DNA of 64,000 bases from an uncultured Actinomycetes bacterium (GTDB lineage Bacteria > Actinomycetota > Thermoleophilia > Solirubrobacterales > Thermoleophilaceae). Positions 1 through 64,000 of the stretch are shown here, piece after piece (within the stretch, counting starts at the first letter, position 1; each line of letters begins with the position of its first letter). The position numbers were made by a program, and so were the translations under genes. The notes below the pieces were generated by a model that had not been told where the DNA came from, searched no databases, and worked only from the letters and a program-made list of their open reading frames with translations. Where the stretch lies: the NCBI GenBank assembly GCA_963724205.1, contig CAVRTK010000004.1:303830-367829 (forward strand). Reading direction: 5' to 3'.

Positions 1-104
1 CAGATCTCCCGCGCGCGTGCGTATGAGGACGACGTCGGTCTCACCCGCGCGGGCGGGGAGCATCTGCCCCGGCGCGAGGTCGCGAGAGGCGCAGACGTCG
101 TGGG

Positions 105-1166
105 TCACGCGGGCGCGCCCGCGTGCGCGGGCAGGCGCGCGTAGAGCGCGGCGGCGTTGTCGTGCAGGATCCTGCGCTTGAGCCCGTTGTCGAGCCGGTG
201 GGGCAGCGAGTCGGCGGGCGAGTCGAAGTCCCAGTGGGGGTAGTCGCTCGAGAAGCAGATCAGCTCGTCGGACTCCATCTGGCCGATCAGGGTCTCGAGC
301 TGCGCGGGCGTGAACTCCTCGATCGGCTGGCTGGCGAAGCGCATCTGGTCGCGGATGGTGCGGCTCGGCGCGCGCTTGACCCACGGCACCTCGTGGCGCA
401 GCTCGCTCCACTGCTGGTCCGCGTGCCACATGAGGTGCGGGACGTACGAGAAGCCGCCCTCGACCAGGATCACCTTGAGCTCGGGGTAGGACTCGAAGAC
501 GCCGTTGAAGATCAGCGAGACGGCCTGCGACATGAAGACCTGCGGCACCAGCGTGTGCCACTCCGCGTAGTAGCGGTGGAAGCCGAGCGCGGTCGGCGAG
601 TTGCCGCTGTGGTGGATGCCGACCACCAGGCCGTGACGCTCGGCGGCCGCGAAGATCGGGTGGTAGCGCGGCTGCCCGTAGGCCTGGTCGCCGATGTAGA
701 GCATCACCTGGACCATGCGCGGGTGGTCGGCCAGCCGCTCGATCTCGCGCACCGCGCCGTCGACGTCCCAGGGGTTGACGTGGATCGAGCCGAACAGCCG
801 CGGGTCGCGCTCGACCCAGTTCTCGATCTCCCAGTCGTTGTAGGCGGAGACGAGCGCGGTCTTGAACTCCACCCAGCTCTCCTGGGTGGACGACACGTTC
901 AGCCAGCCGGTCAGGATCCCCGCCTCGACGTCGTACAGGTCGAGCACCTGCTCGCGCAGCAGGCCGAGGTCGGACCCGCCGGGGCGGCCGTCGCCCGGCT
1001 TCGCGTCCGCGCGGTCGAGGCCGCCCGCCGTCGGCTGCGTGTAGGGCAGGCGCTCCTCCGGCTTCCAGCCGTAGTCCGTCACGTACTTGTGCCAGACGGA
1101 CGGCAGGTACGGAAGGAGGTCCTCGATGCCGGCGACCTCGTGGATGTCGGTGTCGATGACCGGCAC
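105..1166 (-). CDS. amidohydrolase family protein (amidohydrolase-2/ACMSD-like metal-dependent hydrolase)
   Basis: Single uninterrupted 353-aa ORF. Motifs such as HPRMVQVMLYIGDQAYG and GLVVGIHHSG are typical of TIM-barrel amidohydrolase-2 proteins. Confidence 0.8.
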   Translation of the reverse strand: MPVIDTDIHEVAGIEDLLPYLPSVWHKYVTDYGWKPEERLPYTQPTAGGLDRADAKPGDGRPGGSDLGLLREQVLDLYDVEAGILTGWLNVSSTQESWVEFKTALVSAYNDWEIENWVERDPRLFGSIHVNPWDVDGAVREIERLADHPRMVQVMLYIGDQAYGQPRYHPIFAAAERHGLVVGIHHSGNSPTALGFHRYYAEWHTLVPQVFMSQAVSLIFNGVFESYPELKVILVEGGFSYVPHLMWHADQQWSELRHEVPWVKRAPSRTIRDQMRFASQPIEEFTPAQLETLIGQMESDELICFSSDYPHWDFDSPADSLPHRLDNGLKRRILHDNAAALYARLPAHAGAPA

Positions 1167-1242
1167 GGCATCGAACCGTAGCCCATGTCTACCAACGCGG
1201 TCGGGATTCGCGGCTCACCGCTCGCGCTAGGGTCTGCGCGCG

Positions 1243-2472
1243 ATGCCGAAGCGCAGGACAAAGCGCGGGGCGGAGCGCACTCCGCTCGTCGATCGCGACG
1301 CCGACATCCTGATCTGCGGCGCGTCGTTTGCCGGGCTCACCGTCGCGCGCGAGCTCGCGGGCGCGGGCGCGCGCGTCTTGGTGATCGACCGCTACGAGGT
1401 CGGCGAGCGGCAGACCTCCGCCTGCGGGGTGCCGACGGAGTGGCTGCGCGCGCTCGGCCTGATGGGCGCCCACCGTCAGACGTTCCCCGAGCTCGTCATC
1501 CACACCCCGCACACCAGCGTGCGCTACGAGCTGCCGTGGACGTTCTCGACGTTCGACTACCGCGAGCTGTGCGCGCTGCTGGACGACCAGAACGACGCGG
1601 AGTTCGAGATCGCGAAGGTCAACGGGCGCACGGGCGACGTCGTCCACACCGACCGCGGCGACATCTCGGCGCCGATCGTCGTCGACGCCCTGGGCTGGAA
1701 GCGCATGCTCGCGGCCGGCCACTACCAGCCGCCGGATGCGCCGCTGTCGCGCGGGCTCGAGGTCCACCCGCACGGCGCCGGCGAGGACCTGGAGGTGTGG
1801 ATCGACCGCCGCTACGTGCCCGCGGGCTATGGCTGGTCGTTCCCCGCGCGCGACGAGGTGCGCGTCGGCGTCGGGTCGTTCGACCCCCGCTTCCACGTCA
1901 AGGACACGACCGTGCTGCTCGCCGAGGACCTGGAGCGCGACGCGGTCCGCTACCAGGGCAACTGGATCCCGCACAAGCTGCGCGACGGGACCGAGGACGG
2001 CGTCTTCTTCGTCGGCGACTCCGCCGGTCACTGCCTGCCGCTCACCGCGGAGGGCATCCGCACGGCGTTCTACTTCGGGATCGCCTGCGGGCGCGAGCTG
2101 CGCGCGGTCGTCGAGGGGCGCCAGTCACGCGCGGCGGCGCTGGCCCGCTACCACGACTTCAACGCCGCGCACCGCTGGAAGTTCGAGGCGATGCTGCGCG
2201 TGCAGCGGCTCGTCCCGCGCGTGCCCCCGCGGCTGCTCGCGCCCGCGCTGAACGCGATGGGCACGAGGTCGTTCGTCGACTGGTCGTTCGGCCACTACCT
2301 GCAGATCGCGCCGCCGTCGTTCGCGGGCGGCGCGCCCGCGCCCGGACCGTCACCGCGGCCCGGCGCGAGCTCGCGCGCGCGGCCTAGTCCGTCGTCGCCG
2401 TTGCGTCAGAAGCCGCGGCGCTCGCGGTCGCGGCGCTCGGCCAGCCGGACCTCGCCGGTGCGGTGGCGGTAG
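1243..2472 (+). CDS. FAD-dependent oxidoreductase, geranylgeranyl-reductase family
   Basis: N-terminal Rossmann dinucleotide-binding motif DILICGASFAGLTVARELAGAGARVLVIDR; GR-family body (FFVGDSAGHCLPLTAEGI). The last ~60 aa are low-complexity Pro/Ser/Arg and may be read-through after a missed stop or frameshift. Confidence 0.75.
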   Translation: MPKRRTKRGAERTPLVDRDADILICGASFAGLTVARELAGAGARVLVIDRYEVGERQTSACGVPTEWLRALGLMGAHRQTFPELVIHTPHTSVRYELPWTFSTFDYRELCALLDDQNDAEFEIAKVNGRTGDVVHTDRGDISAPIVVDALGWKRMLAAGHYQPPDAPLSRGLEVHPHGAGEDLEVWIDRRYVPAGYGWSFPARDEVRVGVGSFDPRFHVKDTTVLLAEDLERDAVRYQGNWIPHKLRDGTEDGVFFVGDSAGHCLPLTAEGIRTAFYFGIACGRELRAVVEGRQSRAAALARYHDFNAAHRWKFEAMLRVQRLVPRVPPRLLAPALNAMGTRSFVDWSFGHYLQIAPPSFAGGAPAPGPSPRPGASSRARPSPSSPLRQKPRRSRSRRSASRTSPVRWR

Positions 2473-2732
2473 TAGAAGCCCCCGAACCAGACCAGGCCCA
2501 TCACGATCGCGATCACGGTCGCGGCGATGGCGTCGCCGAGGTCGACCGCCCCCATCGCGGCGAAGAACAGGAAGATCGCGGCCAGGCCGCCGCAGACGGC
2601 GAACAGCAGCGACACGACGCCGCGCAGCAGGTGGCCGTGCTCCTCCTCCTCGGTGCGGACGTACGCGTGGCGCTCGGCCTGCGGACCGGCGGGCGCGGCG
2701 TTCTGGTCAAGGACTGGCGGTTCGAATCCCAT
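2406..2732 (-). CDS. small membrane protein, hypothetical
   Basis: 108-aa ORF with two hydrophobic helices (VVSLLFAVCGGLAAIFLFFAAMGAV and IAATVIAIVMGLVWFGGFYY). No recognisable domain. Confidence 0.4.
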   Translation of the reverse strand: MGFEPPVLDQNAAPAGPQAERHAYVRTEEEEHGHLLRGVVSLLFAVCGGLAAIFLFFAAMGAVDLGDAIAATVIAIVMGLVWFGGFYYRHRTGEVRLAERRDRERRGF

Positions 2733-2809
2733 GGTCGTGGCCTCCCTCCGAAGCGACTCTCCTGGCGCGATCCTACGCCTGCCGGCCGGACGTATCCAGC
2801 CTCTTGCGC

Positions 2810-3255
2810 CTACTCGCGCACGATCAGGAAGACGCCCGCCGCGAGCAGCATCACGCCGAGCACGCGGGGGACGCTGATCGCCTTCTCCGGGCAGGCCGAG
2901 CGCACCCCGCGCGGTCGAGCACCACGGCCATCGTCAGCTGGCCCGCGATCGTGGCGGCCGTGACGCCGCCGGCGCCGAGCTCGCGCACCGTCACCAGGGC
3001 GGTCGTGACGTACGCCGCACCCAGCGCGCCGCCGATCAGGTAGTACCAGTTGAGGTCGCGCGCATGGCCCAGGTCGCCGAGGCCGCCGCCGACCGTGACG
3101 CAGATCGCCAGCAGCAGCACGGTCCCCGTGGCGAACGAGAACGTGGCGGCCGCGAACGTCCCGATCGACTTGCCGAGCGTCGAGTTGATCGGCGCCTGCA
3201 TCGCGACGAGCGCGCCCGCGGCGGCCGCGAGGGGGACGGCGATCCACTTGTCCAC
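2810..3255 (-). CDS. DMT-superfamily membrane protein (YdcZ/DUF606-like), frameshifted
   Basis: N-terminus MDKWIAVPLAAAAGALVAMQAPINSTLGKSIG matches the YdcZ family. The C-terminal helix (EKAISVPRVLGVMLLAAGVFLIVRE) is in another frame from about 2905–2925, so one indel is needed. Confidence 0.6.
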
Positions 3256-3297
3256 GGGGGCACCGTTCGCCGTTTGCGCCCGATGCCCTGCGCGGGC

Positions 3298-3896
3298 CTA
3301 GCCGCGTGACCGCCCGGCTTCGAGCGCCTCCCTGTCCTCGCGCCGCATCCGCACGCTGATGCCGCCCATCAGCGAGAACGCGCGCACGTGCACGCGCGGG
3401 GCGCCCGGCGGCAGGTCCTGGACCGGCACCCTGTCGTCGTTGCCGCCCATCAGGGCGAAGCCGGTCATCTCCACGTCGACGCCGGCCGGGACCACGACGC
3501 TGACGCCGCCCATGATCGCCACCGCCGTGATGCGCACCTCGGGGGACTCCATCTGGGCGTGGCGCAGGTCGATGTCGGCGCCGCTCATCAGTGACACCGC
3601 GGTGAGCTTGGGGCCGGCGCGCCAGCGCCCGCGCAGGTTGCCGCCGCCCATCACCGAGACGAGCAGCGGCGCGGCTTGCGGCCCGACGGCGCGACCTCGC
3701 GCCCGGTCGCCGTCGCGGGCAGGTCGGTGGTCAGCTCGGCCAGCTCGGCGGCGGTCCTGGCGGCGTAGGCGCTCTCGACCCGCTCGTCGAGCTCGTCGAT
3801 CGTCAGGCGCCCCTCCCCCGCCGCATCCCTCAGGCGTTCCGCGACCCGCTCACGATCGGCGTCCGAGACGCGCAGGTCGGGCGGGTCGGGGGTCAC
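3298..3896 (-). CDS. DUF1707 N-terminal domain plus LiaF/YvqF-like C-terminal domain membrane protein, frameshifted
   Basis: N-terminus VTPDPPDLRVSDADRERVAERLRDAAGEGRLTIDELDERVESAY is DUF1707. The C-terminal part repeats LMGG(I/V)SV motifs typical of the LiaF C-terminal domain. The GTG start at 3896 overlaps the polA stop (GTGA). A frameshift lies near 3650. Confidence 0.6.
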
Positions 3897-6726
3897 TTCG
3901 CCGCCAGCCAGTTGTCGCCGGTGCCGAAGTCGACGGCCAGCGGCGGGTCCAGGTCGTAGGCGGCGATCATCTCCCGGCAGACGATCTCGGCCGACCTGAT
4001 CGGCCTCGGCCTCGGGCGCCTCGAACAGCAGCTCGTCGTGGATCTGGAGGACGAGCCGCGCCTGGAGCCCCGCGTCGGCGACCGCCCGGCGCGAGCGGAC
4101 CATCGCCACCTTGATGATGTCGGCCGCCGTGCCCTGGATGACCGTGCTGATCGCCAGCCGCTCGCCGAGCAGGCGGGTCTGGCGCTGGCGAGCGCGCAGC
4201 TCGGGGATGCGGCGCATGCGGCCGAACAGCGTCTTGACGTAGCCGTTCTCCTTGGCGAACTCGATCGTCGACTCGATCAGCTCGTTGACCTTCGGGAAGC
4301 GGCCCAGGTAGCGGTCGATGAACTCCTGCGCCTCGTCCTGGGGGATGTCGAGCCGGTCGGCGAGCCCGTAGGCCGACAGCCCGTAGACGACGCCGAAGTT
4401 GAACATCTTCGCCTTCGACCGCAGCCCGGGGTCGACCTGGTCGGGGGTGACGCCGAACAGCTGGCCGGCGGTGGCCGCGTGCACGTCCTCGCCGCGGGCG
4501 AAGATGTCGCGCAGCACCTGCTCCTCGCTGATGTGGGCCAGGATGCGCAGCTCGACCTGCGAGTAGTCGGCGCGACACGAGCAGGTTGCCGGGCTCGGCG
4601 ATGAAGCACTCGCGGATCTCGCGGCCCAGCTCCGTGCGGATCGGGATGTTCTGCAGGTTCGGGTCGGTGGACGACAGGCGGCCGGTGGTGGTCGCCGTCT
4701 GGTTGAACGTCGTGTGCAGGCGGCCGGTCTTGTCGGAGATCAGCTCGGGCAGCGCGTCGAGGTAGGTCGACTTGAGCTTCGAGTACTCGCGCCACTCCTC
4801 GATCTTGGGGATGATCGGGTGCTCGGAGCGGATCGCCTGGAGCACGCGCGCGTCGGTGCTGAAGCCGGTCTTGCCGCGGCGCTTCTTCGTCAGGTCGAGC
4901 ACGTCGAACAGGACGTGCGAGAGCTGCTGCGGCGACCCGATCGTGAACGGCTCGCCGGCCAGCTCGTGGATCTCGCGACTCGAGCTCGGCGATGCGCGCC
5001 TCGACCTTGGTGGAGATCTCGGCCGAGCCGCCGCGTGTCGAGCTTCACGCCGTGGCGCTGCATCTCGACGAGCACGTCGACGAGCGGCAGCTCGACCTCG
5101 TCGAACAGCCGGGTCAGCCCCTCCTCCTCGAGCCGCGCGCGCTGGCGCTCGGCGATCACGCGGGTGACGACCGCGCGCTCGGCCAGCTCGTCGCCGCCCT
5201 CGACGTTGGCGGCCAGGCCCTCCTGCTCGGCCAGCTCGCTGCAGCGGGTAGCCGCGCCGCGCCGGGTCGATCAGGTAGGCGGCGACCATCGTGTCGTGCT
5301 CGAGCGGCGGCGCCTGCGACGGGTCCTCGGCGCTGGCGATCGTCTTCCAGTCGTGGGCGACGAGCGGGCGATCGCCCCAGGCGAGCGTGAGCGCGGCGAG
5401 GGTCTCGGCCTCACCGGTCAGGACCTCGGCGCCGCCGTAGGCCGCGAACCTGAGCGTCGGCGCTGCGCAGGCCGCCGTCCTCCTCGCCCAGCGCGAGCTG
5501 AGCGGGCTCGCCCTGCGGAGCGGGCGGGCTGGTCTCGGCCTGCGGCTCCTCGGCGGTCAGCGTCAGCTCGGCGTCGAGCTCCGCGTCCAGGCGCTCGAGC
5601 TCCTCCTCGGCGGCCTCGCCCTCGGCGAGCATCTCGGTCAGCTCCTCCGCGGCCGGCTTGTCGGCCGACGCGCCGGCGGCGGGCTCGGCGCCGTTGCTGC
5701 CGTCCAGCAGCGGGCGCTCGGCGGCGAGCGTCAGCAGCGTTCCGGTCAGGCGGCCGATCTCGGCGGCGGGGACCTCGTGAGCGGTGGCCTCGACGACCTC
5801 GCGAGGCGCGCTCGCGCGGGGCGGCCTCCTCGGCGTCGCCCATCGCCTCCTCCAGCCGGCGCAGCGGGTCGCGCAGCTCGAACTCGCGGAACACCTCGCG
5901 CAGGCGCGCGCGGTCGGGCTCGCGGGCGATCGCGTGATCCAGGTCGACCTCGACGTCGACGTCGCGGACCGCGGTCGCGAGCTTCATCGACATGCGCGCG
6001 TCGTCCGCGTGGTTGGTCAGGTTCTCCTTGCGCTTGGCGCCCGGAGATCTCGTCGATCGACGACAGCACGCCCTCCAGCGACGCCGAACTTCTGGAGCAG
6101 GTCGGACGCGGTCTTGTCGCCGATGCCGGGGACGCCGGGGATGTTGTCGCTGGTGTCGCCCTTCAGGCCGTAGAAGTCGGGGATCAGCTCGGGGCCGATG
6201 CCGTAGCGGTCGATCACGGCCTGCTCGTCGTAGATCTTCGTCTCGGTGATGCCGCGGCTCGTGGCCATCACCTTCACGCCGTCCTCGATCAGCTGGAACA
6301 GGTCGCGGTCGCCGGTGACGACCATGACCTCGATGCCCTTCTCCCGGGCCTGCTTCGTGACGCGTGGCGATGACGTCGTCGGCCTCGTAGCCGGGGACCT
6401 TCACGTTCGTGTAGCCGAACGCGTCGACCAGCGGCTGCATGTGCGGCCACTGCTCGCTGAGCAGGTCGGGGCGCTCGCGCCGGCCGGCCTTGTAGTCCGT
6501 GGAGATCTCGTCGCGGCCGGACATGCCGGCGTCCCAGACGACGAGCGTGGGCTTCGGGCCGTACTCCGTGAGGATCTTCACGAGCATCGACGCGAAGCCG
6601 AAGATCGCGTTGGTCGGGAAAGCCCTTCGAGGTGGCGATCGTCTCGGGGAGCGCGAAGAAGGCGCGGTAGACGAGGCTGTTCCCGTCGATCAGGAACAGC
6701 TCGCGCGGGGATGCTTCAGGCGGCAC
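3893..6726 (-). CDS. polA: DNA polymerase I, with at least five frameshifts
   Basis: 5'-3' exonuclease N-terminus (MPPEASPRELFLIDGNSLVYRAFFALPE; GYEADDVIAT), Klenow-like middle, and polymerase motifs (RRAAKTINFGLVYG-like FGVVYGLSAYGL; LQIHDELLFE) are distributed over at least six ORF fragments in three frames. The C-terminal end ...DFGTGDNWLAAK* is reached only after a 1-nt correction near 3995. Confidence 0.85.
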
Positions 6727-7129
6727 GCGACGATCTTAGGCAGGGCACGGTTGCCGTGGTTGGCGCGTGCGTCGGACGCTTGCCCGCCCGGCACCCTCGT
6801 TCCTCGGGTGGACTCCCGGTCGGACAAGGTCCGACGCCCGCGCCTGAGCTCCGGCCTTCCCGTCCACGGCCCCAGCCGGCGGGCTCCGGCGTGCCCGGTC
6901 GGGCTTTGGCTGAGCTGGGCTAGTGGCGGGCGGGCGTGTGGACCGGCAGGCCGGCGCGCTCGGCGTCGGAGACCGTCAGCGGGCGCATCACGCCCCAGTC
7001 GCGCAGGGCGCTGCGGGCCGCATCCGCGTCGCGGACGCGCGCGAAGAAGCCCGGCACCGGGCGGCCGCGGACTGGCGGGCGAGGCAGCGGGCGCGCGCCG
7101 GGCTTGCGGCGGCGGCAGGCGAGCGGCTC

Positions 7130-7400
7130 GAGCGGCCGATCGGAAGACGACCACGACGTTCGGCAGCGACTGCACGTCGCAGAGGAACGGCAGCGGGGAG
7201 CGGGCGTTGCGGACGTACAGCCAGCCGTAGGTCTCGGCCTCGTCGCCCGGGAACGGCTGGGTCCACTCGAACTCGTGCGAGAACGGGAAGCGGAGCGTCT
7301 CGCCGCCCTCGCGGCGGCGGGTGTCGACGGCCGCGACCACGACGTCGTCGCGGTCGATGACGAGCGGCTCGGTCAGGAGCGACGGGTAGGACACGACCAT
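7130..7400 (-). CDS. hypothetical protein (conserved-looking ~90-aa segment)
   Basis: ATG at 7400, then MVVSYPSLLTEPLVIDRDDVVVAAVDTRRREGGETLRFPFSHEFEWTQPFPGDEAETYGWLYVRNA..., which is non-repetitive and protein-like. Flanking frames are Arg/Pro-rich junk. The end is uncertain. Confidence 0.3.
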
Positions 7401-7716
7401 CCGGTGCGGCTCCAGGCGCAGCACCGGCGACCGGCGCGAGAGACCGCGCAGCGCCGCGGCGGCAGGCGAGCGCGAGCGTCGCCTCCGGAGCCGGCGGGCG
7501 CTGCGGCTCGGCGACCTTGAGGTCATCGACCCCGATCGCCGCGGCTTCGCGGAGCTGATGGTCCATACGGACGCCATCGGGCCGCCCCGGCAAGGAGTCG
7601 AGCGGCCCGCCGAGAAGCTCGGCGGAATGGCCAGCTTCTGGCCGAAAACCCGTCTATATGATTGGCCGACCGGCCAGCGGAACCTCTCTCCCCCGCTCGG
7701 TCCGGACTCTCGCCCC

Positions 7717-9160
7717 ATGGCCTCGATCCCCAGCGCACAGTTCTCGCTGACGCTTCGCGTCGTGCTCGACCGGCGTCCCGGCGCGCTCGCGCGCCGTGGC
7801 CAACGCGATCGGCGACGCCGGCGGGTCGATCGGCGCCGTCGACATCATCGACCAGCGCGAGCACGAGACCGTCCGCGAGCTCACCGTCGACGCCACCGAC
7901 TCCGACCACTGGGACCGGATCGTCGCCGCGGTCGAGCAGGTCGCCCGCGGCCAAGCTGCTGGAGACGACCGACCGCACGCTCGAGCTGCACCGCGGGGGC
8001 AAGCTCTACACCGGCATGAAGAGCGGGATCAAGACCCGCGACGACCTGTCGATGGCCTACACGCCCGGCGTCGCGCGCGTGTGCCTGGAGATCGAGGCCG
8101 ACCGCGAGAAGGCCCACGAGTACACGATCAAGAAGAACTCGGTCGCCGTGGTGTCCGACGGCACCGCGGTGCTCGGCCTGGGCGACATCGGCCCCGAGGC
8201 GGCGATGCCGGTCATGGAGGGCAAGGCGGTCCTGTTCAAGGAGTTCGCCGACGTCGACGCCTTCCCGATCTGCCTGGACACCAAGGACCCGGACGAGATC
8301 GTGGCGATCGTCAAGGCCCTCGCCCCCACGTTCGGCGGCATCAACCTCGAGGACATCTCCTCCCCGCGCTGCTTCGACATCGAGAACCGGCTGATCGAGG
8401 AGCTCGACATCCCCGTCTTCCACGACGACCAGCACGGCACCGCGATCGTCGTGCTGGCCGCCCTCCTGAACGCCTGCCGCCTGACCGGCCGCCGCATCGA
8501 GGACCTGCGCGTCGCGATGGTCGGCGCGGGCGCCGCCGGCGTGGCCGTCGCGCGCATCCTGATGAGCTCGGGCGTCACCGACATCGTCGCCGCCGACCGC
8601 CGCGGGGCGATCCACCAGCGACCGCCCGGACTACGGCGACGGCACGATGAACACGCCCAAGGTGTGGCTGGCCGAGCACACCAACGGCGAGCCGCCGCGG
8701 CGGCACGCCGGCCGAGATCCTGGAGGGCACCGACCTGTTCATCGGCCTGTCCGGGCCGGGCATCGTCACCGCGCGGGACCTGGAGCGCATGAACGCCGAC
8801 CCGTTCGTGTTCGCGATGGCCAACCCCACGCCCGAGGTCGCGCCCGAGGAGGCGCAGCCCTACGCGCGCGTGATGGCCACCGGGCGCTCGGACTACCCGA
8901 ACCAGATCAACAACGTGCTCGCCTTCCCCGGGATCTTCCGCGGCGCCCTCGACGTGCGCGCTCCGAAGATCACCGAGGAGATGAAGCTCGCCGCCGCCCA
9001 CGGCATCGCGTCGGTCGTGCCCGACGACGAGCTCTCCGAGGACTACATCGTCCCGAGCGTCTTCAACCGCGACGTGAGCCAGGCAGTGGCGGCGGCCGTA
9101 GCCCATGAGGCCGAGCGCAGCGGAGTAGCGCGCGGCGCGGCCACGCTGACCACGCACTAA
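7717..9160 (+). CDS. NAD(P)-dependent malic enzyme with N-terminal ACT domain, frameshifted
   Basis: ACT-like N-terminus ([25 protein letters not shown]...[17 protein letters not shown]), then malic-enzyme core ([20 protein letters not shown]; [25 protein letters not shown]; [18 protein letters not shown]; [12 protein letters not shown]) and C-terminus ([19 protein letters not shown]). Spread over four ORF frames. Confidence 0.85.
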
Positions 9161-9172
9161 GGGGGTCCCGAA

Positions 9173-10084
9173 TTGAAGGTCGCCGTGACCGGCGCCACCG
9201 GATCGATCGGACGGGCGATCGTCGCAGCGCTGCAGGAGCGCGGCGACGAGGTCGCTGTCCTGTCGCGCGACCCGGGCAAGGCGACCGAGGCGCTCGGCGC
9301 CGACGTCGACGCGTACGCCTGGGCCGAGCCGGAGTCGAGCCCGGCGCCCGCCGAGGCGCTGGCCGACGCCGACGCCGTGATCCACCTGGCCGGCGAGCCC
9401 GTCGACCAGCGCTGGAACGACGAGTCGAAGAAGCGCATCCGCGACTCGCGCGAGCTCGGCACGCGCAACCTGGTGGCCGGCATGAAGGGCGCGGGCCCGC
9501 GGCTGCGCACGCTGGTCTCCGCGTCGGCGTCCGGCTACTACGGCCCGCGCGGCGACGAGCGGGTCGACGAGTCAGAGCCCGCCGGTGACGACTTCCTGGC
9601 CGACGTCGTCGTCCGCTGGGAGCGCGAGGCCCAGGCCGCCGAGGAGCACGGCATCCGCGTCGCCAACCTGCGCACCGGCATCGTCCTGACGCCCGAGGGC
9701 GGCGCGCTCGGGCGGATGCTGACGCCGTTCAAGCTCGGCGTCGGCGGCCCGATCGCGGGCGGCCGCCAGTACATGCCGTGGATCCACGTCGACGACGTCG
9801 TCGGCGCCTACCTGTTCGCCCTCGACAACGACGAGGCGAGCGGGCCGATCAACCTCTCGGCCCCGGAGCCGGTGACCAACAAGGAGTTCTCGAAGGTGCT
9901 CGGCAAGACCCTGCACCGGCCCGCGTTCGCGCCCGTGCCCGCGCTCGCGATCAAGTCGCTCTACGGCGAGATGGCGACGATCGTCGTGAACGGCGTGCGC
10001 ATGGTGCCCGCGCGGCTCGAGGAGCTCGGCTACGAGTTCCGCCGGGCCGATCTGGGCGGCGCGCTCGAGGCCGCTGTCGGCTGA
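9173..10084 (+). CDS. TIGR01777/YfcH-like NAD-dependent epimerase/dehydratase family protein (DUF1731 C-terminus)
   Basis: Intact 303-aa ORF with TTG start. KVAVTGATGSIGRAIVAAL Rossmann motif, and the overall layout is YfcH-like. Confidence 0.85.
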   Translation: MKVAVTGATGSIGRAIVAALQERGDEVAVLSRDPGKATEALGADVDAYAWAEPESSPAPAEALADADAVIHLAGEPVDQRWNDESKKRIRDSRELGTRNLVAGMKGAGPRLRTLVSASASGYYGPRGDERVDESEPAGDDFLADVVVRWEREAQAAEEHGIRVANLRTGIVLTPEGGALGRMLTPFKLGVGGPIAGGRQYMPWIHVDDVVGAYLFALDNDEASGPINLSAPEPVTNKEFSKVLGKTLHRPAFAPVPALAIKSLYGEMATIVVNGVRMVPARLEELGYEFRRADLGGALEAAVG

Positions 10085-10093
10085 GCCCCGCCG

Positions 10094-10408
10094 CTAGGCA
10101 GTGCCGGTGTCTTCGCCCTCGGCGGCCATCTCGGCGCGCGCCTCGGCGACCGTCTTGCCGCTGCGATTGCGGAACGCCCCCTGGAGCTTCCACTTGGAGT
10201 CGCGCCGGGGCGGGACGAGCAGCCAGAGGAGTGCGCCGAGCGCGGACAGGAAGAGGCCGGCCGCCAGCCCCGGCTTCTCGCCGTAGCCCTTGCGCTCCGA
10301 CAACCAGGACGCGGCGACCGTCGACGCCAGCCAGATCAGCAGCAGGTAGAGCGCGGTCTCCTGCAGCTCGCCGCGGCCGAACGCGAGGATGACGTGGTCG
10401 ATCGTCAT
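10094..10408 (-). CDS. small membrane protein, hypothetical
   Basis: The ATG at 10408 overlaps the stop of the upstream gene (ATGA). Two predicted TM helices (ALYLLLIWLASTVAASWL; GLFLSALGALLWLLV). Confidence 0.5.
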   Translation of the reverse strand: MTIDHVILAFGRGELQETALYLLLIWLASTVAASWLSERKGYGEKPGLAAGLFLSALGALLWLLVPPRRDSKWKLQGAFRNRSGKTVAEARAEMAAEGEDTGTA

Positions 10409-11016
10409 GCGCTCGCGAGTGCCACGACGATGCCGGCCAGCCCGAGGACCGCCAGCACGATGAACGCGATGTCGACCGGGCCGAGCCGCCGGTTCGCGGC
10501 GCCGTCGCCGAGCTTCTCCATCCAGTACTCGTTCCAGTAGCCGACCATGTAGCCGAAGACGAGGAACTGGGCGGGGAACAGCGCGTAGCCGAGCGCCTTG
10601 ATGATCTCGCGCACGTCCTGGTTGAACGTGTCGGTCACCGGCCCGAGAACCTCGGGCAGGATGTAGATGCACGGGATCGAGAGAGCGAGGGCGGTGATCC
10701 AGCCCCAGAGGTTGACGACGGGGGCGCCGACCTTCTCGCGGAGCTCGTTGATGTCCGTGATCGTGCGGTACCAGATGTACGCGCTGATGAGCGGGAACAG
10801 CTGGCCGATGCCCTCGAGCAGCGCGATCGCCCCAGACGGCTTGCGGCCTTGCTCCTCCGCCATCTCGCGGCGGGAGACGAAGAACCACCAGACGCCGTAG
10901 AGGCCACCTGTGAGCAGGTAGACGACGAACGACAGCCCGCCCCGCCAGAGCCGCCGGTCCGCGTCGGTGCGGGCGACGTCGACCGGCTCGTCGCTGCTTG
11001 CGGCCGCGGCGGTCAT
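10405..11016 (-). CDS. multi-pass membrane protein, hypothetical
   Basis: 203-aa intact ORF with four or more hydrophobic segments (GLYGVWWFFV; WGWITALALSIPCIYIL; FLVFGYMVGYW; IAFIVLAVLGLAGIVVALA). Translationally coupled to the downstream small ORF. Confidence 0.6.
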   Translation of the reverse strand: MTAAAASSDEPVDVARTDADRRLWRGGLSFVVYLLTGGLYGVWWFFVSRREMAEEQGRKPSGAIALLEGIGQLFPLISAYIWYRTITDINELREKVGAPVVNLWGWITALALSIPCIYILPEVLGPVTDTFNQDVREIIKALGYALFPAQFLVFGYMVGYWNEYWMEKLGDGAANRRLGPVDIAFIVLAVLGLAGIVVALASA

Positions 11017-11724
11017 GCCGCCCCCAGGTACGCGGCCTGGACCTCGGGGTTCTCGCGCAGCTTGGACGACTCGTCGGTGACCGCGATGTGACCGGTCTCG
11101 AGCACGTAGCCCCGAGCGGAGACGTCCAGGGCGAAGTTCGCGTTCTGCTCGACGAGCAGGATCGTCGTGCCCTGCTTGTTGATCTCGGCGACCGTCTCGT
11201 AGATGCGCTCGACGAGGATCGGCGCGAGGCCCATCGACGGCTCGTCGAGCAGGAGCAGCTTGGGGTTGGCCATCAGCGCCCGGCCGATCGCGAGCATCTG
11301 CTGCTCGCCGCCGGACATGGTCCCGCCCTTCTGGTTCTCGCGCTCCTTGAGGCGCGGGAACAGGTCGAACACGCGGTCGAGGTCGTCGTTCACCCTGTCG
11401 TCACGGCGCAGGAACGCACCGAGTTCGAGGTTCTCGCGCACGGACATGCGCTGGAAGACCTTGCGTCCCTCGGGCGACTGCGAGATGCCGAGACGCACGA
11501 TGTCGGCCGCCGGCGTGGCGCCGATCTCCTTGCCCTCGAACTTGATCGATCCGAGGCGGGGCGGCGTGAGGCCGGAGATCGACCGCAGGGTAGTGCTCTT
11601 GCCCGCGCCGTTGGCGCCGATCAGCGTGACGATCTCGCCCTCGTTGACCTCGATCGAGATCGCCCTTCAGCGCCTCGATCGACCCGTAGAAGGTGTGGAT
11701 GTCGTGCAGCTCGAGCATCGCCAC
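11013..11724 (-). CDS. livF: branched-chain amino acid ABC transporter ATP-binding protein LivF, frameshifted
   Basis: MLELHDIHTFYGSIEALKG... Walker A GANGAGKST (frame-shifted), signature MSGGEQQMLAIGRAL, and LLLLDEPSMGLAP. Two ORF fragments. Confidence 0.85.
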
Positions 11725-11727
11725 GGC

Positions 11728-12558
11728 TCAGCCCTGCTTCCCCAGGTAGGCCTCGACGACGCGCGGGTCGGCGCGGACGTCGTCGGGCAGACCCTCGGCG
11801 ATCTTCTCGCCGTGGTCGAGGACGGTCAGCCGCTCGGACACCCCGAGCACGACCTTCATGTCGTGCTCGATCAGGAGGATCGTCAGGCCCTGCTCGTCGC
11901 GCAGGCGGATCATGAAGTTCTTGAGGCGGTCCGACTCCTGCGGGTTCATGCCGGCGGTGGGCTCGTCGAGCAGCAGCAGCTTGGGCTCCGACACCAGCGC
12001 GCGCGCGATCTCCACGCGGCGCTGGTCGCCGTAGGAGAGGTTGACCGACGACCTCGTCGAACACGCGCTTCTGGAGGCCCACGAAGTCGAGCATCTCGCG
12101 CGCCAGCTCACGAGTCTTCCACTCCTCGCGCGAGGTCATCGGCGGCCGGATGATCGACCGGAACAGGCCCGCCCTCATGCGCGAGTGGTAGCCGACCATC
12201 ACGTTCTCGACGGCTGTCATCGTCCCGAACAGGCGGATGTTCTGGAACGTGCGCGCCACCCCGAGCGCCGTGATCTGGTCGGGCCGGCGCCGGGTGATGT
12301 TCTGGCCCTCGAAGGCGATGAGGCCGACCGTCGGCTTGTAGAGCCCGCTGAGGATGTTGAAGAACGTGGTCTTGCCCGCGCCGTTCGGCCCGATGATCGA
12401 CACGATCGAGCGCCGCGGGATCGCGAACGACACGTCGTTGACGGCGATCAGGCCGCCGAAGCTGCTTCGTGATCGCTGACCGCCTCGAGGATCGGCGCGG
12501 CTTCCGTCGCCGCTCCAGGCTCGCTCGCGCCGCCGACCGCTGTGGATCCACTCGTCAT
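11728..12558 (-). CDS. livG: branched-chain amino acid ABC transporter ATP-binding protein LivG, frameshifted
   Basis: IIGPNGAGKTTFFNILSG Walker A; LSYGDQRRVEIARAL signature; LLLLDEPTAGMNP. Its ATG overlaps the livM stop (ATGA). Three ORF fragments. Confidence 0.85.
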
Positions 12559-13757
12559 GCGCGCGTCTCGAACACTGCCTCAGTACCGGTGCCGACGCCT
12601 TCCTCGAACTCGAGCTTTCGTCTTCGTTCGGGCAGGAGGCCCTCGGGGCGCAGGACCATCATCACCACGAGCAGGAAGCCGAACACGCCGAAGCCGAGCT
12701 GGCTCGCGTCGATCGTGAGGCCCGAGATCCTTCAGGAGCTTGGGACCCGTGTCCTGGATGATCTGGCGGTCGATGTAGGAGAGCACCGCGGCCGCCCGAA
12801 AACGACGCCCCAGATCGATCCGAGCCCGCCCAGGATCACCATGGCCAGGATCAGGATCGAGAACGAGAACTCGAACTGCTCGGCGTTGACGGTCTTGTTG
12901 TACGCGCCGAGGAACGCGCCGGCCATGCCGCCGAAGCCGGCGCCGGCGGCGTACGCCATCAGCTTGGTCTTGACCGCCGGGATGCCCATGCTCGTGGCGG
13001 CGACCTCGTCCTCGCGGATCGCGATCCAGGCACGCCCGAGGCGCGAGTCGCGCAGCCGGATGTTGCAGAACAGCACGAGCAGCACCATCGCGAACGCGAG
13101 CCAGTACCACGGTCTGAGGTTGAAGTCCTGGATCGGCAGCGTGCCGTAGCCAGGCAGCGCCGGGATGTCGATCGGCGTGATGCCCTTCTTGCCGTTCGTC
13201 AGCTCGTAGCCGAAGATGTTGATCTGCTCGCCGTTGGTGGCGATCACGCGGATGATCTCGCCGAACGCGAGCGTCACGATCGCGATGTAGTCGCCGCGCA
13301 GCCGCAGCGTCGGCAAGCCGATGAGGATGCCCGCGATCGCGCAGATCACGACGGCGGCCAGGATGATCAGCAGGAAGTTGAGGTGGATGCCCGGCTGCCC
13401 CTGCGCCTCGGTGCCGGCGAAGATGTCGATGCCGCCCTCCGACCCCTCCTTGACGAAGTAGGCCGATCCGAACCAGCCCATCGCGTACGCACCGAACGCG
13501 TAGAACGCGACGTAGCCCAGGTCGAGCAGGCCGGCGAAGCCGACGACGATGTTCAGCCCGAGCGCCATCACGATGTAGGCGAGTGCGATCGTCGACGTGT
13601 TGACGACGTTCGCGGTCAGCGGGAAGAACAGCGGCAAGATCGCGACGAAGGCCGATGAGCACCCCCGCGAACACACGTGCCGGCGATCCGGCGCTGGCGC
13701 TCGGTCGCGCATGAAGCGCGGCGTCAGGCTGGTGCGCGCCCGCGCGATGGCGGTCAT
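12555..13757 (-). CDS. livM: branched-chain amino acid ABC transporter permease LivM, frameshifted
   Basis: Long hydrophobic permease (IALAYIVMALGLNIVVGFAGLLDLGYVAFYAFGAY...). The C-terminus (...LEFEEGVGTGTEAVFETRA*) is in a second frame. Confidence 0.8.
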
Positions 13758-14757
13758 CCGGCCTCCCTCGTCTCCTCGCCAATCAGTCCGCGCGGCCGGA
13801 AGACCATGATCAGGATCAGGTAGATGAACACGACCATGGGCGTCCAGGTGGCGTCCCAGCGGTCATCGTTGATCACCTGGATGCAGCCGATGATCAGGCC
13901 GCCGAGCACGGCGCCCTTGAGGTTGCCGATGCCGCCCATGACCGCGGCGGTGAACGCGATCAGGCCGGCCTGGAAGCCCTGGAAGAAGTAGACGTCGTTC
14001 TGGTACAGCGCCCACATCAGGCCCGCGGCGCCGGCGAGCAGTCCGCCGAGCATGAACGTGACGCTGATCGTCGTGTCGACATTGATGCCCATCAGGCGTG
14101 CCGCCTCGGGATCCTGCGCGGTGGCGCGCATGGCCTTGCCGAGCCGGCTCCGGGTGACGAACGCCGTCAGCGCGAGGAGCAGCGGGACGGCCACGCCGAA
14201 CGCGATCGCGTCACCGTGGGTGATCGGGACCTCGAAGATCGTGAAGAACGACTCGCGAGTTGTCGATCGGGTCGCCGACGGAGTTGTGCTGCCCGCTGAG
14301 CCACAGCTGGCCGGCGTTGACGAGGATGAACGAGAACCCGACCGCCGTGATCAGCGGCGCGAGCTTGGGCGCGTTTCTCAACGGGTCTGTACGCGATCCG
14401 CTCGATCATCGTGTTGATCGCTCGCGCAGCAGATCATCGCGATGAGAGGGCTGCCACGCACGCCAAGCAGCAGCCCGATCGGCCCGGTCAGCCATGTCAG
14501 CACGGCCGCCGATGTGGCAGTGCCGATCATGAACAGGTCGCCGTGGGCGAAGTTGATCAGCTCGACGATGCCGTAGACCAGCGTGTAGCCGAGCGCGATC
14601 GATCGCGTAGATGGCGCCGTTCGACAGCCCTTCCTTGATGTTCCTCGCGAGGTGCGAGAGGTCGTCGTTCGGGTCCTTGATGTCGTCGATGCCCCAGAGG
14701 ACCGGCATCGCCAGCAGCAGGACGATCAGGCCGTAGGTATCGAGAAACTACCGCATG
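13754..14757 (-). CDS. livH: branched-chain amino acid ABC transporter permease LivH, frameshifted
   Basis: C-terminal half intact (GINVDTTISVTFMLGGLLAGAAGLMWALYQ...). N-terminal half (PVLWGIDDIKDP...GLSNGAIYA) is in other frames; an MR-stop near 14752 suggests an indel at the start. Confidence 0.8.
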
Positions 14758-14871
14758 CGTCGCCCACATCCGGCGATGCCCGGGTCGGGCGCGATGCCTG
14801 CGGCGGTAATGGATGCGGCTTCCAAGTAGGGGTGGGAAGACGTGGGTGTGTTGTAAGTGTCCTACGGAGAC

Positions 14872-14896
14872 GGGGGCGGGCGCGCTGCCCGCCCCC
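14872..14896. terminator. perfect GC-rich hairpin (GGGGGCGGGC-GCGCT-GCCCGCCCCC) between the substrate-binding-protein gene and livH
   Basis: 10-bp perfect inverted repeat with a 5-nt loop in the only sizeable non-coding gap inside the liv operon, where an intra-operon attenuator or terminator would sit. Confidence 0.5.
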
Positions 14897-14921
14897 ATTC
14901 CGTTCAGGTCAGCGTTGGCTC

Positions 14922-16214
14922 AGTTGCCGCCGCCGGCCTTGATGACCTTCTCGAACGCGAGCTCGCCGTCCTCGACCTTGTACAGGCCGTAGTCCGTCAG
15001 CGTCGTATCGCCGTTCTTGTCGATGTCGTACGTGCCGAGCACCGACTCGCGGCCCTTCGTGCTGTAGAACGCGTCGATGACGCTCCTGGCGGCGAGACCT
15101 TGCCGCCGTTGGCATCAGCGTCCTTCTTGATCGAGTCCAGGATCAAGGACATGGCCTCGTAGCCGTAGATGGCGTACGGAGCCGGCGTCTTGTCACCGGT
15201 CTCCTTCGTGTACTTCTCGAAGAACGCCTTGCCCGCGGGCGGGAACTCGTCCGGGGACAGCGTCGCGACCGTCGAACAGCGTGCGCGACGTGACCGAAGC
15301 ATCCGCGCCGGTCTTCTTGTTCACGAACGCAGTCCTCGGCCATGCCGTCGGGGCCGAACAGCTTGATGCTCTTGGCTCCGTTGGCGACGTCCGTGAACAG
15401 CTGGACGCCGTTGTTGTCGACGATGATCGACCCGAAGAAGCAGTCAGCCCCGCTCGAGGCGATCTTGCCCGCCAGCGAGCGGTAGTTGCCCGCCTTCGGG
15501 TCGTAGCCCTCGTTGGCGACGATCTCGAGACCCTGCTCCTTGGCGGCGTGTCTCGGCCGACTTGGACAGGCCCTCGCCGTAGACCTCCTTGTCGTTCACG
15601 ATGTAGATCTTCTTGCAGCCCTGCTCCTTCCAGACCGTGACCTGGGCTGCGGCCTGCACCGTGTCACGCGGAACGACGCGGCCGTACGTGCGCTTCTTCG
15701 TCGGGTAGTACTTGTCCGGCTCGCCGGCGTCGGCGCCCGGATCGCTCGACGTCAGGCCCACCGCCGTGTTGGCGGGGCTGACCTGAAGGATCCCGGCACG
15801 GTTCGTCGTCGGGATCGACAGCGCCGACGCGCCCGAGTTGAACTCGCCCATGTACGCGATGGTCGTCTGGTCGGAGACGGCCTTACGCGCGTTCTGCTGG
15901 ACCTGGTTCGGCTCCCACTTGCCGGCCGAAGCCGTGGAGTCGTCGAGCTTGTCGAACTTGACCGTGTAGTTCCCGATCTTGCCGCCCTTTTCCTGAAGCG
16001 CGATGTCCGCGCCCTTGTTGACGGCGAGCGTGTTGTCGCGCGAACCACCCTGGAGCGGCAGGCTCGAGTAGATCGTGAGCGAGCTGCCCGAGATCGCATC
16101 GGTGCCGGATCCGCCGCCGCCTCCGCTACTGCTCCCGCTGTCGTCGCCGCAGGCAGCAACGCCTGTCGCGAGTGCAGCGAGCGCGGTCGCGGTTACCAAC
16201 CACTTTGCTCGCAA
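14922..16214 (-). CDS. branched-chain amino acid ABC transporter substrate-binding lipoprotein (LivJ/LivK-like), frameshifted
   Basis: Signal peptide plus lipobox (MRAKWLVTATALAALATGVAAC). Periplasmic-binding-protein type I body (SSLTIYSSLPLQGGS...IAYMGEFNSGAS...). C-terminus ...VIKAGGGN* in a second frame. Confidence 0.8.
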
Positions 16215-16379
16215 GAGTCTTCCCCTCCTCTAAGGAAACGGTGAAAGCGCGGCGCATCCTAGCCTTACGGTCAGACTGCTGCAATTGAGACCGGTGGTAG
16301 GCAATGGAGCCTTAACGCATCGCTGGGACGCGTTCTTCGACGAAAACCCGGTTGTGCCTGCGTGCCGGGTACCCCTGCT

Positions 16380-17639
16380 CAGGAACCAGGGTCGCCCGGC
16401 GCCGGCGGCAAGCCCGGCGGGCGCGGGGAGCGCAGCCCCTCGAACACCAGGTGCGCGCCGTCGCGGCGGTAGGCGGCCACGCGTTGATCGGCTACGTCGC
16501 CCGCACGGGTGAGCGCCAGTTCGCCCAGCACGCTCTTCGGACGCGGCCCGGGGGCGAGCACCAACCGGGTGACGGCCTTACGGTCGCCGGCGCGCGGCCC
16601 CGCGCGATCGATCCCCTCGAGCACGAGGCGCATCGACTCGTACCCGTAGAGCGCGGCCGCAGGCGCTTGCACGCCGCCGTTGCGGGTCGCGATCCGGTCG
16701 AGCACACGCTGCCCCGCCGCCGGGTAGTCGCGCGCGCGGCCGCGTCGACCCGATCATGCGCACGGAACCGACCCCGTTCAGCGGGCGGTCGAGCGGGACG
16801 CCCGCGGCGTACAGGGCGGCGCCCGGAAGCGCGCGCTGAACCGACGCCAGCAGAGGCTCCGCGGTCGCGTCAGCCAGGCCGGCGTAGACGACCGCGTCGG
16901 GGCGCTCCTTGTCACCGGCCAGCGCCTCGGCGGTGTCCGCGAGGTCCTCGGGCTTGCTCCCCGACTCGACCTCCTTGACGGCGGTGACCGGCAGCTTGCG
17001 CGCGTCGGCCACGAACACCGCCTGCGCGGAGATGCTGCGCCCGTACAGGTGGTCGTCGTGGACGATCGCGATGCGCGATGCGCCCTCCTCGCGCGCCCAG
17101 TCGACGAGCGCAGTGGCCTGCGAGAGGTCGTTCGGCACCAGGCGGGCGAACGTGCGCGAGCCGGTCGGGTAGAAGCGCTCGGGACCGCCGCGGGGCCCAC
17201 CGGGCTGTACCTCGGTCAGGCTCGTCAGCCCGTCGAGCGGCGAGAGCTGGACGATGCCCTTGTCGTTCGTGACGGGCAGCGAGACCGCCGAGCCGCCCAG
17301 GTCGAGCTCGCCGAGGTAGGCGATCGCGGTCGGATCGTCGGCCGCGCGCTCGGCGTTCTGCTCGACGATCGCGGGGTCCCACGTCGTGCCGTCGGACTTC
17401 GCGGAGTCGAGCGGCACGAGCTTGACCGGCCGTCCGCCCGCGCGACCGCGGTGGTCGGCCAGGGCCAGGCGCTGGCCGTCGAGCACCGCCGCCGCCGCCG
17501 TCGCCGAGTCGCCGTGCCGTGGCAGGCTCGTGTAGATCGTGAGCGCGCGGCCCGCCGGGACCGTCGGGCGGTCGTCTCCCCCGCCCCCGCACCCTCCGGC
17601 AAGCAGCACGCCGAGCAGGAGGACCACAAGTCGGCGCAA
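16380..17639 (-). CDS. second paralogous amino-acid ABC substrate-binding lipoprotein, frameshifted
   Basis: TTG start giving MRRLVVLLLGVLLAGGCGG (lipobox). Body parallels the first substrate-binding protein (ALTIYTSLPRHGDS...IAYLGELDLGGSAVSLPVTN). C-terminal YGYESMRLVLEGIDRAG in another frame. Confidence 0.7.
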
Positions 17640-17667
17640 AGCTGCCCGATTGTAGGAGTCGTGCCCG

Positions 17668-18729
17668 GTGCGCCAGGGGTATCGTGCCGCGACCGTGCGA
17701 ATCGGAGTGCTGACAGGCGGTGGCGACTGTCCCGGGCTGAACGCCGTGATCCGCGCGATCGTGCGCAAGGGGATCGACGACTACGGCCACGCGATCGTCG
17801 GCTTCCGCGACGGATGGCGCGGCCCGATCGAGTCGCACTACGAGGAGCTGACGATCGAGTCGGTCCGCGGGATCCTGCCGCGCGGGGGCACGATCCTCGG
17901 CTCGTCGCGCACGAACCCGCTGAAGGACGAGCGCGGCGCGGACGCCGTCGCGGAGTGCATGTCGTCGCTGCGGCTCGACGGGCTGATCGCCATCGGCGGC
18001 GAGGACACGCTGGGCGCCGCCAAGAAGCTGCACGACGCCGGGCTGCCGGTGATGGGCGTGCCGAAGACGATCGACAACGACATCGGCGCCACCGACCTGA
18101 CGTTCGGCTTCGACACCGCCGTGCAGGTCGCGAGCGACGCGATCGATCGCCTGCACACGACCGCCGAGTCCCACCACCGCAACCTGATCGTCGAGGTCAT
18201 GGGCCGCCACGCGGGCTGGATCGCGCTGTGGTCGGGGATGGCCGGCGGCGCCGACGTGATCCTGATCCCCGAGCGCCCGTTCGACATCGACGAGGTCTGC
18301 CGCCTGATCCGGCGCCGGCACCAGCGCGGGCGCTACTTCTCGATCGTCGTCGTCGCGGAGGGCGCGCTGCCCAAGGAGGGGACGATGGAGACACTCGGCG
18401 GCGAGGGCGCCACCGACCAGTTCGGCCACGTCCGCCTCGGAGGGATCGGGCAGCGGCTCGAGCGCGAGATCGAGGAGCGGACCGGCTTCGAGACGCGCGC
18501 GACCGTGCTCGGCCACATCCAGCGCGGCGGCACGCCCACGGCGTTCGACCGTGTGCTGGCGACGCGGCTCGGCATCGCGGCCATCGACGCCGCCACGCGC
18601 GGCGAGTGGGGCAAGATGGCGGCGCTGCGATCGATGAAGATCGAGATGGTCGACCTGGCCGACGCCGTGCGCGAGCTGCGCACCGTCCCGGCCGACGAGT
18701 ACGAGGCGGCAGCGGCATTCTTCGGCTGA
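17668..18729 (+). CDS. pfkA: 6-phosphofructokinase (ATP/PPi-PFK family)
   Basis: RIGVLTGGGDCPGLNAVIRA, GGEDTLG, PKTIDNDI, MGRHAGWIAL. Intact ORF. The true start is probably the GTG about 17696 (VRIGVLTGGGD). Confidence 0.9.
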   Translation: MRQGYRAATVRIGVLTGGGDCPGLNAVIRAIVRKGIDDYGHAIVGFRDGWRGPIESHYEELTIESVRGILPRGGTILGSSRTNPLKDERGADAVAECMSSLRLDGLIAIGGEDTLGAAKKLHDAGLPVMGVPKTIDNDIGATDLTFGFDTAVQVASDAIDRLHTTAESHHRNLIVEVMGRHAGWIALWSGMAGGADVILIPERPFDIDEVCRLIRRRHQRGRYFSIVVVAEGALPKEGTMETLGGEGATDQFGHVRLGGIGQRLEREIEERTGFETRATVLGHIQRGGTPTAFDRVLATRLGIAAIDAATRGEWGKMAALRSMKIEMVDLADAVRELRTVPADEYEAAAAFFG

Positions 18730-19013
18730 TGCTCGTACCGCCGGAACGGTTCGACGACGAGCGGCGCCGCCTGGCGGGGATGCTGCCCGGGGCGGAGATC
18801 GAGCCGGCCACGGGCGGCCGGCAGGCGGGCGCCGCGTTCGTGGCGCTCGTGCGCGACCTGGACCTCCCGATCCCCGTGCTCGTCGAGCGCGGGGGCTACG
18901 AGCTGCCGGCCGCGGAGGTCGGCGGCCAAGGCACGCGCGTGCTGCGCCGCGGCGAGCTCAGGCTGGTGCTGGTGGACGACCGCGCGGAGTTCGCGCGCCG
19001 CGTCAGGGCTTGA
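18729..19013 (+). CDS. hypothetical protein (94 aa)
   Basis: The ATG overlaps the pfkA stop (TGATG). Non-repetitive sequence, no recognisable domain. It could be a GC-artefact ORF. Confidence 0.3.
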   Translation: MLVPPERFDDERRRLAGMLPGAEIEPATGGRQAGAAFVALVRDLDLPIPVLVERGGYELPAAEVGGQGTRVLRRGELRLVLVDDRAEFARRVRA

Positions 19014-19169
19014 GGATCTTCTGGAGCGCCGGCGCCATGATGCGCGCCGTCGCGGCGACGAGGGTGAGCAGCATCGTGAGCATGAAGGCGTCGAACGCCT
19101 TGACGCCGAGCGACCAGCCGCGATGAACCACACCAGTCCCGACCGTGAAGGCAACCAGCACGCTCACTT
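19003..19169 (-). CDS. small hydrophobic protein (about 55 aa), hypothetical
   Basis: The GTG overlaps the stop of the SnoaL-like gene (GTGA). VSVLVAFTVGTGVVH...FMLTMLLTLVAATARIMAPAL is predicted to be a membrane segment. Confidence 0.25.
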
Positions 19170-19713
19170 CGATCCTCCGATCCGATCCTCGATCGTCGTC
19201 TTCAGCTTGTTCATTCCGTTGAACGCTCCGTAGAGCGCCTTCTCCACTCCCGAGCCCTGCGGCGGCAGCATGCCGATCTGGCGGGCGAAGTCGAGCCCGT
19301 CGGAGAACGCGGTGTTGCGCGTGATCCGGCCGTCCTCGACCTCGAGGACGTCGCAGCCCCGGATCTCGATCGGCTTGCCCGGCGCGTCGATGCCCTGGAA
19401 GCGACCGCCGGTGAAGTTGCCGCGCAGCCGGTACTGGACGACCGCGGTGTCGTCGTCGGCCAGGACCCGGTCGACGGTCGTCTCCGCGTCGGGCACCGCG
19501 GCGAACAGCTCGTCGAAGAAGCCGCGGACCTCGTCCGGGCCGCGGAAGATCCCGAACGGGACGATGTCCTCGATGCCCTCCGGGTCCCAGTGGTCGGCCA
19601 TCGCCTGCGGCGTCGCGGGCGGCGACGGCGTCGAAGTAGGAGCGGGCGACCTGCTCGGCGCGTTCTCGGTCGTCGGTCTCGAGGGGCTGCTCACGGGCGT
19701 CGGAAGCTATCAA
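19164..19713 (-). CDS. SnoaL-like/NTF2-fold protein (ester cyclase-like), frameshifted
   Basis: N-terminus ...[27 protein letters not shown] in one frame. The body MADHWDPEGIEDIVPFGIFRGPDEVRGFFDELFAAVPDAETTVDRVLADDDTAVVQYRLRG...RGCDVLEVEDGRITRNTAFSDGL is in another. Confidence 0.7.
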
Positions 19714-20503
19714 CCGTTGTGGTTGGCGGCGGAGTGCTCCGGCCAGCTCGCGCGACCAGCTCGCCGACCGCGTCCGCGCCGCCCTCGCCCGCCGCGCGCA
19801 CCACGCGCGAGCCGACGATCACGCCGTCGGCGATGTCGCCGACCGCGCGCGGCCTGCTCCGGGCGTCGAGATGCCGAAGCCGACCGCCACGGGCACCTAC
19901 GTCGACGCGCGCACCCGCTCCACGGTCCGCCCGATCTCCGGCGGCAGCTCGGCGCGCTCGCCGGTCGTGCCGGTGGTGCTGACCGTGTAGACGAACCCGC
20001 GCGCGTCGCGGCCGACCTCGGCGATCCGCTCGTCGGTCGACGTGGGCGCCACGAGCGGCACGAGCGCGATGCCCGCGGCGTCGCAGGCCGCGCGCAGCTC
20101 GCCGGCCTCGTCGTGGGGAAGGTCGGGGACGATGATCCCGGCGGCGCCGGCGTCGGCGGCCATGCGCGCGAACTCCTCCTGGCCGCGCGCGAGGATCGGG
20201 TTGGCGTAGACCATCAGGACGACCGGGATGCTCGGCGCTCAGCGACTCGCAGACGCCGAGCACGTCGTCGAGCCGGATGCCGTTCGAGCAGCGCCTCCGT
20301 GGCGGCGGCGTGGATCACCGGGCCGTCGGCCAGCGGGTCGGAGAACGGGATCGCCGAGCTCCATCACGTCGGCGCCCGGCGTCGGCCGCCGCGAGCCCGG
20401 CGGCCCGCGAGGTCTCCAGGTCGGGAAAGCCGCCCATCAGGTAGGGCATGAGCGCGGCCCGCTTCCCGTTGCCGGTCCGCGAAGGCGGCGGACAGCCGGT
20501 CAC

Positions 20504-20507
<4 letters not shown>
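19691..20507 (-). CDS. trpA: tryptophan synthase alpha subunit, frameshifted
   Basis: [46 protein letters not shown]...; [34 protein letters not shown]; C-terminal [16 protein letters not shown]. The ATG overlaps the trpB stop (ATGAGTGA). At least three frames. Confidence 0.8.
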
Positions 20508-21674
<1,167 letters not shown>

Positions 21675-21699
21675 GCGGCCTCCTGCGGCGCGTCGGGGT

Positions 21700-22372
21700 C
21701 GCGGGGCGCGGCTCAGGCTCGGGCGGCGCCGGCGGCGCGTGCTCGGCATCGACCTGCTCGACGGCACGGAAGAACGCGGTGAGCTTCGCGTGGTCCTTGC
21801 GGCCGGGCGACGCCTCGGTCCCGCTCGCGGTGTCGACCGCGTACGGATGCGTGGCGTGCGATCGCCGTCGCGCGACGTTGTCCGGGTTCAGGCCGCCGGA
21901 GAGGATCAGCGGCACGTGGCGCGTGTGGTGGCGGACGTAGTCCCACTGGAACGTCTTGCCCGGTGCCGCCGCGCTGCCCGGGCACGTAGGCGTCGAGCAG
22001 GTGGAAGTCGGTGTGGAACGCGCTGAGGCGGCGGACCGCGGCGGGGTCCTTCGCCGGGATCGCCTTGATCACCCGAGCGCCGGTGCGCCGCGCGACCTCG
22101 CGCGCGTACGCGGGACCCTCGTCGCCGTGGAGCTGCACGGCGGTCAGATGAGCGACGTCGGCCAGCTGGGCAACCTCCTCGAGCGGCGCGTTCACGAACA
22201 CGCCCGTGACCTCGACCTGGCGCGACAGCTCGCGCCCGATCCGCTCGGCGTCAGCCACGTCGACCTGCCGCGGGCTGTCGGCGAAGATCAGCCCGACCGC
22301 CCACGCGCCGAGCTCGACGGCGGCCCGCGCGTCGTCGAGGTTGGTGATGCCGCAGATCTTCACGCGCGTCAT
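21700..22372 (-). CDS. trpF: N-(5'-phosphoribosyl)anthranilate isomerase, frameshifted; 3' end uncertain
   Basis: MTRVKICGITNLDDARAAVELGAWAVGLIF...TAVQLHGDE; C-terminal PYAVDTASGTEASPGRKDHAKLTAFFRAVEQ in a second frame. Confidence 0.75.
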
Positions 22373-22439
22373 TGCGTTCCATGGTGGCAGGTGGACGCTG
22401 AAGCGCGGCCTCGCCGCAGGGCGGGCGCGCCCGGGCCGG

Positions 22440-23637
22440 AACCGCTACGGCTGGGGCAGGATCCCGCCGCCGCCGGAGCCGCTGCCCTGGCCCGGCACCT
22501 GCGACGGCCGCTTGCCGAGGGTGATCTGCGCCTCCCGCTCCTTGCCGTCGCGCACGTACTTCACGGTGACCTTGTCGCCCGGCTTGTTGTCGGCGATCGC
22601 CGCGGCCACGTCGTCGGGGCTGTTGATCTTGCGGCCGTCGAGCTCGATGATCAGGTCGCCGCCCGCCGCGATCTCGGTCGGGGACGCCGACGCCCCTCCG
22701 CGGATCCCCGCCTTGTCGGCCGGCCCGCCGGGCACGACCTCCTGCACGAGCGCGCCCTTGTCGGTCGGCAGCTTCAGCCGCCGCGCGATCTCCTCGGTGA
22801 GCCGCGCGCAGGTGATGCCCAGGTAGGCGCGGTCGATCTTGCCGTTGGCCTTGAGCTGCGGGATCACCGACTTGGCGGTGTTGACGGGCACCGCGAAGCC
22901 GATGCCCACCGACCCGCGCGAGCCGCCGGTCGCGATCTGCGAGTTGATGCCGAGCACGCGGCCGTACGCGTCGAGCAGCGGGCCGCCCGAGTTGCCGGGG
23001 TTGATCGCCGCGTCGGTCTGGATGACGTTGTCGATCTGGAAGCCGTTGGGCGCCTCGATGCGGCGCTGCTTGGCCGACACGATGCCGGTCGTGACCGTGC
23101 GCGAGTAGCCGAACGGGTTGCCGATCGCCACCACGGGGTCGCCGACCTTGGCCTTGTCCGAGTCGCCCAGCGCGAGCGGCCGCAGCTTCGTGTCCTTGCG
23201 GGTCGACCTTGATCAGCGCCAGGTCGGTCGACGGGTCGGCGCCGACGACCTTCGCGTCGATCAGGTCGCCCGAGCTGTCGTCGAACGAGACCTGCGTGCT
23301 GCGCGCGCCCTCGACCACGTGGGCGTTGGTCAGGACGTAGCCCTGCTTGTCGAGCACGAAGCCCGAGCCGGTCGCCTCGCCGCTCGCGCCCGTCCCTGGC
23401 CTGGATGAACGCGACGCCGGGACCGTCCTCGTCGTAGATCTCGGAGACGGTCTTGCCGTTCGCCGGAGTCGCCGTCCGACTTGGCGGGCGGGGCGTCGGG
23501 CATCGCCTGGGCGATCGTCGGCCGCGGCGCCGGCGAGTCGTCGCCGGTGTCGACGACGCCGGTCGCGAGCAGGATCGCCCGACCACGGCGACGACGAGCC
23601 CGCCGAGCAGGCCGGAGAAGAGCGAGTTCCTGTTCAT
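22440..23637 (-). CDS. HtrA/DegP-family trypsin-like serine protease with PDZ domain, frameshifted
   Basis: N-terminal TM helix (MNRNSLFSGLLGGLVVAVV). Protease core GYVLTNAHVV...DLALIKV...TDAAINPGNSGGPLLD (Ser triad motif GNSGGP). C-terminal PDZ (LVQEVVPGGPADKAGIRGGD). Three frames. Confidence 0.8.
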
Positions 23638-23689
23638 CGGGGGGTGATTGTGGGCGGGGTGCCTAAGACGGGACTTAACGGCTAGACTG

Positions 23690-26029
23690 GGCCGGCGGCC
23701 GCGGGGGCAGCGCCAGGAACGCCCGCAGGCGCCCGAGCCGCCCGCCGGACGCCGCCAGCTCGCGGCGCAGCGCGGCGCGGTCGGCGCGGCCGGGCGGCTC
23801 CGACCCCGGTGGACCGTAGCGGCGGGCTCTAAGCGATGCGGCGTAGCGGGCCGCGGCGGGCCCGACGAGCGTGCGCAGGCGGCGCTCCAGCGTGGCCAGC
23901 GTCGTCTGGGGCGGCACGTCGTGGCCCATCCGCCGCAGGGCCGAGCGCAGCTCGGCGAGCTGGGCGTCGGCCGCCGACGCGCGCCGGTGCCGCCGCTCGT
24001 GCAGCACGGAGTAGACCCACAGCCCGGCGACGCCGCACGCGGCCATGAACAGCAGGACGATCGGCAGCATCCAGAGCTTGGCCGATCTGCCGTCGTCGCC
24101 GTTCGCCGAGGCGCCGCCGCCGGCGCCGACGCTCGGCTCCGCGCGGCTCGCCAGACCGCTCGTGCGGTCGCGGCCGCCGCGCGCGGCGCTCGCGTCGTCC
24201 TGCCCGCTCGACTGCGACCCCGCCGGCGACGACGTCGGCGTCGGGTCGAACGGCACCCATCCGATGCCGGCGAAGTAGACCTCGACCCACGAGTGGGCGT
24301 CCAGGTCGCGGACGCGGTACTCCTTGCTCGCCTGGTCGTAGATGCCCGGGCGCGAACCCCGCCGGCGACCCGGGCGGGGATGCCGTTCATCCGCAGCATC
24401 AGCGCCATCGCGCCCGAGAACTGCTGGCAGTAGCCGACCTTGTCCTTGAAGACGAAGTCGCTCAGCGGGTAGGCGCCGGTGGGGACGCGCTCGGAGTAGC
24501 GCAGGTTGTCCTGGAGCCAGCGCTCCGTGGTGCGGACGACGTCGTAGGTCGTCGCCTGGTCACGTGCCAGCCTGCGGGACAGTGCGTACAAGCGCGCGTA
24601 GGGCGACTCGCGGATGTCGCGGACCGTCTCGGCGGTTGTAGATGCCGCCGGTGGGCTCGCCGCGGAACGGCATCATCACGCGGTCGTCCTCGGCCAGCGG
24701 GCGGCGGCGCAGCTCTCCCGGCGCGAGCGTCGATCGCGTTCTCGCCCGGCCTCGGCAGGGAGAACGAGACGTAGCTGCGCAGCGCCTCCTCCCACGAGTC
24801 GGGCGCCGCGCGCATCTGGTCCTGGCGTCGGGTCGGGGACATAGGCGCGGATCGAGTACGAGTCGCCCTTCTCCAGCGGGTCGTCGACCAGGCGCACGGT
24901 GCCGTCGGCCGAGGGCAGCGTCGACGCCGATGTCGCCCTCGGTGTCGAAGAACGTGCCGGCGCCGATCAGCAGGTCGCTGCGCAGGTCGCGCACCGTGAA
25001 CGAGATGCGCTTCTCCCACGCGGGGTTCAGACGGTCGGGCAGCTCCGCGCCGACCGTCCTGCGCTCGCCGGAGTTGGAGTGCGACCAGCGCAGGCCGTCG
25101 AACTCGTCGAGCGTCTCCGCCTTCCAGTAGTGCGGCTCGTCGGAGCGCACGGCCAGCAGCGTGCGGCCGCTGCGCGGCCAGTCGATCGGGCCGTAGCGGT
25201 GGTTCCAGTCGAAGCGCGACCGTCGCGTGGCGCTTGCCGCCGATCGCCCAGTCGGTGTAGTCGACCCAGGCGCGATCGGAGTCGAGCGCCGCCGCCACCG
25301 GCATCGCGAACAGCCCGGCGAGCGCCAGCGCGGTCGCGCCCGCCAGCGCGCCGCGGCGGCCCAGCGTGCGGCAGCCACAGCCAGGCCGCGATCAGCACCG
25401 AGCAGCAGGAGCGCCGCGGCCGATGTCGCCGCCGAACTTCTGGTCGGTGATCGCGACCGTGTAGAAGGCGACGAGGAGCACGAGCGCGACGGAGTCGAAG
25501 CCGGGCTTCGCCGCGCACGGGCCAGAAGGCCAGCGCCGCGGCCAGGATGAGCACGGGCGGGACCGCCAGCAGGATCGTCAGGCGAACGAAGCCGTCGGGG
25601 CCGCCGTAGGGCCAGGAGACGCGGCGCAGGCCGTCGAAGCCGCGGTCGAGCAGCGCGCCGAAGTCGTCCCAGCGGGCGGGCTTCAGCAGGTCGGCGTCGA
25701 GGCCGATCGCCACCAGCGCCGAAGGCGAGCGCGACCAGCGTCGCGAGCGCTGCGAGGGCGTGCACGGCGGGCCGCGGCAGCGGCGTGCGGCCGAGGACGA
25801 TCAGCACCGCGCCGAGCGCGCAGGCGATCGCCAGCACGCCGACGACGCGGCCGGCCGGAGCGTTGGCGACGAAGCTGGCCCAGTAGGCGGCGCCGAACCC
25901 GGCCAGTGCGGCGAAGGCGGCCAGCCGGAGCCAGGGCCCGTGGATTGGCTGATGGGCTGATTGGCTGGTTGGCGCTCGGGCTCGGCGCCAGTCCGCCAGT
26001 CCGCCGATGCGCGCGGTGCCCGCGGTCAC
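23690..26029 (-). CDS. transglutaminase-family protein (TgpA-like: DUF3488 N-terminal membrane region plus transglutaminase core), heavily frameshifted
   Basis: N-terminal multi-TM region (WLRLAAFAALAGFGAAYWASF...; DUF3488-like ILLAVPPVLILAAALAFWP). C-terminal transglutaminase-like core (...KDKVGYCQQFSGAMALMLRMNGIPARVAGG). Directly downstream of DUF58 and moxR. Confidence 0.75.
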
Positions 26030-26196
26030 GCCGCGACCCTCCTCCTCCCGGCGCGCTCGCCGATCCGGTACGCGTGGCAGCCCGCGACCGCGAACGCGGC
26101 CGGCCGCCCCTCGATCCGCTCCGGCGTCACCAGGATAGCGCGCGCCCGCCGCGGCCCGGGCCAGCCCGGGCGGCGCGGCGGCCGCCGCCATCGCCG

Positions 26197-27121
26197 TCAC
26201 CCAGAGGATCGCGCCGAGCCGCTCGAGCCGGCCCGCGAACGGCGCGCGCGTCGCCCGGCCTCGATCAGCGCCAGGCGGACGTGCTGCTGCGGCCAGGAGC
26301 GCAGCTCGGGGTCGACCTCGGTCGGCCGGCGGTCGCCGGGCAGGAGCAGCGAGCAGCCGCCCGAGCGGGCCAGGTAGACGGTGAGCGACGCGGCCGCGCG
26401 GACGGCGGCGTCGAGCGCCTCCTCGCTGGCGGGCCGCCGCGTGTCGAGCACGACCAGCGGCCGCGAGTCGGCGTCGGCCACGAGCCGGCGCTCCATCATC
26501 GTCCCGGTGCGCGCGACGGTCGGCCAGTGGATGCGCGAGGCGGGCGCGCCCTCGCGGTACGGGCGCAGCGAGTCGAGCTCCAGCTCGGCGCCCTGGACCG
26601 CCAGGGCCGAGCCGTCGGTCTGCACGCCATGCCCGCCCGACGCCCGGTCGCCGACCGCGGTGGGCGGCTCGATCCGCGGCAGCACGAGCAGCTCGGCCGG
26701 CTCGGCGTAGACGTTGCGCTCGGCCAGGCCGAGCGGGTCGCGGATGCTGAGCCGCGTCGGCTCGAGCCAGCGGCGGCCGCGGCGGCCGAAGCGCACCTCG
26801 ATCCGCACGCGGCGCGCGCCTCGCCGAGGGCGGGGAGCGGCTGCGACAGCAGCGGCTCGACGACCTCGCCGCCGGGCGGCGGCAGCAGGCCGCGCGTGAC
26901 CTCCAGGTGCACGGGCAGGGGCTGCTCCTCCTCGATCGCGCGGGCGTCGAGCCGGCGCGTCAGCCCGGCGCCGCGGGCGGCCAGCGCCACCCAGGCCGCC
27001 GACGCCGACGCCGAGCAGGATGAACGCGACGCCCGGGCACGTAGAGCGACGGCGAGTCGAACGCGGCGGCCGTGAGCGTCAGGAGGAGTCCGAAGAGCGC
27101 GGCGAGGAACGCGCGGCTCAT
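26197..27121 (-). CDS. DUF58 domain protein (VWA-like partner of MoxR), frameshifted
   Basis: Start MSRAFLAALFGLLLTLTAAAF (TM helix); the ATG at 27121 is 2 nt from the moxR stop. DUF58 body (...DSLRPYREGAPASRIHWPTVARTG...PLVVLDTRRPAS). Confidence 0.75.
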
Positions 27122-27123
27122 GG

Positions 27124-28081
27124 CTACAGCGCCGGGACTCGCTCGAGGACGTCGCGGACGACGTCGGCGCGGCTCGTCCCGGCGGCCTCGGGAGCGAGCA
27201 GCAGCCGGTGGGTCAGCACCGCCGGGCGCGAGCGCCTGCACGTCGTCGGGCAGCGCGTGGTCGCGGCCCTCGAGCGCGGCGCAGCGCCTTCGCCGCCTTG
27301 AGCAGCATGAGCCCCGCGCGCGGCGAGGCGCCGAGCTCGGTGCGCGGGTCGCTGCGCGTCCCCTCGAGCAGCGCGACGACGTAGCGGCGCAGCGGCTCGC
27401 TGGCGTGCACCCGGCCGGCGGCGATCTGCGCGGCCAGCACCTCGGCGACGTCCGGCGACCGGCTCGAGATCGAGCACGCGGTCGCCGCGCGGCGTGCTCG
27501 GCGAGCATCTCGACCTCGGCGTCCGGCCCGCGGGTAGCCGAGCGACACGCGCACCATGAAGCGGTCGAGCTGCGCCTCGGGCAGCGGGTAGGTGCCCTCG
27601 TACTCGACCGGGTTCTGGGTGGCGACGACGAGGAACGGGCGGGCCAGCTCGTGCGAGTGGACGTCGACGGTGACGCGCCGCTCCTGCATGCACTCGAGCA
27701 GGCCGGACTGCGTCTTGGGCGACGCGCGGTTGATCTCGTCGACCAGGACGATGTTCGCGAACACCGGGCCCGGGCCGGAACTCGAAGCGGCTCTCGCGCT
27801 GGTTGAAGACGTTGGTGCCGACCACGTCGGAGGGCAGCAGGTCGGCGGTCGCCTGGATGCGCGCGTACTCGGCGTCGACCGAGCGGGCGAGCGCGCGGGC
27901 CAGGGCGGTCTTGCCGACGCCCGGGTAGTCCTCGATCAGGACGTGGCCCTCGGCGACCAGCGCGACGATCACCTCGCGCAGCACGCGCGGCGTCGACCTT
28001 GACGGCCGCGCCGACGTTGGCGGCGATGCGCTCGCCGAGCGCGGCGACGCCGGCAGGGTCGAGCTCAGGGACCGTCGACAT
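27124..28081 (-). CDS. moxR: MoxR-family AAA+ ATPase, frameshifted
   Basis: [11 protein letters not shown]...[31 protein letters not shown] (Walker A); [19 protein letters not shown] (Walker B/sensor); [25 protein letters not shown]. Three frames. Confidence 0.85.
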
Positions 28082-28189
28082 CTCCCATGGCATGGTACGT
28101 GGCCGTGGGCTCACGCGGCTTGCCGGTCCTGGGTGGCCAGTTCCCGCCGCCCGTCACCCGCGGCCTCGTCTACATTTCATCGGTTCTGT

Positions 28190-30915
28190 CTGTTCCAGCT
28201 CACATCCGATTGGCGTCTCCGGCTCGAGGACCGGATCTGCCACCTCGAGACGCCCTACGACGAGGCGCTCGTCGCCGCCGTGCGCTCGATCCCGGGCCGG
28301 CTGTGGGACCGGTCGGGCGGGCGCTGGTCGGTCTGGCTGACGCCGGACCGCGCCTGGTCGGTGCTCGGCTGACCGAGCAGTTCCCGCAGCTGGCCGAGGA
28401 CCCCGAGCCGATCGACGGGCCTGCAAGCGCGAGGCCGGGCTGCGCAGCACGGACCGCTACGACCTGGAGCTCGTCATGCCGCGCCGCGACGGGCCTCACT
28501 GCCTGAGCCTGTGCGACGACTGGCACGACCCGGAGCTCGACGCGCTCGTCGCCGCGCCACGAGGTGATCCGCCATCCCGCCGCCGGGCGGATCAGCGTCG
28601 TCCTCGGGCACGCCGCCGCGCACGAGGTGGAGCAGGCTGTCGCGCCGCGACGACGTCCGCCTGTCGCGGCGGCTGGCCGAGCACATCGAGATCCTCACCG
28701 GGTCGGCCGCCGACTCGATCGCGGGCGACCGGCGCGACGAGGGCCGGACGTCGATCCGCTTCGGCTCGCGCCGCCACGAGGTGCTGATCACCACCGCCCA
28801 GGCCGACACGTTCGCCGCCGAGCTGCCGGGCGTCGACGCGCACGGGCCGCTACCGCGTCGTCGCGCCGGTCAACACGCCGGTGGCGATCGCGCTGGCCAA
28901 GCTGCTGTCGCGCGACCGCGAGGCCGACGTCGCCCACGCCGTCGCGGACTGGCTGAAGGTCGCGACCCGCTGGAGCGGCCGCGTCGGCGCCACCGAGCGC
29001 GAGGGCGTGCCCGTGTGGACGGTCAGCGGCAACGGCGCACCGCCGCCGAAGGCGCTCGAGGACCCGGCGTTCACGCTCGTCGGCACGGACTACTGGGCGA
29101 CGCCGATCAACGGCGCCGGCCGCGACGGCGCTGATGGCGCTGCTGCGCGAGGAGCCGCTCACCCGCGTCGACATGCGCGCGCAGCGGTCGCTCGACTGGG
29201 CCGAGGAGCACCCGGACGAGCCGCCGCCGCCGGCGATGATCTTCGCTGTCCGAGGACGAGGAGTCCGGCGAGCGCGAGCTCGTGCTCGAGGAGCTGTGGG
29301 GCATCGGCCTGGCGCGCCGAGTTCGCGGCGCTGCCGGGCGCGCGCGACGGCCGTCCCGCCGTGGTGGCCGACGCCTGGGCGCCCGACTACGTCGACGCCT
29401 TCGTCGCGCGACAACGACATCCGCCTGGACGACCGGCGCGCAGGAGCTGCTCCACAAGCTGCTGGTCGAGCACGCGGAGGCCGAGGAGCTCGTCGCGCTC
29501 TCGCAGGCGACCGAGGCCGACCTGGACCTGCCCGCCGACCTGGGCGGCGAGCTGATGCCGTTCCAGGCGGCCGGCGTCCGCTACGCGCTGCGCCGCCGGC
29601 GGGCGTTCATCGCCGACGAGCAGGGCCTCGGCAAGACCGTCCAGGCGCTGTGCCGCGATGGAGTGCGAGGAGGCCTACCCGGCGATCGTCGATCTGCCCG
29701 GCGTCGCTCAAGCTGAACTGGGAGCGCGAGGCGAACAAGTGGCTGCCGTCAGCGGCGCACGGTCGTCGTCTCGGGCCGCAAGCCCGTCGACATGAGCGAG
29801 GCCGACATCGTGATCGTCAACTACGACGTCGTCGGCCCGCACGTGCGGCAGCTGGCCGCGCCTGCGCGCGAAGGCGCTCGTCCTCGACGAGTCGCACTAC
29901 TGCAAGAACCCGCGGCGCCCAGCGCACCAAGGCCGTGGCCGAGCTGGCCGAGGCGCTGCGGCCCGACGCGCTGCTGCTGGCGCTGACCGGCACGCCGCTC
30001 GTCAACCGGCCGAAGGAGCTCGTGCCCCAGCTGCGGATCCTCGGGCGGCTGGGCGCGTTCGGGTCGGGCGCGGAGCTCGAGCGCCGCTTCGGCGCGAACA
30101 CGGAGCGCGAGCGCCTGCACTGGCACCTGCGCCGCACCTGTTACGTGCGGCGGCTGAAGAAGGACGTGCTCCCCCAGCTTCCGGCCAAGCGGCGCGCGGT
30201 CGTGCCGTTCGACCTGTCCAACGAGCGCGAGTACCGCCACGCCGAGCGCGACCTGCGCGCCTGGATCTCCGAGCGCTTCTCGTCGTCGGAGGAGCTGAAG
30301 TCGCGGGTCGACTCCGCGATGCGCGCGGAGGCGCTCGTGAAGGTCAACGCGCTGCGCCAGCTCGTCGGCGTCGGGCAAGCTGCACGCCGCCCACGCGTGG
30401 ATCCAGGACTTCCTGGCGAGCGGCGAGAAGCTCGTCGTGTTCGCCGCCCACCGCGCCGTCCAGCGCGACCTGATGGAGCGCTTCCCCGACTCCGCCCACA
30501 TCCTCGGCGACGACACCCCGGCCGAGCGCGACGCGCAGGTCAGCCGCTTCCAGACCGACGACGACGTGCAGCTGTGCATCTGCTCGCTGAAGGTCGCCGC
30601 GCACGGCTTCACGCTGACCGCGGCCTCCGACGTCGCGTTCCTCGAGCTGGGCTGGACGCCGGCCGAGCACGACCAGGCCGAGGACCGCGCCCACCGGATC
30701 GGCCAGACCGACTCGGTGACGGCCTGGTACCTGCTGGCCGCGGACACGATCGACGAGCGGATGGCGGCGCTGATCGACTCGAAGCGCGAGGTCGTCGGCG
30801 CGGTCACCGACGGGCGCGTGCCCGTCGACGCAGTCGATGATCGACGGGCTGCTGGCCAGCTACGTCGGCACGGGGTCGCGGGGATGTCGACGCCGCGAGC
30901 GGCCCACAAGGACTG
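28190..30915 (+). CDS. SNF2-family (RAD54-like) helicase with N-terminal ~350-aa extension, heavily frameshifted (at least eight frames)
   Basis: Helicase motif I LMPFQAAGVRYALRRRRAFIADEQGLGKT; Ia PASLKLNWEREANKWLP; II LVLDESHYCKNP; III LALTGTPLVNRPKEL. C-terminal helicase domain (VVFAAHRAVQRDL...SLKVAAHGFTLTAASDVAFLELGWTPAEHDQAEDRAHRIGQTD). The start position is approximate. Confidence 0.8.
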
Positions 30916-30930
30916 ACCCTGGACCAGCGG

Positions 30931-31375
30931 TCAGGCGCGCTCGGCGGCCTCGACGGCGCTGCCGAGCGCTGCCAGATCGTCGCCCGTCAGCCGCTCCTCC
31001 AGCAGCACGAACAGGTGGCGCTCCTCATAACGGACGTGCGCGGCCAGAAGCTCGCCCAGCTCGCGAGCCGCGTCCGGGGACACGCCGGGCGGTGAGGCCA
31101 GCAACGCCTCGGCGCGCGCCCGGATGTCACCGTGCTCGCGGCGGACCCGGTCGCTCGCCTCGCGCCAGTCGGGGTCGTCGCTCCGGCAACGCGGGCAGCA
31201 GGATCGCCTCCTCGATCCCGAAGTGCCGCTCGCCCGCGCCGCGCCAGAACTCGCCGAAGCGCGCAACGGCCGCGGCGACGGTGTCCGGGTCGGCCCGGCG
31301 CAGGCGCAGCGCCGCCTCGAGCGCCACGTGGTGGTCGCGCGAGAGCGGCGCCAGCTCGGGCGACCGCTTCACGGC
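30931..31375 (-). CDS. hemerythrin HHE cation-binding domain protein, frameshifted
   Basis: N-terminal part (LSRDHHVALEAALRL...HFGIEEAILLPAL) and C-terminal part (REHGDIRARAEALL...HVRYEERHLFVLLEERL) in two frames. H/E-rich helices typical of the hemerythrin-like di-iron fold. Confidence 0.65.
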
Positions 31376-31376
31376 C

Positions 31377-32194
31377 TCAGCTCTCGCGGTCGGGCACGCG
31401 CGACAGCTCCACGTGCCCGTTGGGCTGCTCGGCCGTTGCCGCCGGCGCCGACACGCGGTCAAGGAACGGCTGGAGCAGGTCGAGCGGCAGCGGGAACACG
31501 ATCGTCGAGTTCTGCTCGGCGCCGATCTCGAGCAGCGTCTGGAGGTAGCGCAGGTGCAGCGCCGACGGCTCGCGGCCGATGATCGCCGCGGCGTCGGCCA
31601 GCTTCTCGGCGGCCTGGAACTCGCCCTCGGAGTTGATGATCTTGGCCCGTCGCTCGCGCTCCGCCTCGGCCTGGCGGGCCATCGCCCGCTGCATCGCCTC
31701 GGGGATCTCGACGTCCTTGATCTCGACGGTCGAGACCTTGATCCCCCACGGCTCGGTCTGCTCGTCGATGATCTGCTGCAGATCCTCGTTCAGGCGCTCG
31801 CGCTCGGACAGCAGCTGGTCGAGGTCGGCGCGCCCGAGCACCGAGCGCAGCGTCGTCTGCGCGATCTGCGACGTGGCCGGCTCGAACGCCTCGATCTCCG
31901 TGACCGCGGCGACCGGATCGATCGCCTTGAAGTAACAGACGGCCGCGACGCGTGCCGGGACGTTGTCGCGCGTGATCACCTCCTGCGGCGGGATCGTGAG
32001 CGTGACGGTGCGCAGGTCGACGCGCACCATCCGGTCGACCAGCGGGATCAGCAGCACCAGGCCCGGGCCCCTTGACCGGCAGCAGGCGCCCGAGGCGGAA
32101 CACGACCGCGCGCTCGTACTCGCGCAGGACGCGGATGCTGACGAGCGCCGCCAGCAGCACCACCAGGACGAGGCGCAGCGAGGACGTAGATCAT
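31377..32194 (-). CDS. SPFH/band-7 (stomatin/prohibitin-like) membrane protein, two 1-nt indels near the 5' end
   Basis: AGGAGG RBS 10 nt upstream of the ATG at 32194. After removing one base about 32160 and one about 32055 it reads [65 protein letters not shown]...; the coiled-coil tail [25 protein letters not shown] is typical of the family. Confidence 0.8.
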
Positions 32195-32699
32195 CGGAAG
32201 GGTGCCTCCTGGTTCGACGCATGCGCAACCCGTGCGAAGGCGTGGGCTCCGGGAAGCCCGCCGGATGCGCACGCAGGTCGCGCAGCATCCAGCGGCCCAC
32301 CCCAAGCATGACCGCGATCAGCGCCAGCAACAACGCGGCTTCGGCGGGATCGTGGTTTCTCACGCCGCCCACCGTCAGGACGAAGACCGCCAGCGCCAGC
32401 AGCATCAGGGCGATCCCGCGGTGGAAGCGCCCCGCCTCGGAGTGCGGCCACGGGTCGAGCGGGCGCACGATCTCGCGACCCACGTCCGAGTCCGTGCACC
32501 TGTCCTTGCGCGGGCACCCGTTGCAGATGTGGGCCTTCGCCCGGTAGCGGACCAGCCGGCGCTCGTGGTCGAACTCGTGGGGCCACAGGTGCTGGCCCTC
32601 CGGGCACGTCCAGTGGTCGTGCACGTCGTCGTAGTCAAAGCCCGCCGTCCGGAACCGAAGCGCCCGCCGGTGCGTGTGCGCCGACAGCCACTCGAGCAT
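32195..32699 (-). pseudogene. chimeric ORF: IS1182/IS5-type transposase zinc-ribbon fragment followed by two hydrophobic segments (transposase remnant)
   Basis: [19 protein letters not shown]...[32 protein letters not shown] matches the F.YD...D.Y.CP.G..L ... YRA....C..CPL...CT.S..GR.I.R signature of the internal region of IS1182-type DDE transposases. No DDE domain is present. Its frame runs into the SPFH gene. Confidence 0.4.
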
Positions 32700-32756
32700 G
32701 AGCGCCGCCAGCAGCAGGAAGCACGCCGTAGCCCGCGAACAGGAGGGCCTCCCCGC

Positions 32757-35094
32757 TCATGTGGTGGTCCTGGCCGCCGTGGCTCCGCTGTCGCCTGCCG
32801 CGCCCACGCCCGCCGGCTCGGTGATGTCGGTGAACAGGATGTCCTCCGGCTCCTCGAGCGTGACCCGCTTGACCGTGTGGCGTATGCCGACGAACGCGAT
32901 GTAGAGCACGGGCACCGCCCCGGCGCCGATGAAGATCATGTCGCCCGGCAGGCGCAGCCATTCGATCAGGGTGTTCGTGTCGTTGGTCAGGAACTCGAGC
33001 TCGACGCGCTTCCCAGTAGCCGTCGCCGACCGACTTGTAGAGCTGGAGGATGCCGAGCGGCAGGAGCGTGGCGAAGCACATCCACGCCAGCCCGAGGTTG
33101 GTCCCCCAGAACGCGATCCGGGCCCACTTCTCCGGCCATCTCTCGGCGGGGATCAGGTAGCGCAGGCAGAACATCGCGAGCCCGATCGCGAGCATGCCGT
33201 AGACGCCCATCATCGCGGCGTGGCCGTGGTTCGCCGTGAGCGCGGTGCCGATCTCGTAGTACGAGACGATCGGCAGGTTGATGAGGAAGCCGAAGATGCC
33301 GGCGCCGAGGAAGTTCCAGAACCCGACCGCGACGAGGAACATGACCGCCCAGCGGTGCGGGAACGGCGTCTTCGACCTGGACTCCTGCGCCGCGCCGAGC
33401 TGCAGGAACGACCACGCCTCGACGGTCAGGAACGTCAGCGGGATCACCTCGGCGGCCGAGAAGAACGCGCCGAGCGCCATGTGCTCGGCGGGCTCGCCGG
33501 AGAAGTACAGGTGGTGCATCGTGCCGATCACGCCGCCCGCCGAGTAGAGGAGGATGTCGAGGAACACGACGGTCAGGGCCACGCGCTCGCGGACGACTCC
33601 GAGCAGCACGAACATGTAGGCGACCATCACGGTCGTGAACAGCTCGAGGAAGTCCTCGACCCAGAGGTGGACGACCCAGAAGCGCCAGAACTCCGTGACC
33701 GTGAAGTGGTCGCCGGTGCGCGCGATCAGGCCCACGGCGTAGAAGGCCGGTATCGCCAGCGCGGCCAGGAAGAACAGCCACGGCATGTTGGTCGGGTGCT
33801 CGGCCTTGAGCCGGCCGCGCAGGACGCGGAACAGCATGAAGACCCAGACGAACAGGCCGATCGACAGCAGCACCTGCCAGATGCGCGCCAGGTCCAGGTA
33901 CTCGAAGCCCTGGAGGCCGAACCAGTTGGAGGCAGCGCCCTCCAGCACGCCGTGCACGCCGAGGAACGAGCCGATCAGCGTCCCGAACACGACGACGGCC
34001 AGCGCGCCGAGCAGCGCAAAGGCGAGCTTGCCCTGATGCTTCGGCTCGCGCCGCGCGATCATCGGCGCGAGGAAGATCCCGGCCGCGACGAACGCGGTGG
34101 CCACCCAGAACAACGCGAGCTGCACGTGCCAGGTGCGCATCAGGTTGTAGGGGAAGACCGCGGCCAGGTCGAAGCCGAAGAAGTCGGTGAGGTCGGCCCG
34201 GTAGTGCTGTGACGCCGCTCCGACCATCGTCTGGATCAGGAACAGCGCGGACATCGTGAAGAAGAACCAGGCGGTCGCCCGCTGGGCGGGGGTGAGCGCG
34301 ACGTCGCCGGGCTCGCGGAACGACAGCGTGGCCTGCTCGCGGCCGTGCCAGCCGAGGAAGTTCCAGCGTCCGAAGGCCCCGAACAGGAGGCCGATGCCGC
34401 CCAGCAGCGCGATCAGCGACAGGACCGACCAGACGACGACGTTGGCCGTCGGCTTGTTGTCGACGCGCGGCTCCGACGGCCAGTTGTTCGTGTACGAGTA
34501 GTCGTGGCCGGGACGCTCGGCGGCGGATGCCCAGGCGGTCCAGCCGAAGAACGCGGTGAGCTGCGCGAGCTCTCTGCGATCGGTGATCGCCTTCTTGCGC
34601 AGGCCGTTCTTGGTCGTGGGCTCGGCGAAGAAGCGCGAGTAGTAGGCCACCAGGCGGCGGTGGGCCGCGGCCTGCGGCGCCGTCAGCGTGAGCGTGCCGG
34701 TGCGCTCGTCGTAGCGGTTGGTGCGGAAGTCATCGATCGTCCGCCGCGCGGCGCTGTCCGACCGCGCGCCGCCGTACGAGCGCTTCACGAAGTCGGACGA
34801 CCGGCGGAGGTAGTCCGCGGTGAAGTCCGGGCCCAGGTAGGCGCCGTGACCGAAGGCGGAGCCGTACTCCATCAGCCCGTTGTGCAGGAACACCTGCTGG
34901 CCCTTCGAGACGTCGTTCTTCGTGTAGACGACCCGGCCCTGCTGGTCGACGACGCGGTCGGGGATCGGCGGCTTGGCGTCGTAGGTGCGGTACGCGAGCA
35001 GGCCGAGCACGAAGAACCCGAAGAGGACCACGAGCAGGACTGCCTGCACCCAACCCTTCGCGATCAACATCTGACGCCGGCCGGAGCTCTCCAC
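32757..35094 (-). CDS. norZ: nitric-oxide reductase, quinol-dependent large subunit (qNOR), one frameshift near the 3' end
   Basis: 779-aa heme-copper-oxidase-like body with an N-terminal periplasmic extension. Conserved His ligands (HLYFSGEP; ANHGHAAMMGVYGML). Real C-terminus MIFIGAGAVPVLYIAFVGIRHTVKR... in a second frame (ORF 32757–32939). Confidence 0.9.
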
Positions 35095-35144
35095 GAATTC
35101 CCTCCTCGGAAGACCGGAGGGACGGTTTTACACCACCTGGCCGA

Positions 35145-35954
35145 CTACGTCAGGCCTGCGTCGGCTCTTCCGAGCCCGACAGCTCGCGCACCGCGGCCTC
35201 GGGATCGGGCGCCCGCATCACGGTCTCGCCGATCAGGACGGCGTCGACGCCGACGCGCTCCAGCTCCTCGATCTGCGCGCGGTTCTGGATGCCGGACTCC
35301 GACACGACGGTCTTGCCGGCGGGGACGTCGGTCAGCAGCTCGTAGGTCGTCTCGAGCGAGACCGTGAAGTCGACCGAGGTCGCGGTTGTTGATCCCGACC
35401 ACGTCGCAGTCGATCTCGAGCGCGCACTCGAGCTCCTCCTCGTCGTGCACCTCGACGATCGCGTCCAGGTCGAGGTCGTCGGCGATCGCGTGCAGCTCGC
35501 CGAGGTCGCGGACCTTCAGCGACCCGACCACCAGCAGAACCGCGTCCGCGCCGTACGCCTTGGCCTCGTACAGCTGGTACGGGTCGATCGTGAAGTCCTT
35601 GCGCAGGATCGGCAGGTCGGTCGCCGCCCGCGCCTCGCGCAGGTCCTCGAGCGACCCGCCGAAGTGGCGCTCCTCGGTGAGGATCGACAGCGCCGCCGCG
35701 CCGCCGCGGTCGTAGGCCCGGACCACGTCGGCCACGCTCGCGTCCGGCCGGATGTCGCCCGCGGAGGGGGAGCGCCGCTTGTACTCGGCGATCACCGACG
35801 TCCACGGCCGGGACAGGGCCTCCGAGAACGGCCTGCCCTCGAGCGTCATGCGCTGCTCGATCGCGCGCTCGAGCTCGGCGAGCGGGCGCTCGCGCTTGAC
35901 GCGGTCCAGCCGGTCGCGCGTCGAGTCGATCAGGTCGTCGAGCCGTATCGCCAT
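35145..35954 (-). CDS. trpC: indole-3-glycerol-phosphate synthase, C-terminal frameshift about 35390
   Basis: RPFSEAL...VIAEYKRRSPSAGDI; ALSILTEERHFGGSLEDL; LPILRKDFTIDPYQLYEA; VGINNRDL. Confidence 0.85.
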   Translation of the reverse strand: MAIRLDDLIDSTRDRLDRVKRERPLAELERAIEQRMTLEGRPFSEALSRPWTSVIAEYKRRSPSAGDIRPDASVADVVRAYDRGGAAALSILTEERHFGGSLEDLREARAATDLPILRKDFTIDPYQLYEAKAYGADAVLLVVGSLKVRDLGELHAIADDLDLDAIVEVHDEEELECALEIDCDVVGINNRDLGRLHGLARDDLRAADRRPRRQDRRVGVRHPEPRADRGAGARRRRRRPDRRDRDAGARSRGRGARAVGLGRADAGLT

Positions 35955-35957
35955 CGC

Positions 35958-36989
35958 TCAGACCGCCGCCAGCTTGTTCGTGCGCTCCACGTACCGCTCC
36001 ATCGCGTCGGACGCCGCCCCCGAGTCGATCGCCTCGCGGGCGGCGGTCACGCCGCCGGCCAGCGAGTCGGCGGCACCGCCCACGTAGATCGCCGCGCCGG
36101 CGTTCGCCAGCGTCAGCTCGCGCTCCGGGCAGGTCTCGCCGGACAGCACGGAGCGGGCGATGCGCGCGTTCTCTTCGGGCACGCCGAAGCGAATGGCGTC
36201 CGCGGGCACTCGTTCGACCCCCAGCTCCTCGGGCGTCACTGCGTAGCTGTCGATCTCCCCATCCCTCAGCTCGACACAGCGGGTCTCGTCCGAGACGCTG
36301 ATCTCGTCGAGCCCATCGACGCTGGAAACTACCAACGCGCGCCGACCCCCCAACTCGCCGAGCGCCGCCGCGATGGTCTCCAGGAAGCTGGGCTCGGAGA
36401 CGCCGATCACCTGCCGCTCGGCTCCTGCCGGGTTGGTCAGCGGGCCGAGGAAGTTGAAGATCGTGCGCACCGCGAGCTCCTTGCGCACCGGCACGACGTG
36501 GCGCATCGCCATGTGGTGGTGCGGCGCGAACATGAACCCGAAGCCGACCGAGCGGATGCAGTCGGCGACGGCGTCCGGCTCCAGGTCGATCTGAGCTCCC
36601 AGTGCCTCGAGCAGGTCGGCGGACCCGGACTTGCCGGTGGCCGAGCGGTTGCCGTGCTTGGCGACCGTGCAGCCCGCGCCGGCCGCCACGAAGGCGGCGG
36701 TGGTCGACACGTTGAACGTGGGCCGTCCGCCGCCCGTGCCGGCGGTGTCGAGCAGCGCGGCGCGATCGCCGACGTCGACCGACCGGGCGAGCGACCGCAT
36801 GGTCTGGGCCAGCCCCACGATCTCGTCGACGGTCTCGCCCTTCGTGCGCAGCGCGATCAGGAACGCGGCCGCCTGCGCCTCCGACGTGCGCCCCTCCATG
36901 ACCTCGCGCAGCACCGCGGCGGCCTCCTCGCGCGCGAGCGCCTGGCCGGAGGCGAGCCGGTCGATCGCCTGGGTGAGGGTGTCGTTGGG

Positions 36990-36992
<3 letters not shown>
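35958..36992 (-). CDS. trpD: anthranilate phosphoribosyltransferase
   Basis: Intact 344-aa ORF. LDTAGTGGGRPTFNVSTTAAFVAAGAG...KHGNRSATGKSGSADLLEALG. Confidence 0.9.
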
Positions 36993-37560
<568 letters not shown>

Positions 37561-37564
<4 letters not shown>

Positions 37565-39062
37565 GCCCACTCCCGCTGCCTGCAGGCCAGCTCGATGGCG
37601 GCCATCACGGCCCCGGCCTTCGCCTCGGTCTCGCGCACCTCGTAGTCGGGCTCCGAGTCGACGACGATCCCGCCCCCCGCCTGAAGGTGCACGCGCCCGT
37701 CCTTGACGACCGCGGAGCGGATGTAGATGCACGAGTCGAGGTCGCCGGAGTAGGACAGCCAGCCGATCGCCCCTCCGTAGGGGCCGCGGGACACGGGCTC
37801 GAGCTCGTCGATGATCTGCATCGCGCGGACCTTCGGCGCGCCGGACAGCGTCCCTGCCGGGAGCGACGCGCGCATGGCGTCCATCGACGTCACGCCGTCG
37901 CGCAGCGTGCCGGACACCGACGAGACGATGTGCATGACGTGCGAGTAGGTCTCGACGACCATCAGCTCGTCGACCTGGACGCTGCCGTACTCGCACACCC
38001 GGCCCAGGTCGTTGCGGCCCAGGTCGACCAGCATCACGTGCTCGGCGCGCTCCTTGTCGTCGGCCAAGCAGCGACTCGGCGACGCGCATGTCCTCCTCGA
38101 CGGTCGCCGCCCGCGGGCGGGTGCCGGCGATCGGCCGCTGGGCGGCCCGCCGGCCGGTGACGGTGCACCAGCGACTCGGGCGACGCGCCCGCTATCTCGA
38201 AGTCCTCGAAGTCGAGGAAGTACATGTAGGGCGACGGGTTGACGTTGCGCAGGCCGCGGTAGATCGAGAACGCCTCGACGGGCGTCTCCGCCGACCAGCG
38301 CTGGCTCGGCACGACCTGGTAGGCGTCGCCCGCGCGGATGTACTCCTTGACCCGGTCGACCGCCGCGGCGTAGCCGTCGCTTCCGATGTTCGACTCGAAC
38401 GCGGGCATGTCGCGCACGCCCGCCTGCGCCCGGGGCAGCGGCCCGGCCAGCCGGTCGCGGACGTCGGCGATGGCGACCACCGCGTGCGCGTACGCGGTCT
38501 CCACGTCGGAGTCCGGGCCGGTGAAGACGTTGGCCAGGATCGTGGTCTCGTGCTTGAAGTGGTCGAACGCCACGATGATGTCGGAGACCATCAGCGCCAT
38601 GTCGGGGACGCCGACCGGGTCAGGGTTCGGGTCGCCGACCGTGGGCTCGGCGTAGCGCACCAGGTCGTAGCCGAACAGGCCGACCGCGCCGCCCGAGAAC
38701 GGCGGCAGGTCGGGCAGCGGAGCGGGCTTGTAGCGCTCCAGCTCGGCCGCGACCGCCGCGTAGGGGTCGTCGAACGGCCGCGTCTCCCCGCCCACGGTCA
38801 GCACGCCGTGCTCCAGCCGCATCGTGGTCCGCGGCTGGACGCCCAGGAACGACCAGCGCCCGACGCGCTGCCCCTGCTCGGCCGACTCCAGCAGGAACGA
38901 CGGGCCGTCCCCGCGCAGCTTGAGGTAGGCGGACACCGGGGTCTCGACGTCGTCGATGAACGTGTGCCGCAGCGGGACGACCGTGTGGTCGCGCGCGAGA
39001 GCGCGGACCTCGTCGAGGCTGGGGCCTACCTGGAGGTCGGCCGTGTCGGCGCTCGGGATCAC
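37561..39062 (-). CDS. trpE: anthranilate synthase component I, frameshift about 38080–38160
   Basis: N-terminal 340 aa and C-terminal 168 aa ([20 protein letters not shown]...[20 protein letters not shown]...[22 protein letters not shown]) are in different frames. Confidence 0.85.
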
Positions 39063-39102
39063 GCGGCGATTCTAGGTCGATCGTGAGCCACCGGCCGATA
39101 TC

Positions 39103-39822
39103 GTGCAGCGCGGCTTGGCGCGCGCGGGATCACTGACGGAACGGTTGCGCCCCCGGGCCGTGCGCGCCGCGCTGGCGCTCTGGGAGCGGACCGGCCGCCG
39201 GCCCGTCGCCCGCCTGTACCAGCACGACCTGATCGCAAAGACCGGCAACTTCGCCACCACCTCGTGGCTGGGGACGCCGATCTGGCAGAACGTCCTGGAC
39301 CTGTGGACGATCCAGGAGACGATTGCCGAGCTGCGTCCGGGCCTGCTGATCGAGACTGGCACCAACCGCGGCGGATCCGCCCTGTTCTACGCGCACCTGA
39401 TGGACCTGCTCGGGCACGGCCAGGTGCTGACGATCGACATCGAGAGGCTGCACTCGTTGAACCACCCGCGGGTCGAGTTCGTGCTCGGCGACTCCGCCTC
39501 CGAGGCGGTCGCGGCCAGGGCGCGCGAGGCGGCCGCGTCCGCCGACGGGCCCGTGATGGTGATCCTCGACGGCGACCACTCGCGCGAGCACGTGGCGCGC
39601 GAGCTCGAGCTGTACGCGCCGCTCGTGACGACCGGGAGCCTCCTGCTCTCACAGGACGGGATCATCGACGAGTCACCGTTCTTCCGCGACACGCGGCCGG
39701 GGCCGCTCCAGGCGAACCGCGACTTCCTGGCCCGCCACCCCGACTGGGAGCACGACCGTGAGCGCAACGAGCGCTTCCTGCTGACCCAACACCCGGTGGG
39801 CTGGCTGCGGCGGCTTCGCTGA
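39103..39822 (+). CDS. CmcI ('cephalosporin hydroxylase') family class I SAM-dependent methyltransferase, sugar O-methyltransferase-like
   Basis: Intact ORF. WLGTPIWQNVLDLWTIQETIAELRPGLLIETGTNRGGSALFYAHLM...VLTIDIE, then VMVILDGDHSREHV, is the CmcI-family signature. Confidence 0.8.
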   Translation: MQRGLARAGSLTERLRPRAVRAALALWERTGRRPVARLYQHDLIAKTGNFATTSWLGTPIWQNVLDLWTIQETIAELRPGLLIETGTNRGGSALFYAHLMDLLGHGQVLTIDIERLHSLNHPRVEFVLGDSASEAVAARAREAAASADGPVMVILDGDHSREHVARELELYAPLVTTGSLLLSQDGIIDESPFFRDTRPGPLQANRDFLARHPDWEHDRERNERFLLTQHPVGWLRRLR

Positions 39823-39844
39823 ACGGTGGGATGATCGCGTCGTC

Positions 39845-40597
39845 ATGAAGGGAGCCTTTCGCCGCATCCTCGGCCGCGGGAGCGCACCCGCGCCGAACCC
39901 GGACGCCGCGACGGTCGATCCACGCGACCGCGCGATCGTCGAGCGCGTGCAGCCGTACACGATGACCGGCGAGGCTCGCATCCTCGCGCTGATCGACGCC
40001 GTCCGGTACGTGGTCGCGCGCGACCTGCCCGGAAGCTTCGCCGAGTGCGGTGTCTGGCGGGGAGGCTCGCTGCTGACGATGATCGCGACGCTCCAGGAGA
40101 TCGGCGTGGACGACCGCGACATCCACGGGTACGACACGTTCGAGGGCATGACCGAGCCAACCGAGAAGGACACGTCGGCGCTCGAGAAGCCCGCGCTCGA
40201 GACTTGGTCTGCGGCCCAGGCGGCCGGCGAGCGCGCCTGGCCCTACCTGTTCGGCGCCAACGTCTTCGACGAGGAGGCCGTGCGCGCGACGTTGCTGGAG
40301 ACCGGCTACCCGGCCGAGCGGATTCACCTCCACCGCGGGCCGGTCGAGGAGACGATTCCCTCCCGGTCGCCGGGCCCGCTCGCGCTCCTGCGCCTGGACA
40401 CCGACTGGTACGAGTCGACTCGCCACGAGCTCGATCACCTGTACCCGTTGCTGGCTCCGGGCGGCGTGCTGATCGTGGACGACTACGGGCACTGGGAGGG
40501 CGCACGCCGTGCCGTCGACGAGTACATGGCCGAGCAGGGGTCGCCCCTGCTGCTCAACAGAATCGACTACACGGGCCGGGTCGCGGTCAAGCCCTGA
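39845..40597 (+). CDS. TylF/MycF (macrocin O-methyltransferase) family sugar O-methyltransferase
   Basis: Intact ORF. VARDLPGSFAECGVWRGGSLLTMIATL...LALLRLDTDWYESTRHELDHLYPLLAPGGVLIVDDYGHWEGARRAVDEY is the TylF-family metal-dependent O-methyltransferase signature. Confidence 0.85.
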   Translation: MKGAFRRILGRGSAPAPNPDAATVDPRDRAIVERVQPYTMTGEARILALIDAVRYVVARDLPGSFAECGVWRGGSLLTMIATLQEIGVDDRDIHGYDTFEGMTEPTEKDTSALEKPALETWSAAQAAGERAWPYLFGANVFDEEAVRATLLETGYPAERIHLHRGPVEETIPSRSPGPLALLRLDTDWYESTRHELDHLYPLLAPGGVLIVDDYGHWEGARRAVDEYMAEQGSPLLLNRIDYTGRVAVKP

Positions 40598-41462
40598 GCA
40601 GGCGCCGGAGCAGCCCCGGCCGCGGCGGGTCGTCCTCGAGCTCGACGTCGGGCCAGGGCGTCGCGCGGCGGTGTTCGAGGTAGAGCTCGCGGCCCTCGGG
40701 GTCACCGCGGCGATGCCAGGGCTTGTTGGCGGCCGGCCCCTCGAAGTGGCGGATGCCCGGGCGCTCCCGCGCCTCGGCGACCTGCTCGGCACCGAACACG
40801 TCCTTCGCCGACTCCCATTGCATCACCGAGTTCATGCAGTTCCAGCGCGGGTGCAACGGCGTCCGCCGCTCCCCGAGAACCACGTTCAAGGCGTCCTGGT
40901 CGAGCCAGCCGAGCAGGTCGGCGTTCGCCGTCGAGTAGTCGATCAGCCGGCGCGTGCAGCCGTCGCGCCGCCAGGCCGCGAGGTTCATCAGCAACACGCC
41001 CGCGTTGAAATAGACCTCGGGACCGCTCAGTCCGAGCTCGAGGTGCCGCTCCATGTCGTTGTGCTGCATGACGTTGGTGACGGCGGCCAGCCAGTGGTCG
41101 CCGAGCTCGGTCTCCCACAGCGGCACCAGCGAGTCCATCGCGAGCGTGTCGACGTCCAGGTACAGGATGCGCGCGTCGCTCCCCAGCAGCTCGGGCAGGA
41201 AGATCCGGTACCACGAGGCCTGCGTCAACAGCGTGTTGGTCGGCAGTCCCGCGATACGCGAGTCGGGGATCGCGTGGAACTCGATATGCGGCACGACCTG
41301 CGCCAGACGGTCGCGCCAGGCGGCCTCGAACCCGGGCCCGTGGAGATAGTGCACGCGGACGTCCATGCCGCCGGCGTTGGCCAGGACCGAGCGCAGCATC
41401 GCCGCGCTGTGTGCGGCGTAGCGCTCGCCCTCGGCGGCGCACGCCACGAGGAGCTCGCTCAC
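40587..41462 (-). CDS. glycosyltransferase family 8 (LgtC/GSPA-like retaining glycosyltransferase)
   Basis: VHYLH...HIEFHAIP...ASWYRIFLPELL...RILYLDVDTLAMDSLVPLW...YFNAGVLLMNLAAWR (DxD motif in LDVDTL). The likely GTG start at 41462 overlaps the stop of the upstream methyltransferase (GTGA). The ORF track extends to 41600. Confidence 0.8.
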   Translation of the reverse strand: MSELLVACAAEGERYAAHSAAMLRSVLANAGGMDVRVHYLHGPGFEAAWRDRLAQVVPHIEFHAIPDSRIAGLPTNTLLTQASWYRIFLPELLGSDARILYLDVDTLAMDSLVPLWETELGDHWLAAVTNVMQHNDMERHLELGLSGPEVYFNAGVLLMNLAAWRRDGCTRRLIDYSTANADLLGWLDQDALNVVLGERRTPLHPRWNCMNSVMQWESAKDVFGAEQVAEARERPGIRHFEGPAANKPWHRRGDPEGRELYLEHRRATPWPDVELEDDPPRPGLLRRLLRA

Positions 41463-42181
41463 TCCGGCCGCTCCGCTATCACTCCGAAGATCAGCGCGTT
41501 CAGCCGCCGCGACTCGCGGCTCGTCAAGCGGTCGGCCAGGACGATCAGCAACTGCATGACATAGCCGACCGGCCGGTGCGCACCGGGGGGCAGCTTCCAC
41601 AGCACGGCGTCCTGGACGAGCTGAAGCCCCGTCGCCCCGAGGCCGATGACCCCCTCGAAGCGCCGCACCTCGAAGCCGGCGTCCTCGACCGCTCGGCGGA
41701 GTCCCTGGCAGGTCCAGCGCCAGTAGTCGACGGGATCGGGGTGCCAGACGAACATCCCGTGCGTCGTCAGCAGGAGGCGGCCGCCGGGCCGCAGGACGCG
41801 AAAGGACTCGCGCAGGTAGGTCTCGGGGTCGCCGACGTGTTCCAGGACCTGCGTCGAGATGACCACGTCGCAGCTTGCGTCGGCGACCGGCACCGTCCCG
41901 TCGGGAGCGATATGCACGTTCGCGTCGTCGTTGCCCGGCAGGTCCGCAGCCAGGTAGTCCGCGTCGGCCGGGAAGAGGTGCCGGTAGGGAAGCTCCGCAC
42001 AGCCGTAGTCGAGGACCCGGCGGGGGTGCGGCAGATCACGAGCGAGGATCTCGATGGCCGCCGGCAGCACTCGGGCGAGGTACGCGAGCCGATGCCAGCG
42101 TGGGACTGTGCGGACGTTCGGCCGGTCCGCGGCAAACGTGGGCACGGGCGGGATCGTACGAGGTCGCGCGCGGGCCCGCAT
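41461..42181 (-). CDS. class I SAM-dependent methyltransferase (Methyltransf_11-like)
   Basis: VLDYGCAELPYRHL...DVVISTQVLEHVGDPETYLRESFRVLRPGGRLLLTT. The true start is probably internal; the 42181 start would sit 15 bp from the divergent flippase start. Confidence 0.8.
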
Positions 42182-42195
42182 GCCACCCTTCGCAC

Positions 42196-43665
42196 ATGGA
42201 GGCGAGCGAGAGCCTGCGCGTCCGTGCCGCTCGCGGCACGATGGTCAACGCGGCGTTCGAGGTCGGGCTCCAGGCGCTGAGCCTGCTCAAGGGCTTCGTC
42301 ATCGCTGCGTTCCTCACCCGCACCGAGTTCGGGCTCTGGGGGATCCTCGTCGTCACGATCGGGATGCTGGCCTGGCTGAAGGAGGTGGGGATCAGCGAGA
42401 AGTTCGTCCAGCAGGACGAGCCGGACCAGGAGGTCGCGTTCCAGAAGGCGTTCACGTTCGACATGGCCACGAACCTCGCGCTGATGGCGCTGATGCTCGT
42501 CCTGCTGCCGCTGTTCGCGTTGCTCTACGACCAGTGGGATCTGATCGCACCCGGCCTCGTGATCATCGCCACGCTGCCCGCCTACTCCCTGCGCGCCCCC
42601 GCCTGGATCTACTACCGCGACATGCGCTATGCCCGCCAGCGCCTGCTCGAGGCGGCCGACCCGGTGGTCGCGTTCGCGGTGTCGGTCGCATGCGCGATCG
42701 CCGGCCTCGGCTACTGGAGCCTGGTGGTCGGTGTGTTCTGTGGGGCCTGGGCGGCGGCCCTGGTCGCGGTCGCGGCATCGCCCCACCCGATCCGGTGGCG
42801 CTGGCACCGGGCGTCGGCGCGCGAATACTTCTCGTTCTCCTGGCCGCTCTTCGTGGCGAGCGTGTCCGGGCTCATGATCCCGCAGCTCTCGGCGCTGTTC
42901 GGCAACGCGATCGTGGGTCTGGCCGGCGTGGGCGCGATCGCGCTGGCGGCCACGATCTCCAACTACACCGACCGGGTCGACCAGGTCATCACCTGGACGA
43001 TCTACCCCGCGATCTGCCGCGTCAGCGACCGGGTGGACCTGATGTTCGAGGCGTTCGTCAAGACCAACCGTCTGACCCTGATGTGGGGCCTGCCGTTCGG
43101 GATCGGCGTGGCGCTCTTCGCGGACGACCTGGTCGACTACGTGATCGGCGCCGAGTGGGAGCCTGCCGTCGGGATCATCCAGGCTTTCGGGCTCATCGCC
43201 GCGCTCAACCACATCGGCTTCAACTGGGCGGCGTTCTACCGGGCGCGGGGCGACACCCGGCCGCTGGCCGTGTCGGCGCCGATCGTGCTCGCCGCGTTCG
43301 CCGCGTTCGCGCTGCCCGGCATGATCGCCTGGGGCCTCGACGGCTTCGCGGCGGGCCTGGCGCTGATGGCACTCACCTCGCTGGTCGTCCGCACCGTCTA
43401 CCTGCGCCGGCTGTTCCGCGGCTTCCGGATGCTCCCCCACGCCGTGCGCTCGATCGCGCCGACGGTGCCTGCCGTCGCCGCCGTGCTGATCGTCCGCCTG
43501 TTGGTCGACCAGCGCACGGCGGGCATCGCGGCCGCCGAGCTGGTCCTGTACCTGGCCCTCACGGCGGCTGCGACGCTGTGGCTCGAGCGCGCGTTGCTGC
43601 GCGAGGCGATCGGCTACCTGGCCGGACGCGGCGCCCCGGCGGATGCCGTCGCGGCCCGCGCCTGA
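42196..43665 (+). CDS. Wzx-like oligosaccharide flippase / polysaccharide biosynthesis protein (MOP superfamily)
   Basis: Intact protein of about 490 aa with 12–14 hydrophobic helices, starting MEASESLRVRAARGTMVNAAFEVGLQALSLLKGFVIAAFLTRTEFGLWGILVV..., the typical PST-family N-terminus. Confidence 0.8.
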   Translation: MEASESLRVRAARGTMVNAAFEVGLQALSLLKGFVIAAFLTRTEFGLWGILVVTIGMLAWLKEVGISEKFVQQDEPDQEVAFQKAFTFDMATNLALMALMLVLLPLFALLYDQWDLIAPGLVIIATLPAYSLRAPAWIYYRDMRYARQRLLEAADPVVAFAVSVACAIAGLGYWSLVVGVFCGAWAAALVAVAASPHPIRWRWHRASAREYFSFSWPLFVASVSGLMIPQLSALFGNAIVGLAGVGAIALAATISNYTDRVDQVITWTIYPAICRVSDRVDLMFEAFVKTNRLTLMWGLPFGIGVALFADDLVDYVIGAEWEPAVGIIQAFGLIAALNHIGFNWAAFYRARGDTRPLAVSAPIVLAAFAAFALPGMIAWGLDGFAAGLALMALTSLVVRTVYLRRLFRGFRMLPHAVRSIAPTVPAVAAVLIVRLLVDQRTAGIAAAELVLYLALTAAATLWLERALLREAIGYLAGRGAPADAVAARA

Positions 43666-43690
43666 GGCCCCCGCACTACGCTGCCCCGGG

Positions 43691-44401
43691 ATGGACGTTC
43701 TCGAGCACGCCGGCCAGATCTCCTGGTACCACGCGATGGAGCTGGAGCCCGGGCGCAAGACCGACGCGATGTTCGACCTGGAGCCGTTCGTACACCGCTA
43801 CGGGCTGCCGGAACGGCTCGACGGGCTGCGCTGCCTCGACGTCGGCACCTGGGACGGCTACTGGGCGTTCGAGATGGAGCGCCGAGGCGCGGCCGAGGTG
43901 GTCGCGCTCGACCTGGACGACGAGCGCGAGCTCGACTGGCCCCCGCGCCGGCGCCCGGCCACGTTCAACGAAACGCCCCGCGGCGCGGGCTTCCGGCTGG
44001 CGCACGAGGCCTTCGACTCGAAGGTCGAGCGCGTGGTCCGGTCGATCTACGAGGCGTCGCCCGACGAGCTCGGGAAGTTCGACCTGGTGTTCTGCGGATC
44101 GGTGCTGATCCACCTGCGCGACCAGTTGCTCGCGCTCGAGCGGATCGCCGGGCTGTGCCGCGGCACGTTCATATCGGCCGAGGCCTACGACCCGCTCACC
44201 CGCCTGCTGCCGATCGCCGTGTCGCGCTATCGCGCCGACGTCGACGAGGACGTGGTCTTCTGGCGGCCCAACCCGCGCGCCTGGCGCCGGATGCTGTGGA
44301 CCGCGGGATTCGACCGGGTGGAGCGCCACGGGATGTTCAAGCTGCAGGCGGCCGCGGGCTGGTCGGTCCCCCACGTCGTCCATCACGCCCACACGAACTG
44401 A
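43691..44401 (+). CDS. class I SAM-dependent methyltransferase
   Basis: LRCLDVGTWDGYWAFEM (motif I); KFDLVFCGSVLIHLRDQLLALERIAG. Intact ORF. The start is taken at MDVLEHAGQISWYH. Confidence 0.7.
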   Translation: MDVLEHAGQISWYHAMELEPGRKTDAMFDLEPFVHRYGLPERLDGLRCLDVGTWDGYWAFEMERRGAAEVVALDLDDERELDWPPRRRPATFNETPRGAGFRLAHEAFDSKVERVVRSIYEASPDELGKFDLVFCGSVLIHLRDQLLALERIAGLCRGTFISAEAYDPLTRLLPIAVSRYRADVDEDVVFWRPNPRAWRRMLWTAGFDRVERHGMFKLQAAAGWSVPHVVHHAHTN

Positions 44402-44404
44402 CCG

Positions 44405-44814
44405 ATGCCCGTGGACGCCGGGGCCGCCGCTCTCCAGATCCGCGTCGCCCGGCCGACCGACCGCCTGGACGAGGTGCGGCGCTTCTACTGCGACGGCCTG
44501 GGGCTGGACGAGCTCGGCTCGTTCGACGACCACGACGGCTACTCGGGCGTGTTCATCGGGCTCCCTGGCACGGACCTGCACCTGGAGTTCACTTCCCACA
44601 CCGACGGGTCCCCGTGCCCGGCGCCCACCGCCGACAACCTGCTGGTCTTCTACGTCGGGTCGGTGGAGGCGCGCGACGGACTGGTCGCCCAGCTCGCCGG
44701 CATGGGCGTTACCACGTGCCGCCGGAGAACCCGTACTGGGAGTCGGTGTCTGCGCTGACGTTCGAGGACCCGGACGGCTGGCGGGTCGTGCTCGTGCCGA
44801 ACGCGGGGATCTAG
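44405..44814 (+). CDS. VOC (glyoxalase/bleomycin-resistance) family protein, C-terminal frameshift about 44710
   Basis: LQIRVARPTDRLDEVRRFYCDGLGLDELGSF...HLEF. The C-terminus ...FEDPDGWRVVLVPNAGI* is in a second frame. Confidence 0.65.
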
Positions 44815-44817
44815 GGC

Positions 44818-45675
44818 CTAGGCGTCCACGGGCGCTGGCGCTCGCGTCCCCGCGACGGCGCCGGCGACGGCGGCGGTGACCAGCGCGATTCCCGCCAGCT
44901 CGCGGGCGCCCAGCGACTGGTCGAGCACCAGGAAGCCGGCCAGCGAGGCGACCGCCGGCTCGAGCGACAGGAGCACGCCGAAGACGTGCTCGGGCAGCAG
45001 CCGCAGCGCCTCGAACTCGGCCGAGTACGGGATCGCCGACGACAGCACCGCCACCGCGAAGCCGATCAGGAGGACCTCCGGGTCGAGCAGCGCGTCGCCC
45101 GCCGTGGGTATGCCCACCGGCATCAGCATCACGGCCGCGATGCACATCGCAAGCGCCAGGCCGTCGCCGCGGTCGAAGGCACGGCCGGTCCGCGCGCTCA
45201 GCAGGATGTAGGCGGCCCAGCAGCCACCGGCCATGAGCGCGAACAGCACGCCCAGCGGGTCGAGGTCGCTCGTGCCGGGCGCCGAGATCAGCAGGATCCC
45301 CACCGCCGCGAACGCGACCCAGAGCAGGTCGACCGGCCGCCGCGACCCGAAGATCGCGATGGCGAGCGGGCCGACGAACTCGAACGTCACGGTCAGCCCG
45401 AGCGGGATGCGCTGGATGGCCTCGTAGAAGCACAGGTTCATCACGGCGAGCGACAGTCCGAACGCGGCGACCAGCAGCCAGTCGTCGCGCGAGTGCCCGC
45501 GGACCGGCGGCCGCCACAGCGCCGCCAGCAGGACCGCCGCGAACAGCACGCGAAGGAACACCGTGCCCGCCGGCCCGGCTTCGTCGAACAGCGTCTTGGC
45601 CAGCGCGGCGCCGAACTGCACGGACCCGACGGCGACGAGTACCAGGAGGAGCGCGCGCGGCGACGAGTCCCTCAT
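44818..45675 (-). CDS. EamA/DMT-family transporter
   Basis: Ten hydrophobic helices with the EamA pattern (ALAKTLFDE...; FEFVGPLAIAIFGS; IPYSAEFEALRLL). The ORF starts at MRDSSPRALLLVLVAVGSVQF; the upstream part of the ORF-track frame is Arg-rich junk. Confidence 0.75.
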   Translation of the reverse strand: MRDSSPRALLLVLVAVGSVQFGAALAKTLFDEAGPAGTVFLRVLFAAVLLAALWRPPVRGHSRDDWLLVAAFGLSLAVMNLCFYEAIQRIPLGLTVTFEFVGPLAIAIFGSRRPVDLLWVAFAAVGILLISAPGTSDLDPLGVLFALMAGGCWAAYILLSARTGRAFDRGDGLALAMCIAAVMLMPVGIPTAGDALLDPEVLLIGFAVAVLSSAIPYSAEFEALRLLPEHVFGVLLSLEPAVASLAGFLVLDQSLGARELAGIALVTAAVAGAVAGTRAPAPVDA

Positions 45676-46843
45676 CGTCGCTCCGCCTCCGCGATCCAGC
45701 CGGCCAGCCGGGCCGCCTCCCGGGCGGCGTCGCAGTGCTCGGCCACGTGGGCCCGACCGGCGCGCCCCATCGCCGCGCGCTCGGCCGCCGGCAGCGCCAG
45801 CAGCTCGTCGATCGCGATCGCCAGCGCGGCGGCGTCGCCCGGCGGGACCAGCCGCCCCCACTCGGGCCGGACGACCTCGGGCAGCCCCACCTCGTCGGAG
45901 GCGACGACCGGCACCTCCATCGCCAGCGCCTCCTTGACCACCACCGGCATCGTGTCGCGGTCGCCGTCGGCGGCGACGACGCACGGCAGCGGCCAGCAGG
46001 TCCGCCTGCTCCAGCAGGCCCCGCACGTCGCGCGGCGCGAGCTCGCCGGGGAACTCGGCGACGCCGCCCAGGCCGGCGTCGCGCGGCCTGGCTCTCGAGC
46101 TCGGCGCGCAGCGGCCCGTCGCCGGCGATCACCAGCCGGTCGAGCCGCACGCGGGCCGCCGCGTCGATCAGGTGCCGGAGCCCCTTCTTCTCCACCAGGC
46201 GGGCGATCGCGACCACCGTTCGCCCGCCCGGGTAGGGCGACGCACGCTGGAACGCCGCCGGGTCGACGCCCATCACCAGCGTGCGCGCCTCGACGCCGAA
46301 CCGCTCGCGCAGGTAGCGGGCGCTGTACTCGCACGCGGTCGCGGCGAACGCCGCGTGCTCGTGCTTCTCGCGCAGGTTGGCCGGCGCCGCGAAGACGTCG
46401 TAGCCGTGGGTCATCACGCTGTACGGCCGGCCCAGCAGCGCGCCGATCCGCATCGCGTCGAGCGCCGCGCCACCGGCGAAGTGCGCGTGCAGGTGCCCGC
46501 TCCCGTCGCGGGCGGCGCGCCGCACCGCGGGCGCGAGCGTGCGCAGGCGGCGCACCCCCTCCTCCCGCCTCCAGCGGCGCTGTCCGGCGACGTCGCGCGC
46601 GACGCCGAGCGGATGGCGGGCGGCGAGCCACGCCAGCGCACGGACACGGCGGCCGAGGGAGTCGTCGCTCCGGTAGGCGACCGGGATCCCCGCCGGGACG
46701 TCGGGGTTGGGCCGGGCGGCGCGGCGGAACGACTCGACGCGGACGTCGAGCCCGAGCCTGCGCAGCGCGTCGGCCTCGTTCGCGACGAACGTCTCCGATA
46801 CCTCGGGGAACGACTCGACGACCTCCGTCACCCGCGTGCTCAT
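45672..46843 (-). CDS. glycosyltransferase family 4 (GT-B, retaining), frameshift about 46000–46080
   Basis: N-terminus MSTRVTEVVESFPEVSETFVANEADALRRLGLDV...HLHAHFAG... and C-terminus ...EALAMEVPVVASDEVGLPEVV (the EX7E region) are in two frames. Confidence 0.75.
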
Positions 46844-46865
46844 GCCGGGCCGCCGCGAGCGGCGG

Positions 46866-47840
46866 TCACAGCATGACCGTCCGGTAGCGGACGCTGCCGG
46901 CGATCATCGCGGCGAGCTCCGAGGCGTCGACCGCGACCGTGCCGGGCAGCTCCGCGACCGCCCGCAGGCGCCCGATCCCCCGGGCTCGGCGATCGGGCAG
47001 CGCGTAGAGCACGTAGGGCGCCGTCCACAGGAGCGCAGCGGGCTGGCGGCGGGTCAGCGCGAGCCCGGCGAGCGCGAACAGCATCCACATGTGGCGGTGC
47101 TGCCAGAACACCCTCCGGTGCAGGTGCGCCCGCTGCTCGGGATGGCGCTTGACCACCTTCGGCAACGTCTGCCAGCGGGCGTTGAACCTGATGGCCTCGA
47201 GCAGCGAGAACTCGTCGCAGGCGTGGTAGACGAGCGCGCCCGGCTCCCCGGTGTACCCGTAGCCGGCCTTCTCCGCGCGCAGCTTCAGGTCCAGGTCCTC
47301 TCCCGCGCCGGTGATCGACTCGTCGAAGCCGTTCACCTCCTCGAGCGCGGCGCGCGGGTAGAGGATGTTGCAGGTCTGCGCGTGCGGGCCGGGCGGGTCG
47401 TCCTCGTCGATCGACCGCGCGCGCGGCGATCGCATCAGGACGTCGGCCTCGAGCGGGTCGGGCTTGGTCCGCCCCTGGACGATCGACCGCGGGTGGCGCC
47501 GGGCGGCGGCCAGCAGCGTCTCGAGCCAGGCGGGCTCGGGTCGCGTGTCGTCGTCGGTGAACGCGATCGTGGCCGCCCGCGCCGCGCGCCACGCGGTGTT
47601 GCGCTGGCGCGATGCGGTGCCGGTGCCGGGCTCAAGGTGCAGATGGCGCAGGACACCGGCCCTCGCCAGCTCGTGCTCGCGCAGAACGCGCTCGGTGTCG
47701 TCGGTCGAGTCGTGGACGACGACCAGCTCCCAGCGCTCGCGGGCCAGGGTCTGCGCCGCGAGCGCGTCGAGCAGCCGCTCCAGCCGCCACGCGCGCTCGT
47801 GCGAGGGGACGACGACCGATATCTCGGGCTGCCCAGCCAT
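46866..47840 (-). CDS. glycosyltransferase family 2 with C-terminal hydrophobic region (polyprenyl-phosphate sugar transferase-like)
   Basis: Intact 324 aa. ISVVVPSHERAWRLERLLDALAAQT...ELVVVHDSTDDT...TDDDTRPEPAWL (DXD). C-terminal helices HMWMLFALAGLALT / LLWTAPYVLYAL. Confidence 0.8.
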   Translation of the reverse strand: MAGQPEISVVVPSHERAWRLERLLDALAAQTLARERWELVVVHDSTDDTERVLREHELARAGVLRHLHLEPGTGTASRQRNTAWRAARAATIAFTDDDTRPEPAWLETLLAAARRHPRSIVQGRTKPDPLEADVLMRSPRARSIDEDDPPGPHAQTCNILYPRAALEEVNGFDESITGAGEDLDLKLRAEKAGYGYTGEPGALVYHACDEFSLLEAIRFNARWQTLPKVVKRHPEQRAHLHRRVFWQHRHMWMLFALAGLALTRRQPAALLWTAPYVLYALPDRRARGIGRLRAVAELPGTVAVDASELAAMIAGSVRYRTVML

Positions 47841-47860
47841 GCGGCGGGCAGGCTAACCGC

Positions 47861-48481
47861 CTAGCGGCGCCGCGCGTTCAGCTCGGCGAACGCGTCCTCG
47901 AGCGTCAGGTCGCGCGCGGCCATGAGGACGCTCAGGTGGTAGAGGACGTCGGCCGCCTCGGAGGCGACGCGCTCGTCGGTCTCCTCGCGCGCGGCGCGGG
48001 CGACCTCCTCGGCCTCCTCCTCGACCTTCTGGCCGATGAACGGCGGGTCGGCCAGCAGCCTGGCGGTGTACGAGCCGCCGTCGGCCGCCGCCCCCCGCCG
48101 CTCGGCGATCGTGCGCTCCAGCGCGGGCAGCGCCTCGTGCGGCGCGGTCGCCTGCGTGTCGCCGTTGTGGAAGCAGGTGCGCTCGCCGGTGTGGCACGCC
48201 GGCCCCGCGGGCTCGACGAGCGCGAGCAGCGCGTCGGAGTCGCAGTCGTAGCGGAGCGCGCGCACGGCCAGCGTGTTGCCGGACGTCGCGCCCTTGTGCC
48301 ACAGCTCGGCGCGCGAGCGCGACCAGAACCAGGCCTGGCCCGACTCGATCGTCCGGCCCAGGCTGTCCGCGTTCATGTAGGCCAGCGTCAGGACCTCGCC
48401 CGTGCGCCAGTCCTGGACGACGCACGGCGCCAGGCCCTGATCGTCCCAGGCGATCTGGGCGGGATCGACGCTCGTTTCCAT
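47861..48481 (-). CDS. hisIE: bifunctional phosphoribosyl-AMP cyclohydrolase / phosphoribosyl-ATP pyrophosphatase
   Basis: Intact 206 aa. The HisI region ([22 protein letters not shown]...[19 protein letters not shown]...CDSDALL) is fused to a HisE-like C-terminus (SYTARLL...[11 protein letters not shown]...[11 protein letters not shown]). Confidence 0.85.
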
Positions 48482-48525
48482 CCGGGCGATTCTAGGAAGC
48501 GCCCACCCAGATACTGTCCGCGACC

Positions 48526-49944
48526 GTGGACTCGCAAGAACTGGCCTTCGCGGGCGCGGCGCGGCAGGCCGAGCTCATCCGATCGGGCGACGTGTCCCCG
48601 CGTGAGCTCGTCGACCTGTGCCTGGACCGGATCGAGCGGCTCGATCCGCACCTCAACGCCTTCCGCGTCGTCTGGCCCGAGCGGGCCCGCGCCGAGGCCG
48701 ACCAGGCCACCTCCCGCGTGCGGGCCGGCGAGGACCGGCCGCTGCTCGGCGTCCCGGTCGCGATCAAGGACAACGTCGACATGGCCGGCGAGGTCACGAC
48801 GCACGGCACCGGCGCGTTCGTCACGCCCGCGGCCGAGGACTCGGAGGTCGTGCGGCGGCTGCGCGCCGCGGGTGCCGTGCTGATCGGCAAGACACTGCTG
48901 CCGGAGTTCGCGCTGTGGCCGAGCACGCAGTCGGCCACCTGGGGCGCGACCGTCAACCCCTGGAACGCGGACTACGGCCCCTGCGGGTCGAGCGGCGGGG
49001 CGGGCAGCGCGGTCGCGGCGGGCATGGTCGGCATCGCGCACGCCTCGGACGGCGGCGGGTCGATCCGCTCGCCGGCGTCGGCCTGCGGGCTGTTCGGGCT
49101 GAAGCCGCAGCGCGGGCGCGTGTCGCTCCTGCCCGACCTGGAGCACTGGATGGGGCTCTCGGTCTACGGCTGCGTGTCGCGCACGGTGGCCGACACCGCG
49201 CTCTACCTCGACGCCGTCGCCGGCCCGGTCGCCGGCGGCCGCGGCGAGGCGTCGCCGCCCGCGCCGTCGCGCTCGTTCGCCGAGGCCGCCGCGCTGTCCC
49301 CCGGCCGACTGCGCATCGCGGTGTCGACGCGCACGTCGAACCCACAGGAGAAGGTCGACCCGCAGGTGCAGCGTGCGCTCGACCAGACCGCCGACCTGCT
49401 GCGCACGCTGGGGCACGACGTGCGCGAGGCGGACCCCGACTTCGGGCCGCTGCCGCTGCTCGCGCTGTTCGGGCCGCGCTACGTGCGCGGGGCGAAGGAC
49501 GACATCGACAAGGCGGAGCGCCCGGAGATGCTCGAGCGCCGCGTGCGCGGGGTCGGGCGCCTCGGCGCGCTGACGCCGGACGCGGTGCTGGCGAAGGTAC
49601 GGGCCGACGCCAAGCCCTGGACGGCCCAGGTGCAGCGGCTCTGGGAGGACCACGACGTCCTGCTCCAGCCGACGATGCCGCGGCTGCCGAACCGCCTGAA
49701 CGAGCAGGAGGGCCTGGGCACGGCGCGGATGCTCCTGACCAGCGGGCGCTTCGTCGCCTACACCGCGCCCTGGAACATCACGGGTCAGCCGGCGGCGTCG
49801 GTGCCCGCGGGCTGGAGCGACGAGGGGCTGCCGATCGGCGTGCAGATCGTCGGGCGCCCCAACGACGAGGCGACGCTGCTGTCGCTGGCGGCACAGGTGG
49901 AGCGGGAGCGGCCGTGGGCGGACCGGCTGCCGCCGAGCGCCTGA
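48526..49944 (+). CDS. amidase-signature family amidase
   Basis: Intact 472 aa. GVPVAIKDN; [33 protein letters not shown] (amidase signature with the Ser-cisSer-Lys triad context). Confidence 0.85.
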
Positions 49945-49968
49945 GCTCACCGACCTAGACTTCGGGTC

Positions 49969-50388
49969 GTGTTCCCAGACCTGAGCTTGGTCCCCCAGGA
50001 CGGCCGCGCGTTCGCGGTATTCGGCCTTGAGTCCGAGCGCCGCGGCGCACTGGCCGATGCGCTCTCCTGGCGGATCACGAGCCGCTTTCAGGCCGACTCG
50101 CTCGAAGCCGACACCGTGCTCGAGCTGCGGGCGGCGGGCGCTCTGGCCGACCGCCTGGACGAGCATCGGGACGTCGAGGGCCTGGCCTCGGTACGGGTCA
50201 ACGCCGACCAGGTTCGGATGCTGATCGAGGCCGTCGTCGCCTACCTGTCCGAGCGCGACCCCGACAGCTACCAGCCGCCGGAGCAGCGCGCCCGGCTGGA
50301 CAAGCTGAACACGCTGGTCGACCCGCTGTTCGACCTGGCCTTCGAGCTGGACAAGGCCGACAAGGTCCTCGGCGGGTCCGCCTTCTGA
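49969..50388 (+). CDS. hypothetical protein (139 aa)
   Basis: Intact, non-repetitive acidic protein; no recognisable domain. Confidence 0.4.
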   Translation: MFPDLSLVPQDGRAFAVFGLESERRGALADALSWRITSRFQADSLEADTVLELRAAGALADRLDEHRDVEGLASVRVNADQVRMLIEAVVAYLSERDPDSYQPPEQRARLDKLNTLVDPLFDLAFELDKADKVLGGSAF

Positions 50389-50413
50389 GCGCCGCGCGCA
50401 TACGATCCCGCGC

Positions 50414-50729
50414 GTGAGCGTCGTCAAGATCAACGCGATCACCGTGCCGCGCGAGCGCTTCGACGAGTTCGCCGAGCGCTTCGCCAACCGGGCCGGGCGA
50501 GGTGTCGAGCGCCGAGGGCTTCGAGGCGTTCGAGCTGCTGCGCCCCAACGACGACCGCGAGGTCTGCCTCGTCGTCACCCGCTGGCGGTCGGAGGAGGAC
50601 TTCCAGGCCTGGGTGTCCGGGCCCGACTTCGCCGCCGGGCACTCGCAGCACCGGGCGGGCGGCCCGGTCGGCACCTCCAGCGAGCTGTGGTCGTTCGACG
50701 TCCTCGAGCTCGAGGGCCCGGCCGGCTGA
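50414..50729 (+). CDS. antibiotic-biosynthesis-monooxygenase (ABM) domain protein, frameshift about 50500
   Basis: MSVVKINAITVPRERFDEFAERFANRAGEV...GFEAFELLRPNDDREVCLVVTRWRSEEDFQAWVSGPDF, read across two frames. Confidence 0.6.
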
Positions 50730-50769
50730 GCGCCGATGGCCGACGAGTACGAGCCGCGTCCTCGACCAC

Positions 50770-51127
50770 ATGACGATCCGCGTGCGCGACATGGCCGCGT
50801 CGCGGGCGTTCTACGCCGCCGCGCTCGCGCCGCTCGGGTTCGGGATAGTCGCCGACTACGGCGGCGACCAGGGGATCGCGTTCGGCCCGCCGGGCCAGGA
50901 CGATTTCGCGATCGCCCCCGCGGGCGACGACGCCCAGCGGGCCGCTGCACCTGGCCTTCTTCGCCCCCGACCGGGCGGCGGTCGGCGACTTCCACGTGTT
51001 CGGCATGACCGCGGGCGGCCGCGACAACGGCCCGCCCGGCCTGCGGCCGCACTACCACGAGAGCTACTACGCGGCCTACCTGCTCGATCCCGACGGGAAC
51101 AACGTCGAGGCCGTGTACCACGGCTAA
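50770..51127 (+). CDS. VOC/glyoxalase-family protein, frameshift about 50945
   Basis: MTIRVRDMAASRAFYAAALAPLGF...HLAFFAPDRAAVGDFHVFGMTAGGRDNGPPGLRPHYHESYYAAYLLDPDGNNVEAVYHG. Confidence 0.6.
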
Positions 51128-51161
51128 CGGCCTACCCACCCTCCGGTCGATACCCGCCGGG

Positions 51162-51469
51162 ATGCCCGCGCTGCCGCGTCCTCCTGTCTGGCTAGCCGTC
51201 CTGCTGGCGCCCGCCGCCGTCGACGCGATCGCGATCGTGCTCACGGTCGCGCTGGCGCTGTCGCTGGGCCGCGACCCGAACCTGGAGACGACGTTCGCGC
51301 TCGTCCCCGATGCCCGATGGCGCGGATCCTGCTGGGGCTGGCGGACTCCTACTCGCTGACCGGCTTGCGGCGGCTCGCGGCGCTGTCGCGGGGATCCTGG
51401 CCTCGGTCGGCTGGTGGGTCCTGGGGCTGCTCGCGGCCGCCTGGGTCGCGGCGCTGTCCGCGAGCTAGC
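51162..51469 (+). CDS. small membrane protein, hypothetical, frameshifted
   Basis: MPALPRPPVWLAVLLAPAAVDAIAIVLTVALALSLG... then a second hydrophobic stretch in another frame. Weak. Confidence 0.25.
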
Positions 51470-51689
51470 CCGCTACTCCTCGCCGAGTCGTAGATCTTCC
51501 GTGCTCGTAGCTTCTCCGTTCCAGAACTCGCCGGAGCGACGGCCACTCGCGGGACGGCAGTCGAACCGGGTGCGATCGTAGCGCGGACCGGCGCGCAACC
51601 GCGTGATCGGTCTACCGCGCACTGCCCGGACGCGGTGCGTCACCGCCTGTCTACGAGCGCGTGCTCGGGGCGTCGCACGCCCGCACGCG

Positions 51690-52070
51690 TGAACCCTCCT
51701 CCGGAGCTGGCTGTGTGGCAGCGGATCGAGGACCCGCGCGAGCGCATCGACGTGGCCCGTCCTCCCGCAGCTCTACGACTACTTCCGCCGCACCGAGGCC
51801 GGCTGGGCCAACCTCCTTCGCGACGCCGAGATCGAACCGCTCGTCAAGGAGATGGTCGAAAAGAGGCGGATGGCCTACCTGCGCGAGGCGCGCAACGTAC
51901 TGCTCAAGGGCTGGCCCGCACCGAGGACCCGGCGACCGCTGCTACGTGCCGTCCTGGGCCTGGCCGTCGACTTCCGGACGTGGCAGACGCTGGTCCGGCG
52001 CGAGGACCTCGACGACCGGACCGCCGTGACGTTGATGGTTCGCCTGGTCACGGCCGTCGGCAAGCACTAG
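51690..52070 (+). CDS. hypothetical protein, frameshifted; start uncertain
   Basis: The 3' part (EIEPLVKEMVEKRRMAYLREARNVLLKGWPAP...RTAVTLMVRLVTAVGKH*) is protein-like. The upstream part is in two other frames. Confidence 0.3.
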
Positions 52071-52091
52071 GGGCCGACCGCCCCTCGTCGG

Positions 52092-52976
52092 TCAGTCGAT
52101 CCCGAGGCGGTCGAGCAGGCCCTCGTCCGCGCGCCAGCCCTTGCGGACGCGGACGCTCAGGTCCAGGTGCACGCGCCGGCCGGTCAGCTTCTCGATCTCC
52201 TGACGGGCGGCCGTGCCGATCGCGTGCACCATCTGGCCGCGCTTGCCGATCAGGATGCCCTTCTGCGACTCGGTCTCCGCCCACAGGCGCGCGACCACGA
52301 GCAGCAGCCCGTCGTCGCGCTCCTCGACCTCGTCGACCTCGACCTCGACGGCGTGCGGCAGCTCCTCGCGGGTCCGCATCAGCACCTGCTCGCGCACCAG
52401 CTCGGCCAGCCGGACCTCCTCCGACATGTCGGTGCGCTCCTCGGGCGGGTACAGGTACTCGCCCTCGGGCATGCGCGACGTCAACTCGTCGACGATCTCG
52501 GCGACCCCGGCGCCGCGCAGCGCGCTGACGGGGTAGATCTCGGCGTCCAGGTCGAGCTCCGCCGCCTGCTGGAGCACCTCGACCGTGCGCGCGGTGTCGA
52601 GCAGGTCGACCTTGTTCAGCGCGATGACGGCAGGCACGCCGGCGTTGCGGATCGCAGCGGCGATGAAGCGGTCGCCGGGCCCGACGCCCTGCTGGCCGTT
52701 CAGGACGAACAGCGCGGCGTCGGACTCGCCCAGCTCGCGCTCCATGCGACGTTGCATCCGCTCGGTCAGCGGGTCGCGCGGGCGCTGAACGCCGGGCAGG
52801 TCGACGATCACCAGCTGGTGGTCGTCGGTGGTCGCGATGCCGCGGATGGCGCGCCGGGTCGTCTGCGGGCGGTTCGAGACGATCGCGACCTTCTCCCCCA
52901 CGATCGCGTTCAGGAGCGTCGACTTGCCGACGTTCGGGCGGCCCGCGAGCGCGACGAAGCCGGACCGGACGCTCAC
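52092..52976 (-). CDS. era: GTPase Era
   Basis: GFVALAGRPNVGKSTLLNAIVG (G1); DLPGV (G3); NKVD (G4); C-terminal KH domain (GILIGKRGQMVHAIGTAARQEIEKL). Probable GTG start overlapping the ybeY 3' end. Confidence 0.85.
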   Translation of the reverse strand: MSVRSGFVALAGRPNVGKSTLLNAIVGEKVAIVSNRPQTTRRAIRGIATTDDHQLVIVDLPGVQRPRDPLTERMQRRMERELGESDAALFVLNGQQGVGPGDRFIAAAIRNAGVPAVIALNKVDLLDTARTVEVLQQAAELDLDAEIYPVSALRGAGVAEIVDELTSRMPEGEYLYPPEERTDMSEEVRLAELVREQVLMRTREELPHAVEVEVDEVEERDDGLLLVVARLWAETESQKGILIGKRGQMVHAIGTAARQEIEKLTGRRVHLDLSVRVRKGWRADEGLLDRLGID

Positions 52977-53365
52977 CCGAGCTCCTCCATCACGCGGTCC
53001 TGTAGGGCGAGCATCTCGCCGTCGTCGGTCTCGTGGTCGTAGCCGCACAGGTGCAGGACGCCGTGGACGACCGCCTCGTCCAGGCGCTCGGTGTGCTCGG
53101 GGCAGATGACGACGTCGCCGAGCTCGCGGGGGCCGGGCGCCGGGCCGGTCTCGTCGATCGGGAACGACAGGACGTCGGTCGGAGCGTCCCGGCCGCGGTG
53201 CTCGGCGTTCAGCCGCCGGATGGCGTCCTCGTCCACGAAGTCGACCGCCAGATGGCCGTCGCGCACGCCCGCGGCGGCGAGCGCGGCGCGGGCTGCTCGC
53301 TCGAAGCGCTCCGGGTCGGTGCCGTTCAGGCGACCGCCGTCGTTGATCTCGATCTCGAGCGACAC
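52973..53365 (-). CDS. ybeY: rRNA maturation endoribonuclease YbeY
   Basis: Intact 130 aa. HGVLHLCGYDHE is the YbeY zinc-binding HxxxHxxxxxH motif. Confidence 0.85.
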   Translation of the reverse strand: MSLEIEINDGGRLNGTDPERFERAARAALAAAGVRDGHLAVDFVDEDAIRRLNAEHRGRDAPTDVLSFPIDETGPAPGPRELGDVVICPEHTERLDEAVVHGVLHLCGYDHETDDGEMLALQDRVMEELG

Positions 53366-53370
53366 GCCGC

Positions 53371-54354
53371 TCAGCGCGGGCGGCGCTGCTGGGCGGCGCG
53401 CAGCTCAGGAGTGTGCTGCGACTGATAGGAGTCGTAGGCCTCGACGATGCGCTGCACGAGCTTGTGGCGCACCACGTCCTCGCCGCCGAAGCGGACGAAG
53501 TCGATGCCCTCGACCTCGCCCAGGATGTCGCCGATCACCACGAGGCCGGAGCGCTGGTTCTTCTCCAGGTCGATCTGGGTGATGTCGCCGGTCACGACCA
53601 TCTTCGAGTTGAAGCCGAGCCGGGTCAGGAACATCTTCATCTGCTCGGGCGTCGTGTTCTGCGCCTCGTCGAGGATGATGAACGAGTCGTTGAGCGTGCG
53701 GCCGCGCATGTACGCGAGCGGCGCGACCTCGATCACGTTGCGCTCGAGGTGCTGGTTGACCTTCTCCGGCTCGAGCATGTCGTAGAGCGCGTCGAACAGC
53801 GGGCGCAGGTACGGGTCGACCTTGGCCATCAGGTCGCCGGGCAGGAAGCCGAGCCGCTCGCCGGCCTCGACGGCCGGCCGGGTCAGGACGATGCGGTTGA
53901 CCTCGCGGCGCTGGAGCGCGGCGACCGCGCAGGCCACGGCCAGGAACGACTTGCCGGTGCCCGCCGGGCCGATGCCGACGGTGATCGTCTCGCGGCGGAT
54001 CGCGTCGACGTAGCGCTTCTGGTTGACGGTCTTCGGCGCGACCTTGGTCGAGCGGTGGCGCCAGATCACGTCCTCCAGGATCCGGCTGGGCGACTCGTGC
54101 GCGTCGAGCGCGCTGGTGATCGCCTCGATCGTCCCGGGGATGATCTCGTGGCCCTGGCGGACCAGGTCGGACAGCTCGCGGACGACGGTCTCGGCCATCC
54201 CGACCTCGGCGTCGCCGCCGTCGATCGTCAGCACGTTGCCGCGCAGGAACACGTCGGCGTCGAGGTGGCCCTCGAGCGACTTCATCACGACGTCGCCCGG
54301 ACCGGCCAGCTCGGTCGCGACTTCGTTGGGGAGCTCGAGTTGGCGACGGGCCAC
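53371..54354 (-). CDS. phoH: PhoH-family ATPase
   Basis: ITVGIGPAGTGKSFLAVACAV (Walker A); FIILDEAQNTT (Walker B); conserved C-terminal region. The GTG start overlaps the yqeY stop by 1 nt. Confidence 0.85.
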   Translation of the reverse strand: MARRQLELPNEVATELAGPGDVVMKSLEGHLDADVFLRGNVLTIDGGDAEVGMAETVVRELSDLVRQGHEIIPGTIEAITSALDAHESPSRILEDVIWRHRSTKVAPKTVNQKRYVDAIRRETITVGIGPAGTGKSFLAVACAVAALQRREVNRIVLTRPAVEAGERLGFLPGDLMAKVDPYLRPLFDALYDMLEPEKVNQHLERNVIEVAPLAYMRGRTLNDSFIILDEAQNTTPEQMKMFLTRLGFNSKMVVTGDITQIDLEKNQRSGLVVIGDILGEVEGIDFVRFGGEDVVRHKLVQRIVEAYDSYQSQHTPELRAAQQRRPR

Positions 54355-54796
54355 TAGGCGGTCAGGAGCTCCTTCACGAGGGCGCTCACGCGCTTGCCGT
54401 CCGCGCGGCCCTGGATCCGCGGCATGACCTGGGACATGACCTTGCCCATCTCCTTCGGCGACGAGGCGCCGGACTCCGCCACGACGTCGCCGACGATCGC
54501 GCGCAGCTCCTCGTCGGAGAGCTGGGCGGGCAGGTACGCCTCGATGATCGCCGCCTCGCGCTGCTCGCCGTCGGCCAGGTCCGTCGCGCGAGGCCTCGCG
54601 GTAGGCGTCTGCGGCCTCCAGGCGGCGCTTGCGCTCGCGCTGGAGCACGGCGACCTCGTCGGCCTGGCTCCCGCTTGCCTCCTTGTGCGCCTTCTGGAGC
54701 TCGTTCGAGATCAGGCGCAGAGCGTTCACGCGCTCGCGGTCGCCCGCGCGCATCGCGTCCTTCGTGTCGGTCTGTACCTGTTCGAGCAGCGACATG
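54355..54796 (-). CDS. yqeY: GatB/YqeY-domain protein, frameshifted
   Basis: MSLLEQVQTDTKDAMRAGDRERVNALRLISNELQKAHKE...VAVLQRERKRRLEAADAYREA; C-terminus ...ALVKELLTA* in a second frame. Confidence 0.75.
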
Positions 54797-54809
54797 TGCA
54801 CGATCAATT

Positions 54810-55238
54810 CTATGCGGGCGGGCGGCAGGCGCTGCACAGGCCGGTGACCACCAGCTCGGCCCGCTCGGGGGCGAAGCCGTGACGCTCGGCCGACGCGAGG
54901 GCGGCGGCGGTGTCCAGGTCCAGGTCGACGTCGATCACCCGGCGGCAGCTCGAGCACACCAGATGGTGGTGGTCGTCGGTGTGCGGGTCGTACAGGACGG
55001 CCCCGGGGGCGACCGTCACCCGGCGCGCGAAGCCCAGGTCGGCCAGCACCTCGAGCGCCGAGTAGACCGTCGGCACCGCGACGTTGGGGAACTCCGTGGC
55101 CACCTCGGTGGTGACCTCGTCGACGCTCGCATGGCGGTCCAGCCGCCGCAGGGCGCGCGCGATCACCAGGCGCTGCGGCGTCACGCGCATGCCGTTGTCG
55201 CGGAGGGCCTGGGTGAGGGCTGTGTCGGTCGCGGACAT
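54810..55238 (-). CDS. fur: Fur-family transcriptional regulator
   Basis: RVTPQRLVIARAL (DNA-binding helix); HHHLVCSSCRRVIDVD and CSAC (structural Zn Cys pairs); metal-site His/Asp cluster DPHTDDHHH. Confidence 0.85.
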   Translation of the reverse strand: MSATDTALTQALRDNGMRVTPQRLVIARALRRLDRHASVDEVTTEVATEFPNVAVPTVYSALEVLADLGFARRVTVAPGAVLYDPHTDDHHHLVCSSCRRVIDVDLDLDTAAALASAERHGFAPERAELVVTGLCSACRPPA

Positions 55239-55242
55239 CGTG

Positions 55243-55277
55243 TTAGGCAACCCTTATCCTAAACTATTAGTTATAGT
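55243..55277. promoter_or_regulatory. divergent promoter/operator region between fur and the VIT transporter gene
   Basis: The only AT-rich stretch in the neighbourhood. TTAGG(n10)CCTAA inverted arms at 55243–55262; AACTA-T-TAGTT palindrome at 55262–55272; TATAGT -10-like hexamer at 55272–55277, 6–7 nt before the VIT ATG (leaderless layout). Confidence 0.35.
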
Positions 55278-55793
55278 GTGTCCATGACGACTCTGGCGAG
55301 GACCCTGCTCGCCGGCTGGTACGGAGCCGACGACCGCAAGCGTCTGCTGCAGGTCGTGCAGCCCGGCCTCGTGGGCCTGATCGACGGGACGATCTCGACG
55401 CTCGCGCCGCTGTTCGCGACCGCCTACATCGCCGGCTCGCACGCCGCGCTGCTGGTGGGCCTGGCGGCAGCGCTCGGCGCCGCGATCTCGATGGGCATGT
55501 CCGAGGGGCTCTCCGACGACGGCGAGCTCACCGGCCGCGGGTCGTCGCTGGGCCGCGGGCTGATCACGGGCGGCGGCACGTTCCTCGGCGGCACGTTCCA
55601 CACGCTGCCGTTCCTGATCGACGACGTGAGCACGGCGCTGGCGCTGGCCTACGCGATCGTGTCGGTCGAGCTGTTCGCGATCGCCTTGATTCGCAAGCGC
55701 TTCCTGAACGTGTCGCTGCGCAGCTCGCTGATCCAGGTGACGCTGGGCGGCGCGATCGTCGCGCTGACCGGCTTCGTGGTCGGGCACGCGTAG
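55278..55793 (+). CDS. VIT1/CCC1-family Fe2+/Mn2+ transporter
   Basis: GLIDGTISTLAPLFATAYIAGS...GLSDDGELTGRGS...; five hydrophobic helices. The start is the GTG at 55278 or the ATG at 55284. Confidence 0.75.
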   Translation: MSMTTLARTLLAGWYGADDRKRLLQVVQPGLVGLIDGTISTLAPLFATAYIAGSHAALLVGLAAALGAAISMGMSEGLSDDGELTGRGSSLGRGLITGGGTFLGGTFHTLPFLIDDVSTALALAYAIVSVELFAIALIRKRFLNVSLRSSLIQVTLGGAIVALTGFVVGHA

Positions 55794-55943
55794 CGGCGCG
55801 CGCTCGTTTCACTCAGCACGGCCTCCCGCGGAGCGCCGGCGGCAGAGTCGCTCCCGGCCGCCCGGGTGGGCGCTTTTCGTCTCGTGTATGGAGACGAAAG
55901 GCGCCCAGCGGTCTGATCGAGGCGCGGGCACTAGGGTCCCGGC

Positions 55944-56631
55944 ATGGCGCTCGGCGGGATCAAGGTCGCGACCTTCGACTGCTACGGCACGCTCGTCGAC
56001 TGGGAGGGCGGCGCGGCGTCGTTCCTCTACGACCTGTGCATGCGGCACGGCGACCCCTCCCCTCCCCCCGGCCGTGAGCTGCGGGACCGCTGGGAGGCGA
56101 TCCAGTTCGAGATCGTCTCCGGCGCCGACTACCGGCCCTACAAGCAGGTGCTGGCGGAGTCGCTGCAGGCCTGGATGGAGGAGCGCGGGCTGGAGTACGA
56201 CCCGGTCGAGGGCGACGCCCTCGTGCGCGCGATCCGCTCCTGGCAGCCGTTCCCGGACACCCGCCCGGCGCTCGACGCGCGCCCGCGAGGCCGGCCTGCG
56301 GCTGGTGATCCTCTCGAACACCGACCGCGACATCATCGAGCACACGGTCCGCCACATCGGGGTCCCGTTCGACGACGTCGTGACCGCCGAGGACTGCGGC
56401 GCCTACAAGCCCGCCGACACAGTCTTCGCCCAGGCGCTCGAGCGCATCGGGGAGCCGCCGGACGCGGTGCTGCATGTGGCGTTCGGCTTCAAGTACGACC
56501 TGCCGCCGGCCGAGCGCGCCGGCATGCGCACGGCGTGGGTCAACCGCCATGCCGAGCGGCCGCCCGGCGACGCCCGCCGCGACCACGAGTGGCGCGACCT
56601 GTGGGGCCTGGCGGAGCTGGCGACGGGCTGA
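55944..56631 (+). CDS. HAD-superfamily hydrolase (haloacid dehalogenase type II-like), frameshift about 56285
   Basis: KVATFDCYGTLVDWEG (motif I DxYGT); ...LRLVILSNTDRDIIE (motif II S/T); GAYKP (motif III K); C-terminal part in a second frame. Confidence 0.75.
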
Positions 56632-56641
56632 CCGGCGCGGG

Positions 56642-58684
56642 TCAGCCCGCGCGGACCTTCATCGACTTCGCCGCCGCGGCTGACAGCACGGGGTTGCCGC
56701 CGAACTTGGCCTTGACCGCGAGCCGGCCGTTGCCGAGCGAGCGCCGGGTCGGGAACGCGATCGACGTCCTGAACGTGCAGTCGGAGCGCAGGGTCGCGGT
56801 CTGCGGCAGCCGCAGCTTGCCGACCCGGAACTCGATCGACACCGACCCGCCCGCGGTGCACGCCTGCTCGGGGGTCACCCCGGCCGGCAGCAGCACGGAG
56901 CCGCTCGTCGTGAAGCGGTAGGGCCGCTTGCGGTCGCGCTTGGGGGTCGTGCTCGCGGTCAGCCTCGGCGCGAACCGGCGCACCTCGACGCCGCGGAAGT
57001 CGACCGCCGTCTGGCCCGCCCCGTCGACCGCGATCGCGATCAGCGTGTTGCGGCCGACATCGCCGCCGTTCGGCGAGTACGCGCAGTCGTAGGGCGCGGC
57101 CTCGTCGGTGCAGACGACCTTGCCGTCGTCGAGGAAGGCCACCCGCGCGACCCCGCGGTCGTCAGCGGCGTCCGCCGTGATGTGCGGCGACCCGGCCGGG
57201 TCGATCGCCGTGCCCTCGGCCGGCCCCGTTATCGCAACCGCCGGCGGCCGGTCCTCGGGCTCGGCGGGCGCCTGAGGGGTCTGCTGCGGGGCTGCTGTTG
57301 CTGCTGCTCGGGCGCGGTGCCGCGGAGGCTGATGGCCTGCGATGTCCGGTCTGCCCGGCCGAGTCGAAGGCGATGACGGTGATCGCCTGGGACGGGCCCG
57401 CGGCCGGGCGCGGTGACGCTGGCTGTGTACGGCGGCGTCGTGTCCGGCGGCCGACCGGCGTCGTGCCGCGGAGGAACTCGCACCTTCGCGACGTCGAAGT
57501 CGTCCGTGGCGGTCGCGCTGACGGCACCGTCGAGCCCGGGCTCGGCCTCGGTGCCGTCGGCGGGCGACACGGCTGATCTCCGGCGGGTCGTCGGGCTGGG
57601 GCGCGGGCGCGGCCGGGGCGCCGTCGGGCGCGGTGTCGAAAGTCGCTGGCGTCCACGTTGCTCGTGACCCAGTCGCCGTGCTCGGCGAGGCGTGGCGTGG
57701 GAGGCAGGACGCACGGGCAGGCGCGTCGGCCTCCGACGGGCCGCCGGGATCGCCCCACCAGTTGTTCTTGGCGTCGATGCTCGCCCGCTGCGGACCGTGG
57801 GCTCGCAGCTCGGGTCGGATCCGTGCGCCGAACACGCCGTAAGCGTTGCCCTGGATGTCGTTGTCGTTGACGAGCGCATCCGGCGGGCGCGTTGAGGAAC
57901 CGGACGCCCGCGGCGGACGCCGGGTCGCTGTCGTTGCGGTTGTCGGCGATCAGGTTGCCGTTCGACCGTGACCGTGCGCCCGCGTGCCGTCCGCGATTCG
58001 CGGATGCCGTCCTGACCCGATCCGGAGCTGTGCGGCCGCTCCCGCGGATGACGCTGTCGCTCACCTGCGTGGTCGAGCCCGCCGCCGTCCGACACGGCCG
58101 AGATACCGAGCGGCCCGTAGCCCTCGATCAGCGAACCGGCCACGGTGAGCGTCGTCGCGGCCGCGCCGTCGATCCGCGGAGATCCCCGGGCTGACCGCGT
58201 CGCCCAGGTCGGTGATCCGCGACGCGCGCACGGCTCCCGTTCGACACCGTCGAAGCGAGATGCCCGCCGGCACGTCGGCCGTTCCCGTCCACGATGTCAC
58301 GCCGGAGATGTCGACGGCCCGGTGCCGGTCGCGGTGATCAGGAACGCCGACGCGGAGGCCGGCTCGATCCGCACGAGGTCCGCCCCTGCGCCCTTGATCG
58401 TCAGCGACTGCGTCACGCTGATCGGCGCCTCGGAGTACGTGCCCGGGCAGATCGCGATCGTCGTCGCCGGCGGTCCGCCGCCGCGACCGCTGCCGCGACC
58501 GTACGTGAACTCGCGCGTTCGGGCACTCGGCCTTGCCGCCGTCGTCGACGACAAGCGTCGCCGCAGCCGCGGGCGAAGCGGCCACGGCAAGGCCGACAGC
58601 CGCCAGCGCGGCCGCCCGCGTCAGGCGCGCAATGGAGTCGATGCGGATTCCTCCCCGGAGAGCGAGTCGCTTGCAGCCCGGCAT
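56642..58684 (-). CDS. secreted right-handed beta-helix (CASH/NosD-like) repeat protein with C-terminal Ig-like domain, heavily frameshifted
   Basis: Signal peptide (IARLTRAAALAAVGLAVAASPAAAATL). Beta-helix hallmarks (SLTIKGAGADLVRIEP; NGNLIADNRNDSD...NDNDIQGNAYGVF; NNWWGDPGGP). C-terminal ~200 aa beta-rich Ig-like region (PAVAITGPAEGTAIDP...ADDRGVARVAFLDDGKVV). Fragments lie in at least five frames. Confidence 0.55.
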
Positions 58685-58884
58685 CCCACCGGGCTGCGGC
58701 CATCGTAGAGGCGGCAGGCGGCAATGGCGACCGACTGCCATACGCGCTTAACAAAACGATCGGCGCGGGCCGAAAACCGCTCTGTGCTGCGGTTCTCGGG
58801 CCCGCTTGAGCAGGCCGCGGGACTCCCTGGACATCCGTCCGCCCGCCCTGCGTCGACCCTCGGGACCGTCCGACCACACTGGGA

Positions 58885-60333
58885 GTGCGGCTCCTGTCCG
58901 TCATCGCGTGCTCCCTTTTCCTGGCGCTGCCGGCGTCTGCGTCCGCGCGCGCCAACTTCGGCGCGGGCGTAGTCGGCCAGGCCGAGTCCCACGGCGCCGA
59001 CCCGGCCGTGGTGGTCGACGCGCACCCGGAGCTGCCCGCCCCGAGCGGCGGCTTCACCGGCAGGCCGCTCGCAAACGCAGCGCGGGCGAAGCTGACCGGC
59101 GGCGGAGTCCGGTTCCGGCTGCCGACCGGCTGGTGCGGCGACCAGCGCGCGACCGACGACCGCGACCACGAGATGGACAACGGCGCGTTCCGCTACCACG
59201 CGATCTACGCGCTGCCGAGCGACGCCGCGGACCGCTTCCGCCAGTTCGCCGACAGCATCCAGGCCGACTCGTTCCAGGCCTCCGCGCTGCTCGAGCAGTC
59301 GTACGGCCGCGCGATCCGCTTCGACCTCGGAACCAGCTGCGGCCGCCAGTACCTCGACATCAGCACCGTCCGCCTGCCCTACACGACCGCACAGATGCAG
59401 GGGCTGGCCTCGACGCCCACCGGCACGCTCGAAGCCGTGTCCAACGGCATCAACGCCGCGGGCTTCCCGACCATCCGCCCGACCGACACCGTCGAGTCCG
59501 CGTCGACCCGCAACCGCAACTTCGTCGTCTGGATCGACGCCCCGGCGCCCGCCGGCGCGTGCGGCCAGGCCACCAGCTACGACGACCAGACGCGCGACCC
59601 GTCGAACCTGAACAACCTGGGCGGCAAGGTGGCCGTGGTCTTCCCCAACGGCAACGGCGCGTTCTGCTCGTCGAACACGGTCCGCCACGAGATCGGGCAC
59701 AACCTGGGCGCCCTCCAGCCGACCGCGCCGCACGCGTTCGACGGCGCCCACTGCAACGACTCGTACGAGGACACCATGTGTTACTCGAACGCGCCGCGCA
59801 CCCAGAACGGACAGCGCGGCATGTTCTTCGACTACAGGAACGACGACTACTGGGACCCGCCCCAGGGCGCCTCGCTGCCCTGGTGGACCGCGAACCTGAA
59901 CCGCTTCCTGTGCCCGGACGCGGCCTGCAACATCGCGCCGGACGACGGCACCACGGTCGTCCAGGGGTCGGACCCCGACGGCGACGGCGTGACCGACGAC
60001 ACCGACGTCTGCCCCGACGTGGCGGACCCGGACCAGCGCGACTCGGACGGCGACGGGCGCGGCGACGCCTGCTCCCCGGCCGTGCGCCAGTCGGCCGCGA
60101 AGAAGGCGACCGTCAAGCTGAAGGCCAAGCGCTCGAAGAAGGGCTGGAAGGTCACCGTGTCGGCGCGGGGCAGCGGCAGCGCGGTCGTGACGGTGCGCTG
60201 CCGCCGCAGGTCCCACGGCCCGGTGAAGACGGTCCTGTCGAAGAAGACGAAGCTGCCGCGCACGCTGCGAAGCACCGTGCGCTGCGCGACCAAGCCGCGC
60301 GCGGCGATCCTCCAGAGCGGCGACTCCGCCTAG
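58885..60333 (+). CDS. secreted zinc metallopeptidase (HExxH, metzincin-like) with thrombospondin type-3 (TSP3) Ca-binding repeats
   Basis: Intact 482 aa. Signal peptide MRLLSVIACSLFLALPASASA. Zinc motif VRHEIGHNLGAL. Two TSP3-like repeats (DPDGDGVTDDTDVCPDVADPD; DSDGDGRGDACS). Basic C-terminal tail. Confidence 0.75.
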   Translation: MRLLSVIACSLFLALPASASARANFGAGVVGQAESHGADPAVVVDAHPELPAPSGGFTGRPLANAARAKLTGGGVRFRLPTGWCGDQRATDDRDHEMDNGAFRYHAIYALPSDAADRFRQFADSIQADSFQASALLEQSYGRAIRFDLGTSCGRQYLDISTVRLPYTTAQMQGLASTPTGTLEAVSNGINAAGFPTIRPTDTVESASTRNRNFVVWIDAPAPAGACGQATSYDDQTRDPSNLNNLGGKVAVVFPNGNGAFCSSNTVRHEIGHNLGALQPTAPHAFDGAHCNDSYEDTMCYSNAPRTQNGQRGMFFDYRNDDYWDPPQGASLPWWTANLNRFLCPDAACNIAPDDGTTVVQGSDPDGDGVTDDTDVCPDVADPDQRDSDGDGRGDACSPAVRQSAAKKATVKLKAKRSKKGWKVTVSARGSGSAVVTVRCRRRSHGPVKTVLSKKTKLPRTLRSTVRCATKPRAAILQSGDSA

Positions 60334-60345
60334 CCGCGTCTCCGC

Positions 60346-60657
60346 TCAGCCCTCGCGGCCGGGCGGCACGACCTCCTCGACGACCTCGAAGAGCCCGTCG
60401 ACGATCAGCTCCTCGACGTGCTCGGCCATCGCCGCCTGGCGGCGGGACTCGACGCCGGCCACGTCCTCGCGGTAGCCGCTGATGTCGTCGACCCCGGCAT
60501 CGAGGAACCCGAACGAGATCACCACGTCCGGGTTCCGCGTGTCGCGCACGTGGTAGGCGCGCTGTAGGGGTGGCGGGAACTCCTCGGGCTCCCATGCGGC
60601 TCGGAACGCCTCGTAGGCGCCCGGCTTGAGCTTGCGGACGCTCAGTGCGCAGAGCAT
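60346..60657 (-). CDS. hypothetical protein (103 aa), possibly an alpha/beta-barrel (ABM/Dabb-like) fold
   Basis: Intact, non-repetitive. No firm domain assignment. Confidence 0.4.
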   Translation of the reverse strand: MLCALSVRKLKPGAYEAFRAAWEPEEFPPPLQRAYHVRDTRNPDVVISFGFLDAGVDDISGYREDVAGVESRRQAAMAEHVEELIVDGLFEVVEEVVPPGREG

Positions 60658-60666
60658 CGCGTGCCC

Positions 60667-61029
60667 CTACGCGTCCCACGCCTGGAGGCCGCGCTGGCGC
60701 GCGATGCGCCCGTCGCGGAGCTCTGCCGTGGTCATGCACAGGACCTTGTTCCCGTCCGGGTAGGTGCAGTCGATCGTGTACGACAGGCGGTCCCCATCGA
60801 CGACGATGCCGCCGACCTCGTGGGTCATGTCGCGGCTCGCGACGTCGGCGAGGAAGTCGCCGATCTGCTCGCGGCCCTGGATGACGAGCGGCTTGCTCGG
60901 CGGGTTGAGGCTGTCGACGACCTCGACGGTCGCGTCGTCGGTGAACAGCTCGACCTGGGCGGCCGCGTTGCGCTCCTCGATCGCGCGCTTGAGCGCCTGT
61001 GCATCGAACGTTGTTGCGGCGGTGGCCAT
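60667..61029 (-). CDS. SnoaL-like / NTF2-family protein
   Basis: ATG at 61029 preceded by AGGAGG. MATAATTFDAQALKRAIEERNAAAQVELFTDDATVEVVD...GNKVLCMTTAELRDGRIARQ, 121 aa. The ORF track extends N-terminally into non-protein-like sequence. Confidence 0.6.
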   Translation of the reverse strand: MATAATTFDAQALKRAIEERNAAAQVELFTDDATVEVVDSLNPPSKPLVIQGREQIGDFLADVASRDMTHEVGGIVVDGDRLSYTIDCTYPDGNKVLCMTTAELRDGRIARQRGLQAWDA

Positions 61030-61167
61030 GAGGGACCTCCTGGTTTCGCATCGGCCCGGGCCGGTCCCGGGCGCCTGTTCCCCACCATGGACCGCCTGCG
61101 TCAAACCACCGTCAAGCTGCCCGTCAAACCCCTGTCCGCCCGCCTGGCCCGGCGTTAGGGTGGCGTC

Positions 61168-64000
61168 ATGGTTCGCGTCCGGCTCCTGGGAAGCCTCGCG
61201 ATCGAGGTCGACGGCCGGGCGGTGGAGCCGCCGGCCAGCCGCCGCGCGCAGGCGCTGCTGGGCTGGCTCGCGCTGAATCCCGGCATGCACGCGCGCGGGC
61301 AGGTGGCCGGCCGCTTCTGGCCGGACGTGCTCGAGACGAGCGCCCGCCAGAGCCTGCGCAGCGCCGCCTGGTCGCTCCGGCGCGCGCTCGGCCCGGACGG
61401 CGAGGGCGCGCTGCGCGCGCTGCGGGCGGAGATCGGCCTCGACGGGGTCGCCACCGACCTGGCCGAGTGGCAGGAGCACGTCGCGGCCGGCCGGCTCGAG
61501 GAGGCGCTGGCGCTCGAGCGCGGCGAGCTGCTCGCCGGGCTCGACGACGACTGGGTCCACGACGCGCGCGAGGAGCACCGGGGGCGGCTCGGACACGTGT
61601 TGGCCCGTCTGGGCGACGAGGCCGAGGCGGCCGGCGACCTGGAACGCGCGGTCGAATGGACGCGGCGCTGGGTCGCGCTGGACGGGGTGGCCGAGGCCCC
61701 GGCGCGTTCGCTGATGCGGCGGCTCGCCGCGGCGGGCGACCGCTCGGCTGCCCTGGCCGTGTACTCCCGCCTGCGTGAGCGCATGCGCCTGGAGCTGGGC
61801 GTGTCGCCCTCCGCCGAGACCCGCGGCCTGGCCGACGAGCTTCGCGAGGCCGGCGCGGAGGCGGCCACGGCCGGGGCGCCGGAGAGGTCCGCCGACGCCG
61901 ACCCCTGGTGGGCCGCACGGAGGAGCTGCGCAGGCTGGAGGCGCTCCGCCGCGGCGGGCGCGGCGGAGTCGTCGTGCTGAGCGGCGAGGGCGGGATCGGC
62001 AAGACGCGGCTGGCCACCGAGCTGCTGCGCCGCGCCGGCGCGGCCGGCGCCCGGACGTCCGTCTGCGCGGCGCTCGACATCGGCGGAGCCGCTCCGTTCT
62101 CCCTGTGGGCGGAGATGCTGCGCGAGCTCGTGCGCGACCTCCCCGCTCCGCCTTCCGGCGCAGCCTGGCCCGGCGACCTCGCGCGCCTGGTGCCGGAGCT
62201 CGGCGCTCCCGCAGCCCCCGTACCGCCCGAGCTCGAGCGCGCGCGCCTGTTCGAGGCGACCGTGCAGCTCTTCGAGTGGGCGAGCAGCGGCCGGTCGCTG
62301 CTCGTGCTGGTCGACGACCTCCACCTGGCCGACCAGGCGAGCATCGAGCTGCTGGCCTACGTCGGGCGGCGCACGCCCGGCATGGACGCGGTGATCGTCG
62401 CCACCCGGCGCGACGTCCCGCGCCGCGCCGAGGTGGACGCCGCGATCGACGCGCTGGCCCGCCGGGGCGCGCTGCTCGACGACCTTCGCGTCGACCCTCT
62501 TACAGCCGAGCACGTCGAGGAGCTCGTGCGCACGGTCGCGGAGCTGGACGACACGGAGGTGGCGCGCGTCGCCGCCGTGGCCGAGGGCAACCCGCTGCTG
62601 GCAGTGGAGAGCGCGCGGGCGGCGGAGAGCGGCGAGCACGGGCCGCCGGCGACGCTGCGGGCGAGCGTGCGCGCACAGCTCGCGACCCTGGACGACGACG
62701 CTCGCGACTTGGCGGAGCTGCTGGCAGTCGCCGGGCGGGAGCTCAACCGCCGTGAATGCTCCGCGGCCTGCGACGGCGACGCCGAGCCGGCCGAAGCGGC
62801 GACCGCGGCGGCGGAGTGCGGGCTGCTGAGCGCCGCGGAGGGACGGATCGGCTACCGCCACGGGCTGCTCCGCGAGGCGGTCTACGAGCAGCTGCCCGAC
62901 CCGCGGCGGGCCTGGCTGCACGAGCGTCTGGCCGACGGCCTGGAGGCGTCGGCCGCGCCGGGCGCCGGGCTCCGCGACGCCGAGGTGGCCCGCCATCTGC
63001 TCCTGGCCGGGAACGGCCCACGCGCCGTCGAGCATCTGCGCCGCGCGGCCACCCACGCGCGCGGGCTCGCCTGTCTGCCCGAGGCAGCCGAATACCTGCG
63101 GCAGGCCGTCGAGATCGCCCCCGACGACGCCGATTCCTGGCTCGAGCTGGCCGAGATCGAGGCGTGGGGCGAGCGGAGCGAGGCGTCCGAGGAGGCGTTC
63201 GGGCGCGCGCTTGCGCTGCTCGATCCCGGGCCGGCCGAGCCGCGCGTCGACGCCTGGCTGCGGCGGGCGCGCTGGTTCCGCGGTCCCACCTGCTCCCCGA
63301 CGAGCTCGCTCGCGTCGTACCAGCGGGCGCTCGAGCTGATGGACGCCGCCGGGCTGGACGCGCCGCGCGAGCGAGCCGAGGCGCTCGCCGGCTCCGCGTG
63401 GTGCCACGCGGCGGGCGGCGACCCGGGGCTGGTCGACTCGTTGCTCGTGCGCGTGCACGAACTGGTCGGCGACGAGCGCGAGGACGACATGCTCGTCCAC
63501 GACATCGGCGCGGCCCGGCAGTTCGCGCTGATGCGGAGCGGGCGCTTCGAGGACTCGTACGCGCCCGGCATCGCCGCCGGCGAGGCCGCGCAGCGCGCCG
63601 GCAGGATGGACATGGCCTACGGGGCGTGGGGCAACATCGCCGTCGCGGCAGCCGCGGGCGGCGAGCTCGACCGCGCTCTGGAGTTCGCCGACCGGTCGCT
63701 GCACTCGGTGCACGGGACCTGCACGCCGATCGAGTGCGGGGTCCTCTCCGCCCGCTGCCAGATCCTGGCCCGCTCGGGCCGCCTGGACGAGGCGCACACG
63801 ACCGCCGAGTCCGAGCTGGCCCTGGCCGACCAGCTCGACCGGCCCGACCTGGTCGGCGCGGCCCACTACGACCTGGGGCTGGTGGCGCTCGCCGCGAAGC
63901 GCTGGGACGAAGCGGCCGGGCTGATCGCTTCCGCGCTCGCGGGCGGCGGCCGGTTCAGCCGCCCGCTGGCCCGCCTGGCGCGCGCGGAGGCGCTGGCGCG
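61168..64000 (+). CDS. AfsR/SARP-family transcriptional regulator (winged-helix plus BTAD, NB-ARC ATPase, TPR), 3'-truncated by the window end; frameshift about 61915
   Basis: MVRVRLLGSLAIEVDGRAVE...RRAQALLGWLALNPG (SARP winged helix); BTAD (RFWPD...SLRSAAWSLRRAL); Walker A VLSGEGGIGKTRLA; LVLVDDLHLAD (Walker B); Ala/Leu-rich TPR-like tail. Confidence 0.8.

Follow-up and report, generated by a model that had tools for sequence, protein, structure and literature searches.

The window (the whole stretch of DNA analysed here, 64,000 nucleotides from an uncultured Actinomycetes bacterium) carries frameshifts in many of its conserved genes, and almost all of these are single extra bases. We consider it very likely that these insertions are a sequence or consensus artefact and not the product of pseudogenisation or recoding, a technical nature that we infer because the lesions are of one size and one direction, because relatives do not have them, because essential genes are affected and because the reading frames are conserved. 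On this reading, the window is a true piece of chromosome from a high-G+C, Thermoleophilia-like soil actinobacterium, to which more than 100 spurious single-base insertions were very probably added in sequencing, consensus or assembly, and the genes are almost certainly intact in the organism itself. Candidate steps are an under-polished long-read consensus, low coverage, or a mixed-strain consensus.

Single extra bases in conserved genes

Events were called with a custom frameshift-aware protein-to-DNA DP alignment against intact orthologues from syntenic metagenome contigs, which replaced plain tblastn because the gapped HSPs of the latter extended across the shifts and could not be interpreted. 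Across 28.3 kb of verified CDS this approach detected 107 events that break the frame, with a mean spacing of about one spurious base per 264 nt of CDS and one per 175 in the worst block. The 103 typed frame-breaking events in homologue-verified CDS comprised 91 '+1', 8 '-1' and 4 '+2', a more than tenfold excess of insertions over deletions (insertion bias p = 6e-19), and the '±1' frameshifts of an earlier note on this DNA are therefore a misleading description. Frame-breaking indels relative to the relatives were all 1 nt or, rarely, 2 nt, and all other gaps were in-frame multiples of 3. Pairwise DNA alignment was left out of the counts for the more divergent DUF1707, htrA, tgpA and trpA, where it gave compensating insertion/deletion noise.

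Viterbi segmentation by codon usage divided the window into 173 coding segments, whose median length was 221 nt, and the frame changed on the same strand 1.9 times per kb, compared with 0.3–0.7 switches per kb and median segments of 650–1050 nt in six close relatives under the same model (L001-L004, L087 and L088). The written sequence does contain the frameshifts, and the earlier observation that many conserved genes can be read only by hopping between frames was borne out by Viterbi segmentation, stitched translation and frameshift-aware alignment. The genes concerned, with their events, are:

3896..6723, minus strand: polA (DNA polymerase I), 11–12 single extra bases, ~940 aa full length once these are skipped
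6941..7557, minus strand: hyp204, hypothetical gene (orthologue: a 204-aa protein of L002), 2 extra bases
7717..9151, plus strand: malic enzyme, 4 extra bases, at ~7795, 7943, 8619 and 8692
9173..10081, plus strand: NAD-dependent epimerase, no frameshift, within the event-free 8692-11661
11019..16214, minus strand: livF, livG, livM, livH and SBP, with 1, 2, up to 5, 4 and 5 events
19729..22372, minus strand: trpA, trpB and trpF, with 8, 8 and 1 extra bases
22448..28081, minus strand: htrA, tgpA-like transglutaminase, DUF58 and moxR, with 4, 12–13, 5 and 7 events
28183..30869, plus strand: SNF2-family helicase, 18–19 events, the most heavily affected gene
31378..35095, minus strand: SPFH/Band-7 gene and qNOR, one shift each, at ~32055-32068 and near 33010
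35153..39062, minus strand: trpC, trpD, trpG and trpE, with 1, 0, 4 and 2 events
39103..47840, no strand assigned: polysaccharide-modification cluster (CmcI, TylF, methyltransferases, flippase, GT4, GT2, EamA), nearly shift-free
within 52095..56622, no strand assigned: era, ybeY and phoH, intact
within 52095..56622, no strand assigned: yqeY and HAD hydrolase, one extra base each, at ~54585 and ~56274

For polA, DNA alignment with L002 revealed 12 one-base insertions and 0 frame-breaking deletions and DP alignment 11 '+1' events, where at least five shifts had been claimed, and the stitched protein showed 87% identity across 100% of intact homologues of 942–944 aa. Likewise, the SNF2 helicase, previously assigned at least eight shifts, has 18–19 relative to its intact orthologue, including 16 '+1', a 1-nt deletion at 28367 and a 2-nt insertion at 28421, and the corrected protein has 92% amino acid identity to the intact 895-aa P0121/L005. 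The malic enzyme is identical to its intact L002 orthologue at 423 of 477 residues once its four '+1' events are removed. Stitched translations were continuous for these three genes and for livFGMH, SBP, trpF/B, htrA, tgpA, DUF58 and moxR. Frameshift-aware alignment confirmed the shifts already reported in malic enzyme, liv, trpA/B/F/C/G/E, moxR/DUF58/tgpA and htrA, with event placement less exact in liv/SBP, whose relatives are only 57–79% identical in amino acids. The reported SPFH and qNOR shifts were each recovered as one switch by Viterbi and translation only; in relatives this SPFH/qNOR block is missing between SNF2 and trpC, and trpC directly follows SNF2.

No events were found in trpD, the epimerase, a DAO-type oxidoreductase, TylF, phoH, ybeY and era. 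The genes that the earlier note had called intact are so, namely trpD, TylF, CmcI, GT2, the flippase, era and ybeY, together with the amidase and pfkA by Viterbi and translation only. Two GT4 shifts at ~45988 and 46081, detected by Viterbi, are the sole ones in the polysaccharide-modification cluster, which was assessed by full-length Pfam matches and Viterbi, with TylF also compared with a relative and close homologues checked for part of the cluster. Two long open reading frames had the appearance of intact copies of affected genes, a 903-aa ORF at 61155-63866(-) for polA and a 1055-aa ORF at 43676-46843(-) for SNF2. Pfam matches to both are marginal or lacking, and high G+C accounts for them as antisense or out-of-frame artefacts and not genes, the true polA and SNF2 being those at 3896-6723 and 28183-30869. 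Scans for tRNA and Rfam families detected no RNA genes in the window, hence none to check for insertions.

Homopolymer context and uneven density

The earlier note placed several shifts at homopolymer or near-homopolymer runs, and proposed aligning orthologues to see whether the indels cluster there. Among well-anchored insertions only 14 of 72 (19%) extend a run, these runs being 2–3 long (maximum 3), while simulated random insertion passed through the same pipeline gave an expectation of 38% (p = 9e-4). The shifts are thus depleted, not concentrated, at homopolymers, and the proposed alignment showed no clustering. Of the two sites cited, that near 32055 does lie in a stretch of GGGGCCCGGGCC, but it belongs to a minority. 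That near 32160 lies inside the first SPFH segment, and the closest switch, at 32187/32188, is ~25 nt away and by Viterbi and translation only looks like a boundary with the upstream gene and not a shift. At 39 uniquely placed insertions the inserted base was G or C in 32 and usually unlike both neighbours, codon phase was weakly biased (17/13/9), and inspection of these sites found no shared slippery or stimulatory motif.

Event density varies more than 10-fold along the window, from 5.7/kb at 19.7–30.9 kb to ~0.5/kb at 52–57 kb, with ~3–4/kb at 3.6–8.7 and 11.6–15.6 kb and at most 0.5/kb over most of 38–64 kb. This heterogeneity was significant across genes (chi-square p = 0.003), and the multi-kb event-free stretches have probabilities between 1e-5 and 1e-13; in 8692-11661, for example, 0 events were detected in 2969 nt (P = 1e-5 at the mean rate), the homologue check there covering the epimerase and small92. 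The essential polA and trp genes carry 4–10 events/kb, and density tracks contig position, not gene function or dispensability. Such unevenness is expected if the quality of a consensus varies with the read support at each place or with partial polishing. The window has a G+C content of 72%, with ~0.9 or higher at third codon positions and without drift towards A+T, and G+C as a driver of event density was unsupported (Spearman rho = 0.26, p = 0.21).

Intact relatives and undiminished constraint

We compared the window with six syntenic relative loci on five metagenome contigs (L001-L006), at 83–92% nucleotide identity, in which all these genes are intact, and none of the insertions was present in any of them. 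The 1-nt lesions are thus absent from independent sequences. Corrected genes are full length with 79–94% amino acid identity to their closest relatives (57–79% for liv/SBP). Past the first shift, divergence at codon positions 1/2/3 was 0.095/0.062/0.251 over 4993 codons, and in unshifted genes it was 0.102/0.090/0.292. The frames behind the shifts are as constrained as unbroken genes, and selection is undiminished. Secondary lesions were limited to a single in-frame stop in ~6700 aligned codons, a TAG in trpA at 19897 where the relative has GAG.

Origin of the insertions

Mass pseudogenisation, in which the genome would be decaying and the genes truly broken, is consistent with frameshifts in the sequence as written and with the one nonsense codon in trpA, and many conserved genes are likewise interrupted by frameshifts in genomes under reductive evolution such as Mycobacterium leprae. 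However, we regard it as highly improbable here. Bacterial pseudogenes gather deletion-biased lesions of mixed size together with nonsense mutations, and reductive decay of the M. leprae kind shows deletion bias, stop codons, relaxed constraint and compositional drift, whereas in the window the lesions are nearly all +1 nt (91 '+1' against 8 '-1', 4 '+2' and 1 stop), constraint is not relaxed downstream of the shifts, and neither the 72% G+C nor the third positions at ~0.9 or higher have drifted towards A+T. Furthermore, polA and the trp genes carry 4–10 lesions/kb yet remain full length at 80–94% amino acid identity, and density follows contig position and not dispensability. Real extra bases that are neutralised in expression, either by +1 frameshifting (programmed genome-wide, or a highly efficient motif-independent bypass) or by single-nucleotide deletion from edited transcripts, with about half of the genes affected along parts of the chromosome, would explain the uniform +1 direction and would also require the fully conserved downstream frames, but the probability that we attach to this is close to negligible. 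Programmed systems such as bacterial prfB and the genome-wide +1 sites of Euplotes share this direction and conserved downstream frame, but they use a defined shift site, conserved in relatives and one per gene, while the 39 uniquely placed sites here have no shared motif and no strong codon-phase preference, are absent from relatives at 83–92% nucleotide identity, and belong to a set that reaches 19 in one gene. At any known frameshifting efficiency, full-length product across up to 19 sites would be vanishingly rare. Density also shifts more than 10-fold along one contig regardless of gene, and we know of no genome-wide +1 bypass or editing system of such kind in bacteria.

The one-size, one-direction and motif-free lesions do resemble a simple simulation, and an in-silico or file-processing error that inserted bases uniformly at random would produce them; we nonetheless think this very unlikely, as it predicts 38% homopolymer-extending insertions against the 19% observed (p = 9e-4) and an even density against the >10-fold heterogeneity found, and as the inserted bases mirror the G+C richness of their surroundings (32/39 G or C). 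Given one-directional lesions, intact relatives and undiminished constraint, an error in sequencing or consensus accounts for the observations better than genome decay, and the earlier note had preferred such an error too. Gene-fragmenting indels are reported from long-read assemblies (PMC12007338, PMC9262707), and the indel errors of long-read or low-coverage data (Kastor, PMC12007338; nanopore R9/R10 comparison, PMC9262707) are likewise single-base and gene-splitting, vary in density along a contig, and leave genes that read through once corrected against relatives. These errors are described as lying mainly at homopolymers and including many deletions, whereas in the window 91 of 103 are '+1', 19% extend a run and the runs are at most 3 long. 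Errors of nanopore, 454, Ion Torrent and HiFi data are reported to be mainly homopolymer-associated (PMC12007338), and the pattern of such platforms (nanopore R9, 454, Ion Torrent, HiFi residuals), with indels in runs and length miscalls both ways, was not seen. A typical homopolymer-type long-read error was not borne out because the shifts are depleted at homopolymers and are insertion-only. This insertion-only, homopolymer-avoiding and patchy signature differs from the classic nanopore/454 homopolymer type, and its depletion at homopolymers and near-lack of deletions, unusual among the best-known platforms prone to indels, speak against the artefact reading.

One form of artefact would be the collapse of reads from two or more closely related, co-occurring strains, with a graph or partial-order consensus that writes both alleles as adjacent bases wherever the strains differ, giving +1 events only and rarely at homopolymers. 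This would account for the insertion-only direction, the few homopolymer extensions and the patchiness, and two related polA-bearing contigs do occur together in one sample (3300066659). Collapsing differing alleles into one consensus is reported to create INDEL errors (PMC8445201), as in Trypanosoma brucei Lister 427, where apparent frameshifts in conserved ORFs vanish on haplotype separation (PMC8445201). A similar process could explain the non-homopolymer insertions of the window, although T. brucei is a eukaryote whose diploid genome is known to be heterozygous and strain mixing here is conjectured. In 26 of 39 unique insertions the inserted base could pass for a synonymous variant of a neighbouring base, but chance would give roughly 50–55% by estimate and the excess is probably small; the bases flanking the insertion are identical in 19 of 39, against 31% expected. 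The adjacent-mismatch test was negative, with mismatches beside insertions equal to the random-insertion null (0.09 vs 0.08 at ±1), insertion phase is only weakly biased (17/13/9), and several core genes common to relatives are clean (trpD, epimerase, era, phoH). Taken as a specific cause, strain mixing is rather unlikely, if still worth considering.

With the artefact reading preferred, gene calls, pseudogene counts, completeness estimates and any 'novel short ORF' drawn from the window will mislead until the sequence has been polished, or unless it is handled in a frameshift-aware manner, and the same problem probably extends to the whole assembly. Homopolymer-focused correction tools would overlook most of these errors, and the insertion-only, patchy signature helps to diagnose the pipeline step that failed; the frameshifts themselves carry no biological novelty. 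Look-ups for exact copies of the proteins of two seemingly intact genes gave no hit. The nearest named relatives of the window are Thermoleophilaceae and Solirubrobacterales MAGs; the best identity was 73% among the matches listed for GTDB species representatives and 82% among the metagenome matches listed.

Frame shifts in the window compared with its relatives

Using Viterbi segmentation on codon usage, with six frames and a non-coding state and with in-frame stops forbidden, the window resolved into 173 coding segments of median length 221 nt, with 1.9 same-strand frame switches/kb. Under the same model six close relatives on metagenome contigs (L001-L004, L087 and L088) gave segments with medians of 650-1050 nt and 0.3-0.7 switches/kb, a rate roughly equal to that of gene boundaries. 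The window is therefore abnormal compared with its own close relatives. The loci L001-L006, which bear intact polA or SNF2 homologues, share synteny with it at about 1-17 and 19-40 kb, with a nucleotide identity of 83-92% in the better-conserved genes and all genes called intact; L087 and L088 (PhoH identity 81-82%) were used for the yqeY-phoH-ybeY-era block. Joined segments formed continuous and recognisable polA, malic enzyme, livFGMH, substrate-binding protein, trpF/B and htrA, and likewise TgpA-like transglutaminase, DUF58, moxR and SNF2 helicase. Stitched polA showed 84-90% identity over its whole length to intact metagenome proteins of 894-944 aa, and stitched SNF2 85-89% to intact proteins of 891-901 aa.

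Events were counted with a dynamic programme that aligns a relative's protein to the window DNA and permits one extra, one missing or two extra bases, a frameshift-aware comparison that the earlier note had proposed. Over the 28.3 kb of coding sequence that was verified, this detected 107 frame-breaking events, or one per 264 nt, in genes that are intact in relatives, and so bears out the claim that many conserved genes are readable only by hopping frames. The events were not the ±1 shifts that had been described, as 91 were single extra bases against 8 single missing bases and 4 two-base additions, and several of the latter two classes may be two insertions close together, with 3664, 23579 and 28367 looking like true 1-nt deletions. 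DNA-level alignment showed 12 one-base insertions and no frame-breaking deletions in polA, and at least 16 one-base insertions in SNF2, together with a single 1-nt deletion and a single 2-nt insertion. Additionally there was one in-frame stop, a TAG at 19897 in trpA (GAG in the relative), which is the sole nonsense codon in about 6700 aligned codons and suggests that the sequence holds some substitution errors too. Ten genes were free of events, including four (trpD, TylF, ybeY and era) that had already been read as intact.

Genes without events in protein-to-DNA alignment to relatives
1243-2343, DAO-type oxidoreductase
9173-10081, epimerase
47864-48469, gene with an orthologue in L087 and L088
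hyp95, small92, trpD, TylF, phoH, ybeY, era

Density per gene ranged from 0 to 9.8 events/kb (heterogeneity chi-square p = 0.003) and was not significantly correlated with G+C (rho = 0.26, p = 0.21). It was about 5.7 events/kb at 19.7-30.9 kb and 3-4 events/kb at 3.6-8.7 and 11.6-15.6 kb, with zero events detected at 8.7-11.6 kb and few at 31-35 kb. There was at most one event at 38.2-45.9 kb, and the genes verified between 47.8 and 57 kb had about 0.5 events/kb. Beyond 38 kb, the clean stretches were supported by full-length Pfam matches and Viterbi segmentation, and only in part by close homologues.

Placement of the extra bases

We placed 72 one-base insertions by match maximisation, with at least 45 positions of the 60-nt flanks matching the relative; 39 were unique and unlike both neighbours, 14 lengthened a run to 2 or 3 bases, and 19 were ambiguous. 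When random bases were put at random sites of the same genes and treated by the same procedure, 38% extended a run compared with 19% observed (p = 9e-4), a depletion, and the association with homopolymers that the earlier note described for several shifts does not hold in general. Of its two example sites, that near 32055 is a real shift at the start of the SPFH/Band-7 gene, in a GGGGCCCGGGCC stretch, whereas that near 32160 lies inside the first segment of this gene, about 25 nt from a switch at 32187/32188 that appears to mark the junction with the upstream gene and not a shift. The inserted bases were 82% G or C, as predicted by composition, most commonly in the contexts cGc and gCg, with identical bases on both sides in 19/39 (expected 31%; p = 0.02) and a codon phase of 17/13/9. 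No shared motif was seen by inspection of the insertion sites.

Sequence error or biology

Skipping the extra bases restores every gene to full length. Downstream of the first shift, divergence from relatives at codon positions 1/2/3 was 0.095/0.062/0.251 (4993 codons), comparable to 0.102/0.090/0.292 in unshifted genes (1013 codons), and constraint on the shifted frames is thus no weaker than on working genes. Genuine decay would produce deletions, lesions of various sizes, stop codons and loss of constraint; none of these is seen, and pseudogenes are disfavoured, in agreement with the earlier preference for error. Programmed frameshifting or editing would require a site motif and conserved positions, yet the sites show no motif, not one is common to any relative, and as many as 19 per gene is not credible. 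The best explanation is that the frameshifts are spurious insertions in the consensus sequence and not a real biological feature.

As to how such insertions arose, gene-fragmenting indels are documented in long-read assemblies (PMC12007338, PMC9262707), but a signature made up of insertions that avoid homopolymers is not that of classic homopolymer-length errors, and both the depletion at homopolymers and the patchiness contradict a simple model of uniform in-silico base insertion. Collapsing of differing alleles is documented to cause INDEL errors (PMC8445201), and a mixed-strain consensus in which both alleles of a substitution were written side by side would account for both the insertion direction and the homopolymer avoidance. 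It is a weak candidate, as mismatches beside insertions are not enriched, and the inserted base offers a synonymous alternative in 26/39 cases against a chance level of about 50-55%, itself an estimate and not a computed null. Spurious insertion places a strong quality caveat on all annotation within the window.

Composition and gene content

The window has a G+C content of 72%, strong at third positions, and among the matches listed, MAGs of Thermoleophilaceae and Solirubrobacterales supply the closest named homologues of polA, SNF2 and trpD. Scans for tRNAs and for Rfam families found no RNA genes in the window. Long wrong-strand open frames are common in such a high-G+C genome, and two were rejected as genes, with no or marginal Pfam matches: a 903-aa ORF at 61155-63866 (-) overlying the BTAD-AAA_16-TPR regulator, and a 1055-aa ORF at 43676-46843 (-) overlying the methyltransferase/EamA/GT4 region. 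Both are spurious, mostly antisense, and overlap real genes read in a different frame or from the opposite strand, a typical trap at this composition.

Further features of the window
10413-11022 (-), additional membrane-protein gene, about 200 aa, between a 92-aa small ORF and livF
30932-35095, about 4.2 kb between SNF2 helicase and trpC: qNOR, Cys-rich protein, SPFH/Band-7 protein, small downstream ORF
39103-47840, polysaccharide-modification cluster: CmcI, TylF and more methyltransferases, GT8-like gene, flippase, GT4, GT2, EamA
57219-58888, 1.7 kb without a clear coding frame by codon usage
57229-58143 (-), secreted Ig-like protein (weak Big_7 match)
58885-60333, reprolysin-like/TSP3 metalloprotease
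61160-64000 (+), SARP/AfsR-like regulator (BTAD, AAA_16, then TPR repeats), running past the window end

The membrane-protein gene has no counterpart at the same position in L001 or L002. In L003 and L004 trpC directly follows SNF2, and the 30932-35095 segment, which has few frameshifts, is therefore a lineage-specific insertion in a split trp neighbourhood. The polysaccharide-modification cluster is nearly insertion-free, unlike neighbouring core genes, and is absent from L087 and L088, where trpE is followed immediately by the orthologue of the 47864-48469 gene and then era-ybeY-phoH. The 57219-58888 stretch, which adjoins the Ig-like protein and lies upstream of the metalloprotease, may be a surface protein of atypical composition or a heavily damaged gene. 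Within the regulator, BTAD and AAA_16 lie in different frames, and the switch near 61902, of the one-missing-base type, could reflect a pair of nearby insertions, a genuine deletion or two separate genes.

Follow-up and report, generated by a model that had tools for sequence, protein, structure and literature searches.

A predicted zinc-ribbon membrane protein gene overlapping the gene for a nitric oxide reductase of the quinol-dependent type in Thermoleophilia and related bacteria

Gene content and surroundings of the block

The window, the full 64,000 nucleotides of DNA analysed here, is part of a Thermoleophilia contig of roughly 72% G+C. On its minus strand, the block at positions 30931-35094 is filled by four co-oriented genes, with no extra ORF: norZ, encoding a nitric oxide reductase that depends on quinol (qNOR), followed by the genes for a small protein called ZnTM, an SPFH protein and a hemerythrin. 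The qNOR/ZnTM and ZnTM/SPFH junctions are both ATGA overlaps of a stop with the next start codon, and a gap of 5 nt separates SPFH from hemerythrin. An earlier account made from the letters of the DNA (the sequence-only reading) had placed three minus-strand genes, for a qNOR, an SPFH protein and a hemerythrin, in this interval, and Pfam identities bear these out. ZnTM, the fourth gene, is placed after qNOR and before SPFH and does not figure in that account.

The qNOR gene (32757..35094, minus strand) runs from a GTG at 35094, with a GGAGG Shine-Dalgarno sequence upstream, to a TGA at 32759-32757 that overlaps the ZnTM start, and encodes about 778 aa once one frameshift is repaired. The product matches PF22085 (NorB_cytochrome_c-like; 7e-54, 183 bits, residues 37-198) and PF00115 (COX1; 3e-53, 182 bits). 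It aligns end to end, at 498-535 bits, with the solved qNORs of Alcaligenes xylosoxidans, Neisseria meningitidis and Geobacillus stearothermophilus (PDB 6QQ5, 6FWF and 3AYF), the Alcaligenes alignment scoring 535 bits over residues 12-727. Like those enzymes, it has a heme-free cytochrome-c-like domain fused to a heme-copper-oxidase core, with all ligand motifs for heme b, heme b3 and FeB; TWH(321), HLWVE(475), HH(526) and HGH(622) are kept and align with the solved qNORs. No CXXCH heme c site occurs in the cytochrome-c-like domain, the first cysteine of the protein coming not before residue 643. Pfam matches, full-length alignment and ligand motifs together make the identification as a quinol-dependent NO reductase sound. 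Its description as a 779-aa protein with conserved histidine ligands is right as to the ligands, and right as to length only after the frameshift repair. The enzyme would be expected to reduce NO to N2O using quinol.

ZnTM (32191..32760, minus strand; about 189 aa) was characterised from its translation, a partial IS1182/PF13751 match, an AF2 model and hydropathy. In order, the protein has a membrane helix at its N-terminus, a zinc ribbon with four cysteines that is predicted to be cytoplasmic, a short motif and two further membrane helices. The AF2 model, a confident one (pLDDT 82), shows three helices that are long and a ribbon rich in beta structure. The next gene (31377..32194, minus strand; about 272 aa) encodes an SPFH/Band-7, stomatin-like membrane scaffold protein (PF01145 Band_7, 2e-39, 135.7 bits). 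Its hydrophobic N-terminal membrane anchor becomes visible once the frame is repaired, and the resulting N-terminus, MIYVLAA, agrees with that of the intact orthologue P0392. The last gene (30931..31372, minus strand; about 146 aa), with a GTG start 5 nt past the SPFH stop, encodes a single-domain hemerythrin-like (HHE) di-iron protein (PF01814, 1.6e-13, 51.7 bits, cut-off 25.3).

Directly upstream of qNOR lies trpC (IGPS), whose stop is at 35152-35150; the 55-nt spacer between the two (35095..35149, minus strand) carries the Shine-Dalgarno sequence GAGGAGGG. With trpF (PRAI) at 21959-22372, the placement of the block between trpC and trpF is right for the flanking genes and holds only loosely, about 9 kb of SNF2 helicase, MoxR-DUF58-TgpA and HtrA genes also separating the two. 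The MoxR-DUF58-TgpA genes (24.3-28.1 kb) were considered as a NorQ/NorD-like FeB chaperone and were rejected as AAA_3/DUF58/TgpA types, which we take to be distinct from NorQ/NorD types. As a chaperone for this qNOR they were rejected too; a convergent SNF2 gene sets them apart from the block, and no such genes recur beside qNOR in relatives.

No regulator gene lies in or adjoining the block, as the sequence-only reading had said of NsrR/NorR types, and neither an NsrR/Rrf2 gene nor a recognisable operator was found there. A sigma-70 scan of 30700-35500 returned no sigma-70-like site, the trpC-qNOR spacer being only 55 nt long, and an Rfam search gave no match. DosR-like (GGGAC-N4-GTCCC) and FNR-like (TTGA-N6-TCAA) patterns upstream of qNOR gave nothing consistent in the window and 74 relatives. 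Some relatives have Rrf2 (L083, Streptomyces plasmid), and some a regulator of LuxR type together with a AACTACGTAATT site that is conserved; this operator is absent across the whole window.

Frame changes in the deposited sequence

As deposited, the block contains six frameshifts of 1-2 nt, and no gene in it is an intact ORF. By tblastn and in the DNA, the frame changes lie on the minus strand at ~33000 in qNOR, ~32721 and ~32220 in ZnTM, ~32172 and ~32063 in SPFH and ~31180 in hemerythrin. For qNOR, tblastn HSPs run in frame -2 to 32995 and in frame -3 from 33002, and the change is seen in the DNA too; the two frameshifts in ZnTM compensate each other. The shifts could be read as real, with the block a decaying, non-functional remnant and its genes pseudogenes in the lineage: every block gene has one, and the public record has them as well, protein P0393 being the chimeric ORF residue for residue. 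We regard such decay as highly improbable. Frameshifts are scattered across the whole window and split many other genes; polA, trpE, trpC, trpB, trpF, livG and many more are hit at a density similar to that in the block, which for real shifts would be incompatible with a living cell. In trpC, trpF and moxR the domains are broken exactly where the frame changes. GC3 in the correct frame stays at 0.91-0.98 on both sides of each shift, no in-frame stops occur beyond the shifts, and relatives match the two sides at equally high amino-acid identity. Gene splits of the same kind occur in sister long-read contigs. Because the whole window is peppered with frameshifts, the six in the block are most likely consensus errors of long-read assembly and not gene decay. 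Frameshift-rich long-read MAGs thus yield chimeric database proteins, of which P0393 is an example.

Coupling of qNOR and ZnTM in related genomes

The comparison set comprised 80 qNOR-anchored loci from related genomes. Most of these are MAGs from Thermoleophilia and Acidobacteriota, a few come from Verrucomicrobiota and Chloroflexota, and several are labelled as soil. ZnTM was found by tblastn downstream of qNOR in 79 of the 80 loci, and the one remaining locus, L072, contains a protein of the same blastp cluster. In 60 of 78 loci the ZnTM start and the qNOR stop overlap by 4 nt; in 13 more the gap is -1 to 16 nt. Look-ups anchored on ZnTM found qNOR directly upstream on every contig long enough. 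The pair is near-universal in this qNOR clade, which spans Actinomycetota, Acidobacteriota, Verrucomicrobiota and Chloroflexota. On these sequence comparisons, the conserved core of the operon is qNOR-ZnTM, for which no published description was found.

In size, the ZnTM family exceeds 4000 clusters at 90% identity; at 50% identity it has about 297 representatives (E<=1e-10). Length is fixed at 170-205 aa, and E4, Y11, H28, R32, GF, W50, C52-P53, YR, C79-N80, C82, K85, C88-TDS, GR, W104 and FHR are invariant across four phyla. All database names for its members are either "hypothetical" or a mistaken "transposase", some of them "Transposase DDE domain". Residues ~30-105 match positions 347-422 of the NCBIfam IS1182 transposase model (E 4e-12, 45.7 bits) and ZnTM scores 25.6 bits against PF13751. 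On these partial matches and such names, ZnTM might be taken for a mere transposase fragment, IS1182 debris lying after qNOR by chance, a reading to which we give almost no credence and which the conservation data already refute. The match covers 76 of 488 model positions and reaches 45.7 bits against a cut-off of 270, whereas ZnTM has three membrane helices, a fixed length, residues invariant across phyla and, in 60 of 78 genomes, an unchanged position with an identical 4-nt overlap. The zinc-ribbon segment is homologous to part of the IS1182-family transposase model (DDE_Tnp_1_6 region), but ZnTM lacks the DDE catalytic core, and its ribbon is embedded between membrane helices. Judged by this homology, the ribbon appears to be an exapted IS1182 sub-domain and not a mobile element. 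A search of a plasmid collection with ZnTM returned IS1182 transposases as its sole matches.

A Streptomyces plasmid carries a ribbon-less ZnTM homologue, coupled to a qNOR at 66.6% identity. Its membrane core is kept and its ribbon is lost, and the conserved function therefore lies in the membrane part. We infer that ZnTM is a dedicated small membrane subunit or an assembly or stability factor of qNOR. Produced in fixed proportion with the reductase, it would contact qNOR through its membrane core of three helices, kept even by the Streptomyces variant; the ribbon, inserted in a cytoplasmic loop, may add a lineage-specific function, be it in handling metal, in regulation or in docking. No small gene is coupled to the proteobacterial qNORs (41-47% identity), so ZnTM is dispensable for qNOR chemistry in general.

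The conserved coupling taken by itself is equally compatible with a maturation factor and with a regulator. ZnTM as a membrane-anchored zinc-finger regulator or sensor, in which NO or redox state would be sensed by the zinc-thiolate site or conserved histidines and the activity or expression of qNOR tuned in response, seems to us quite unlikely. Four invariant cysteines and invariant histidines in the predicted cytoplasmic domain suit such a role, as do the transposase derivation of the ribbon domain and the lack, among relatives, of any one consistently adjacent regulator. Zinc-binding anti-sigma factors offer a likeness. Yet there is neither a partner sigma factor nor a DNA-binding domain, regulators are not usually made in the stoichiometric proportion that the 4-nt overlap implies, and the Streptomyces homologue has dispensed with the ribbon while keeping the membrane core.

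Small membrane proteins encoded directly after a catalytic subunit, as ZnTM is, have parallels in NorH, the small third subunit of the Thermus thermophilus cNOR (norCBH), and in NorE/NorF. A comparable small subunit of cbb3 oxidases is CcoQ. Unlike any of these, ZnTM has a four-cysteine zinc ribbon and accompanies qNOR rather than cNOR, and no sequence kinship to them was detected, Pfam and NCBIfam giving the transposase-like match only. NorH and NorE/NorF are clade-restricted in cNOR clusters and are thought to be structural or stabilising, not catalytic (PMC12067857). The same 2025 paper gives the qNOR gene cluster as norZ only (PMC12067857). The solved qNORs were purified and solved as one polypeptide, in single-chain homodimers, whereas qNOR in the window's clade is almost always translationally coupled to ZnTM. 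The sequence-only reading had likewise seen the locus as consistent with a single-subunit qNOR; as a one-gene system it does not hold, norZ not being alone in its cluster and ZnTM being coupled to it by the 4-nt overlap.

SPFH and hemerythrin genes and the reading of the operon

Orthologues of the SPFH protein (82-90% identical) occur only within qNOR operons, in 7 of the 80 qNOR-anchored loci and in 3 of 3 SPFH-anchored look-ups, and are usually joined by a 4-nt stop/start overlap in the order qNOR-ZnTM-SPFH. Three further loci (L004, L015 and L047) contain decayed SPFH remnants. Stomatin/HflK/HflC-type SPFH proteins form oligomeric membrane scaffolds around client proteins. The window protein shares the SPFH/Band-7 domain and N-terminal membrane anchor with HflK/HflC and with the proteins of prokaryotic stomatin-NfeD operons; it falls below the NCBIfam cut-offs for HflK (75.7 against 159.4) and HflC (44.6 against 134.4). 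Unlike in stomatin-NfeD operons, the block has neither an NfeD partner nor room for one, and the orthogroup is coupled to qNOR-ZnTM instead. In a subset of Thermoleophilia, this operon-specific SPFH protein may corral or stabilise the qNOR complex in the membrane.

A hemerythrin gene flanks the operon in 10 of the 80 loci, downstream in 5 and upstream in 5, and about 1 Mb of flanking DNA yielded no further hemerythrin. The predicted metal-ligand pattern DHH...HxxxE...H...HxxEE is conserved in 11 sequences, those of the window and 10 relatives; a search against PDB sequences gave no match at E<=1. A link to the RIC/YtfE family, proposed earlier, fails: the protein is a single HHE domain of 146 aa with no ScdA_N domain, and no NCBIfam RIC model matches at E<=0.1. 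The accompanying statement that SPFH and hemerythrin both fall outside the canonical nor operon takes no account of norA-norB in Cupriavidus necator and Ralstonia solanacearum, where a di-iron NO-binding protein is encoded with qNOR and implicated in lowering NO stress (PMC9045102). NorA is in the YtfE/RIC/DnrN family, and norA has a site to which the sigma-54 activator NorR binds (PMC9045102). The window resembles norA-norB in having a gene for a hemerythrin-fold di-iron protein near qNOR. NorA is roughly 220 aa long with an N-terminal ScdA_N domain, unlike the 146-aa single-domain protein of the window, whose counterparts lie on either side of the operon in relatives. By analogy with NorA, the small di-iron hemerythrin might bind NO or O2 in the cytoplasm.

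SPFH and hemerythrin are missing from about 88% of related loci. All three genes of the sequence-only reading occur together in 2 of 80 loci, and in the order of the window in just one (L010). The proposed adjacency of qNOR, SPFH and hemerythrin in other genomes is thus found as a recurrent link (SPFH 7/80, hemerythrin 10/80) and not as a conserved unit. The compact NO module that was suggested is accordingly supported as a minority elaboration, and its conserved partner, ZnTM, had been missed.

That the locus is a horizontally acquired three-gene island for NO detoxification and repair, combining a single-subunit qNOR, an SPFH microdomain scaffold and a RIC-like, Fe-S-repairing hemerythrin, is unlikely in our view. 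The three genes are indeed present and co-oriented, the SPFH orthogroup is confined to qNOR operons, hemerythrins are enriched beside the operon, and the trpC-adjacent position is unique when compared with the 80 relatives. None of these has trpC, trpD or SNF2 adjoining qNOR, and the position of the block is therefore lineage-specific. Against such an island stand the rarity of the triple in this order, the conserved fourth gene that it ignores and a hemerythrin without RIC architecture. Nothing speaks positively for the supposed acquisition: in G+C and GC3 the block is like its flanks, no mobile-element genes are present, and the search for repeats flanking the block returned low-identity chance matches only.

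The reading that we favour, and consider probable, is that norZ, ZnTM, SPFH and hemerythrin form a single operon, closely packed and coupled in translation, in a soil Thermoleophilia bacterium, with ZnTM as a dedicated qNOR partner. A wider proposal is put forward more tentatively. Across a multi-phylum, mainly soil clade, qNOR could work not as a single-subunit enzyme but as a complex with ZnTM, a small membrane subunit so far unrecognised, whose core would bind the reductase and whose ribbon would have been captured from IS1182, and some Thermoleophilia would add an SPFH ring and a hemerythrin. The ring in this proposal would be a dedicated one, caging the complex, and the di-iron hemerythrin would serve the complex in some Thermoleophilia.

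Enzymes of the qNOR type are a major biological source of the greenhouse gas N2O and one of the main ways in which NO is detoxified. Studies of their mechanism draw on a small number of enzymes, from proteobacteria, Neisseria and Geobacillus, that are regarded as systems of one gene and one subunit. Should the qNOR of this clade need or use a second protein, heterologous expression, activity measurements, structural models and the gene-based annotation of NO reducers would all change. For genome scanning, the part of a "known" operon that tells most can be a gene without a name. If the proposal is true, ZnTM would clearly exemplify the recruitment of a transposase sub-domain to a respiratory complex, and the SPFH scaffold would gain a defined client.

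Gene layout and broken reading frames

Coding frames in the window, which has a G+C content of about 72%, were read from third-position G+C. On the minus strand from 35094 to 30931 they give four genes, not three. The qNOR gene (35094-32757) has a GTG start codon with GAGGAGGG in front of it and matches Pfam models PF22085 and PF00115; a 55-nt spacer separates this GTG from the trpC stop codon (35152-35150). The second gene (32760-32191), whose ATG overlaps the qNOR TGA as ATGA, encodes a small zinc-ribbon membrane protein, designated ZnTM, that has a marginal match to PF13751, "transposase DDE" (25.6 bits). The SPFH gene (32194-31377; PF01145) likewise starts in an ATGA overlap, with the TGA of ZnTM, and has GGAGG ahead of it, and the hemerythrin gene (31372-30931; PF01814) starts with a GTG 5 nt past the SPFH stop. 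The sequence-only reading had described qNOR, SPFH and hemerythrin here; Pfam confirms these three identities, but the fourth gene had been overlooked.

Each gene takes two or three frames of the window to align with its homologues in other genomes, and 1-2 nt indels occur at six places in the minus-strand block: one in qNOR (about 33000), two in ZnTM (about 32721 and about 32220), two in SPFH (about 32172 and about 32063), and one in hemerythrin (about 31180). As a result, in a mechanical ORF list qNOR ends in an out-of-frame tail, and ZnTM and SPFH are fused into a chimera of 440 aa. The NCBI/ENA protein handled here as P0393, encoded on a 923,567-bp contig, is that chimera residue for residue, out-of-frame stretch included, so the indels sit in the public record and protein databases have inherited the errors.

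Split genes are found across the whole window: at least about 18 segments abut a neighbour on the same strand that is in a different frame. They include polA (4002-6620), trpB and trpF (21004-22372), moxR (27276-28074), an SNF2 gene (29134-30916), trpC (35171-35945) and trpE (37567-39068), as well as the malic enzyme gene, livG and htrA; the frame-broken stretches also include 7751-9082 and 11731-12466. Pfam domains are cut exactly at segment boundaries: the IGPS match breaks off at 189 of 254 profile positions, exactly where its segment ends, the AAA_3 match starts only at profile position 58, and the PRAI match reaches no further than position 130 of 193. Genes are split in a similar way on sister contigs, which come from long-read metagenome assemblies of the same kind. 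Decay of the block would be the alternative, but because essential genes are struck at the same rate as the block, and because GC3 and identity to relatives stay high before and after every shift, the indels are very probably assembly errors. On the plus strand, the frame structure is unclear at 28100-29550, which takes in the first part of the SNF2 helicase gene and the sequence upstream of it; no Pfam match falls within 28881-29555, and the stretch may encode the N-terminus of the helicase in frameshifted form.

Comparisons of qNOR used the frameshift-repaired protein, residues 12-727 of which align with solved qNORs. Scores were 535 bits for the Alcaligenes xylosoxidans enzyme, 499 for Geobacillus and 498 for Neisseria, versus only about 100 bits for the NorB of cNOR. 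The ligand motifs TWH, HLWVE, HH and HGH are present; CXXCH is absent, with no cysteine at all before residue 643. Every family feature that a sequence can test thus agrees with its original identification as a qNOR.

The qNOR neighbourhood in relatives

Relatives were scanned with one genome per species, and the 80 best qNOR loci were taken, with neighbours identified by tblastn and phmmer. Their qNORs, 67-87% identical to that of the window, come from Thermoleophilia (Solirubrobacterales, Thermoleophilaceae, Gaiellaceae, Rubrobacteraceae), Acidobacteriota, Verrucomicrobiota and Chloroflexota. ZnTM lies directly downstream of qNOR in 79 of the 80; in the last, L072, a member of the same blastp cluster is present. 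At 60 of 78 loci the stop of qNOR and the start of ZnTM overlap by 4 nt, and the two are -1 to 16 nt apart at 13 more. Look-ups anchored on ZnTM in three other clades found qNOR directly upstream wherever the contig was long enough. These data show the pairing to be near-universal in the clade, reciprocal and translationally coupled.

Among the 199 plasmids with qNOR homologues, none carries a ribbon-type ZnTM, and three proteobacterial plasmid loci (qNORs 43-47% identical) have no coupled small gene. The sole actinobacterial plasmid qNOR, from Streptomyces sp. NBC_00271 (L090; NZ_CP108071.1, 22137-34116), is 66.6% identical to that of the window. The next gene downstream overlaps it by 4 nt and encodes a 129-aa protein. 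This protein keeps the N-terminal MxxE....Y helix, a WPHSEAHRFH segment and the hairpin, lacks the ribbon, and aligns with ZnTM by hhalign at 96.7% probability (E 4e-10). It follows that the three-helix membrane part is the conserved core and the ribbon an insertion. Upstream, the Streptomyces locus also has genes for an Rrf2 regulator and for a truncated hemoglobin of group III, with ISL3 and IS110 transposases on the flanks of the locus; in this culturable host it has the appearance of a mobile NO module.

A full-length SPFH gene adjoins ZnTM at 7 of the 80 loci, with short degenerate remnants at 3 more. Hemerythrin stands beside the qNOR operon at 10 (five downstream, five upstream), and no hemerythrin match was found elsewhere in roughly 1 Mb of flanking DNA. 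The order seen in the window, qNOR-ZnTM-SPFH-hemerythrin, recurs at one locus, L010, where colinearity with the window extends for 4.1 kb (79% nucleotide identity). When look-ups were anchored on SPFH instead, all three further orthologues on long contigs lay in qNOR-ZnTM-SPFH arrangements with 4-nt overlaps, one of them with hemerythrin as well. The gene association proposed from sequence is therefore real, and specific in the direction from SPFH to qNOR, but the three-gene adjacency is a minority elaboration and not a conserved module.

Loci bearing SPFH or hemerythrin are scattered in the qNOR tree among loci without them. Degenerate SPFH-like stretches occur directly 3' of ZnTM, with no SPFH gene, in L004 (7483-7566), L015 (13022-13153) and L047 (12947-13111), consistent with decay of a once-present SPFH. 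Given the scattered distribution and the remnants, the data fit an old three-gene arrangement in Thermoleophilia from which SPFH was lost repeatedly. At loci reached from ZnTM, the gene that follows it differs by clade (L081, 5523-6038; L083, 5597-6064; L084; L085), in that an acidobacterial-type locus has DUF488 after ZnTM, and in Rubrobacter-like loci a DUF4149 gene overlaps the stop codon of ZnTM. The third operon position is variable, and alternative accessory proteins may occupy it.

Genomic position and regulation

The trp genes of the window (19897-39068) are split into trpE-G-D-C (39068-35150) and trpF-B-A (22372-19897). Between the halves lie about 13 kb of unrelated genes: the qNOR operon, the convergent SNF2 helicase gene, MoxR-DUF58-TgpA, and HtrA. 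Near the qNOR genes of the 80 loci there is no trpC, trpD or SNF2 gene, so the site inside a split trp cluster is particular to the lineage of the window. The earlier suggestion that the block was probably acquired finds no sign of recent transfer in composition, and flanking repeats are absent.

The spacer after trpC, the only upstream room in the window, contains no promoter-like site, no Rfam element and neither of the known operator patterns sought, DosR-like and FNR-like. Transcription may come by read-through from the trp genes or from a weak internal promoter. In ten relatives, among them L002, L003, L004, L006, L008, L012, L020, L024 and L030, the near-palindrome AACTACGTAATT is conserved 97-147 nt upstream of qNOR, mostly at -107 to -110. 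A LuxR-type response regulator is divergent and immediately upstream in several of these (e.g. L002, L003, L004, L006, L008, L020 and L030), often with GAF histidine kinases and universal stress proteins close by. Across the 80 loci, the ORFs beside qNOR include 17 LuxR-type regulators, 8 GAF histidine kinases and 19 universal stress proteins; together with the motif, this setting has the look of a DosR-like regulon for hypoxia/NO. In other relatives, Crp/Fnr or Rrf2 regulators lie in the vicinity. The window has neither the motif nor any of these: divergent LuxR regulators, GAF kinases, universal stress proteins, Crp/Fnr or Rrf2.

ZnTM as a candidate qNOR partner

ZnTM, about 189 aa long, consists of a hydrophobic N-terminal helix, a loop with an arginine-rich start, a beta-rich segment with four invariant cysteines (CP-x25-C-x2-C-x5-C), an invariant WPHSE..RFHRG segment and a helical hairpin. 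By the positive-inside rule, the ribbon would be cytoplasmic and the N-terminus outward. The ribbon shares homology with positions 347-422 of an IS1182 transposase model (E 4e-12; 45.7 bits, cut-off 270) and appears to be a captured transposase sub-domain; a transposase identity for ZnTM itself was rejected, as the match covers only that part of the model and falls far under the cut-off. Solved structures offered no informative match to the AlphaFold model, which is confident (pLDDT 82, pTM 0.70). The candidates scored for the family included more than 4000 clusters at 90% identity; it has about 297 representatives at 50% identity (E<=1e-10), and databases name its members only as "hypothetical" or, mistakenly, "transposase", "RcnA" or "glycosyltransferase". 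One homologue, P0001 (276 aa, from a 72,216-bp ENA contig), has an internal tandem duplication from the ribbon end through the first hairpin helix, which could be real or an assembly artefact.

We propose that ZnTM would be made in fixed ratio with qNOR and would act as its dedicated small subunit or as an assembly or stability factor, with the ribbon and conserved histidines able, perhaps, to handle metal or dock a partner. CcoQ-type small subunits of heme-copper oxidases are one precedent for a small subunit role. Others to which ZnTM may be likened are NorH, the small third subunit of Thermus cNOR, and NorE and NorF (PMC12067857). The main rival, a regulatory role for ZnTM, ranks lower than the subunit or assembly role: both the stoichiometric coupling to qNOR and the ribbon-less variant count against it.

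SPFH proteins are oligomeric membrane scaffolds, and the finding of this SPFH orthogroup only in the qNOR operon suggests that a qNOR-ZnTM complex is its client. The hemerythrin retains the H...HxxxE...H...HxxxE ligand set and matches neither an ScdA_N domain nor a RIC model; NorA, a precedent for a di-iron protein beside qNOR (PMC9045102), would be alike in role, not in family.

In the literature searched, qNOR counts as one fused subunit (bioRxiv 10.1101/2021.10.15.464467), and no accessory or downstream partner was found in open-access text, an absence that is no proof. The qNOR of the block is ordinary; undescribed is the second, conserved gene of its operon, and SPFH and hemerythrin are additions particular to certain lineages. 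The ZnTM pairing makes the block more interesting than its first framing as a three-gene NO detoxification and repair island.

Follow-up and report, generated by a model that had tools for sequence, protein, structure and literature searches.

A Cys4 membrane protein with a transposase-like domain accompanies norZ in one clade of qNORs

Does a short reading frame that resembles part of a transposase record the passage of a mobile element, or does it belong to a conserved gene? The question is raised by a locus in a 64,000-nucleotide stretch of DNA (hereafter the window) from an uncultured Actinomycetes bacterium assigned to the Thermoleophilaceae (GenBank assembly GCA_963724205.1, contig CAVRTK010000004.1, positions 303,830 to 367,829). 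A first-pass annotation, made from the letters alone, singled out a frame at 32195-32699 in which a Cys-rich segment like that of IS1182/IS5-type transposases runs into hydrophobic segments immediately upstream of an SPFH gene. Two explanations were put forward: a decayed insertion sequence (IS) that had mediated the insertion of a block of genes between trpC and trpF, or a domesticated zinc-ribbon membrane protein acting as the partner of the SPFH protein in place of the usual NfeD. Our analysis leads elsewhere. Apparent assembly indels aside, the frame is probably an intact member of a widespread family of small inner-membrane proteins that has no name as yet, and it is probably the dedicated partner, within their operon, of a single clade of quinol-dependent nitric oxide reductases (qNOR; gene norZ).

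Translation recovered the transposase-like peptides and both hydrophobic stretches quoted in the annotation, all in a single frame on the minus strand, but the limits given for that frame did not stand: homology places the start elsewhere than at ATG 32699 and the stop elsewhere than at 32195. In a tblastn search, residues 12-183 of the homologue P0002 map to 32726-32211 in one frame at 87% identity, and residues 1-11 map to a second frame that begins at an ATG at 32760. Homologues, whose N-terminus begins MSxEA(L/V), place the start at the ATG at 32760-32758; this codon and the stop of qNOR overlap as ATGA (32757-32760). The first 13 codons are out of the main frame owing to one extra base near 32721. 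This frameshift had concealed the true start and an N-terminal membrane helix (helix 1); the two helices reported earlier are present, but the total is three. Downstream, no stop codon closes the raw frame at 32195; it reads through into the SPFH frame and ends at 31377, giving an ORF of 440 residues. Homology puts the end of the gene at the TGA at 32191-32193, overlapping the SPFH ATG; the closest homologue terminates in ...RTGGTFR, and its TGA likewise overlaps an SPFH ATG. To reach this codon in the window, two further extra bases near 32200-32210 must be removed. The resulting coordinates are collected in Table 1.

Table 1. Features of the norZ locus in the window, in the order in which they are read on the minus strand.
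Feature	Coordinates	Strand	Evidence
qNOR gene (norZ)	32757..35094	-	Pfam NorB_cytochrome_c-like 6e-54, COX1 2e-53; one frameshift near 33003
qNOR C-terminal tail	about 32790-32850	-	Conserved motif, loci L001-L092
Cys4 zinc-ribbon membrane protein gene, ~188 residues, three membrane helices	32191..32760	-	tblastn of P0002 and full-length homologues
Membrane helix 1	32680..32754	-	AlphaFold2 helix, residues 3-37, pLDDT >90; one face conserved
Cys4 zinc-ribbon-like domain	32439..32648	-	NF033551 partial match, four invariant Cys, predicted beta strands
Cys codons of the Cys4 domain	32604-32606, 32523-32525, 32514-32516, 32496-32498	-	Read in the window
Membrane helix 2, conserved RFHR motif just before	32361..32417	-	AlphaFold2 helix, residues 108-134
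Membrane helix 3, hydrophobic, sequence not conserved	32286..32342	-	AlphaFold2 helix, residues 138-164
SPFH/Band-7 gene, optional third operon gene	31377..32194	-	Pfam Band_7 2.8e-34; two frameshifts near 32175 and 32070
Hemerythrin-domain gene, fourth on the strand	30931..31372	-	Pfam Hemerythrin positions 7-66 and 63-126 on two overlapping ORFs

Proteins that match the whole of this gene product are abundant. A search among 5.8 billion proteins returned 2543 matches; the best 120 share 65-89% identity with the query, mostly over 96-100% of its length, and are 183-212 residues long (mostly 183-205), save for one 276-residue artefact (P0001). An exhaustive profile search over 50%-identity representatives gave 1184 clusters with an E-value below 1e-3, of which 369 were also below 1e-10, and members of the family are about 170-205 residues in length. 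Those members that carry a taxon name belong to Solirubrobacteraceae, Terriglobia and Verrucomicrobiota, and matches to genomes fall in Thermoleophilaceae, Gaiellaceae, Paraconexibacteraceae and Acidimicrobiales, among them Thermoleophilia that include Solirubrobacterales. Source annotations label these proteins as hypothetical or, wrongly, as "Transposase DDE domain". Cluster look-ups yielded only "hypothetical protein" names and metagenome-assembled genomes, with no cultured organism seen. No curated family in Pfam or NCBIfam covers the whole protein, transposase models alone being returned, and the literature searched contained neither a description of the family nor a paper linking PF13751 with nitric oxide reductases. 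The plasmid collection yielded no full-length member, only transposase matches to the Cys segment.

Conservation within the family is concentrated in two places, one face of helix 1 and the Cys domain. Among 107 diverse members, with identities down to about 32%, residues F41, C52, Y72, C79, C82 and C88 are invariant, and the window translation carries all six. The four Cys follow a fixed pattern (one in C-P-x-G, then C-x-x-C, then a fourth), each present in 100% of these members. On helix 1, Y11, L15 and A19 are conserved at 97%, 96% and 90% and define a single face. The RFHR motif (R111, F112, H113, R114) is kept in 86-94% of members, and G40, D48, W50, L58, N80, K85, T89, G94-R95 and W104 are also highly conserved; for helices 2 and 3, only hydrophobicity is kept across the family. 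Prediction with AlphaFold2 from the 107-sequence alignment (pLDDT 91.7, pTM 0.78) gives three long helices and a beta-rich Cys domain, with strands at 42-44, 49-51, 57-64, 69-73 and 96-100 (pLDDT >90). An alignment of only 11 close homologues had given a poor Cys domain (pLDDT 65), which the deeper alignment cured. Fold searches with the predicted model produced no zinc-ribbon match, their results being dominated by the helices, and a profile search against PDB sequences gave nothing significant. Because arginine-rich stretches lie on both sides of the Cys4 domain and again after helix 3, the positive-inside rule would have the domain face the cytoplasm.

The likeness to transposases that drew attention to this locus is real and well above chance. 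NCBIfam NF033551, the model for IS1182 family transposases, is matched at E=4.1e-12 over positions 346-422 of 488, with 45.8 bits against a cutoff of 270, and Pfam PF13751 (DDE_Tnp_1_6) is matched over positions 1-52 of 125, with 25.3 bits against a cutoff of 25.1. By BLASTP, P0002 shares 42% identity over 62 residues (E=2e-12) with a transposase that is annotated as IS1182 on a Microvirga plasmid, and all four Cys align. In the annotated IS1182 transposase, the corresponding segment lies inside the DDE domain, with PF01609 and PF13751 matched over residues 126-364. A tblastn search of plasmids hit seven records, in each case with the Cys segment only; six of the hits lie under annotated transposase genes, three of them named IS1182 family. 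Each of the 107 diverse members matches NF033551, always partially, which makes the transposase-like module a property of the whole family.

The first-pass annotation was also right that the N-terminal DNA-binding part and the catalytic DDE part are missing. Nothing is matched before NF033551 position 346, where a conserved membrane helix stands in place of the DNA-binding region; PF01609 is unmatched, and the match to PF13751 lacks the rest of the model, including its final acidic residue. What the family shares with IS1182 transposases is a homologous Cys4 segment of about 60-75 residues (F-x-Y...C-P-x-G...Y-R-A...C-x-x-C...C-T...G-R). Unlike those enzymes, its members have no DNA-binding region, DDE residues or inverted repeats, are one-third as long and carry the Cys4 segment between conserved membrane helices; the genes examined occupy one fixed place behind norZ, as opposed to being scattered in repeated copies. 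As judged from sequence comparison, IS1182 transposases have the homologue of the Cys4 domain as a Cys-rich insertion within their DDE domain. An ancient recruitment of the module from a transposase is probable; the alternative is a common ancestor with the transposase domain.

The genomic position of the family is also conserved. The family profile led to 80 species-level genomes and an exact look-up to two further contigs; in all 82 of these loci the gene immediately upstream, on the same strand, encodes qNOR. The same holds for 10 of 10 loci with distant members (31-49% identity), including one Terriglobia and one Verrucomicrobiota genome. Across these related loci, 88 of 92 have a 4-nt overlap between the qNOR stop and the start of the partner gene, as does the window. 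The association was also recovered in reverse: 80 metagenome loci were fetched with a qNOR protein query alone (65-87% identity), and the zinc-ribbon gene directly follows in 72 of the 73 that had enough downstream sequence. The lone exception, L169, has no zinc-ribbon gene downstream (4789-5900), and its qNOR keeps the tail motif as VLFAE; gene loss, relocation or an assembly problem may account for this locus. Genes beyond the pair differ from locus to locus, the pair is found in unrelated genomic contexts, and trpC adjoins it in this window only. The neighbors are often related to nitric oxide stress (Crp/Fnr-type regulator, ScdA/hemerythrin, YgbA_NO). On the grounds of gene order, the conserved partner of the small protein is the upstream norZ and not the SPFH gene.

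The enzyme itself is a normal qNOR. The window copy has the active-site motifs HLWVE and HHLYF, and a close intact homologue matches solved qNOR structures with E=3e-158. In addition, all 92 linked qNORs share a conserved C-terminal tail motif (...EPxDILFT(E/D)...), located about 15-20 residues past the last membrane helix and retained across phyla. A phmmer comparison of this tail with the tails of three solved qNORs detected no similarity, although this is a weak test. We regard the motif as a candidate docking site for the partner protein. Natural fusions of qNOR with the zinc-ribbon protein were considered as evidence of interaction and set aside, in that the candidates (P0121, P0212, P0227, P0235 and others) look like frameshifted calls from noisy assemblies. 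P0001 (276 aa) and other long matches, in which qNOR C-termini or duplicated segments are joined to the zinc-ribbon protein, similarly look like products of frameshifted or mis-assembled contigs and not natural fusions.

How might the two proteins work together? What the family retains across phyla is one face of helix 1, the Cys4 domain and a single translational unit with norZ. We envisage that the products of the two genes are made together via translational coupling and that, within the membrane, the small protein uses the conserved side of helix 1 to pack against NorZ. The Cys4 domain, putatively metal-binding, would then be placed at the cytoplasmic face, where it may dock on the conserved cytoplasmic tail of NorZ (...EPxDILFTE...). 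The small protein could be an extra structural subunit or a factor for the maturation or metal handling of the enzyme; an accessory subunit or maturation factor of qNOR appears to be its most likely role. A more specific proposal, possible but tentative, is that the qNORs of this large clade, which belong to bacteria abundant in soil (Thermoleophilia, Acidobacteriota, Verrucomicrobiota), would not be single-subunit enzymes and would instead depend on a second membrane subunit, or on a maturation factor of their own, with a cytoplasmic Cys4 domain recruited from an IS1182-type transposase and docked on a clade-specific NorZ tail.

Several observations weigh against a physical partnership of this kind. 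Gene order and coupling also fit a functional link in which the proteins make no contact. qNOR has been described as free of helpers in the insertion of its non-heme iron, with a gene cluster that consists of norZ only (PMC12067857). L169 belongs to the same qNOR clade and lacks such a gene downstream, and the window copy, with its three apparent indels, could be a pseudogene here. Thermoleophilia sequences had suggested a histidine-rich metal chaperone; we have downgraded this idea, since across the family H113 is conserved at 86% and H30 and H28 only weakly, at 73% and 59%, and the other histidines of Thermoleophilia members are not kept. This weakens the simple metal-chaperone version of the model.

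If the proteins are linked only through shared regulation, the small protein could be a membrane protein that responds to nitric oxide or redox state outside the enzyme, its Cys4 site being modified by nitric oxide or oxidants, and its signaling or protective action needing no NorZ. Nitrosative and oxidative stress are known to act on Cys4 zinc sites, and the nitric oxide stress neighborhoods of the pair (hemerythrin, YgbA_NO and Crp/Fnr-type regulators) would suit such a role. However, the 4-nt overlap with norZ, together with the outcome of the reverse test, is tighter than ordinary co-regulation. The Pfam scan found no output domain and the survey of neighbors no conserved regulator partner, and a helix 1 with one conserved face points to a constant partner within the membrane. 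We consider an independent sensor or protectant unlikely, while allowing it some weight.

A partnership with NorZ would have parallels among the accessory proteins of NORs and oxidases. Like NorE, NorF, NorH of the Thermus cNOR, the NorQ/NorD iron-insertion chaperones, and CcoQ and CcoS of cbb3 oxidases, the small protein is encoded directly behind the catalytic gene and predicted to reside in the same membrane (see also PMC12067857), and by analogy it could plausibly act as an extra subunit or maturation factor. Two features set it apart from all of these: none of them is known to have a Cys4 zinc-ribbon domain, and the enzyme that it accompanies, qNOR, has been described as one-gene and chaperone-independent (PMC12067857). 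Searches of Pfam and NCBIfam, libraries that may or may not include models for NorF and NorH, detected no sequence similarity to NorQ, NorD, NorE, NorF, NorH, CcoQ or CcoS.

The frameshifts in the window raise the separate possibility that the zinc-ribbon and SPFH genes are recently inactivated pseudogenes in this genome and that the family is functional elsewhere. The density of lesions is what favors decay: within about 660 nt, the zinc-ribbon gene has gained three bases and the SPFH gene two, compared with one in the 2.3-kb qNOR gene. Yet single-base frameshifts occur in at least eight genes between 21713 and 35954, including those for qNOR, the zinc-ribbon protein, SPFH, hemerythrin, trpC, trpF and a SNF2-type helicase; the IGPS model of trpC is cut at position 192 of 254 and the PRAI model of trpF at position 133 of 193. 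Since the trp genes are biosynthetic and expected to be intact, since the resolvable indels are single extra bases, some of them beside an identical base, and since the proteins are otherwise undecayed, we read most of the frameshifts as assembly errors. The zinc-ribbon gene in particular has no other sign of decay, given its 87% identity to P0002 and the lack of in-frame stops, and similar artefacts (frameshifted "fusion" proteins) are seen in many related database assemblies. The pattern suggests an error-prone assembly and not gene decay, which makes inactivation in this genome an improbable reading of the locus. An ORF-based reading of the window is unreliable.

In the window, norZ, the zinc-ribbon gene, SPFH and hemerythrin form a tightly spaced operon on the minus strand, with the hemerythrin gene, itself split by a frameshift, starting about 5 nt past the SPFH stop. 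The first-pass annotation had suggested a domesticated zinc-ribbon membrane protein serving SPFH. The membrane protein is there; the partner is another, as SPFH occurs in roughly 10-20% of loci and qNOR in 92 of 92. A small membrane protein gene directly before an SPFH gene is reminiscent of NfeD, and SPFH directly follows the gene in the window and in 17 other loci, often with 1-4 nt of spacing or overlap; the arrangement recurs in several sub-clades, one of them at about 42% identity. The pairing is not consistent, however. SPFH lies downstream in 18 of 93 loci chosen via the zinc-ribbon gene, leaving about 80% without it, and in 7 of 72 chosen via qNOR, where it is absent from 65 while qNOR is always present; SPFH-bearing loci are scattered over a few sub-clades of the family tree. 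The zinc-ribbon family also differs from NfeD in domain content: a Pfam scan of the zinc-ribbon protein returned no NfeD match, the NfeD OB-fold was matched by 0 of 107 members, and NfeD_membrane was matched by one of 107, weakly and at chance level (3e-4). It is very unlikely that the small protein is an SPFH partner that replaces NfeD and that its link to qNOR is incidental.

The hemerythrin gene is likewise variable. Of the 92 related loci, 8 contain a close homologue of the window copy, and in distant phyla the pair has other hemerythrin/ScdA genes nearby (L083, L091). We favor the view that SPFH and hemerythrin are optional extras in an operon for nitric oxide defense. A further small hydrophobic ORF lies just after the zinc-ribbon or SPFH gene in about ten loci (L001 5536-5847, L023 7343-7723, L026 6207-6545 and some seven more; also P0132 and P0164), and this recurrent ORF may be another optional operon member.

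This leaves the reading in which the frame is a dead piece of an IS1182/IS5-type transposase, joined by chance to hydrophobic sequence and left behind by the element that inserted the genes between trpC and trpF. The supposed inserted block, from trpC (35145-35954) to trpF (21713-22372), is an interval of about 12.8 kb with many genes. Between 28500 and 36500, we found no terminal inverted repeats or target-site duplications that bracket the ORF or the cassette; the repeats present there have arms of 20-42 nt with 70-95% complementarity, which is at chance level in DNA of about 72% GC. The composition profile shows no clear island and no marked break (GC 0.67-0.71, versus 0.72-0.75 in the flanks). 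Although the local similarity to IS1182 is real and the qNOR cassette sits in differing contexts between genomes, with trpC adjacent in this window alone, a decayed IS has almost nothing left to recommend it: a full-length conserved family, an outcome that the annotation itself had named as a refutation, covers the whole ORF, with matches at 70-89% identity over 96-100% of the query; the ORF with its hydrophobic segments and invariant residues is kept in hundreds of clusters from several phyla; just 77 of 488 transposase model positions are matched, far below the cutoff; the flanks hold low-identity chance repeats only; and translational coupling to norZ recurs in 88 of 92 loci.

What emerges instead is a putative accessory protein that contains, unexpectedly, a transposase-like domain and is attached to a respiratory enzyme thought to be partnerless; the genomic evidence is strong, and the function is what we infer from it. 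Through qNOR, bacteria are protected from nitric oxide, and the product is the greenhouse gas nitrous oxide; current papers present the enzyme as having one gene and one subunit and as requiring no helper (PMC12067857). In one clade of this enzyme, a small Cys4 membrane protein is nearly inseparable from norZ; the clade is carried by Actinomycetota and Acidobacteriota that are uncultured and come mostly from surveys of soil. Should NorZ and the small protein act jointly, the latter ought to be included when these qNORs are expressed heterologously or studied structurally, annotation should drop the "transposase" or "hypothetical" label for the family, and the question of how qNOR is assembled and acquires its metals would gain a concrete candidate. 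Were the protein a second subunit or dedicated maturation factor, an enzyme that produces nitrous oxide would gain a new component, and bacteria would offer a case in which a sub-domain of a transposase has been reused in a respiratory complex.

The family is a clear example of a transposase-like domain that persists in a cellular membrane protein, and short ORFs with partial matches to PF13751 or NF033551 should not be counted as mobile elements. Elsewhere in the 12.8-kb gap, between trpF and the helicase, the minus strand at 24500-28100 carries what look, from their translations, like genes for a MoxR-type AAA ATPase, for a conserved protein that follows it, and for a membrane protein resembling transglutaminases.

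What the first reader, a model, noticed from the sequence alone, without database searches (positions are those of the whole stretch)
39103..47840. Methyltransferase-rich glycan cluster with a Wzx flippase but no polymerase, ligase or priming phosphoglycosyltransferase: candidate pathway for a heavily O-methylated oligosaccharide or glycolipid
Ten co-localised genes: a CmcI-family methyltransferase, a TylF/MycF-family sugar O-methyltransferase, two further class I SAM methyltransferases, GT8, GT4 and GT2 glycosyltransferases, a Wzx-like flippase, an EamA exporter and a VOC protein. The GT2 has a C-terminal membrane region like polyprenyl-phosphate sugar synthases. CmcI- and TylF-type enzymes are best known for O-methylating deoxyhexoses on natural products and on mycobacterial glycolipids (established for those families). 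Four methyltransferases for three glycosyltransferases implies a short, densely methylated glycan. There is no Wzy, WaaL, WecA/WbaP homologue or nucleotide-sugar synthesis gene in the window, so the acceptor (lipid, protein or S-layer) and the priming step are unknown. I do not recognise this specific gene combination as a described system.
Basis: partly seen in the sequence, partly recalled or inferred. Interest (0 to 1): 0.75.

Follow-up and report, generated by a model that had tools for sequence, protein, structure and literature searches.

The report
Methyltransferase-rich surface-glycan gene cluster
This is a real but fairly ordinary piece of a cell-surface sugar-chain pathway from an uncultured soil actinobacterium (class Thermoleophilia); it is unusually rich in sugar-methylating enzymes, and the "missing" starter and polymerase genes sit next to the same genes in related genomes.

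Summary
All ten family assignments hold under HMM search. No priming transferase, Wzy/ligase, Wzz or nucleotide-sugar gene lies anywhere in the 64 kb window.

Three details of the observation fail:
- The GT4 gene is split over three reading frames by two single-base indels.
- The VOC gene carries one frameshift.
- The GT2 has no C-terminal membrane helices.

The window as a whole has many indels (about 90 frame switches; polA is in 10 or more pieces), so these breaks are probably assembly errors.

VOC and the RhtA-like EamA exporter never accompany the other genes in 88 related loci and are probably bystanders. The other eight genes recur. A Thermoleophilaceae MAG carries orthologues of seven of them within 12 kb.

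The triad TylF methyltransferase, GT8 and class-I methyltransferase is conserved across Thermoleophilia, Acidimicrobiia and some Proteobacteria. It is usually extended by a NanM-like and an FkbM methyltransferase, giving one GT8 plus four methyltransferases.

Related clusters also carry a WbaP-type priming enzyme, Wzz, Wzy_C proteins and PMT-family GT-C enzymes. The locus is therefore best read as one variable segment of a Wzx-dependent envelope-glycan pathway whose partner genes lie elsewhere in this genome. A syntenic relative has a glycan locus of different content at the same site next to trpE.

Verdict: a new member of a known kind, of moderate interest.

The parts
39103..39822 (+). CmcI / rhamnosyl-O-methyltransferase-family SAM methyltransferase (239 aa)
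   Evidence: PF04989 at 168.8 bits, covering 5-205 of 206 profile positions. NCBIfam rhamnosyl O-MT equivalog scores 138 bits, below its cutoff of 400. Orthologue in L002 at 64% identity.
39845..40597 (+). TylF/MycF/NovP-family sugar O-methyltransferase (250 aa)
   Evidence: PF05711 at 148 bits. The LRLDTDWYEST and DDYGHW Asp motifs align with 4cdz, NovP and MycF and are invariant in 17 orthologues. P0001 is 100% identical.
40587..41462 (-). GT8 retaining glycosyltransferase, LgtC-like (291 aa). It is convergent with the TylF gene; their 3' ends overlap by 11 nt.
   Evidence: PF01501 at 127 bits. LgtC (1g9r) scores 102 bits. DVD and HFEGPAANKPW motifs are visible in the translation. The start overlaps the MTa stop.
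41459..42181 (-). Class I SAM methyltransferase 'MTa' (240 aa), the conserved partner of the TylF gene
   Evidence: Methyltransf_23/11. Found beside or near the TylF homologue in 29 of 82 loci across phyla. No close solved relative.
42196..43665 (+). Wzx-type MOP flippase (489 aa, about 14 TM segments)
   Evidence: PF13440 at 132 bits and PF01943. NCBIfam O-glycosylation Wzx, WzxC and TuaB models all score below their cutoffs. 14 hydrophobic segments. 69% identity to the L084 Wzx.
43691..44401 (+). Class I SAM methyltransferase 'MTb' (236 aa), adjacent to Wzx
   Evidence: Methyltransf_23. P0122 is 100% identical at 236 aa. Sits next to Wzx in the window, L084, L085, L086/87 and L007. The automated 'CmoB' name is not supported: 23.6 bits against a cutoff of 209.
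44405..44811 (+). YycE-like VOC/glyoxalase-fold protein with one frameshift near 44707; probably a bystander
   Evidence: PF22658 at 89.6 bits, but the C-terminal domain matches only 1-29 of 55 positions. The rest is in another frame. Never co-located with the other genes in related loci.
44818..45675 (-). EamA/DMT transporter, RhtA-like (285 aa, 10 TM). Its start overlaps the GT4 stop, but it is not conserved with the cluster.
   Evidence: PF00892. RhtA model NF007823 scores 217 bits, E=2e-64, below its cutoff of 354. ATGA overlap with the GT4 stop. Absent from all 88 related loci.
45672..46843 (-). GT4 glycosyltransferase (EpsE/TuaC/PimB'-like), split over three frames by two single-base indels (about 46081 and about 45991)
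   Evidence: Frame plot and three-frame translation. The 390-aa reconstruction aligns end to end with the L005 GT4 at 59% identity and the L073 GT4 at 55%. PimB' scores 54 bits.
46866..47840 (-). GT2 glycosyltransferase (324 aa), soluble or peripheral; it starts 20 nt downstream of the hisIE stop codon
   Evidence: PF00535 and PF13641. MftF and EpsD models score about 115 bits, below their cutoffs. No TM segment. Best PDB hits are K4CP, TarP/TarS and PglI. Orthologues lie next to PMT-family GT-C genes in L002, L073 and L086.
37561..39062 (-). Left boundary: trpE (frameshifted), first gene of trpE-G-D-C (35145-39062)
   Evidence: Anth_synt_I_N and Chorismate_bind, then GATase, Glycos_transf_3 and IGPS. 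Same flank in the syntenic relative L084.
47861..48481 (-). Right boundary: fused hisIE, on the same strand as GT2-GT4-EamA and immediately upstream of them
   Evidence: PRA-CH and PRA-PH domains. The gap to the GT2 start is 20 nt.

Best explanation
Eight of the ten genes are one segment of a Wzx-dependent pathway for an O-methylated cell-envelope glycan in an uncultured Thermoleophilia bacterium. They are the CmcI-like MT, TylF-like MT, GT8, MTa, Wzx, MTb, GT4 and GT2.

Proposed mechanism:
1. A polyprenyl-diphosphate-sugar primer is made by a WbaP-type phosphoglycosyltransferase encoded elsewhere in this genome (inferred from relatives).
2. On the cytoplasmic face of the membrane the primer is extended by the GT2 (inverting), the GT4 and the LgtC-like GT8 (both retaining) (inferred from family membership).
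3. The conserved TylF-GT8-MTa triad installs one alpha-linked hexose and methylates it. CmcI and MTb add further O-methyl groups from SAM (inferred from conserved gene linkage and family chemistry).
4. Wzx flips the finished lipid-linked unit (inferred).
5. Outside the membrane it is polymerised or transferred by Wzy_C/Wzz or PMT-like GT-C proteins, which lie next to the same genes in relatives but are not in this window (inferred).

The locus sits at a conserved chromosomal site next to trpE. Its gene content differs between relatives, as in O-antigen or capsule loci. VOC and the RhtA-like EamA are bystanders, and the GT4 and VOC frameshifts are most likely assembly errors.

Shown here: family memberships, gene order, recurrence, absence of partner genes from the window, and their presence in relatives. 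Inferred: substrates, order of steps, and the final acceptor.
For: - Families.
- Recurrence of the gene set: L002 has orthologues of 7 of 8 genes at 45-68% identity within 12 kb. L005 has GT2, GT4, TylF, GT8, MTa and Wzx; L013 has TylF, GT8, MTa, Wzx and GT4.
- Triad and cassette conservation across Thermoleophilia, Acidimicrobiia, Mycobacteriales MAGs and gammaproteobacteria.
- Partner genes in relatives: PGT (TIGR03025, 348 bits) in L009, with homologues in L003 and L088; Wzz and Wzy_C in L088; Wzy_C and three PMT-family GT-C genes in L086/87.
- Variable content at a conserved site: L084 shares MoxR, SNF2 and trpCDGE at 74-84% nucleotide identity with the window. It then carries TylF, GT8, MTa, Wzx and MTb interspersed with different genes, including an acyltransferase and NanM-like and FkbM MTs.
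- Composition of the cluster matches the rest of the window.
- Frameshifts are a window-wide feature that includes polA, trpB and trpE. The joined GT4 is full length and collinear with orthologues.
Against: - No biochemical data exist for any member.
- MTa and MTb have no characterised close relatives, so sugar O-methylation by them rests on context alone.
- In L083 the GT8 + 4-MT cassette stands alone, with no Wzx or other GT within 10 kb. The cassette's acceptor therefore need not be a polyprenyl-linked glycan.
- EamA is translationally coupled to the GT4 through an ATGA overlap, which argues for some functional link.
- The window gives 39 kb on one side and 16 kb on the other without any priming or polymerase gene, and the rest of the genome could not be retrieved.
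- If the GT4 frameshifts are real, the pathway is broken in this organism.
Confidence: 0.6

Rival explanations
1. The locus makes a short, non-polymerised, methylated oligosaccharide. Wzx flips it and it is transferred en bloc to proteins (S-layer or general O-glycosylation) or to a lipid, as in the Bacteroidota O-glycosylation loci.
For: - There is no Wzy or Wzz in the window.
- The best NCBIfam hit of the Wzx is the 'O-glycosylation flippase' model.
- The T. forsythia locus has the same layout: wzx + 5 Gtf + 3 Mtf, with no polymerase.
- Wzy_C domain proteins and PMT-family GT-C enzymes in relatives belong to families that include protein O-oligosaccharyltransferases and protein O-mannosyltransferases (my own knowledge of the families, not tested here).
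Against: - The Wzx hit scores 85 bits against a cutoff of 720.
- L088 carries a Wzz chain-length regulator next to Wzy_C, which points to polymerisation.
- No acceptor protein or oligosaccharyltransferase is identifiable in the window.
Confidence: 0.2
2. The cluster is a decaying or non-functional remnant: GT4 and VOC are true pseudogenes and the partner genes have been lost.
For: - Two frameshifts in GT4 and one in VOC.
- No initiator, polymerase or GT-C in the window.
- Compared with relatives, the cassette here lacks the NanM-like and FkbM methyltransferases.
Against: - Frame switches are far denser in housekeeping genes of the same window, such as polA, trpB, trpE and livHMGF. The translated sequences are otherwise undamaged, which is the signature of assembly indels.
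- The joined GT4 has no stops and aligns end to end with orthologues.
- The other seven glycan genes are intact.
Confidence: 0.1
3. The locus makes a cytoplasmic polymethylated polysaccharide analogous to the mycobacterial MGLP/MMP, which bind lipids inside the cell.
For: - High methyltransferase density together with a GT4.
- The stand-alone cassette in L083 has no exporter nearby.
- PMPS occur in Actinomycetota (PMC9883506).
Against: - Linkage to Wzx is conserved in the window, L002, L005, L009, L013, L084, L085 and L086.
- Relatives carry PGT, Wzz and Wzy_C.
- PDB searches with TylF, MTa, MTb and GT4 listed no chain named MeT1 or ManT at the thresholds used.
- No MmpH-like hydrolase and no GpgS.
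Confidence: 0.05
4. These are tailoring genes for a glycosylated secondary metabolite, carrying out sugar O-methylation as in tylosin, mycinamicin, novobiocin or spinosyn.
For: The TylF and CmcI families (and NanM-like in relatives) are best known from natural-product pathways. The nearest solved structures are natural-product sugar O-MTs.
Against: - No PKS, NRPS, terpene or deoxysugar genes in 64 kb.
- The GTs are GT2, GT4 and GT8, not GT1.
- A Wzx is present, and relatives carry polysaccharide machinery.
Confidence: 0.03

Closest known systems
Wzx/Wzy-dependent heteropolysaccharide loci (O-antigen, capsule, EPS; B. subtilis teichuronic acid tuaA-H)
   Same: A MOP/Wzx flippase clustered with GT2 and GT4 transferases. 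Below-cutoff NCBIfam matches to TuaB/TuaC/TuaG and EpsD/EpsE. Variable gene content at a fixed chromosomal site. Relatives carry a WbaP-type PGT, Wzz and Wzy_C.
   Different: In this window the initiator, polymerase, chain-length regulator and nucleotide-sugar genes are all absent. Methyltransferase density is unusually high: 4 MTs to 3 GTs here and up to 8 MTs per 20 kb in L002. The host is a monoderm actinobacterium with no characterised envelope glycan.
Tannerella forsythia general protein O-glycosylation cluster (wzx, gtfSMILE, mtfJOY; PMC6120980)
   Same: A Wzx plus several glycosyltransferases plus three methyltransferases in one locus, with no polymerase and no priming enzyme. The product is a multiply O-methylated oligosaccharide.
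   Different: Different phylum. The Wzx is only distantly related: 85 bits against a cutoff of 720. There are no nonulosonic-acid genes. No orthology of the GTs or MTs was demonstrated. The acceptor here is unknown.
Natural-product sugar O-methylation sets: TylF, MycF, NovP; SpnG with SpnH/SpnI/SpnK (permethylated rhamnose of spinosyn)
   Same: The TylF-family fold and Asp motifs are conserved. The logic of one glycosyltransferase accompanied by one methyltransferase per free hydroxyl resembles the GT8 + 4-MT cassette. The spinosyn precedent is known to me from the reference title seen and from my own knowledge.
   Different: The GT here is a GT8 (LgtC-like, hexose donor), not a GT1. No aglycone pathway is present. 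The genes are linked to Wzx and polysaccharide machinery. Identity to the solved enzymes is low, at best about 95 bits.
Mycobacterial rhamnosyl/fucosyl O-methyltransferases of PGL and GPL (PF04989 / NF045824)
   Same: The CmcI-family fold: PF04989 at 168.8 bits, and 138 bits to the rhamnosyl O-MT model.
   Different: The score is far below the equivalog cutoff of 400. There are no pks/pps, mmpL or rhamnose-synthesis genes in the window. No Mycobacterium-type glycolipid context.

Membership tests
TylF/MycF/NovP sugar O-methyltransferases (PF05711) | Profile match above the curated threshold over most of the domain | tested here: met
   148.2 bits against a cutoff of 23, covering profile positions 65-259 of 264.
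TylF/MycF/NovP sugar O-methyltransferases (PF05711) | Conserved acidic motifs (LRxDxDxYxST and DDY) that bind the metal and act as base in NovP/MycF (their roles are from my own knowledge) | tested here: met
   D185, D187, D212 and D213 align with the same motifs in 4cdz, 2wk1 and 4x7v. They are invariant in 17 orthologues.
TylF/MycF/NovP sugar O-methyltransferases (PF05711) | SAM-dependent methylation of a sugar hydroxyl | not testable with these tools
   Requires an enzyme assay.
CmcI / rhamnosyl O-methyltransferase (PF04989; NCBIfam NF045824 equivalog) | Pfam family match | tested here: met
   168.8 bits against a cutoff of 23.2, covering 5-205 of 206 positions.
CmcI / rhamnosyl O-methyltransferase (PF04989; NCBIfam NF045824 equivalog) | Equivalog-level score, meaning the same function as the mycobacterial rhamnosyl O-MT | tested here: not met
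   137.8 bits against a cutoff of 400. It is a family member, but rhamnose specificity cannot be claimed.
GT8 retaining glycosyltransferases (PF01501, LgtC-like) | Full-length profile match, plus the DxD and HxxGxxKPW motifs | tested here: met
   127 bits, covering 8-251 of 253 positions. LgtC scores 102 bits. DVD and HFEGPAANKPW are visible in the translation.
Wzx / MOP (PST) flippases | Polysacc_synt profile match and 12-14 transmembrane segments | tested here: met
   PF13440 at 132 bits. 14 hydrophobic segments.
Wzx / MOP (PST) flippases | Equivalog-level match to a characterised flippase (O-glycosylation Wzx, WzxC, TuaB) | tested here: not met
   85 against 720, 70 against 273, and 43 against 580 bits.
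Complete Wzx/Wzy-dependent polysaccharide locus | Initiating phosphoglycosyltransferase (PF02397 or PF00953) in the locus | tested here: not met
   None in the window. Present within 10 kb in relatives L009, L003 and L088.
Complete Wzx/Wzy-dependent polysaccharide locus | Wzy polymerase or Wzy_C protein, and a Wzz co-polymerase | tested here: not met
   None in the window. Present in relatives L086/87 and L088. The rest of this genome could not be retrieved.
   The maximum 19-residue hydropathy is 1.14, so there is no TM segment. PDB hits are K4CP, TarP/TarS and PglI, with no GtrB or DPMS. NCBIfam top hits are MftF and EpsD. The only support is contextual: orthologues lie next to PMT-family GT-C genes in L002, L073 and L086.
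Mycobacterial polymethylated polysaccharide pathways (MGLP/MMP) | Homologues of MeT1/ManT/MmpH or GpgS, and no exporter | tested here: not met
   PDB searches with TylF, MTa, MTb and GT4 listed no chain named MeT1 or ManT at the thresholds used. A Wzx is present and conserved.
Bacteroidota-type general O-glycosylation locus | wzx + Gtf + Mtf genes without a polymerase | tested here: met
   The layout matches the description in PMC6120980.
Bacteroidota-type general O-glycosylation locus | Orthologous Wzx, an identified oligosaccharyltransferase and glycosylated acceptor proteins | tested here: inconclusive
   The Wzx model scores far below its cutoff. No OTase is in the window. Acceptors cannot be tested in silico.

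The most novel reading that the evidence does not exclude
The conserved cassette of one LgtC-like GT8 plus four different methyltransferases is an autonomous module. In most relatives the four are TylF, a NanM-like MT, an FkbM MT and a class-I MT; in this window they are TylF, CmcI, MTa and MTb. The module would add a single alpha-linked hexose and methylate all four of its free hydroxyls, producing a fully O-methylated (2,3,4,6-tetra-O-methyl) hydrophobic cap on envelope glycans of abundant soil Actinomycetota. This would be the hexose counterpart of the permethylated rhamnose of spinosyn and glycopeptidolipids.
Probability: 0.12. Interest if true: 0.6.

Novelty: new member of a known kind. 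Interest (0 to 1): 0.35.

Why it matters
Thermoleophilia are among the commonest soil Actinomycetota, yet nothing is known about their envelope glycans. Homologues of these genes at 65-85% identity are very numerous in soil metagenomes.

If the methyltransferase-dense loci really produce heavily O-methylated surface glycans, this would define a chemical hallmark of the group. According to the discussion in PMC6120980, O-methylation has been proposed to terminate glycan chains and to be a target of innate-immune lectins.

The practical value is modest:
- It gives a defined, widely conserved five-gene cassette that can be tested in culturable carriers.
- It corrects the impression that the pathway lacks initiation and polymerisation steps.

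Tried and rejected
- **Source contig.** I tried to retrieve it by exact-protein look-up with the window TylF protein and with P0001. The rest of the genome therefore could not be searched for partner genes.
- **Literature.** Searches for TylF + GT8 + O-antigen, TylF + polysaccharide + flippase, and Thermoleophilia glycans found no described homologous system. The MMP paper gave no link to these families. PMC2832084 (SpnH/I/K) is not held.
- **Transcription signals.** The promoter/terminator scan gave nothing above the shuffled expectation.
- **RNA genes.** Rfam and tRNA scans of the window found nothing, so there is no tRNA-linked island signature.
- **Horizontal transfer.** The composition profile shows no GC anomaly over the cluster, so recent transfer is not supported.
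- **Strict "exactly four MTs per GT8" rule.** Counts within 7 kb range from 1 to 7 and are inflated by fragmented genes. Only the minimal cassettes (L083, L009, L020 and the window) show four.
- **PMPS-like and natural-product readings.** Both were considered and rejected (see the rival explanations).
- **Failed call.** One Pfam call failed on a stop codon in the query and was repeated.

Full report
**1. Gene calls and state of the sequence**

The window is 72% G+C, so raw ORF lists are dominated by spurious frames. I called genes by third-position GC and by a codon-usage Viterbi path over the six frames.

It also shows that the window has many indels. There are about 99 same-strand frame switches without a nearby stop. 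They are very dense between 3.3 and 38.2 kb: polA is read in 10 or more pieces, and trpB, trpE, trpG, trpC and the liv transporter genes are also split. The stitched translations are nevertheless clean and recognisable.

Only three switches fall inside the cluster:
- Two are in the GT4, near 46081 and 45991.
- One is in the VOC gene, near 44707.

Joining the three GT4 frames gives a 390-aa protein. It aligns end to end, without gaps at the joins, with orthologues in L005 (59% identity) and L073 (55%).

The likeliest reading is uncorrected long-read assembly error rather than pseudogenisation, but this cannot be proved here. The syntenic relative L084, whose contig name looks like a long-read assembler's, is fragmented in the same way.

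**2. The observation**

Pfam confirms every family:

| Gene | Family | Score |
|---|---|---|
| CmcI-like MT | PF04989 | 169 bits |
| TylF-like MT | PF05711 | 148 bits |
| GT8 | PF01501 | 127 bits |
| MTa | Methyltransf_23/11 | - |
| MTb | Methyltransf_23 | - |
| Wzx | Polysacc_synt_3 | 132 bits |
| VOC | YycE-like | - |
| EamA | PF00892 | - |
| GT4 | Glycos_transf_1 | - |
| GT2 | PF00535 | - |

NCBIfam adds resolution:
- The EamA protein is RhtA-like (217 bits, E=2e-64 to the threonine/homoserine exporter model).
- The GT2 resembles MftF and EpsD.
- The GT4 resembles EpsE and TuaC.
- The Wzx resembles O-glycosylation Wzx, WzxC and TuaB.
- The CmcI protein scores 138 bits on the rhamnosyl O-MT equivalog, whose cutoff is 400.

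All of these are below the equivalog cutoffs, so only family-level statements are justified.

Further checks on individual proteins:
- The TylF-like protein keeps the LRLDTDWYEST and DDYGHW acidic motifs. These align with NovP, MycF and 4cdz and are invariant among 17 orthologues.
- The GT8 is closest to LgtC (102 bits).
- The GT2 has no transmembrane-like segment (maximum hydropathy 1.14) and no similarity to GtrB or DPMS. The claimed [quoted passage not shown] is therefore not confirmed.

**3. Surroundings**

On the left is trpE-G-D-C on the minus strand (35145-39062), preceded by a qNor and a Band-7 gene. On the right are fused hisIE (47861-48481, minus strand) and an amidase.

The rest of the window encodes the following, with nothing related to glycans:
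- polA, malic enzyme, a Liv ABC transporter and phosphofructokinase;
- trpF, trpB and trpA, an HtrA protease and a MoxR/DUF58/transglutaminase set;
- an SNF2 helicase, Fur, PhoH, YbeY, Era and a SARP-type regulator.

phmmer with lineage-specific queries taken from relatives finds no homologue among all window ORFs of 50 aa or more. The queries were a WbaP-type PGT, Wzy_C, Wzz, WecG, PMT-like GT-C and a 7-TM protein. The stated absence is therefore real for the window.

Gene junctions:
- hisIE, GT2, GT4 and EamA are co-directional, with gaps of 20 and 22 nt and then an ATGA stop/start overlap.
- MTa and GT8 also overlap.
- TylF and GT8 converge, with 11 nt of overlap.

**4. Who carries it**

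The TylF and MTb proteins have 100%-identical database entries on a 923,567-bp NCBI/ENA contig (P0001 and P0122). That contig could not be retrieved. The nearest named homologues (65-78% identity) are from Thermoleophilaceae and Solirubrobacteraceae MAGs. Hundreds of soil-metagenome homologues exist at 65-85% identity.

**5. Related loci**

I collected 88 loci and screened their six-frame ORFs with the window proteins.

Bystanders:
- VOC and EamA never occur near the other genes.

Recurrence of the gene set:
- L002 (Thermoleophilaceae, GCA_035630015.1) has orthologues of CmcI, TylF, GT8, MTa, Wzx, MTb and GT2 at 45-68% identity within 12 kb.
- L005 has GT2, GT4, TylF, GT8, MTa and Wzx.
- L013 has TylF, GT8, MTa, Wzx and GT4.

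The conserved core:
- The core is TylF followed by convergent GT8 and MTa.
- In most Thermoleophilia and Acidimicrobiia loci, and even in gammaproteobacteria (L017 Zhongshania, L020), two more genes sit between GT8 and MTa. One is a 330-357-aa protein that matches TIGR04371, "putative sugar O-methyltransferase, NanM" (57 bits, cutoff 44). The other is an FkbM-family methyltransferase.
- This makes a cassette of one GT8 and four methyltransferases.
- The window and L002 lack these two genes but have CmcI and MTb instead, again four MTs. However, MT counts near GT8 vary from 1 to 7 across loci, so this is a lead and not a rule.
- In L083 the five-gene cassette stands alone among unrelated genes.
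- MTb lies directly beside Wzx in five loci.

**6. The "missing" machinery**

Relatives carry it next to the same genes:
- L009 has a 703-aa WbaP-type PGT (TIGR03025, 348 bits, above cutoff) 1.3 kb from MTa. L003 and L088 have homologues.
- L088 has WecG, Wzz and Wzy_C.
- L086/87 has Wzy_C and three PMT-family GT-C proteins next to a GT4-GT2 pair whose GT2 matches the window's GT2 (143 bits, E=7e-43), with MTb and Wzx alongside.
- The 13-TM, 684-aa protein of L002 and L073 belongs to the same PMT-like family.

The pathway type is therefore conventional Wzx-dependent export of a lipid-linked glycan. In this genome the partner genes are more than 16-39 kb away.

**7. Variable locus at a fixed site**

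L084 shares MoxR, SNF2 and trpCDGE with the window at 74-84% nucleotide identity. Immediately after trpE it carries a glycan locus that shares TylF-GT8, MTa and Wzx-MTb (71-76% nucleotide identity). It differs in the genes between them: it has an acyltransferase, NanM-like and FkbM MTs and a 7-TM protein, and it has no CmcI. This is the behaviour of a serotype-type surface-glycan locus. The cluster shows no GC anomaly.

**8. Mechanism and rivals**

The best-supported reading is as follows (confidence about 0.6):
1. Eight genes make and decorate a polyprenyl-linked sugar unit on the cytoplasmic face of the membrane.
2. The GT8/TylF/MTa triad installs and methylates an alpha-linked hexose, and CmcI and MTb add further methyl groups.
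3. Wzx flips the unit.
4. Polymerisation or transfer uses enzymes encoded elsewhere.

The rivals and their confidences are:
- a non-polymerised oligosaccharide for protein or lipid glycosylation, as in T. forsythia, whose wzx + 5 Gtf + 3 Mtf cluster has the same layout (0.2);
- a decaying remnant (0.1);
- a cytoplasmic PMPS-like polymer (0.05);
- natural-product tailoring (0.03).

None of the methyltransferase substrates is known. MTa and MTb have no characterised close relatives.

**9. Verdict**

The locus is a new, uncharacterised member of a known kind of system. Its one interesting feature is the widely conserved, methyltransferase-dense GT8 cassette, which is a tractable target for finding heavily O-methylated envelope sugars in soil Actinomycetota.

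Noticed in passing
window 3300-38200 (e.g. polA 3322-6000, trpB/trpF 20503-22372, trpE/trpG 37000-39062): There are very many same-strand frame switches, about one per 350-400 bp, inside housekeeping genes whose stitched translations are otherwise intact. The right 40% of the window, which includes the glycan cluster, has only about a dozen. This looks like uneven long-read assembly error and affects any ORF-based reading of the window.
   Followed up: partly
L001, L005, L008, L009, L011, L017, L020, L083, L084, L085 (around locus coordinate 10000-14300): A widely conserved five-gene cassette: TylF MT, GT8, NanM-like putative sugar O-MT (TIGR04371), FkbM MT and a class-I MT. It occurs in Thermoleophilia, Acidimicrobiia and some gammaproteobacteria, and stands alone in L083. 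It appears to be uncharacterised.
   Followed up: partly
L086/L087 1-7805; L073 5652-14730; L002 14798-16852: Two to three tandem paralogues (three in L073 and L086/87, one in L002) of a 13-TM, roughly 700-aa PMT-family (PF02366) GT-C glycosyltransferase lie next to orthologues of the window's GT2 (each with an adjacent GT4 gene). This hints at an extracytoplasmic glycosylation branch fed by polyprenyl-phosphate sugars, which is absent from the window.
   Followed up: partly
window 30900-35150: A block encoding a quinol-type nitric-oxide reductase (qNor, 819 aa) and a Band-7/SPFH protein is absent from the otherwise syntenic relative L084. The N-terminal part of the Band-7 protein has a weak DDE transposase match. 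Possibly an insertion.
   Followed up: no
window 44818-45675 and 47861-48481: An RhtA-like threonine/homoserine-type exporter is translationally coupled (ATGA overlap) to the GT4. The whole GT2-GT4-EamA string follows hisIE with a 20-nt gap. The glycan genes may therefore have been inserted into an amino-acid-related operon between hisIE and trpE.
   Followed up: partly
window 43691-44401 and homologues P0123-P0241: MTb homologues are annotated in bulk by JGI as 'tRNA (mo5U34)-methyltransferase' (CmoB). The CmoB models score only about 23 bits against cutoffs of 209-275, and the gene sits beside Wzx in five loci. This is a likely systematic mis-annotation.
   Followed up: partly
window 56642-58750, minus strand: Fragments of a large secreted protein are spread over several frames. 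The region was left uncalled by the coding model.
   Followed up: no
L005 3-2316: CysN/CysD-like sulfate adenylyltransferase genes lie directly beside the GT2 orthologue in one relative, suggesting sulfation of the glycan in that lineage.
   Followed up: no

Follow-up and report, generated by a model that had tools for sequence, protein, structure and literature searches.

A conserved 14-bp candidate operator in the spacer of a divergent fur–VIT gene pair of Thermoleophilia

The divergent fur–VIT gene pair

Within the 64-kb stretch of DNA analysed here (the window), a gene for a Fur-family regulator and a gene for a VIT-family transporter point away from each other across a spacer of 45 bp. 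The regulator gene occupies positions 54810 to 55238 of the minus strand, encodes 142 amino acids and runs from an ATG at 55238 (CAT at 55236-55238) to a TAG stop at 54810-54812; a TTG at 55250, in the same frame, is an alternative start. The transporter gene (55284-55793, plus strand) encodes 169 amino acids and is predicted to be leaderless. Close homologues of the transporter are 163 to 172 residues long and most of them cover the query from residue 1, and we therefore placed its start at ATG 55284 rather than at GTG 55278, which also lies on the plus strand. A terminator-like hairpin 3′ of the gene (55859-55872, plus strand), consisting of a 5-bp GC stem followed by CTTTTCGTCT, suggests that the VIT gene is monocistronic.

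A preliminary description of the locus had recognized a Fur-family regulator divergent from a VIT-family transporter, and profile searches bore this out; the coordinates that it gave for both genes and for every named sequence element were all correct in the window. The minus-strand reading frame belongs to the Fur family, as its residues 15-130 matched PF01475 (FUR) with 81.1 bits against a cut-off of 23.1. The plus-strand frame belongs to the VIT/CCC1 family (PF01988, VIT1; 38.7 bits against 28.1), with the strongest stretch, residues 87-168, corresponding to the C-terminal third of the profile. It is not an MbfA, since only positions 164-318 of the NCBIfam MbfA model (NF045676) aligned and the score reached 181 bits against a cut-off of 450; the protein consists of a five-helix membrane domain only. 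No sequence relatives of the VIT protein were found in the PDB. Judging from its family, it would move Fe2+/Mn2+ out of the cytosol.

We compared the locus with 80 related genomes (Thermoleophilia/Solirubrobacterales), giving 81 spacers or loci with the window included. The divergent pair was kept in 71 of the 80 genomes while the flanking genes varied, and it was also present, again with differing flanks, in six further contigs. When Fur-like orthologues away from VIT were looked up, five of six cases turned out to be fur–VIT pairs again; in the sixth (L162/L163), the orthologue adjoins a frameshifted ferritin-like gene. The fur–VIT pair is a conserved two-gene module. There was no Rfam match in positions 54500-56100 even at E ≤ 1, which speaks against a riboswitch, and inverted repeats with arms of at least 6 nt were not found between the two start codons beyond the short dyads discussed below.

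The best PDB match of the Fur-like protein was PerR of B. subtilis (2fe3), followed by Nur of S. coelicolor (3eyy). In the alignment to 2fe3, the ligand positions of PerR are taken by H36, D84, H90, H92 and D103, together with C95, C98, C135 and C138. These five metal ligands and four cysteines, all directly observed, do not vary in 71-72 of the 72 VIT-linked sequences and provide the hallmarks of the Fur family, namely a Cys4 zinc site built from a pair of CxxC motifs and a regulatory site of His/Asp/Glu. We take the regulatory ligands of PerR to be H37, D85, H91, H93 and D104 in B. subtilis numbering, with Asp and not Glu at the last position; all five positions are matched here, including the final Asp. 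Such a PerR-type set with Asp103 is unlike that of a classical iron-sensing Fur, and the signal could be peroxide or manganese. The best-scoring NCBIfam models (PerR, Fur, IrrA) all remained far under their cut-offs: the PerR equivalogs scored 78.8 against 180, 70.5 against 200 and 57.7 against 200, and the Irr/IrrA equivalogs 61.1 against 150 and 52.5 against 170. Most of the 72 sequences share an unusual recognition helix, S-L-P-T-V-Y-A, whose final position is Ala as opposed to R in Fur and N in PerR; Asn at this position is a specificity determinant of PerR. An operator that departs from the AT-rich boxes of Fur and PerR would be in keeping with this helix.

A 14-bp box between two predicted promoters

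Two symmetries of the spacer had been put forward as possible operators, TTAGG (55243-55247) and CCTAA (55258-55262) lying 10 nt apart, and a 5-1-5 palindrome, AACTATTAGTT, at 55262-55272. Each pattern indeed occurs in exact form, once in the 64-kb window and never in shuffles. This rarity follows from the scarcity of AT-rich words at ~70% GC and cannot separate a real dyad from the two proposed ones, and conservation across orthologous spacers, not shuffling, was taken as the discriminating test. The spacer as a whole is conserved in orthologous fur–VIT pairs, as the preliminary description had expected of a regulatory region. The two symmetries are not: TTAGG-n10-CCTAA occurs in 1 of the 81 orthologous spacers, the window itself, and all five complementary pairs of the 5-1-5 palindrome exist in the window only. 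Most orthologues have one or two of the five pairs at that position (two or fewer in 58 of 64), and the proposed CCTAA arm falls within the variable part of the linker. Despite their exactness and uniqueness in the window, it is very improbable that either or both of these window-specific patterns are the operators.

The dyad that is conserved, TTAGG-N4-CCTTA, shares just its left arm with the n10 dyad. It forms a 14-bp candidate operator box, TTAGGCAACCCTTA, at 55243-55256, which reads TTAGG-CAAC-CCTTA in the window (a 5-4-5 dyad) and belongs to the class T[T/A]AGG-N4-CCT[T/A]A. This is the only match in the 64-kb window, even when one mismatch is allowed. Of 80 orthologous loci, 63 have an exact box at the corresponding site, and just 2 further exact matches were found in 408 kb. 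At least one box with no more than one mismatch is present in 76 of 81 spacers; conservation and position of the box are direct observations.

None of the Fur, PerR, Nur, ICE, DtxR and IdeR consensus sequences fits the spacer. The best match to the PerR box (TTATAAT-N-ATTATAA) in positions 55225-55300 has 6/14 mismatches; the Fur box has 8/19 in the form GATAATGATAATCATTATC and 6/14 in the 7-1-7 form, unlike an operator of a classical iron-sensing Fur, and the ICE (TTTAGAA-N3-TTCTAAA) has 7/14. The 19-bp DtxR/IdeR palindrome TTAGGTTAGSCTAACCTAA, a site for two offset dimers, shows 6/19 mismatches in the window, and no canonical IdeR box with three or fewer mismatches was found in ~800 kb of related loci, where sites with 4-5 mismatches mostly arise from the 14-bp box lining up with one end of the 19-mer. 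By contrast, the single-dimer sub-site of DtxR/IdeR, with T[T/A]AGG half-sites 4 bp apart, is present at 55243-55256. The earlier likening of the TTAGG/CCTAA arms to DtxR/IdeR half-sites was apt.

The box lies between two predicted promoters. On the plus strand, a −10 hexamer, TATAGT (55272-55277), follows the box by 15 nt and ends 6 nt before ATG 55284. In 37 canonical loci this hexamer aligns with T-A-T-A-(G/A)-T at the same 15 nt past the box, and in 53 of 81 loci a TANNNT hexamer precedes the VIT start with a gap of 5-8 nt (6-8 nt in 52 of 81), without a Shine-Dalgarno sequence. The VIT promoter is of the extended −10 type in most orthologues, the TG being lost in the window, and has no recognizable −35 element. 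The preliminary description had read a leaderless transcript from the spacing of TATAGT; the conserved −10-to-start geometry, observed directly, together with the missing Shine-Dalgarno sequence, supports a leaderless VIT mRNA. The window itself has the expected arrangement of TATAGT, 6 nt and ATG, and relative to the transcription start predicted from it, the box covers −41 to −28.

On the minus strand, the candidate fur promoter (55256-55284) consists of a −35 hexamer TGGACA (55284-55279), a 17-nt spacer and a −10 hexamer TAGGAT (55261-55256), and the predicted start at ~55249 falls inside the box. TGGACA-17-TAGGAT is the only sigma-70-type match in positions 54700-56000, with 0.0 expected from shuffles. 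In 29 of 64 loci, a TANNNT of the fur strand holds the corresponding position with respect to the box. In 27 loci, the left half-site overlaps with a −10 of the TAAGAT type on the fur strand, and an in-frame ATG or GTG comes 5-9 nt (mostly 6-7) after this −10.

The linker to the right of the box holds a further element, here called element b (55256-55274, ATCCTAA-ACTAT-TAGTTAT), with the consensus ATTnCAA-N5-TTGnTAT, which takes in both the CCTAA arm and the 5-1-5 palindrome of the earlier proposal. Positions 14-16, 19-20 and 26-28, counted along the alignment of the spacers, are conserved. Its 7-5-7 dyad is weak, with ~60% complementarity on average and 3/7 pairs in the window, although a perfect form, ATTGCAA-N5-TTGCAAT, occurs in two loci (L023 and L058); the TTG of the element fits an extended −10, and the window has TAG there. 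A second operator in element b is conceivable at most, given that its symmetry is weak and that the two divergent −10 regions account for most of the element.

The same motif at FTR1 loci and its candidate binders

The preliminary description had envisaged a compact metal-detoxification switch in which the regulator controls the adjacent exporter. The switch is not private to this pair, as the same box occurs on promoters of FTR1 iron-uptake permeases. The box lies over the core promoters of 61 of 73 metagenomic FTR1 iron-permease loci, often in two abutting copies. All 85 exact boxes in 329 kb sit upstream of FTR1, with abutting pairs in 21 loci; this reuse across a regulon was again observed directly. 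At FTR1, a gap of 7 nt separates the box from the −10 (exactly so in 27 of the 61 loci, where the −10 follows the box), or the box falls within the −10; by sequence, this is the position of a repressor. One locus (L071) joins the two settings: the FTR1 gene is directly downstream of fur and is preceded by the box and then G-ATG. The FTR1 boxes carry A at position 13 in 79 of 84 cases and C at position 9 in 66 of 84. Of 64 VIT loci, 48 have CCTTA as the right half of the box and 44 have T at its position 9, and the VIT box reads as a form of the motif that is asymmetric and systematically weaker. We infer that the box serves as the operator of an iron-homeostasis regulon in Thermoleophilia that comprises FTR1-type permeases, the fur-like gene and VIT.

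With a probability that we put at roughly 0.55, the spacer is an operator site of this iron regulon that is most likely bound by a metal-loaded dimer of the adjacent Fur-family protein and serves autorepression as well as VIT control. The spacer would then be a compact bidirectional promoter region with a single copy of the candidate operator (55243-55256). A metal-loaded dimer of the neighbouring regulator, the presumed binder, would cover the promoter or transcription start of fur and thereby repress its own gene. On the VIT side, the same bound dimer would occupy −41 to −28 of a promoter from which transcription is predicted to begin at the ATG. Activation there, or relief at high iron, is the favoured though presumptive outcome, allowing efflux to continue once uptake is shut. 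It is favoured because the box, which takes a repressor position on FTR1, always leaves the VIT −10 region free, and because the VIT box is weaker and asymmetric. Simple repression would suit the location at −41 to −28 just as well; it would switch the VIT exporter on at low iron, which is hard to rationalize.

Several observations count against the Fur-like protein as the binder. None of 80 FTR1 loci encodes a Fur homologue (nor was an IdeR homologue found there). Two loci (L023 and L068) retain the box with tmk instead of fur upstream, and the Fur-like orthologue of L162/L163 has a short upstream region of its own that lacks the box. Covariation of helix and box gives no help, as the helix is almost invariant and both outliers (L071 and L063) keep the same box, the one in L071 in spite of A and E replacing P and A in the helix. 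Furthermore, T[T/A]AGG half-sites are a hallmark of DtxR/IdeR and not of the Fur family.

A DtxR/IdeR-type dimer is a serious rival, to judge from the motif. IdeR is the iron regulator in well-studied Actinomycetota, where the Fur paralogues sense peroxide, zinc or nickel. A DtxR/IdeR-family regulator encoded elsewhere could bind one dimer per box, repress FTR1 and fur and control VIT, leaving the Fur-like protein to the weaker, Nur-box-like 7-5-7 element b or to other targets. This possibility, to which we give distinctly less credence than to the adjacent Fur-family protein, would account for the boxes that persist without an adjacent fur. It also draws on the box being positions 1-14 of the DtxR consensus TTAGGTTAGCCTAACCTAA (PMC7762939), T[T/A] degeneracy included, and on the 13/19 matches of the window site to 19-mers through positions 6-19. 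The recognition helix and the following segment, TVYATLELLEELG, resemble those of S. coelicolor Nur, and the perfect copies of element b in two loci would suit a role of the Fur-like protein there. However, the full 19-bp two-dimer architecture is never present, with (c)CATC in place of TTAGG as the 5 nt next to the box, and ~800 kb of related DNA yielded no IdeR homologue. Nor does this possibility explain why fur and VIT persist together across changing contexts, and element b itself, poorly symmetric and largely made of two back-to-back −10 regions, is a doubtful site.

A peroxide switch of the PerR type is unlikely, and less probable again than the DtxR/IdeR alternative. Here the Fe2+/Mn2+-loaded Fur-like protein would repress VIT and itself from the box until metal-catalysed oxidation of its His residues by H2O2 releases it, and the ensuing iron efflux would limit Fenton chemistry. 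Relative to the adjacent-regulator model preferred above, effector and sign differ and the operator is the same. The invariant residues at all five PerR ligand positions and the best NCBIfam and PDB matches agree with such a switch, and the box at −41 to −28 would suit a repressor. In addition, Fur, PerR or both govern Fe-exporting P-type ATPases, and mbfA is responsive to oxidative stress (PMC7762939). On the other hand, the same box at a repressor position on FTR1 would make iron uptake peroxide-inducible, which is counter-productive; the models reach 79 and 71 bits against cut-offs of 180-200; the spacer has no PerR box, and the helix carries Ala in place of the specificity-determining Asn.

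An extension of the preferred model, the Fur-family dimer on the box, can be offered more tentatively. In Thermoleophilia and some other soil lineages, a Fur-family protein may have converged on a DtxR-like operator, aTTAGGG-YR-CCCTAAt, repressing FTR1 and its own gene from strong core-promoter sites and activating a minimal leaderless VIT from a weakened asymmetric site at about −35. The DtxR helix motif S-x-P-T-V is echoed by S-L-P-T-V-Y-A. If this holds true, the response would be graded, with import shut first and export opened later.

Relation to known metal switches

An incomplete literature search yielded no prior description of the motif or of the Fur–VIT pairing, which is weak evidence of novelty; no description of this operator was found, and the metal switch itself is of a familiar kind. 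The DtxR/IdeR iron box shares with the present box identical T[T/A]AGG/CCT[T/A]A half-sites, the 4-bp spacing and the link to iron uptake. It differs in its inner bases (TTAG as opposed to G-YR-C) and in that the 14-bp box is a sub-site of the 19-bp consensus, found here as single or abutting units (14-bp period) and never as a 5-bp-offset double; moreover, the nearby gene belongs to the Fur and not the DtxR family. In S. coelicolor, holo-Zur reportedly represses uptake genes and, at higher metal, activates the exporter gene zitB, and the Nur box is TTGCAA-N5-TTGCAA. These are likewise actinobacterial Fur-family systems, and the Nur box resembles element b, but they respond to zinc and nickel, use other operators and are not known to be divergently paired with an exporter gene. 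The PerR/Fur-PfeT system of B. subtilis also places an iron efflux gene under Fur-family regulators and has the PerR ligand set in common; there, the exporter is a P1B4 ATPase instead of a VIT protein, whereas the present spacer has no PerR or Fur box and a single regulator gene adjoins its target. A study cited in a review reports that PfeT is subject to a PerR-type repressor with Fur as activator (ref. 32 in PMC7762939).

A further close parallel to the present pair is offered by Irr-mbfA of Alphaproteobacteria, in which a Fur-family regulator likewise controls a VIT-type iron exporter; the VIT protein described here finds its best alignment in the membrane half of MbfA. The ICE half-site is TTTAGAA, sharing TTAG with the box, and Irr is not known to have the two CxxC pairs, which the Fur-like protein retains. 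The ICE dyad is 7-3-7 and the box 5-4-5 (16 bp when extended), and MbfA has an N-terminal erythrin/ferritin-like domain that the present transporter lacks. Irr binds DNA without an effector and senses haem, whereas a regulon in which FTR1 is repressed needs a metal-loaded binding form. Lastly, the genes are adjacent and divergent here, and they are found in Actinomycetota. Irr represses or activates depending on the location of its palindromic site, and the 2020 review that describes this distinguishes four classes of bacterial iron exporters, with the MbfA/VIT class confined to Alphaproteobacteria (PMC7762939).

Bacterial iron efflux is poorly charted, and here a minimal 169-residue VIT without a ferritin-like domain stays tightly linked to a Fur-family gene of its own throughout an entire class of soil Actinomycetota that are abundant, with one 14-bp candidate operator tying the pair to FTR1 iron uptake. 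Since this kind of circuit is familiar from the systems above, the gain is incremental rather than conceptual; it consists of a regulon and a motif that are well defined and open to testing, in a group with hardly any cultured members, and of a natural test of how one metal sensor may turn uptake off and efflux on via sites of differing place and strength.

The fur-VIT gene pair and its neighbourhood

Inspection of the window located every element named in the preliminary description, namely the fur start codon at 55238 (CAT 55236-55238, minus strand), TTAGG at 55243-55247 and CCTAA at 55258-55262, the 5-1-5 palindrome AACTATTAGTT at 55262-55272, TATAGT at 55272-55277 and two candidate VIT starts on the plus strand, GTG 55278 and ATG 55284. 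Within DNA of about 70% GC, the spacer stands out as locally AT-rich. The minus-strand ORF (54810..55238, 142 aa) matched the Fur family (PF01475, 81 bits), and the plus-strand ORF (55284..55793) matched the VIT family (PF01988, 38.7 bits against a cut-off of 28.1). In NCBIfam, the regulator was nearest to PerR, Fur and IrrA, far under every equivalog cut-off, and the transporter aligned only to the membrane half of the iron exporter MbfA (positions 164-318) and thus lacks the erythrin domain. Its close homologues measure 163-172 aa and most span the query from residue 1, which places the VIT start at ATG 55284 and rules out GTG 55278. A terminator-like hairpin lies 3′ of VIT, and no Rfam family matched in the fur-VIT region.

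On the minus strand, yqeY (54300-54795) starts at ATG 54795, 14 nt past the fur stop. Its frame changes after about 68 codons, near 54590, with the C-terminal half (…DLADGEQREAAIIEAYLP…) in another frame and frame 0 continuing into phoH, owing either to an assembly indel or to a real frameshift. The fur gene may be co-transcribed with yqeY-phoH-ybeY-era, a synteny also found next to fur in two compared loci, L164 and L169.

A scan of one genome per species yielded 80 loci, mostly from Thermoleophilia (Solirubrobacterales, Thermoleophilaceae, Conexibacter and Baekduia). In 71 of them a divergent Fur homologue lay no more than 400 nt upstream of VIT, which supports the earlier gene-level interpretation of a Fur-family regulator divergent from a VIT transporter. 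Five of six further Fur homologues examined again proved to be fur-VIT pairs, and their flanking genes differ widely (HAD/LanC, solute-binding protein, Dus, response regulator, EamA). Constancy of a pair amid changing neighbours typically marks a regulator and its target, and fur and VIT form a conserved module.

The 14-bp box and the two predicted promoters

Anchored comparison of the orthologous spacers gave the consensus (c)CATC-TTAGG-g.at-CCTTA-Tt..AAg.cacTTGt-TATAgT, followed by 6-8 nt and ATG or GTG. Its conserved dyad, T[T/A]AGG-N4-CCT[T/A]A (the box), corresponds to window 55243-55256, TTAGGCAACCCTTA. The exact box occupies this place in 63 of the 80 loci and occurs elsewhere only twice in 408 kb; at least one box with at most one mismatch is present in 76 of 81 spacers, window included, and two such boxes in 26. 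The two symmetries previously proposed as operators did not hold up: TTAGG-n10-CCTAA occurs in 1 of 81 spacers, that of the window alone, and the 5-1-5 palindrome is complete in the window only, with at most two of its five pairs kept in 58 of 64 orthologues. The partial conservation of the palindrome (AA...TTG) is part of the linker, whose TTG can be taken as an extended −10 (TGn); at this place the window carries TAG. Whole-window shuffles cannot tell the real dyad from these symmetries, since at 70% GC every AT-rich 10-mer is scarce. By spacer comparison, the predicted operator is corrected to the 14-bp dyad.

A TANNNT hexamer ends 5-8 nt ahead of the predicted VIT start codon in 53 of 81 loci (a gap of 6 nt in 9, 7 in 23 and 8 in 20), no Shine-Dalgarno sequence precedes the start, and the window reads TATAGT, 6 nt, ATG. 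This conserved geometry supports the leaderless VIT mRNA suggested before, with a predicted 5′ end at the start codon. Numbered from the A of the ATG (+1), the box lies at −41 to −28 of a promoter that has no recognisable −35 hexamer. In a sub-clade with two abutting boxes, the −10 and start codon are shifted together 7-10 bp farther from the box, with a box-to-hexamer distance of 22-25 nt.

On the fur side, a TAAGAT-type −10 overlaps the left half-site in 27 loci and is followed 5-9 nt on, mostly 6-7, by an in-frame ATG or GTG, so that fur would be leaderless there too. In the window, a minus-strand consensus scan gave TGGACA (55284-55279), 17 nt and TAGGAT (55261-55256), at which position 29 of 64 loci have a fur-strand TANNNT; transcription of fur would then start inside the box. 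In both arrangements the box would cover the predicted core of the fur promoter, and the fur and VIT promoters, as predicted, overlap back to back. In L001, L049 and L050, a fur-strand ATG abutting the box is the first codon of a 3-codon mini-ORF (ATG GGx xCA TGA) whose stop overlaps the fur start codon (ATGA), suggesting that some relatives have a mini-ORF that is leaderless and coupled to fur.

A more distant fur-VIT pair (L161:2927-2974, Fur 51% identical) has three boxes in tandem that repeat every 17 bp, TAAGGGAGCCCTAA, TAAGGTAGCCCTAA and GTAGGGACCCCTAA; in the pair of a Candidatus Dormiibacterota MAG (L077), whose recognition helix is as elsewhere, TTAGTC-N10-GACTAA replaces the box.

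Iron-uptake genes and the candidate binder

One of the two stray boxes (L071:1955) stands as box-G-ATG directly before an FTR1-family iron permease gene downstream of fur. With this permease as query, a metagenome scan returned 73 FTR1 loci with upstream sequence, of which 61 have one or more exact boxes in the 200 nt preceding FTR1. In 329 kb there are 85 exact boxes, every one of them in such a position. Their consensus is the fuller palindrome aTTAGGG-YR-CCCTAAt, and in 21 loci two boxes abut, with a period of 14 bp. In 27 of the 61 loci a TGn-TANNNT promoter starts exactly 7 nt past the last box, and in another group the −10 (TACCCT) lies within the box itself, near the start codon; both are classical repressor positions. 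Since the box is common to FTR1 promoters, the window element appears to be one site of a regulon joining iron uptake, the fur-like gene and VIT, a wider circuit than the fur-VIT switch first proposed. Among 64 VIT boxes, 48 have CCTTA as their right half and 44 have T at position 9; among 84 FTR1 boxes, 79 have A at position 13 and 66 have C at position 9. The VIT sites are thus predicted to be systematically weaker and asymmetric relative to FTR1 sites.

Other features accompany these loci. A perfect 9-2-9 palindrome containing the box, GAGTTAGGGTTCCCTAACTC (L065:2464-2483), lies about 10 nt upstream of an ORF with no Pfam match, which may be another regulon member; the extended palindrome also precedes FTR1 in L099 and L106. 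A leader of about 70-100 nt separates the box and promoter from the FTR1 start codon in L082 (~2395-2465), L084, L086, L090, L096-L098, L100, L101, L105, L116 and L146. Its motif, A(A/T)RCCGAG-N6-8-GGTCGG(G/A)WTT, could form a small CCGA/TCGG hairpin and may be a conserved 5′-UTR RNA element; five of these leaders gave no Rfam match at the gathering threshold. A c-di-AMP riboswitch (RF00379, 62.8 bits; L098:2113-2264, minus strand) lies upstream of and divergent from the FTR1 locus on a 188-kb metagenome contig.

We give a probability of about 0.55 that the adjacent Fur-like protein binds the box. Persistent fur-VIT adjacency and a box on fur's own promoter fit the autoregulation typical of the Fur family. 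The recognition helix, S-L-P-T-V-Y-A in most of 72 sequences, has Pro instead of the Ala shared by Fur and PerR, and Ala instead of the Arg of Fur or the Asn of PerR; so unusual a helix fits a non-canonical operator, and in consensus comparison the spacer matched no Fur, PerR, Nur or ICE consensus. Irr, which reads the TTAG-containing half-sites of the ICE, shows that such sites are within reach of Fur-family proteins. Binding by a DtxR-family dimer is a less likely but serious alternative: the box coincides exactly with positions 1-14 of the consensus for DtxR, TTAGGTTAGCCTAACCTAA (PMC7762939), but the 19-bp double site is absent throughout, TTAGG is not conserved in the flanks, about 800 kb of related loci encode no IdeR homologue, and the fur-VIT linkage would be left unexplained. 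Against the Fur-like binder, no FTR1 locus encodes a Fur homologue, the box is kept in L023 and L068, where tmk replaces fur upstream, the variant helix of L071 is paired with an unchanged box, and no box lies in the short stretch upstream of the L162/L163 orthologue.

This orthologue (2000-3000, 55% identical) is divergent from a ferritin-like gene with an apparent frameshift in the assembly, with no box in the ~30-nt spacer between them; at 3620-3645, box-C-ATG precedes a 68-aa ORF convergent with fur.

Probable metal sensing and known systems

Aligned to Bacillus subtilis PerR (2fe3), the Fur-like protein fills all five regulatory-ligand positions (H36, D84, H90, H92 and D103) and has the Cys4 site, all invariant in 71-72 of 72 sequences. 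These ligands mark it as a sensor that binds metal with coordination like that of PerR. From the regulon, iron or manganese is a likelier signal than peroxide alone, because a repressor on FTR1 promoters is sensible only if DNA-bound when metal is plentiful. There the metal-loaded regulator would repress iron uptake; should this form also sit at the VIT site, switching the exporter on would be the only useful outcome. The VIT site never overlaps the −10, and this position, the promoter without a −35 and the weaker site favour activation of VIT, or a higher-threshold response, over simple repression from −41 to −28, to which we assign a smaller likelihood. Zur-zitB is one precedent for such control by a Fur-family protein. 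Two others, Irr and Fur-pfeT, are described in PMC7762939.

Among known systems, Irr-mbfA is the closest analogue in function, the DtxR/IdeR box in half-site sequence and PerR in sensor chemistry. The system departs from each of these classes in one or more of the features tested, and belongs to the Fur and VIT families in the broad sense. A literature search found no description of the motif, or of Fur-VIT pairing in Actinomycetota, and MbfA-type exporters are confined to Alphaproteobacteria according to a 2020 review (PMC7762939). Metal-homeostasis switches of this kind are already known; the fur-VIT version with its 14-bp box appears to be new.
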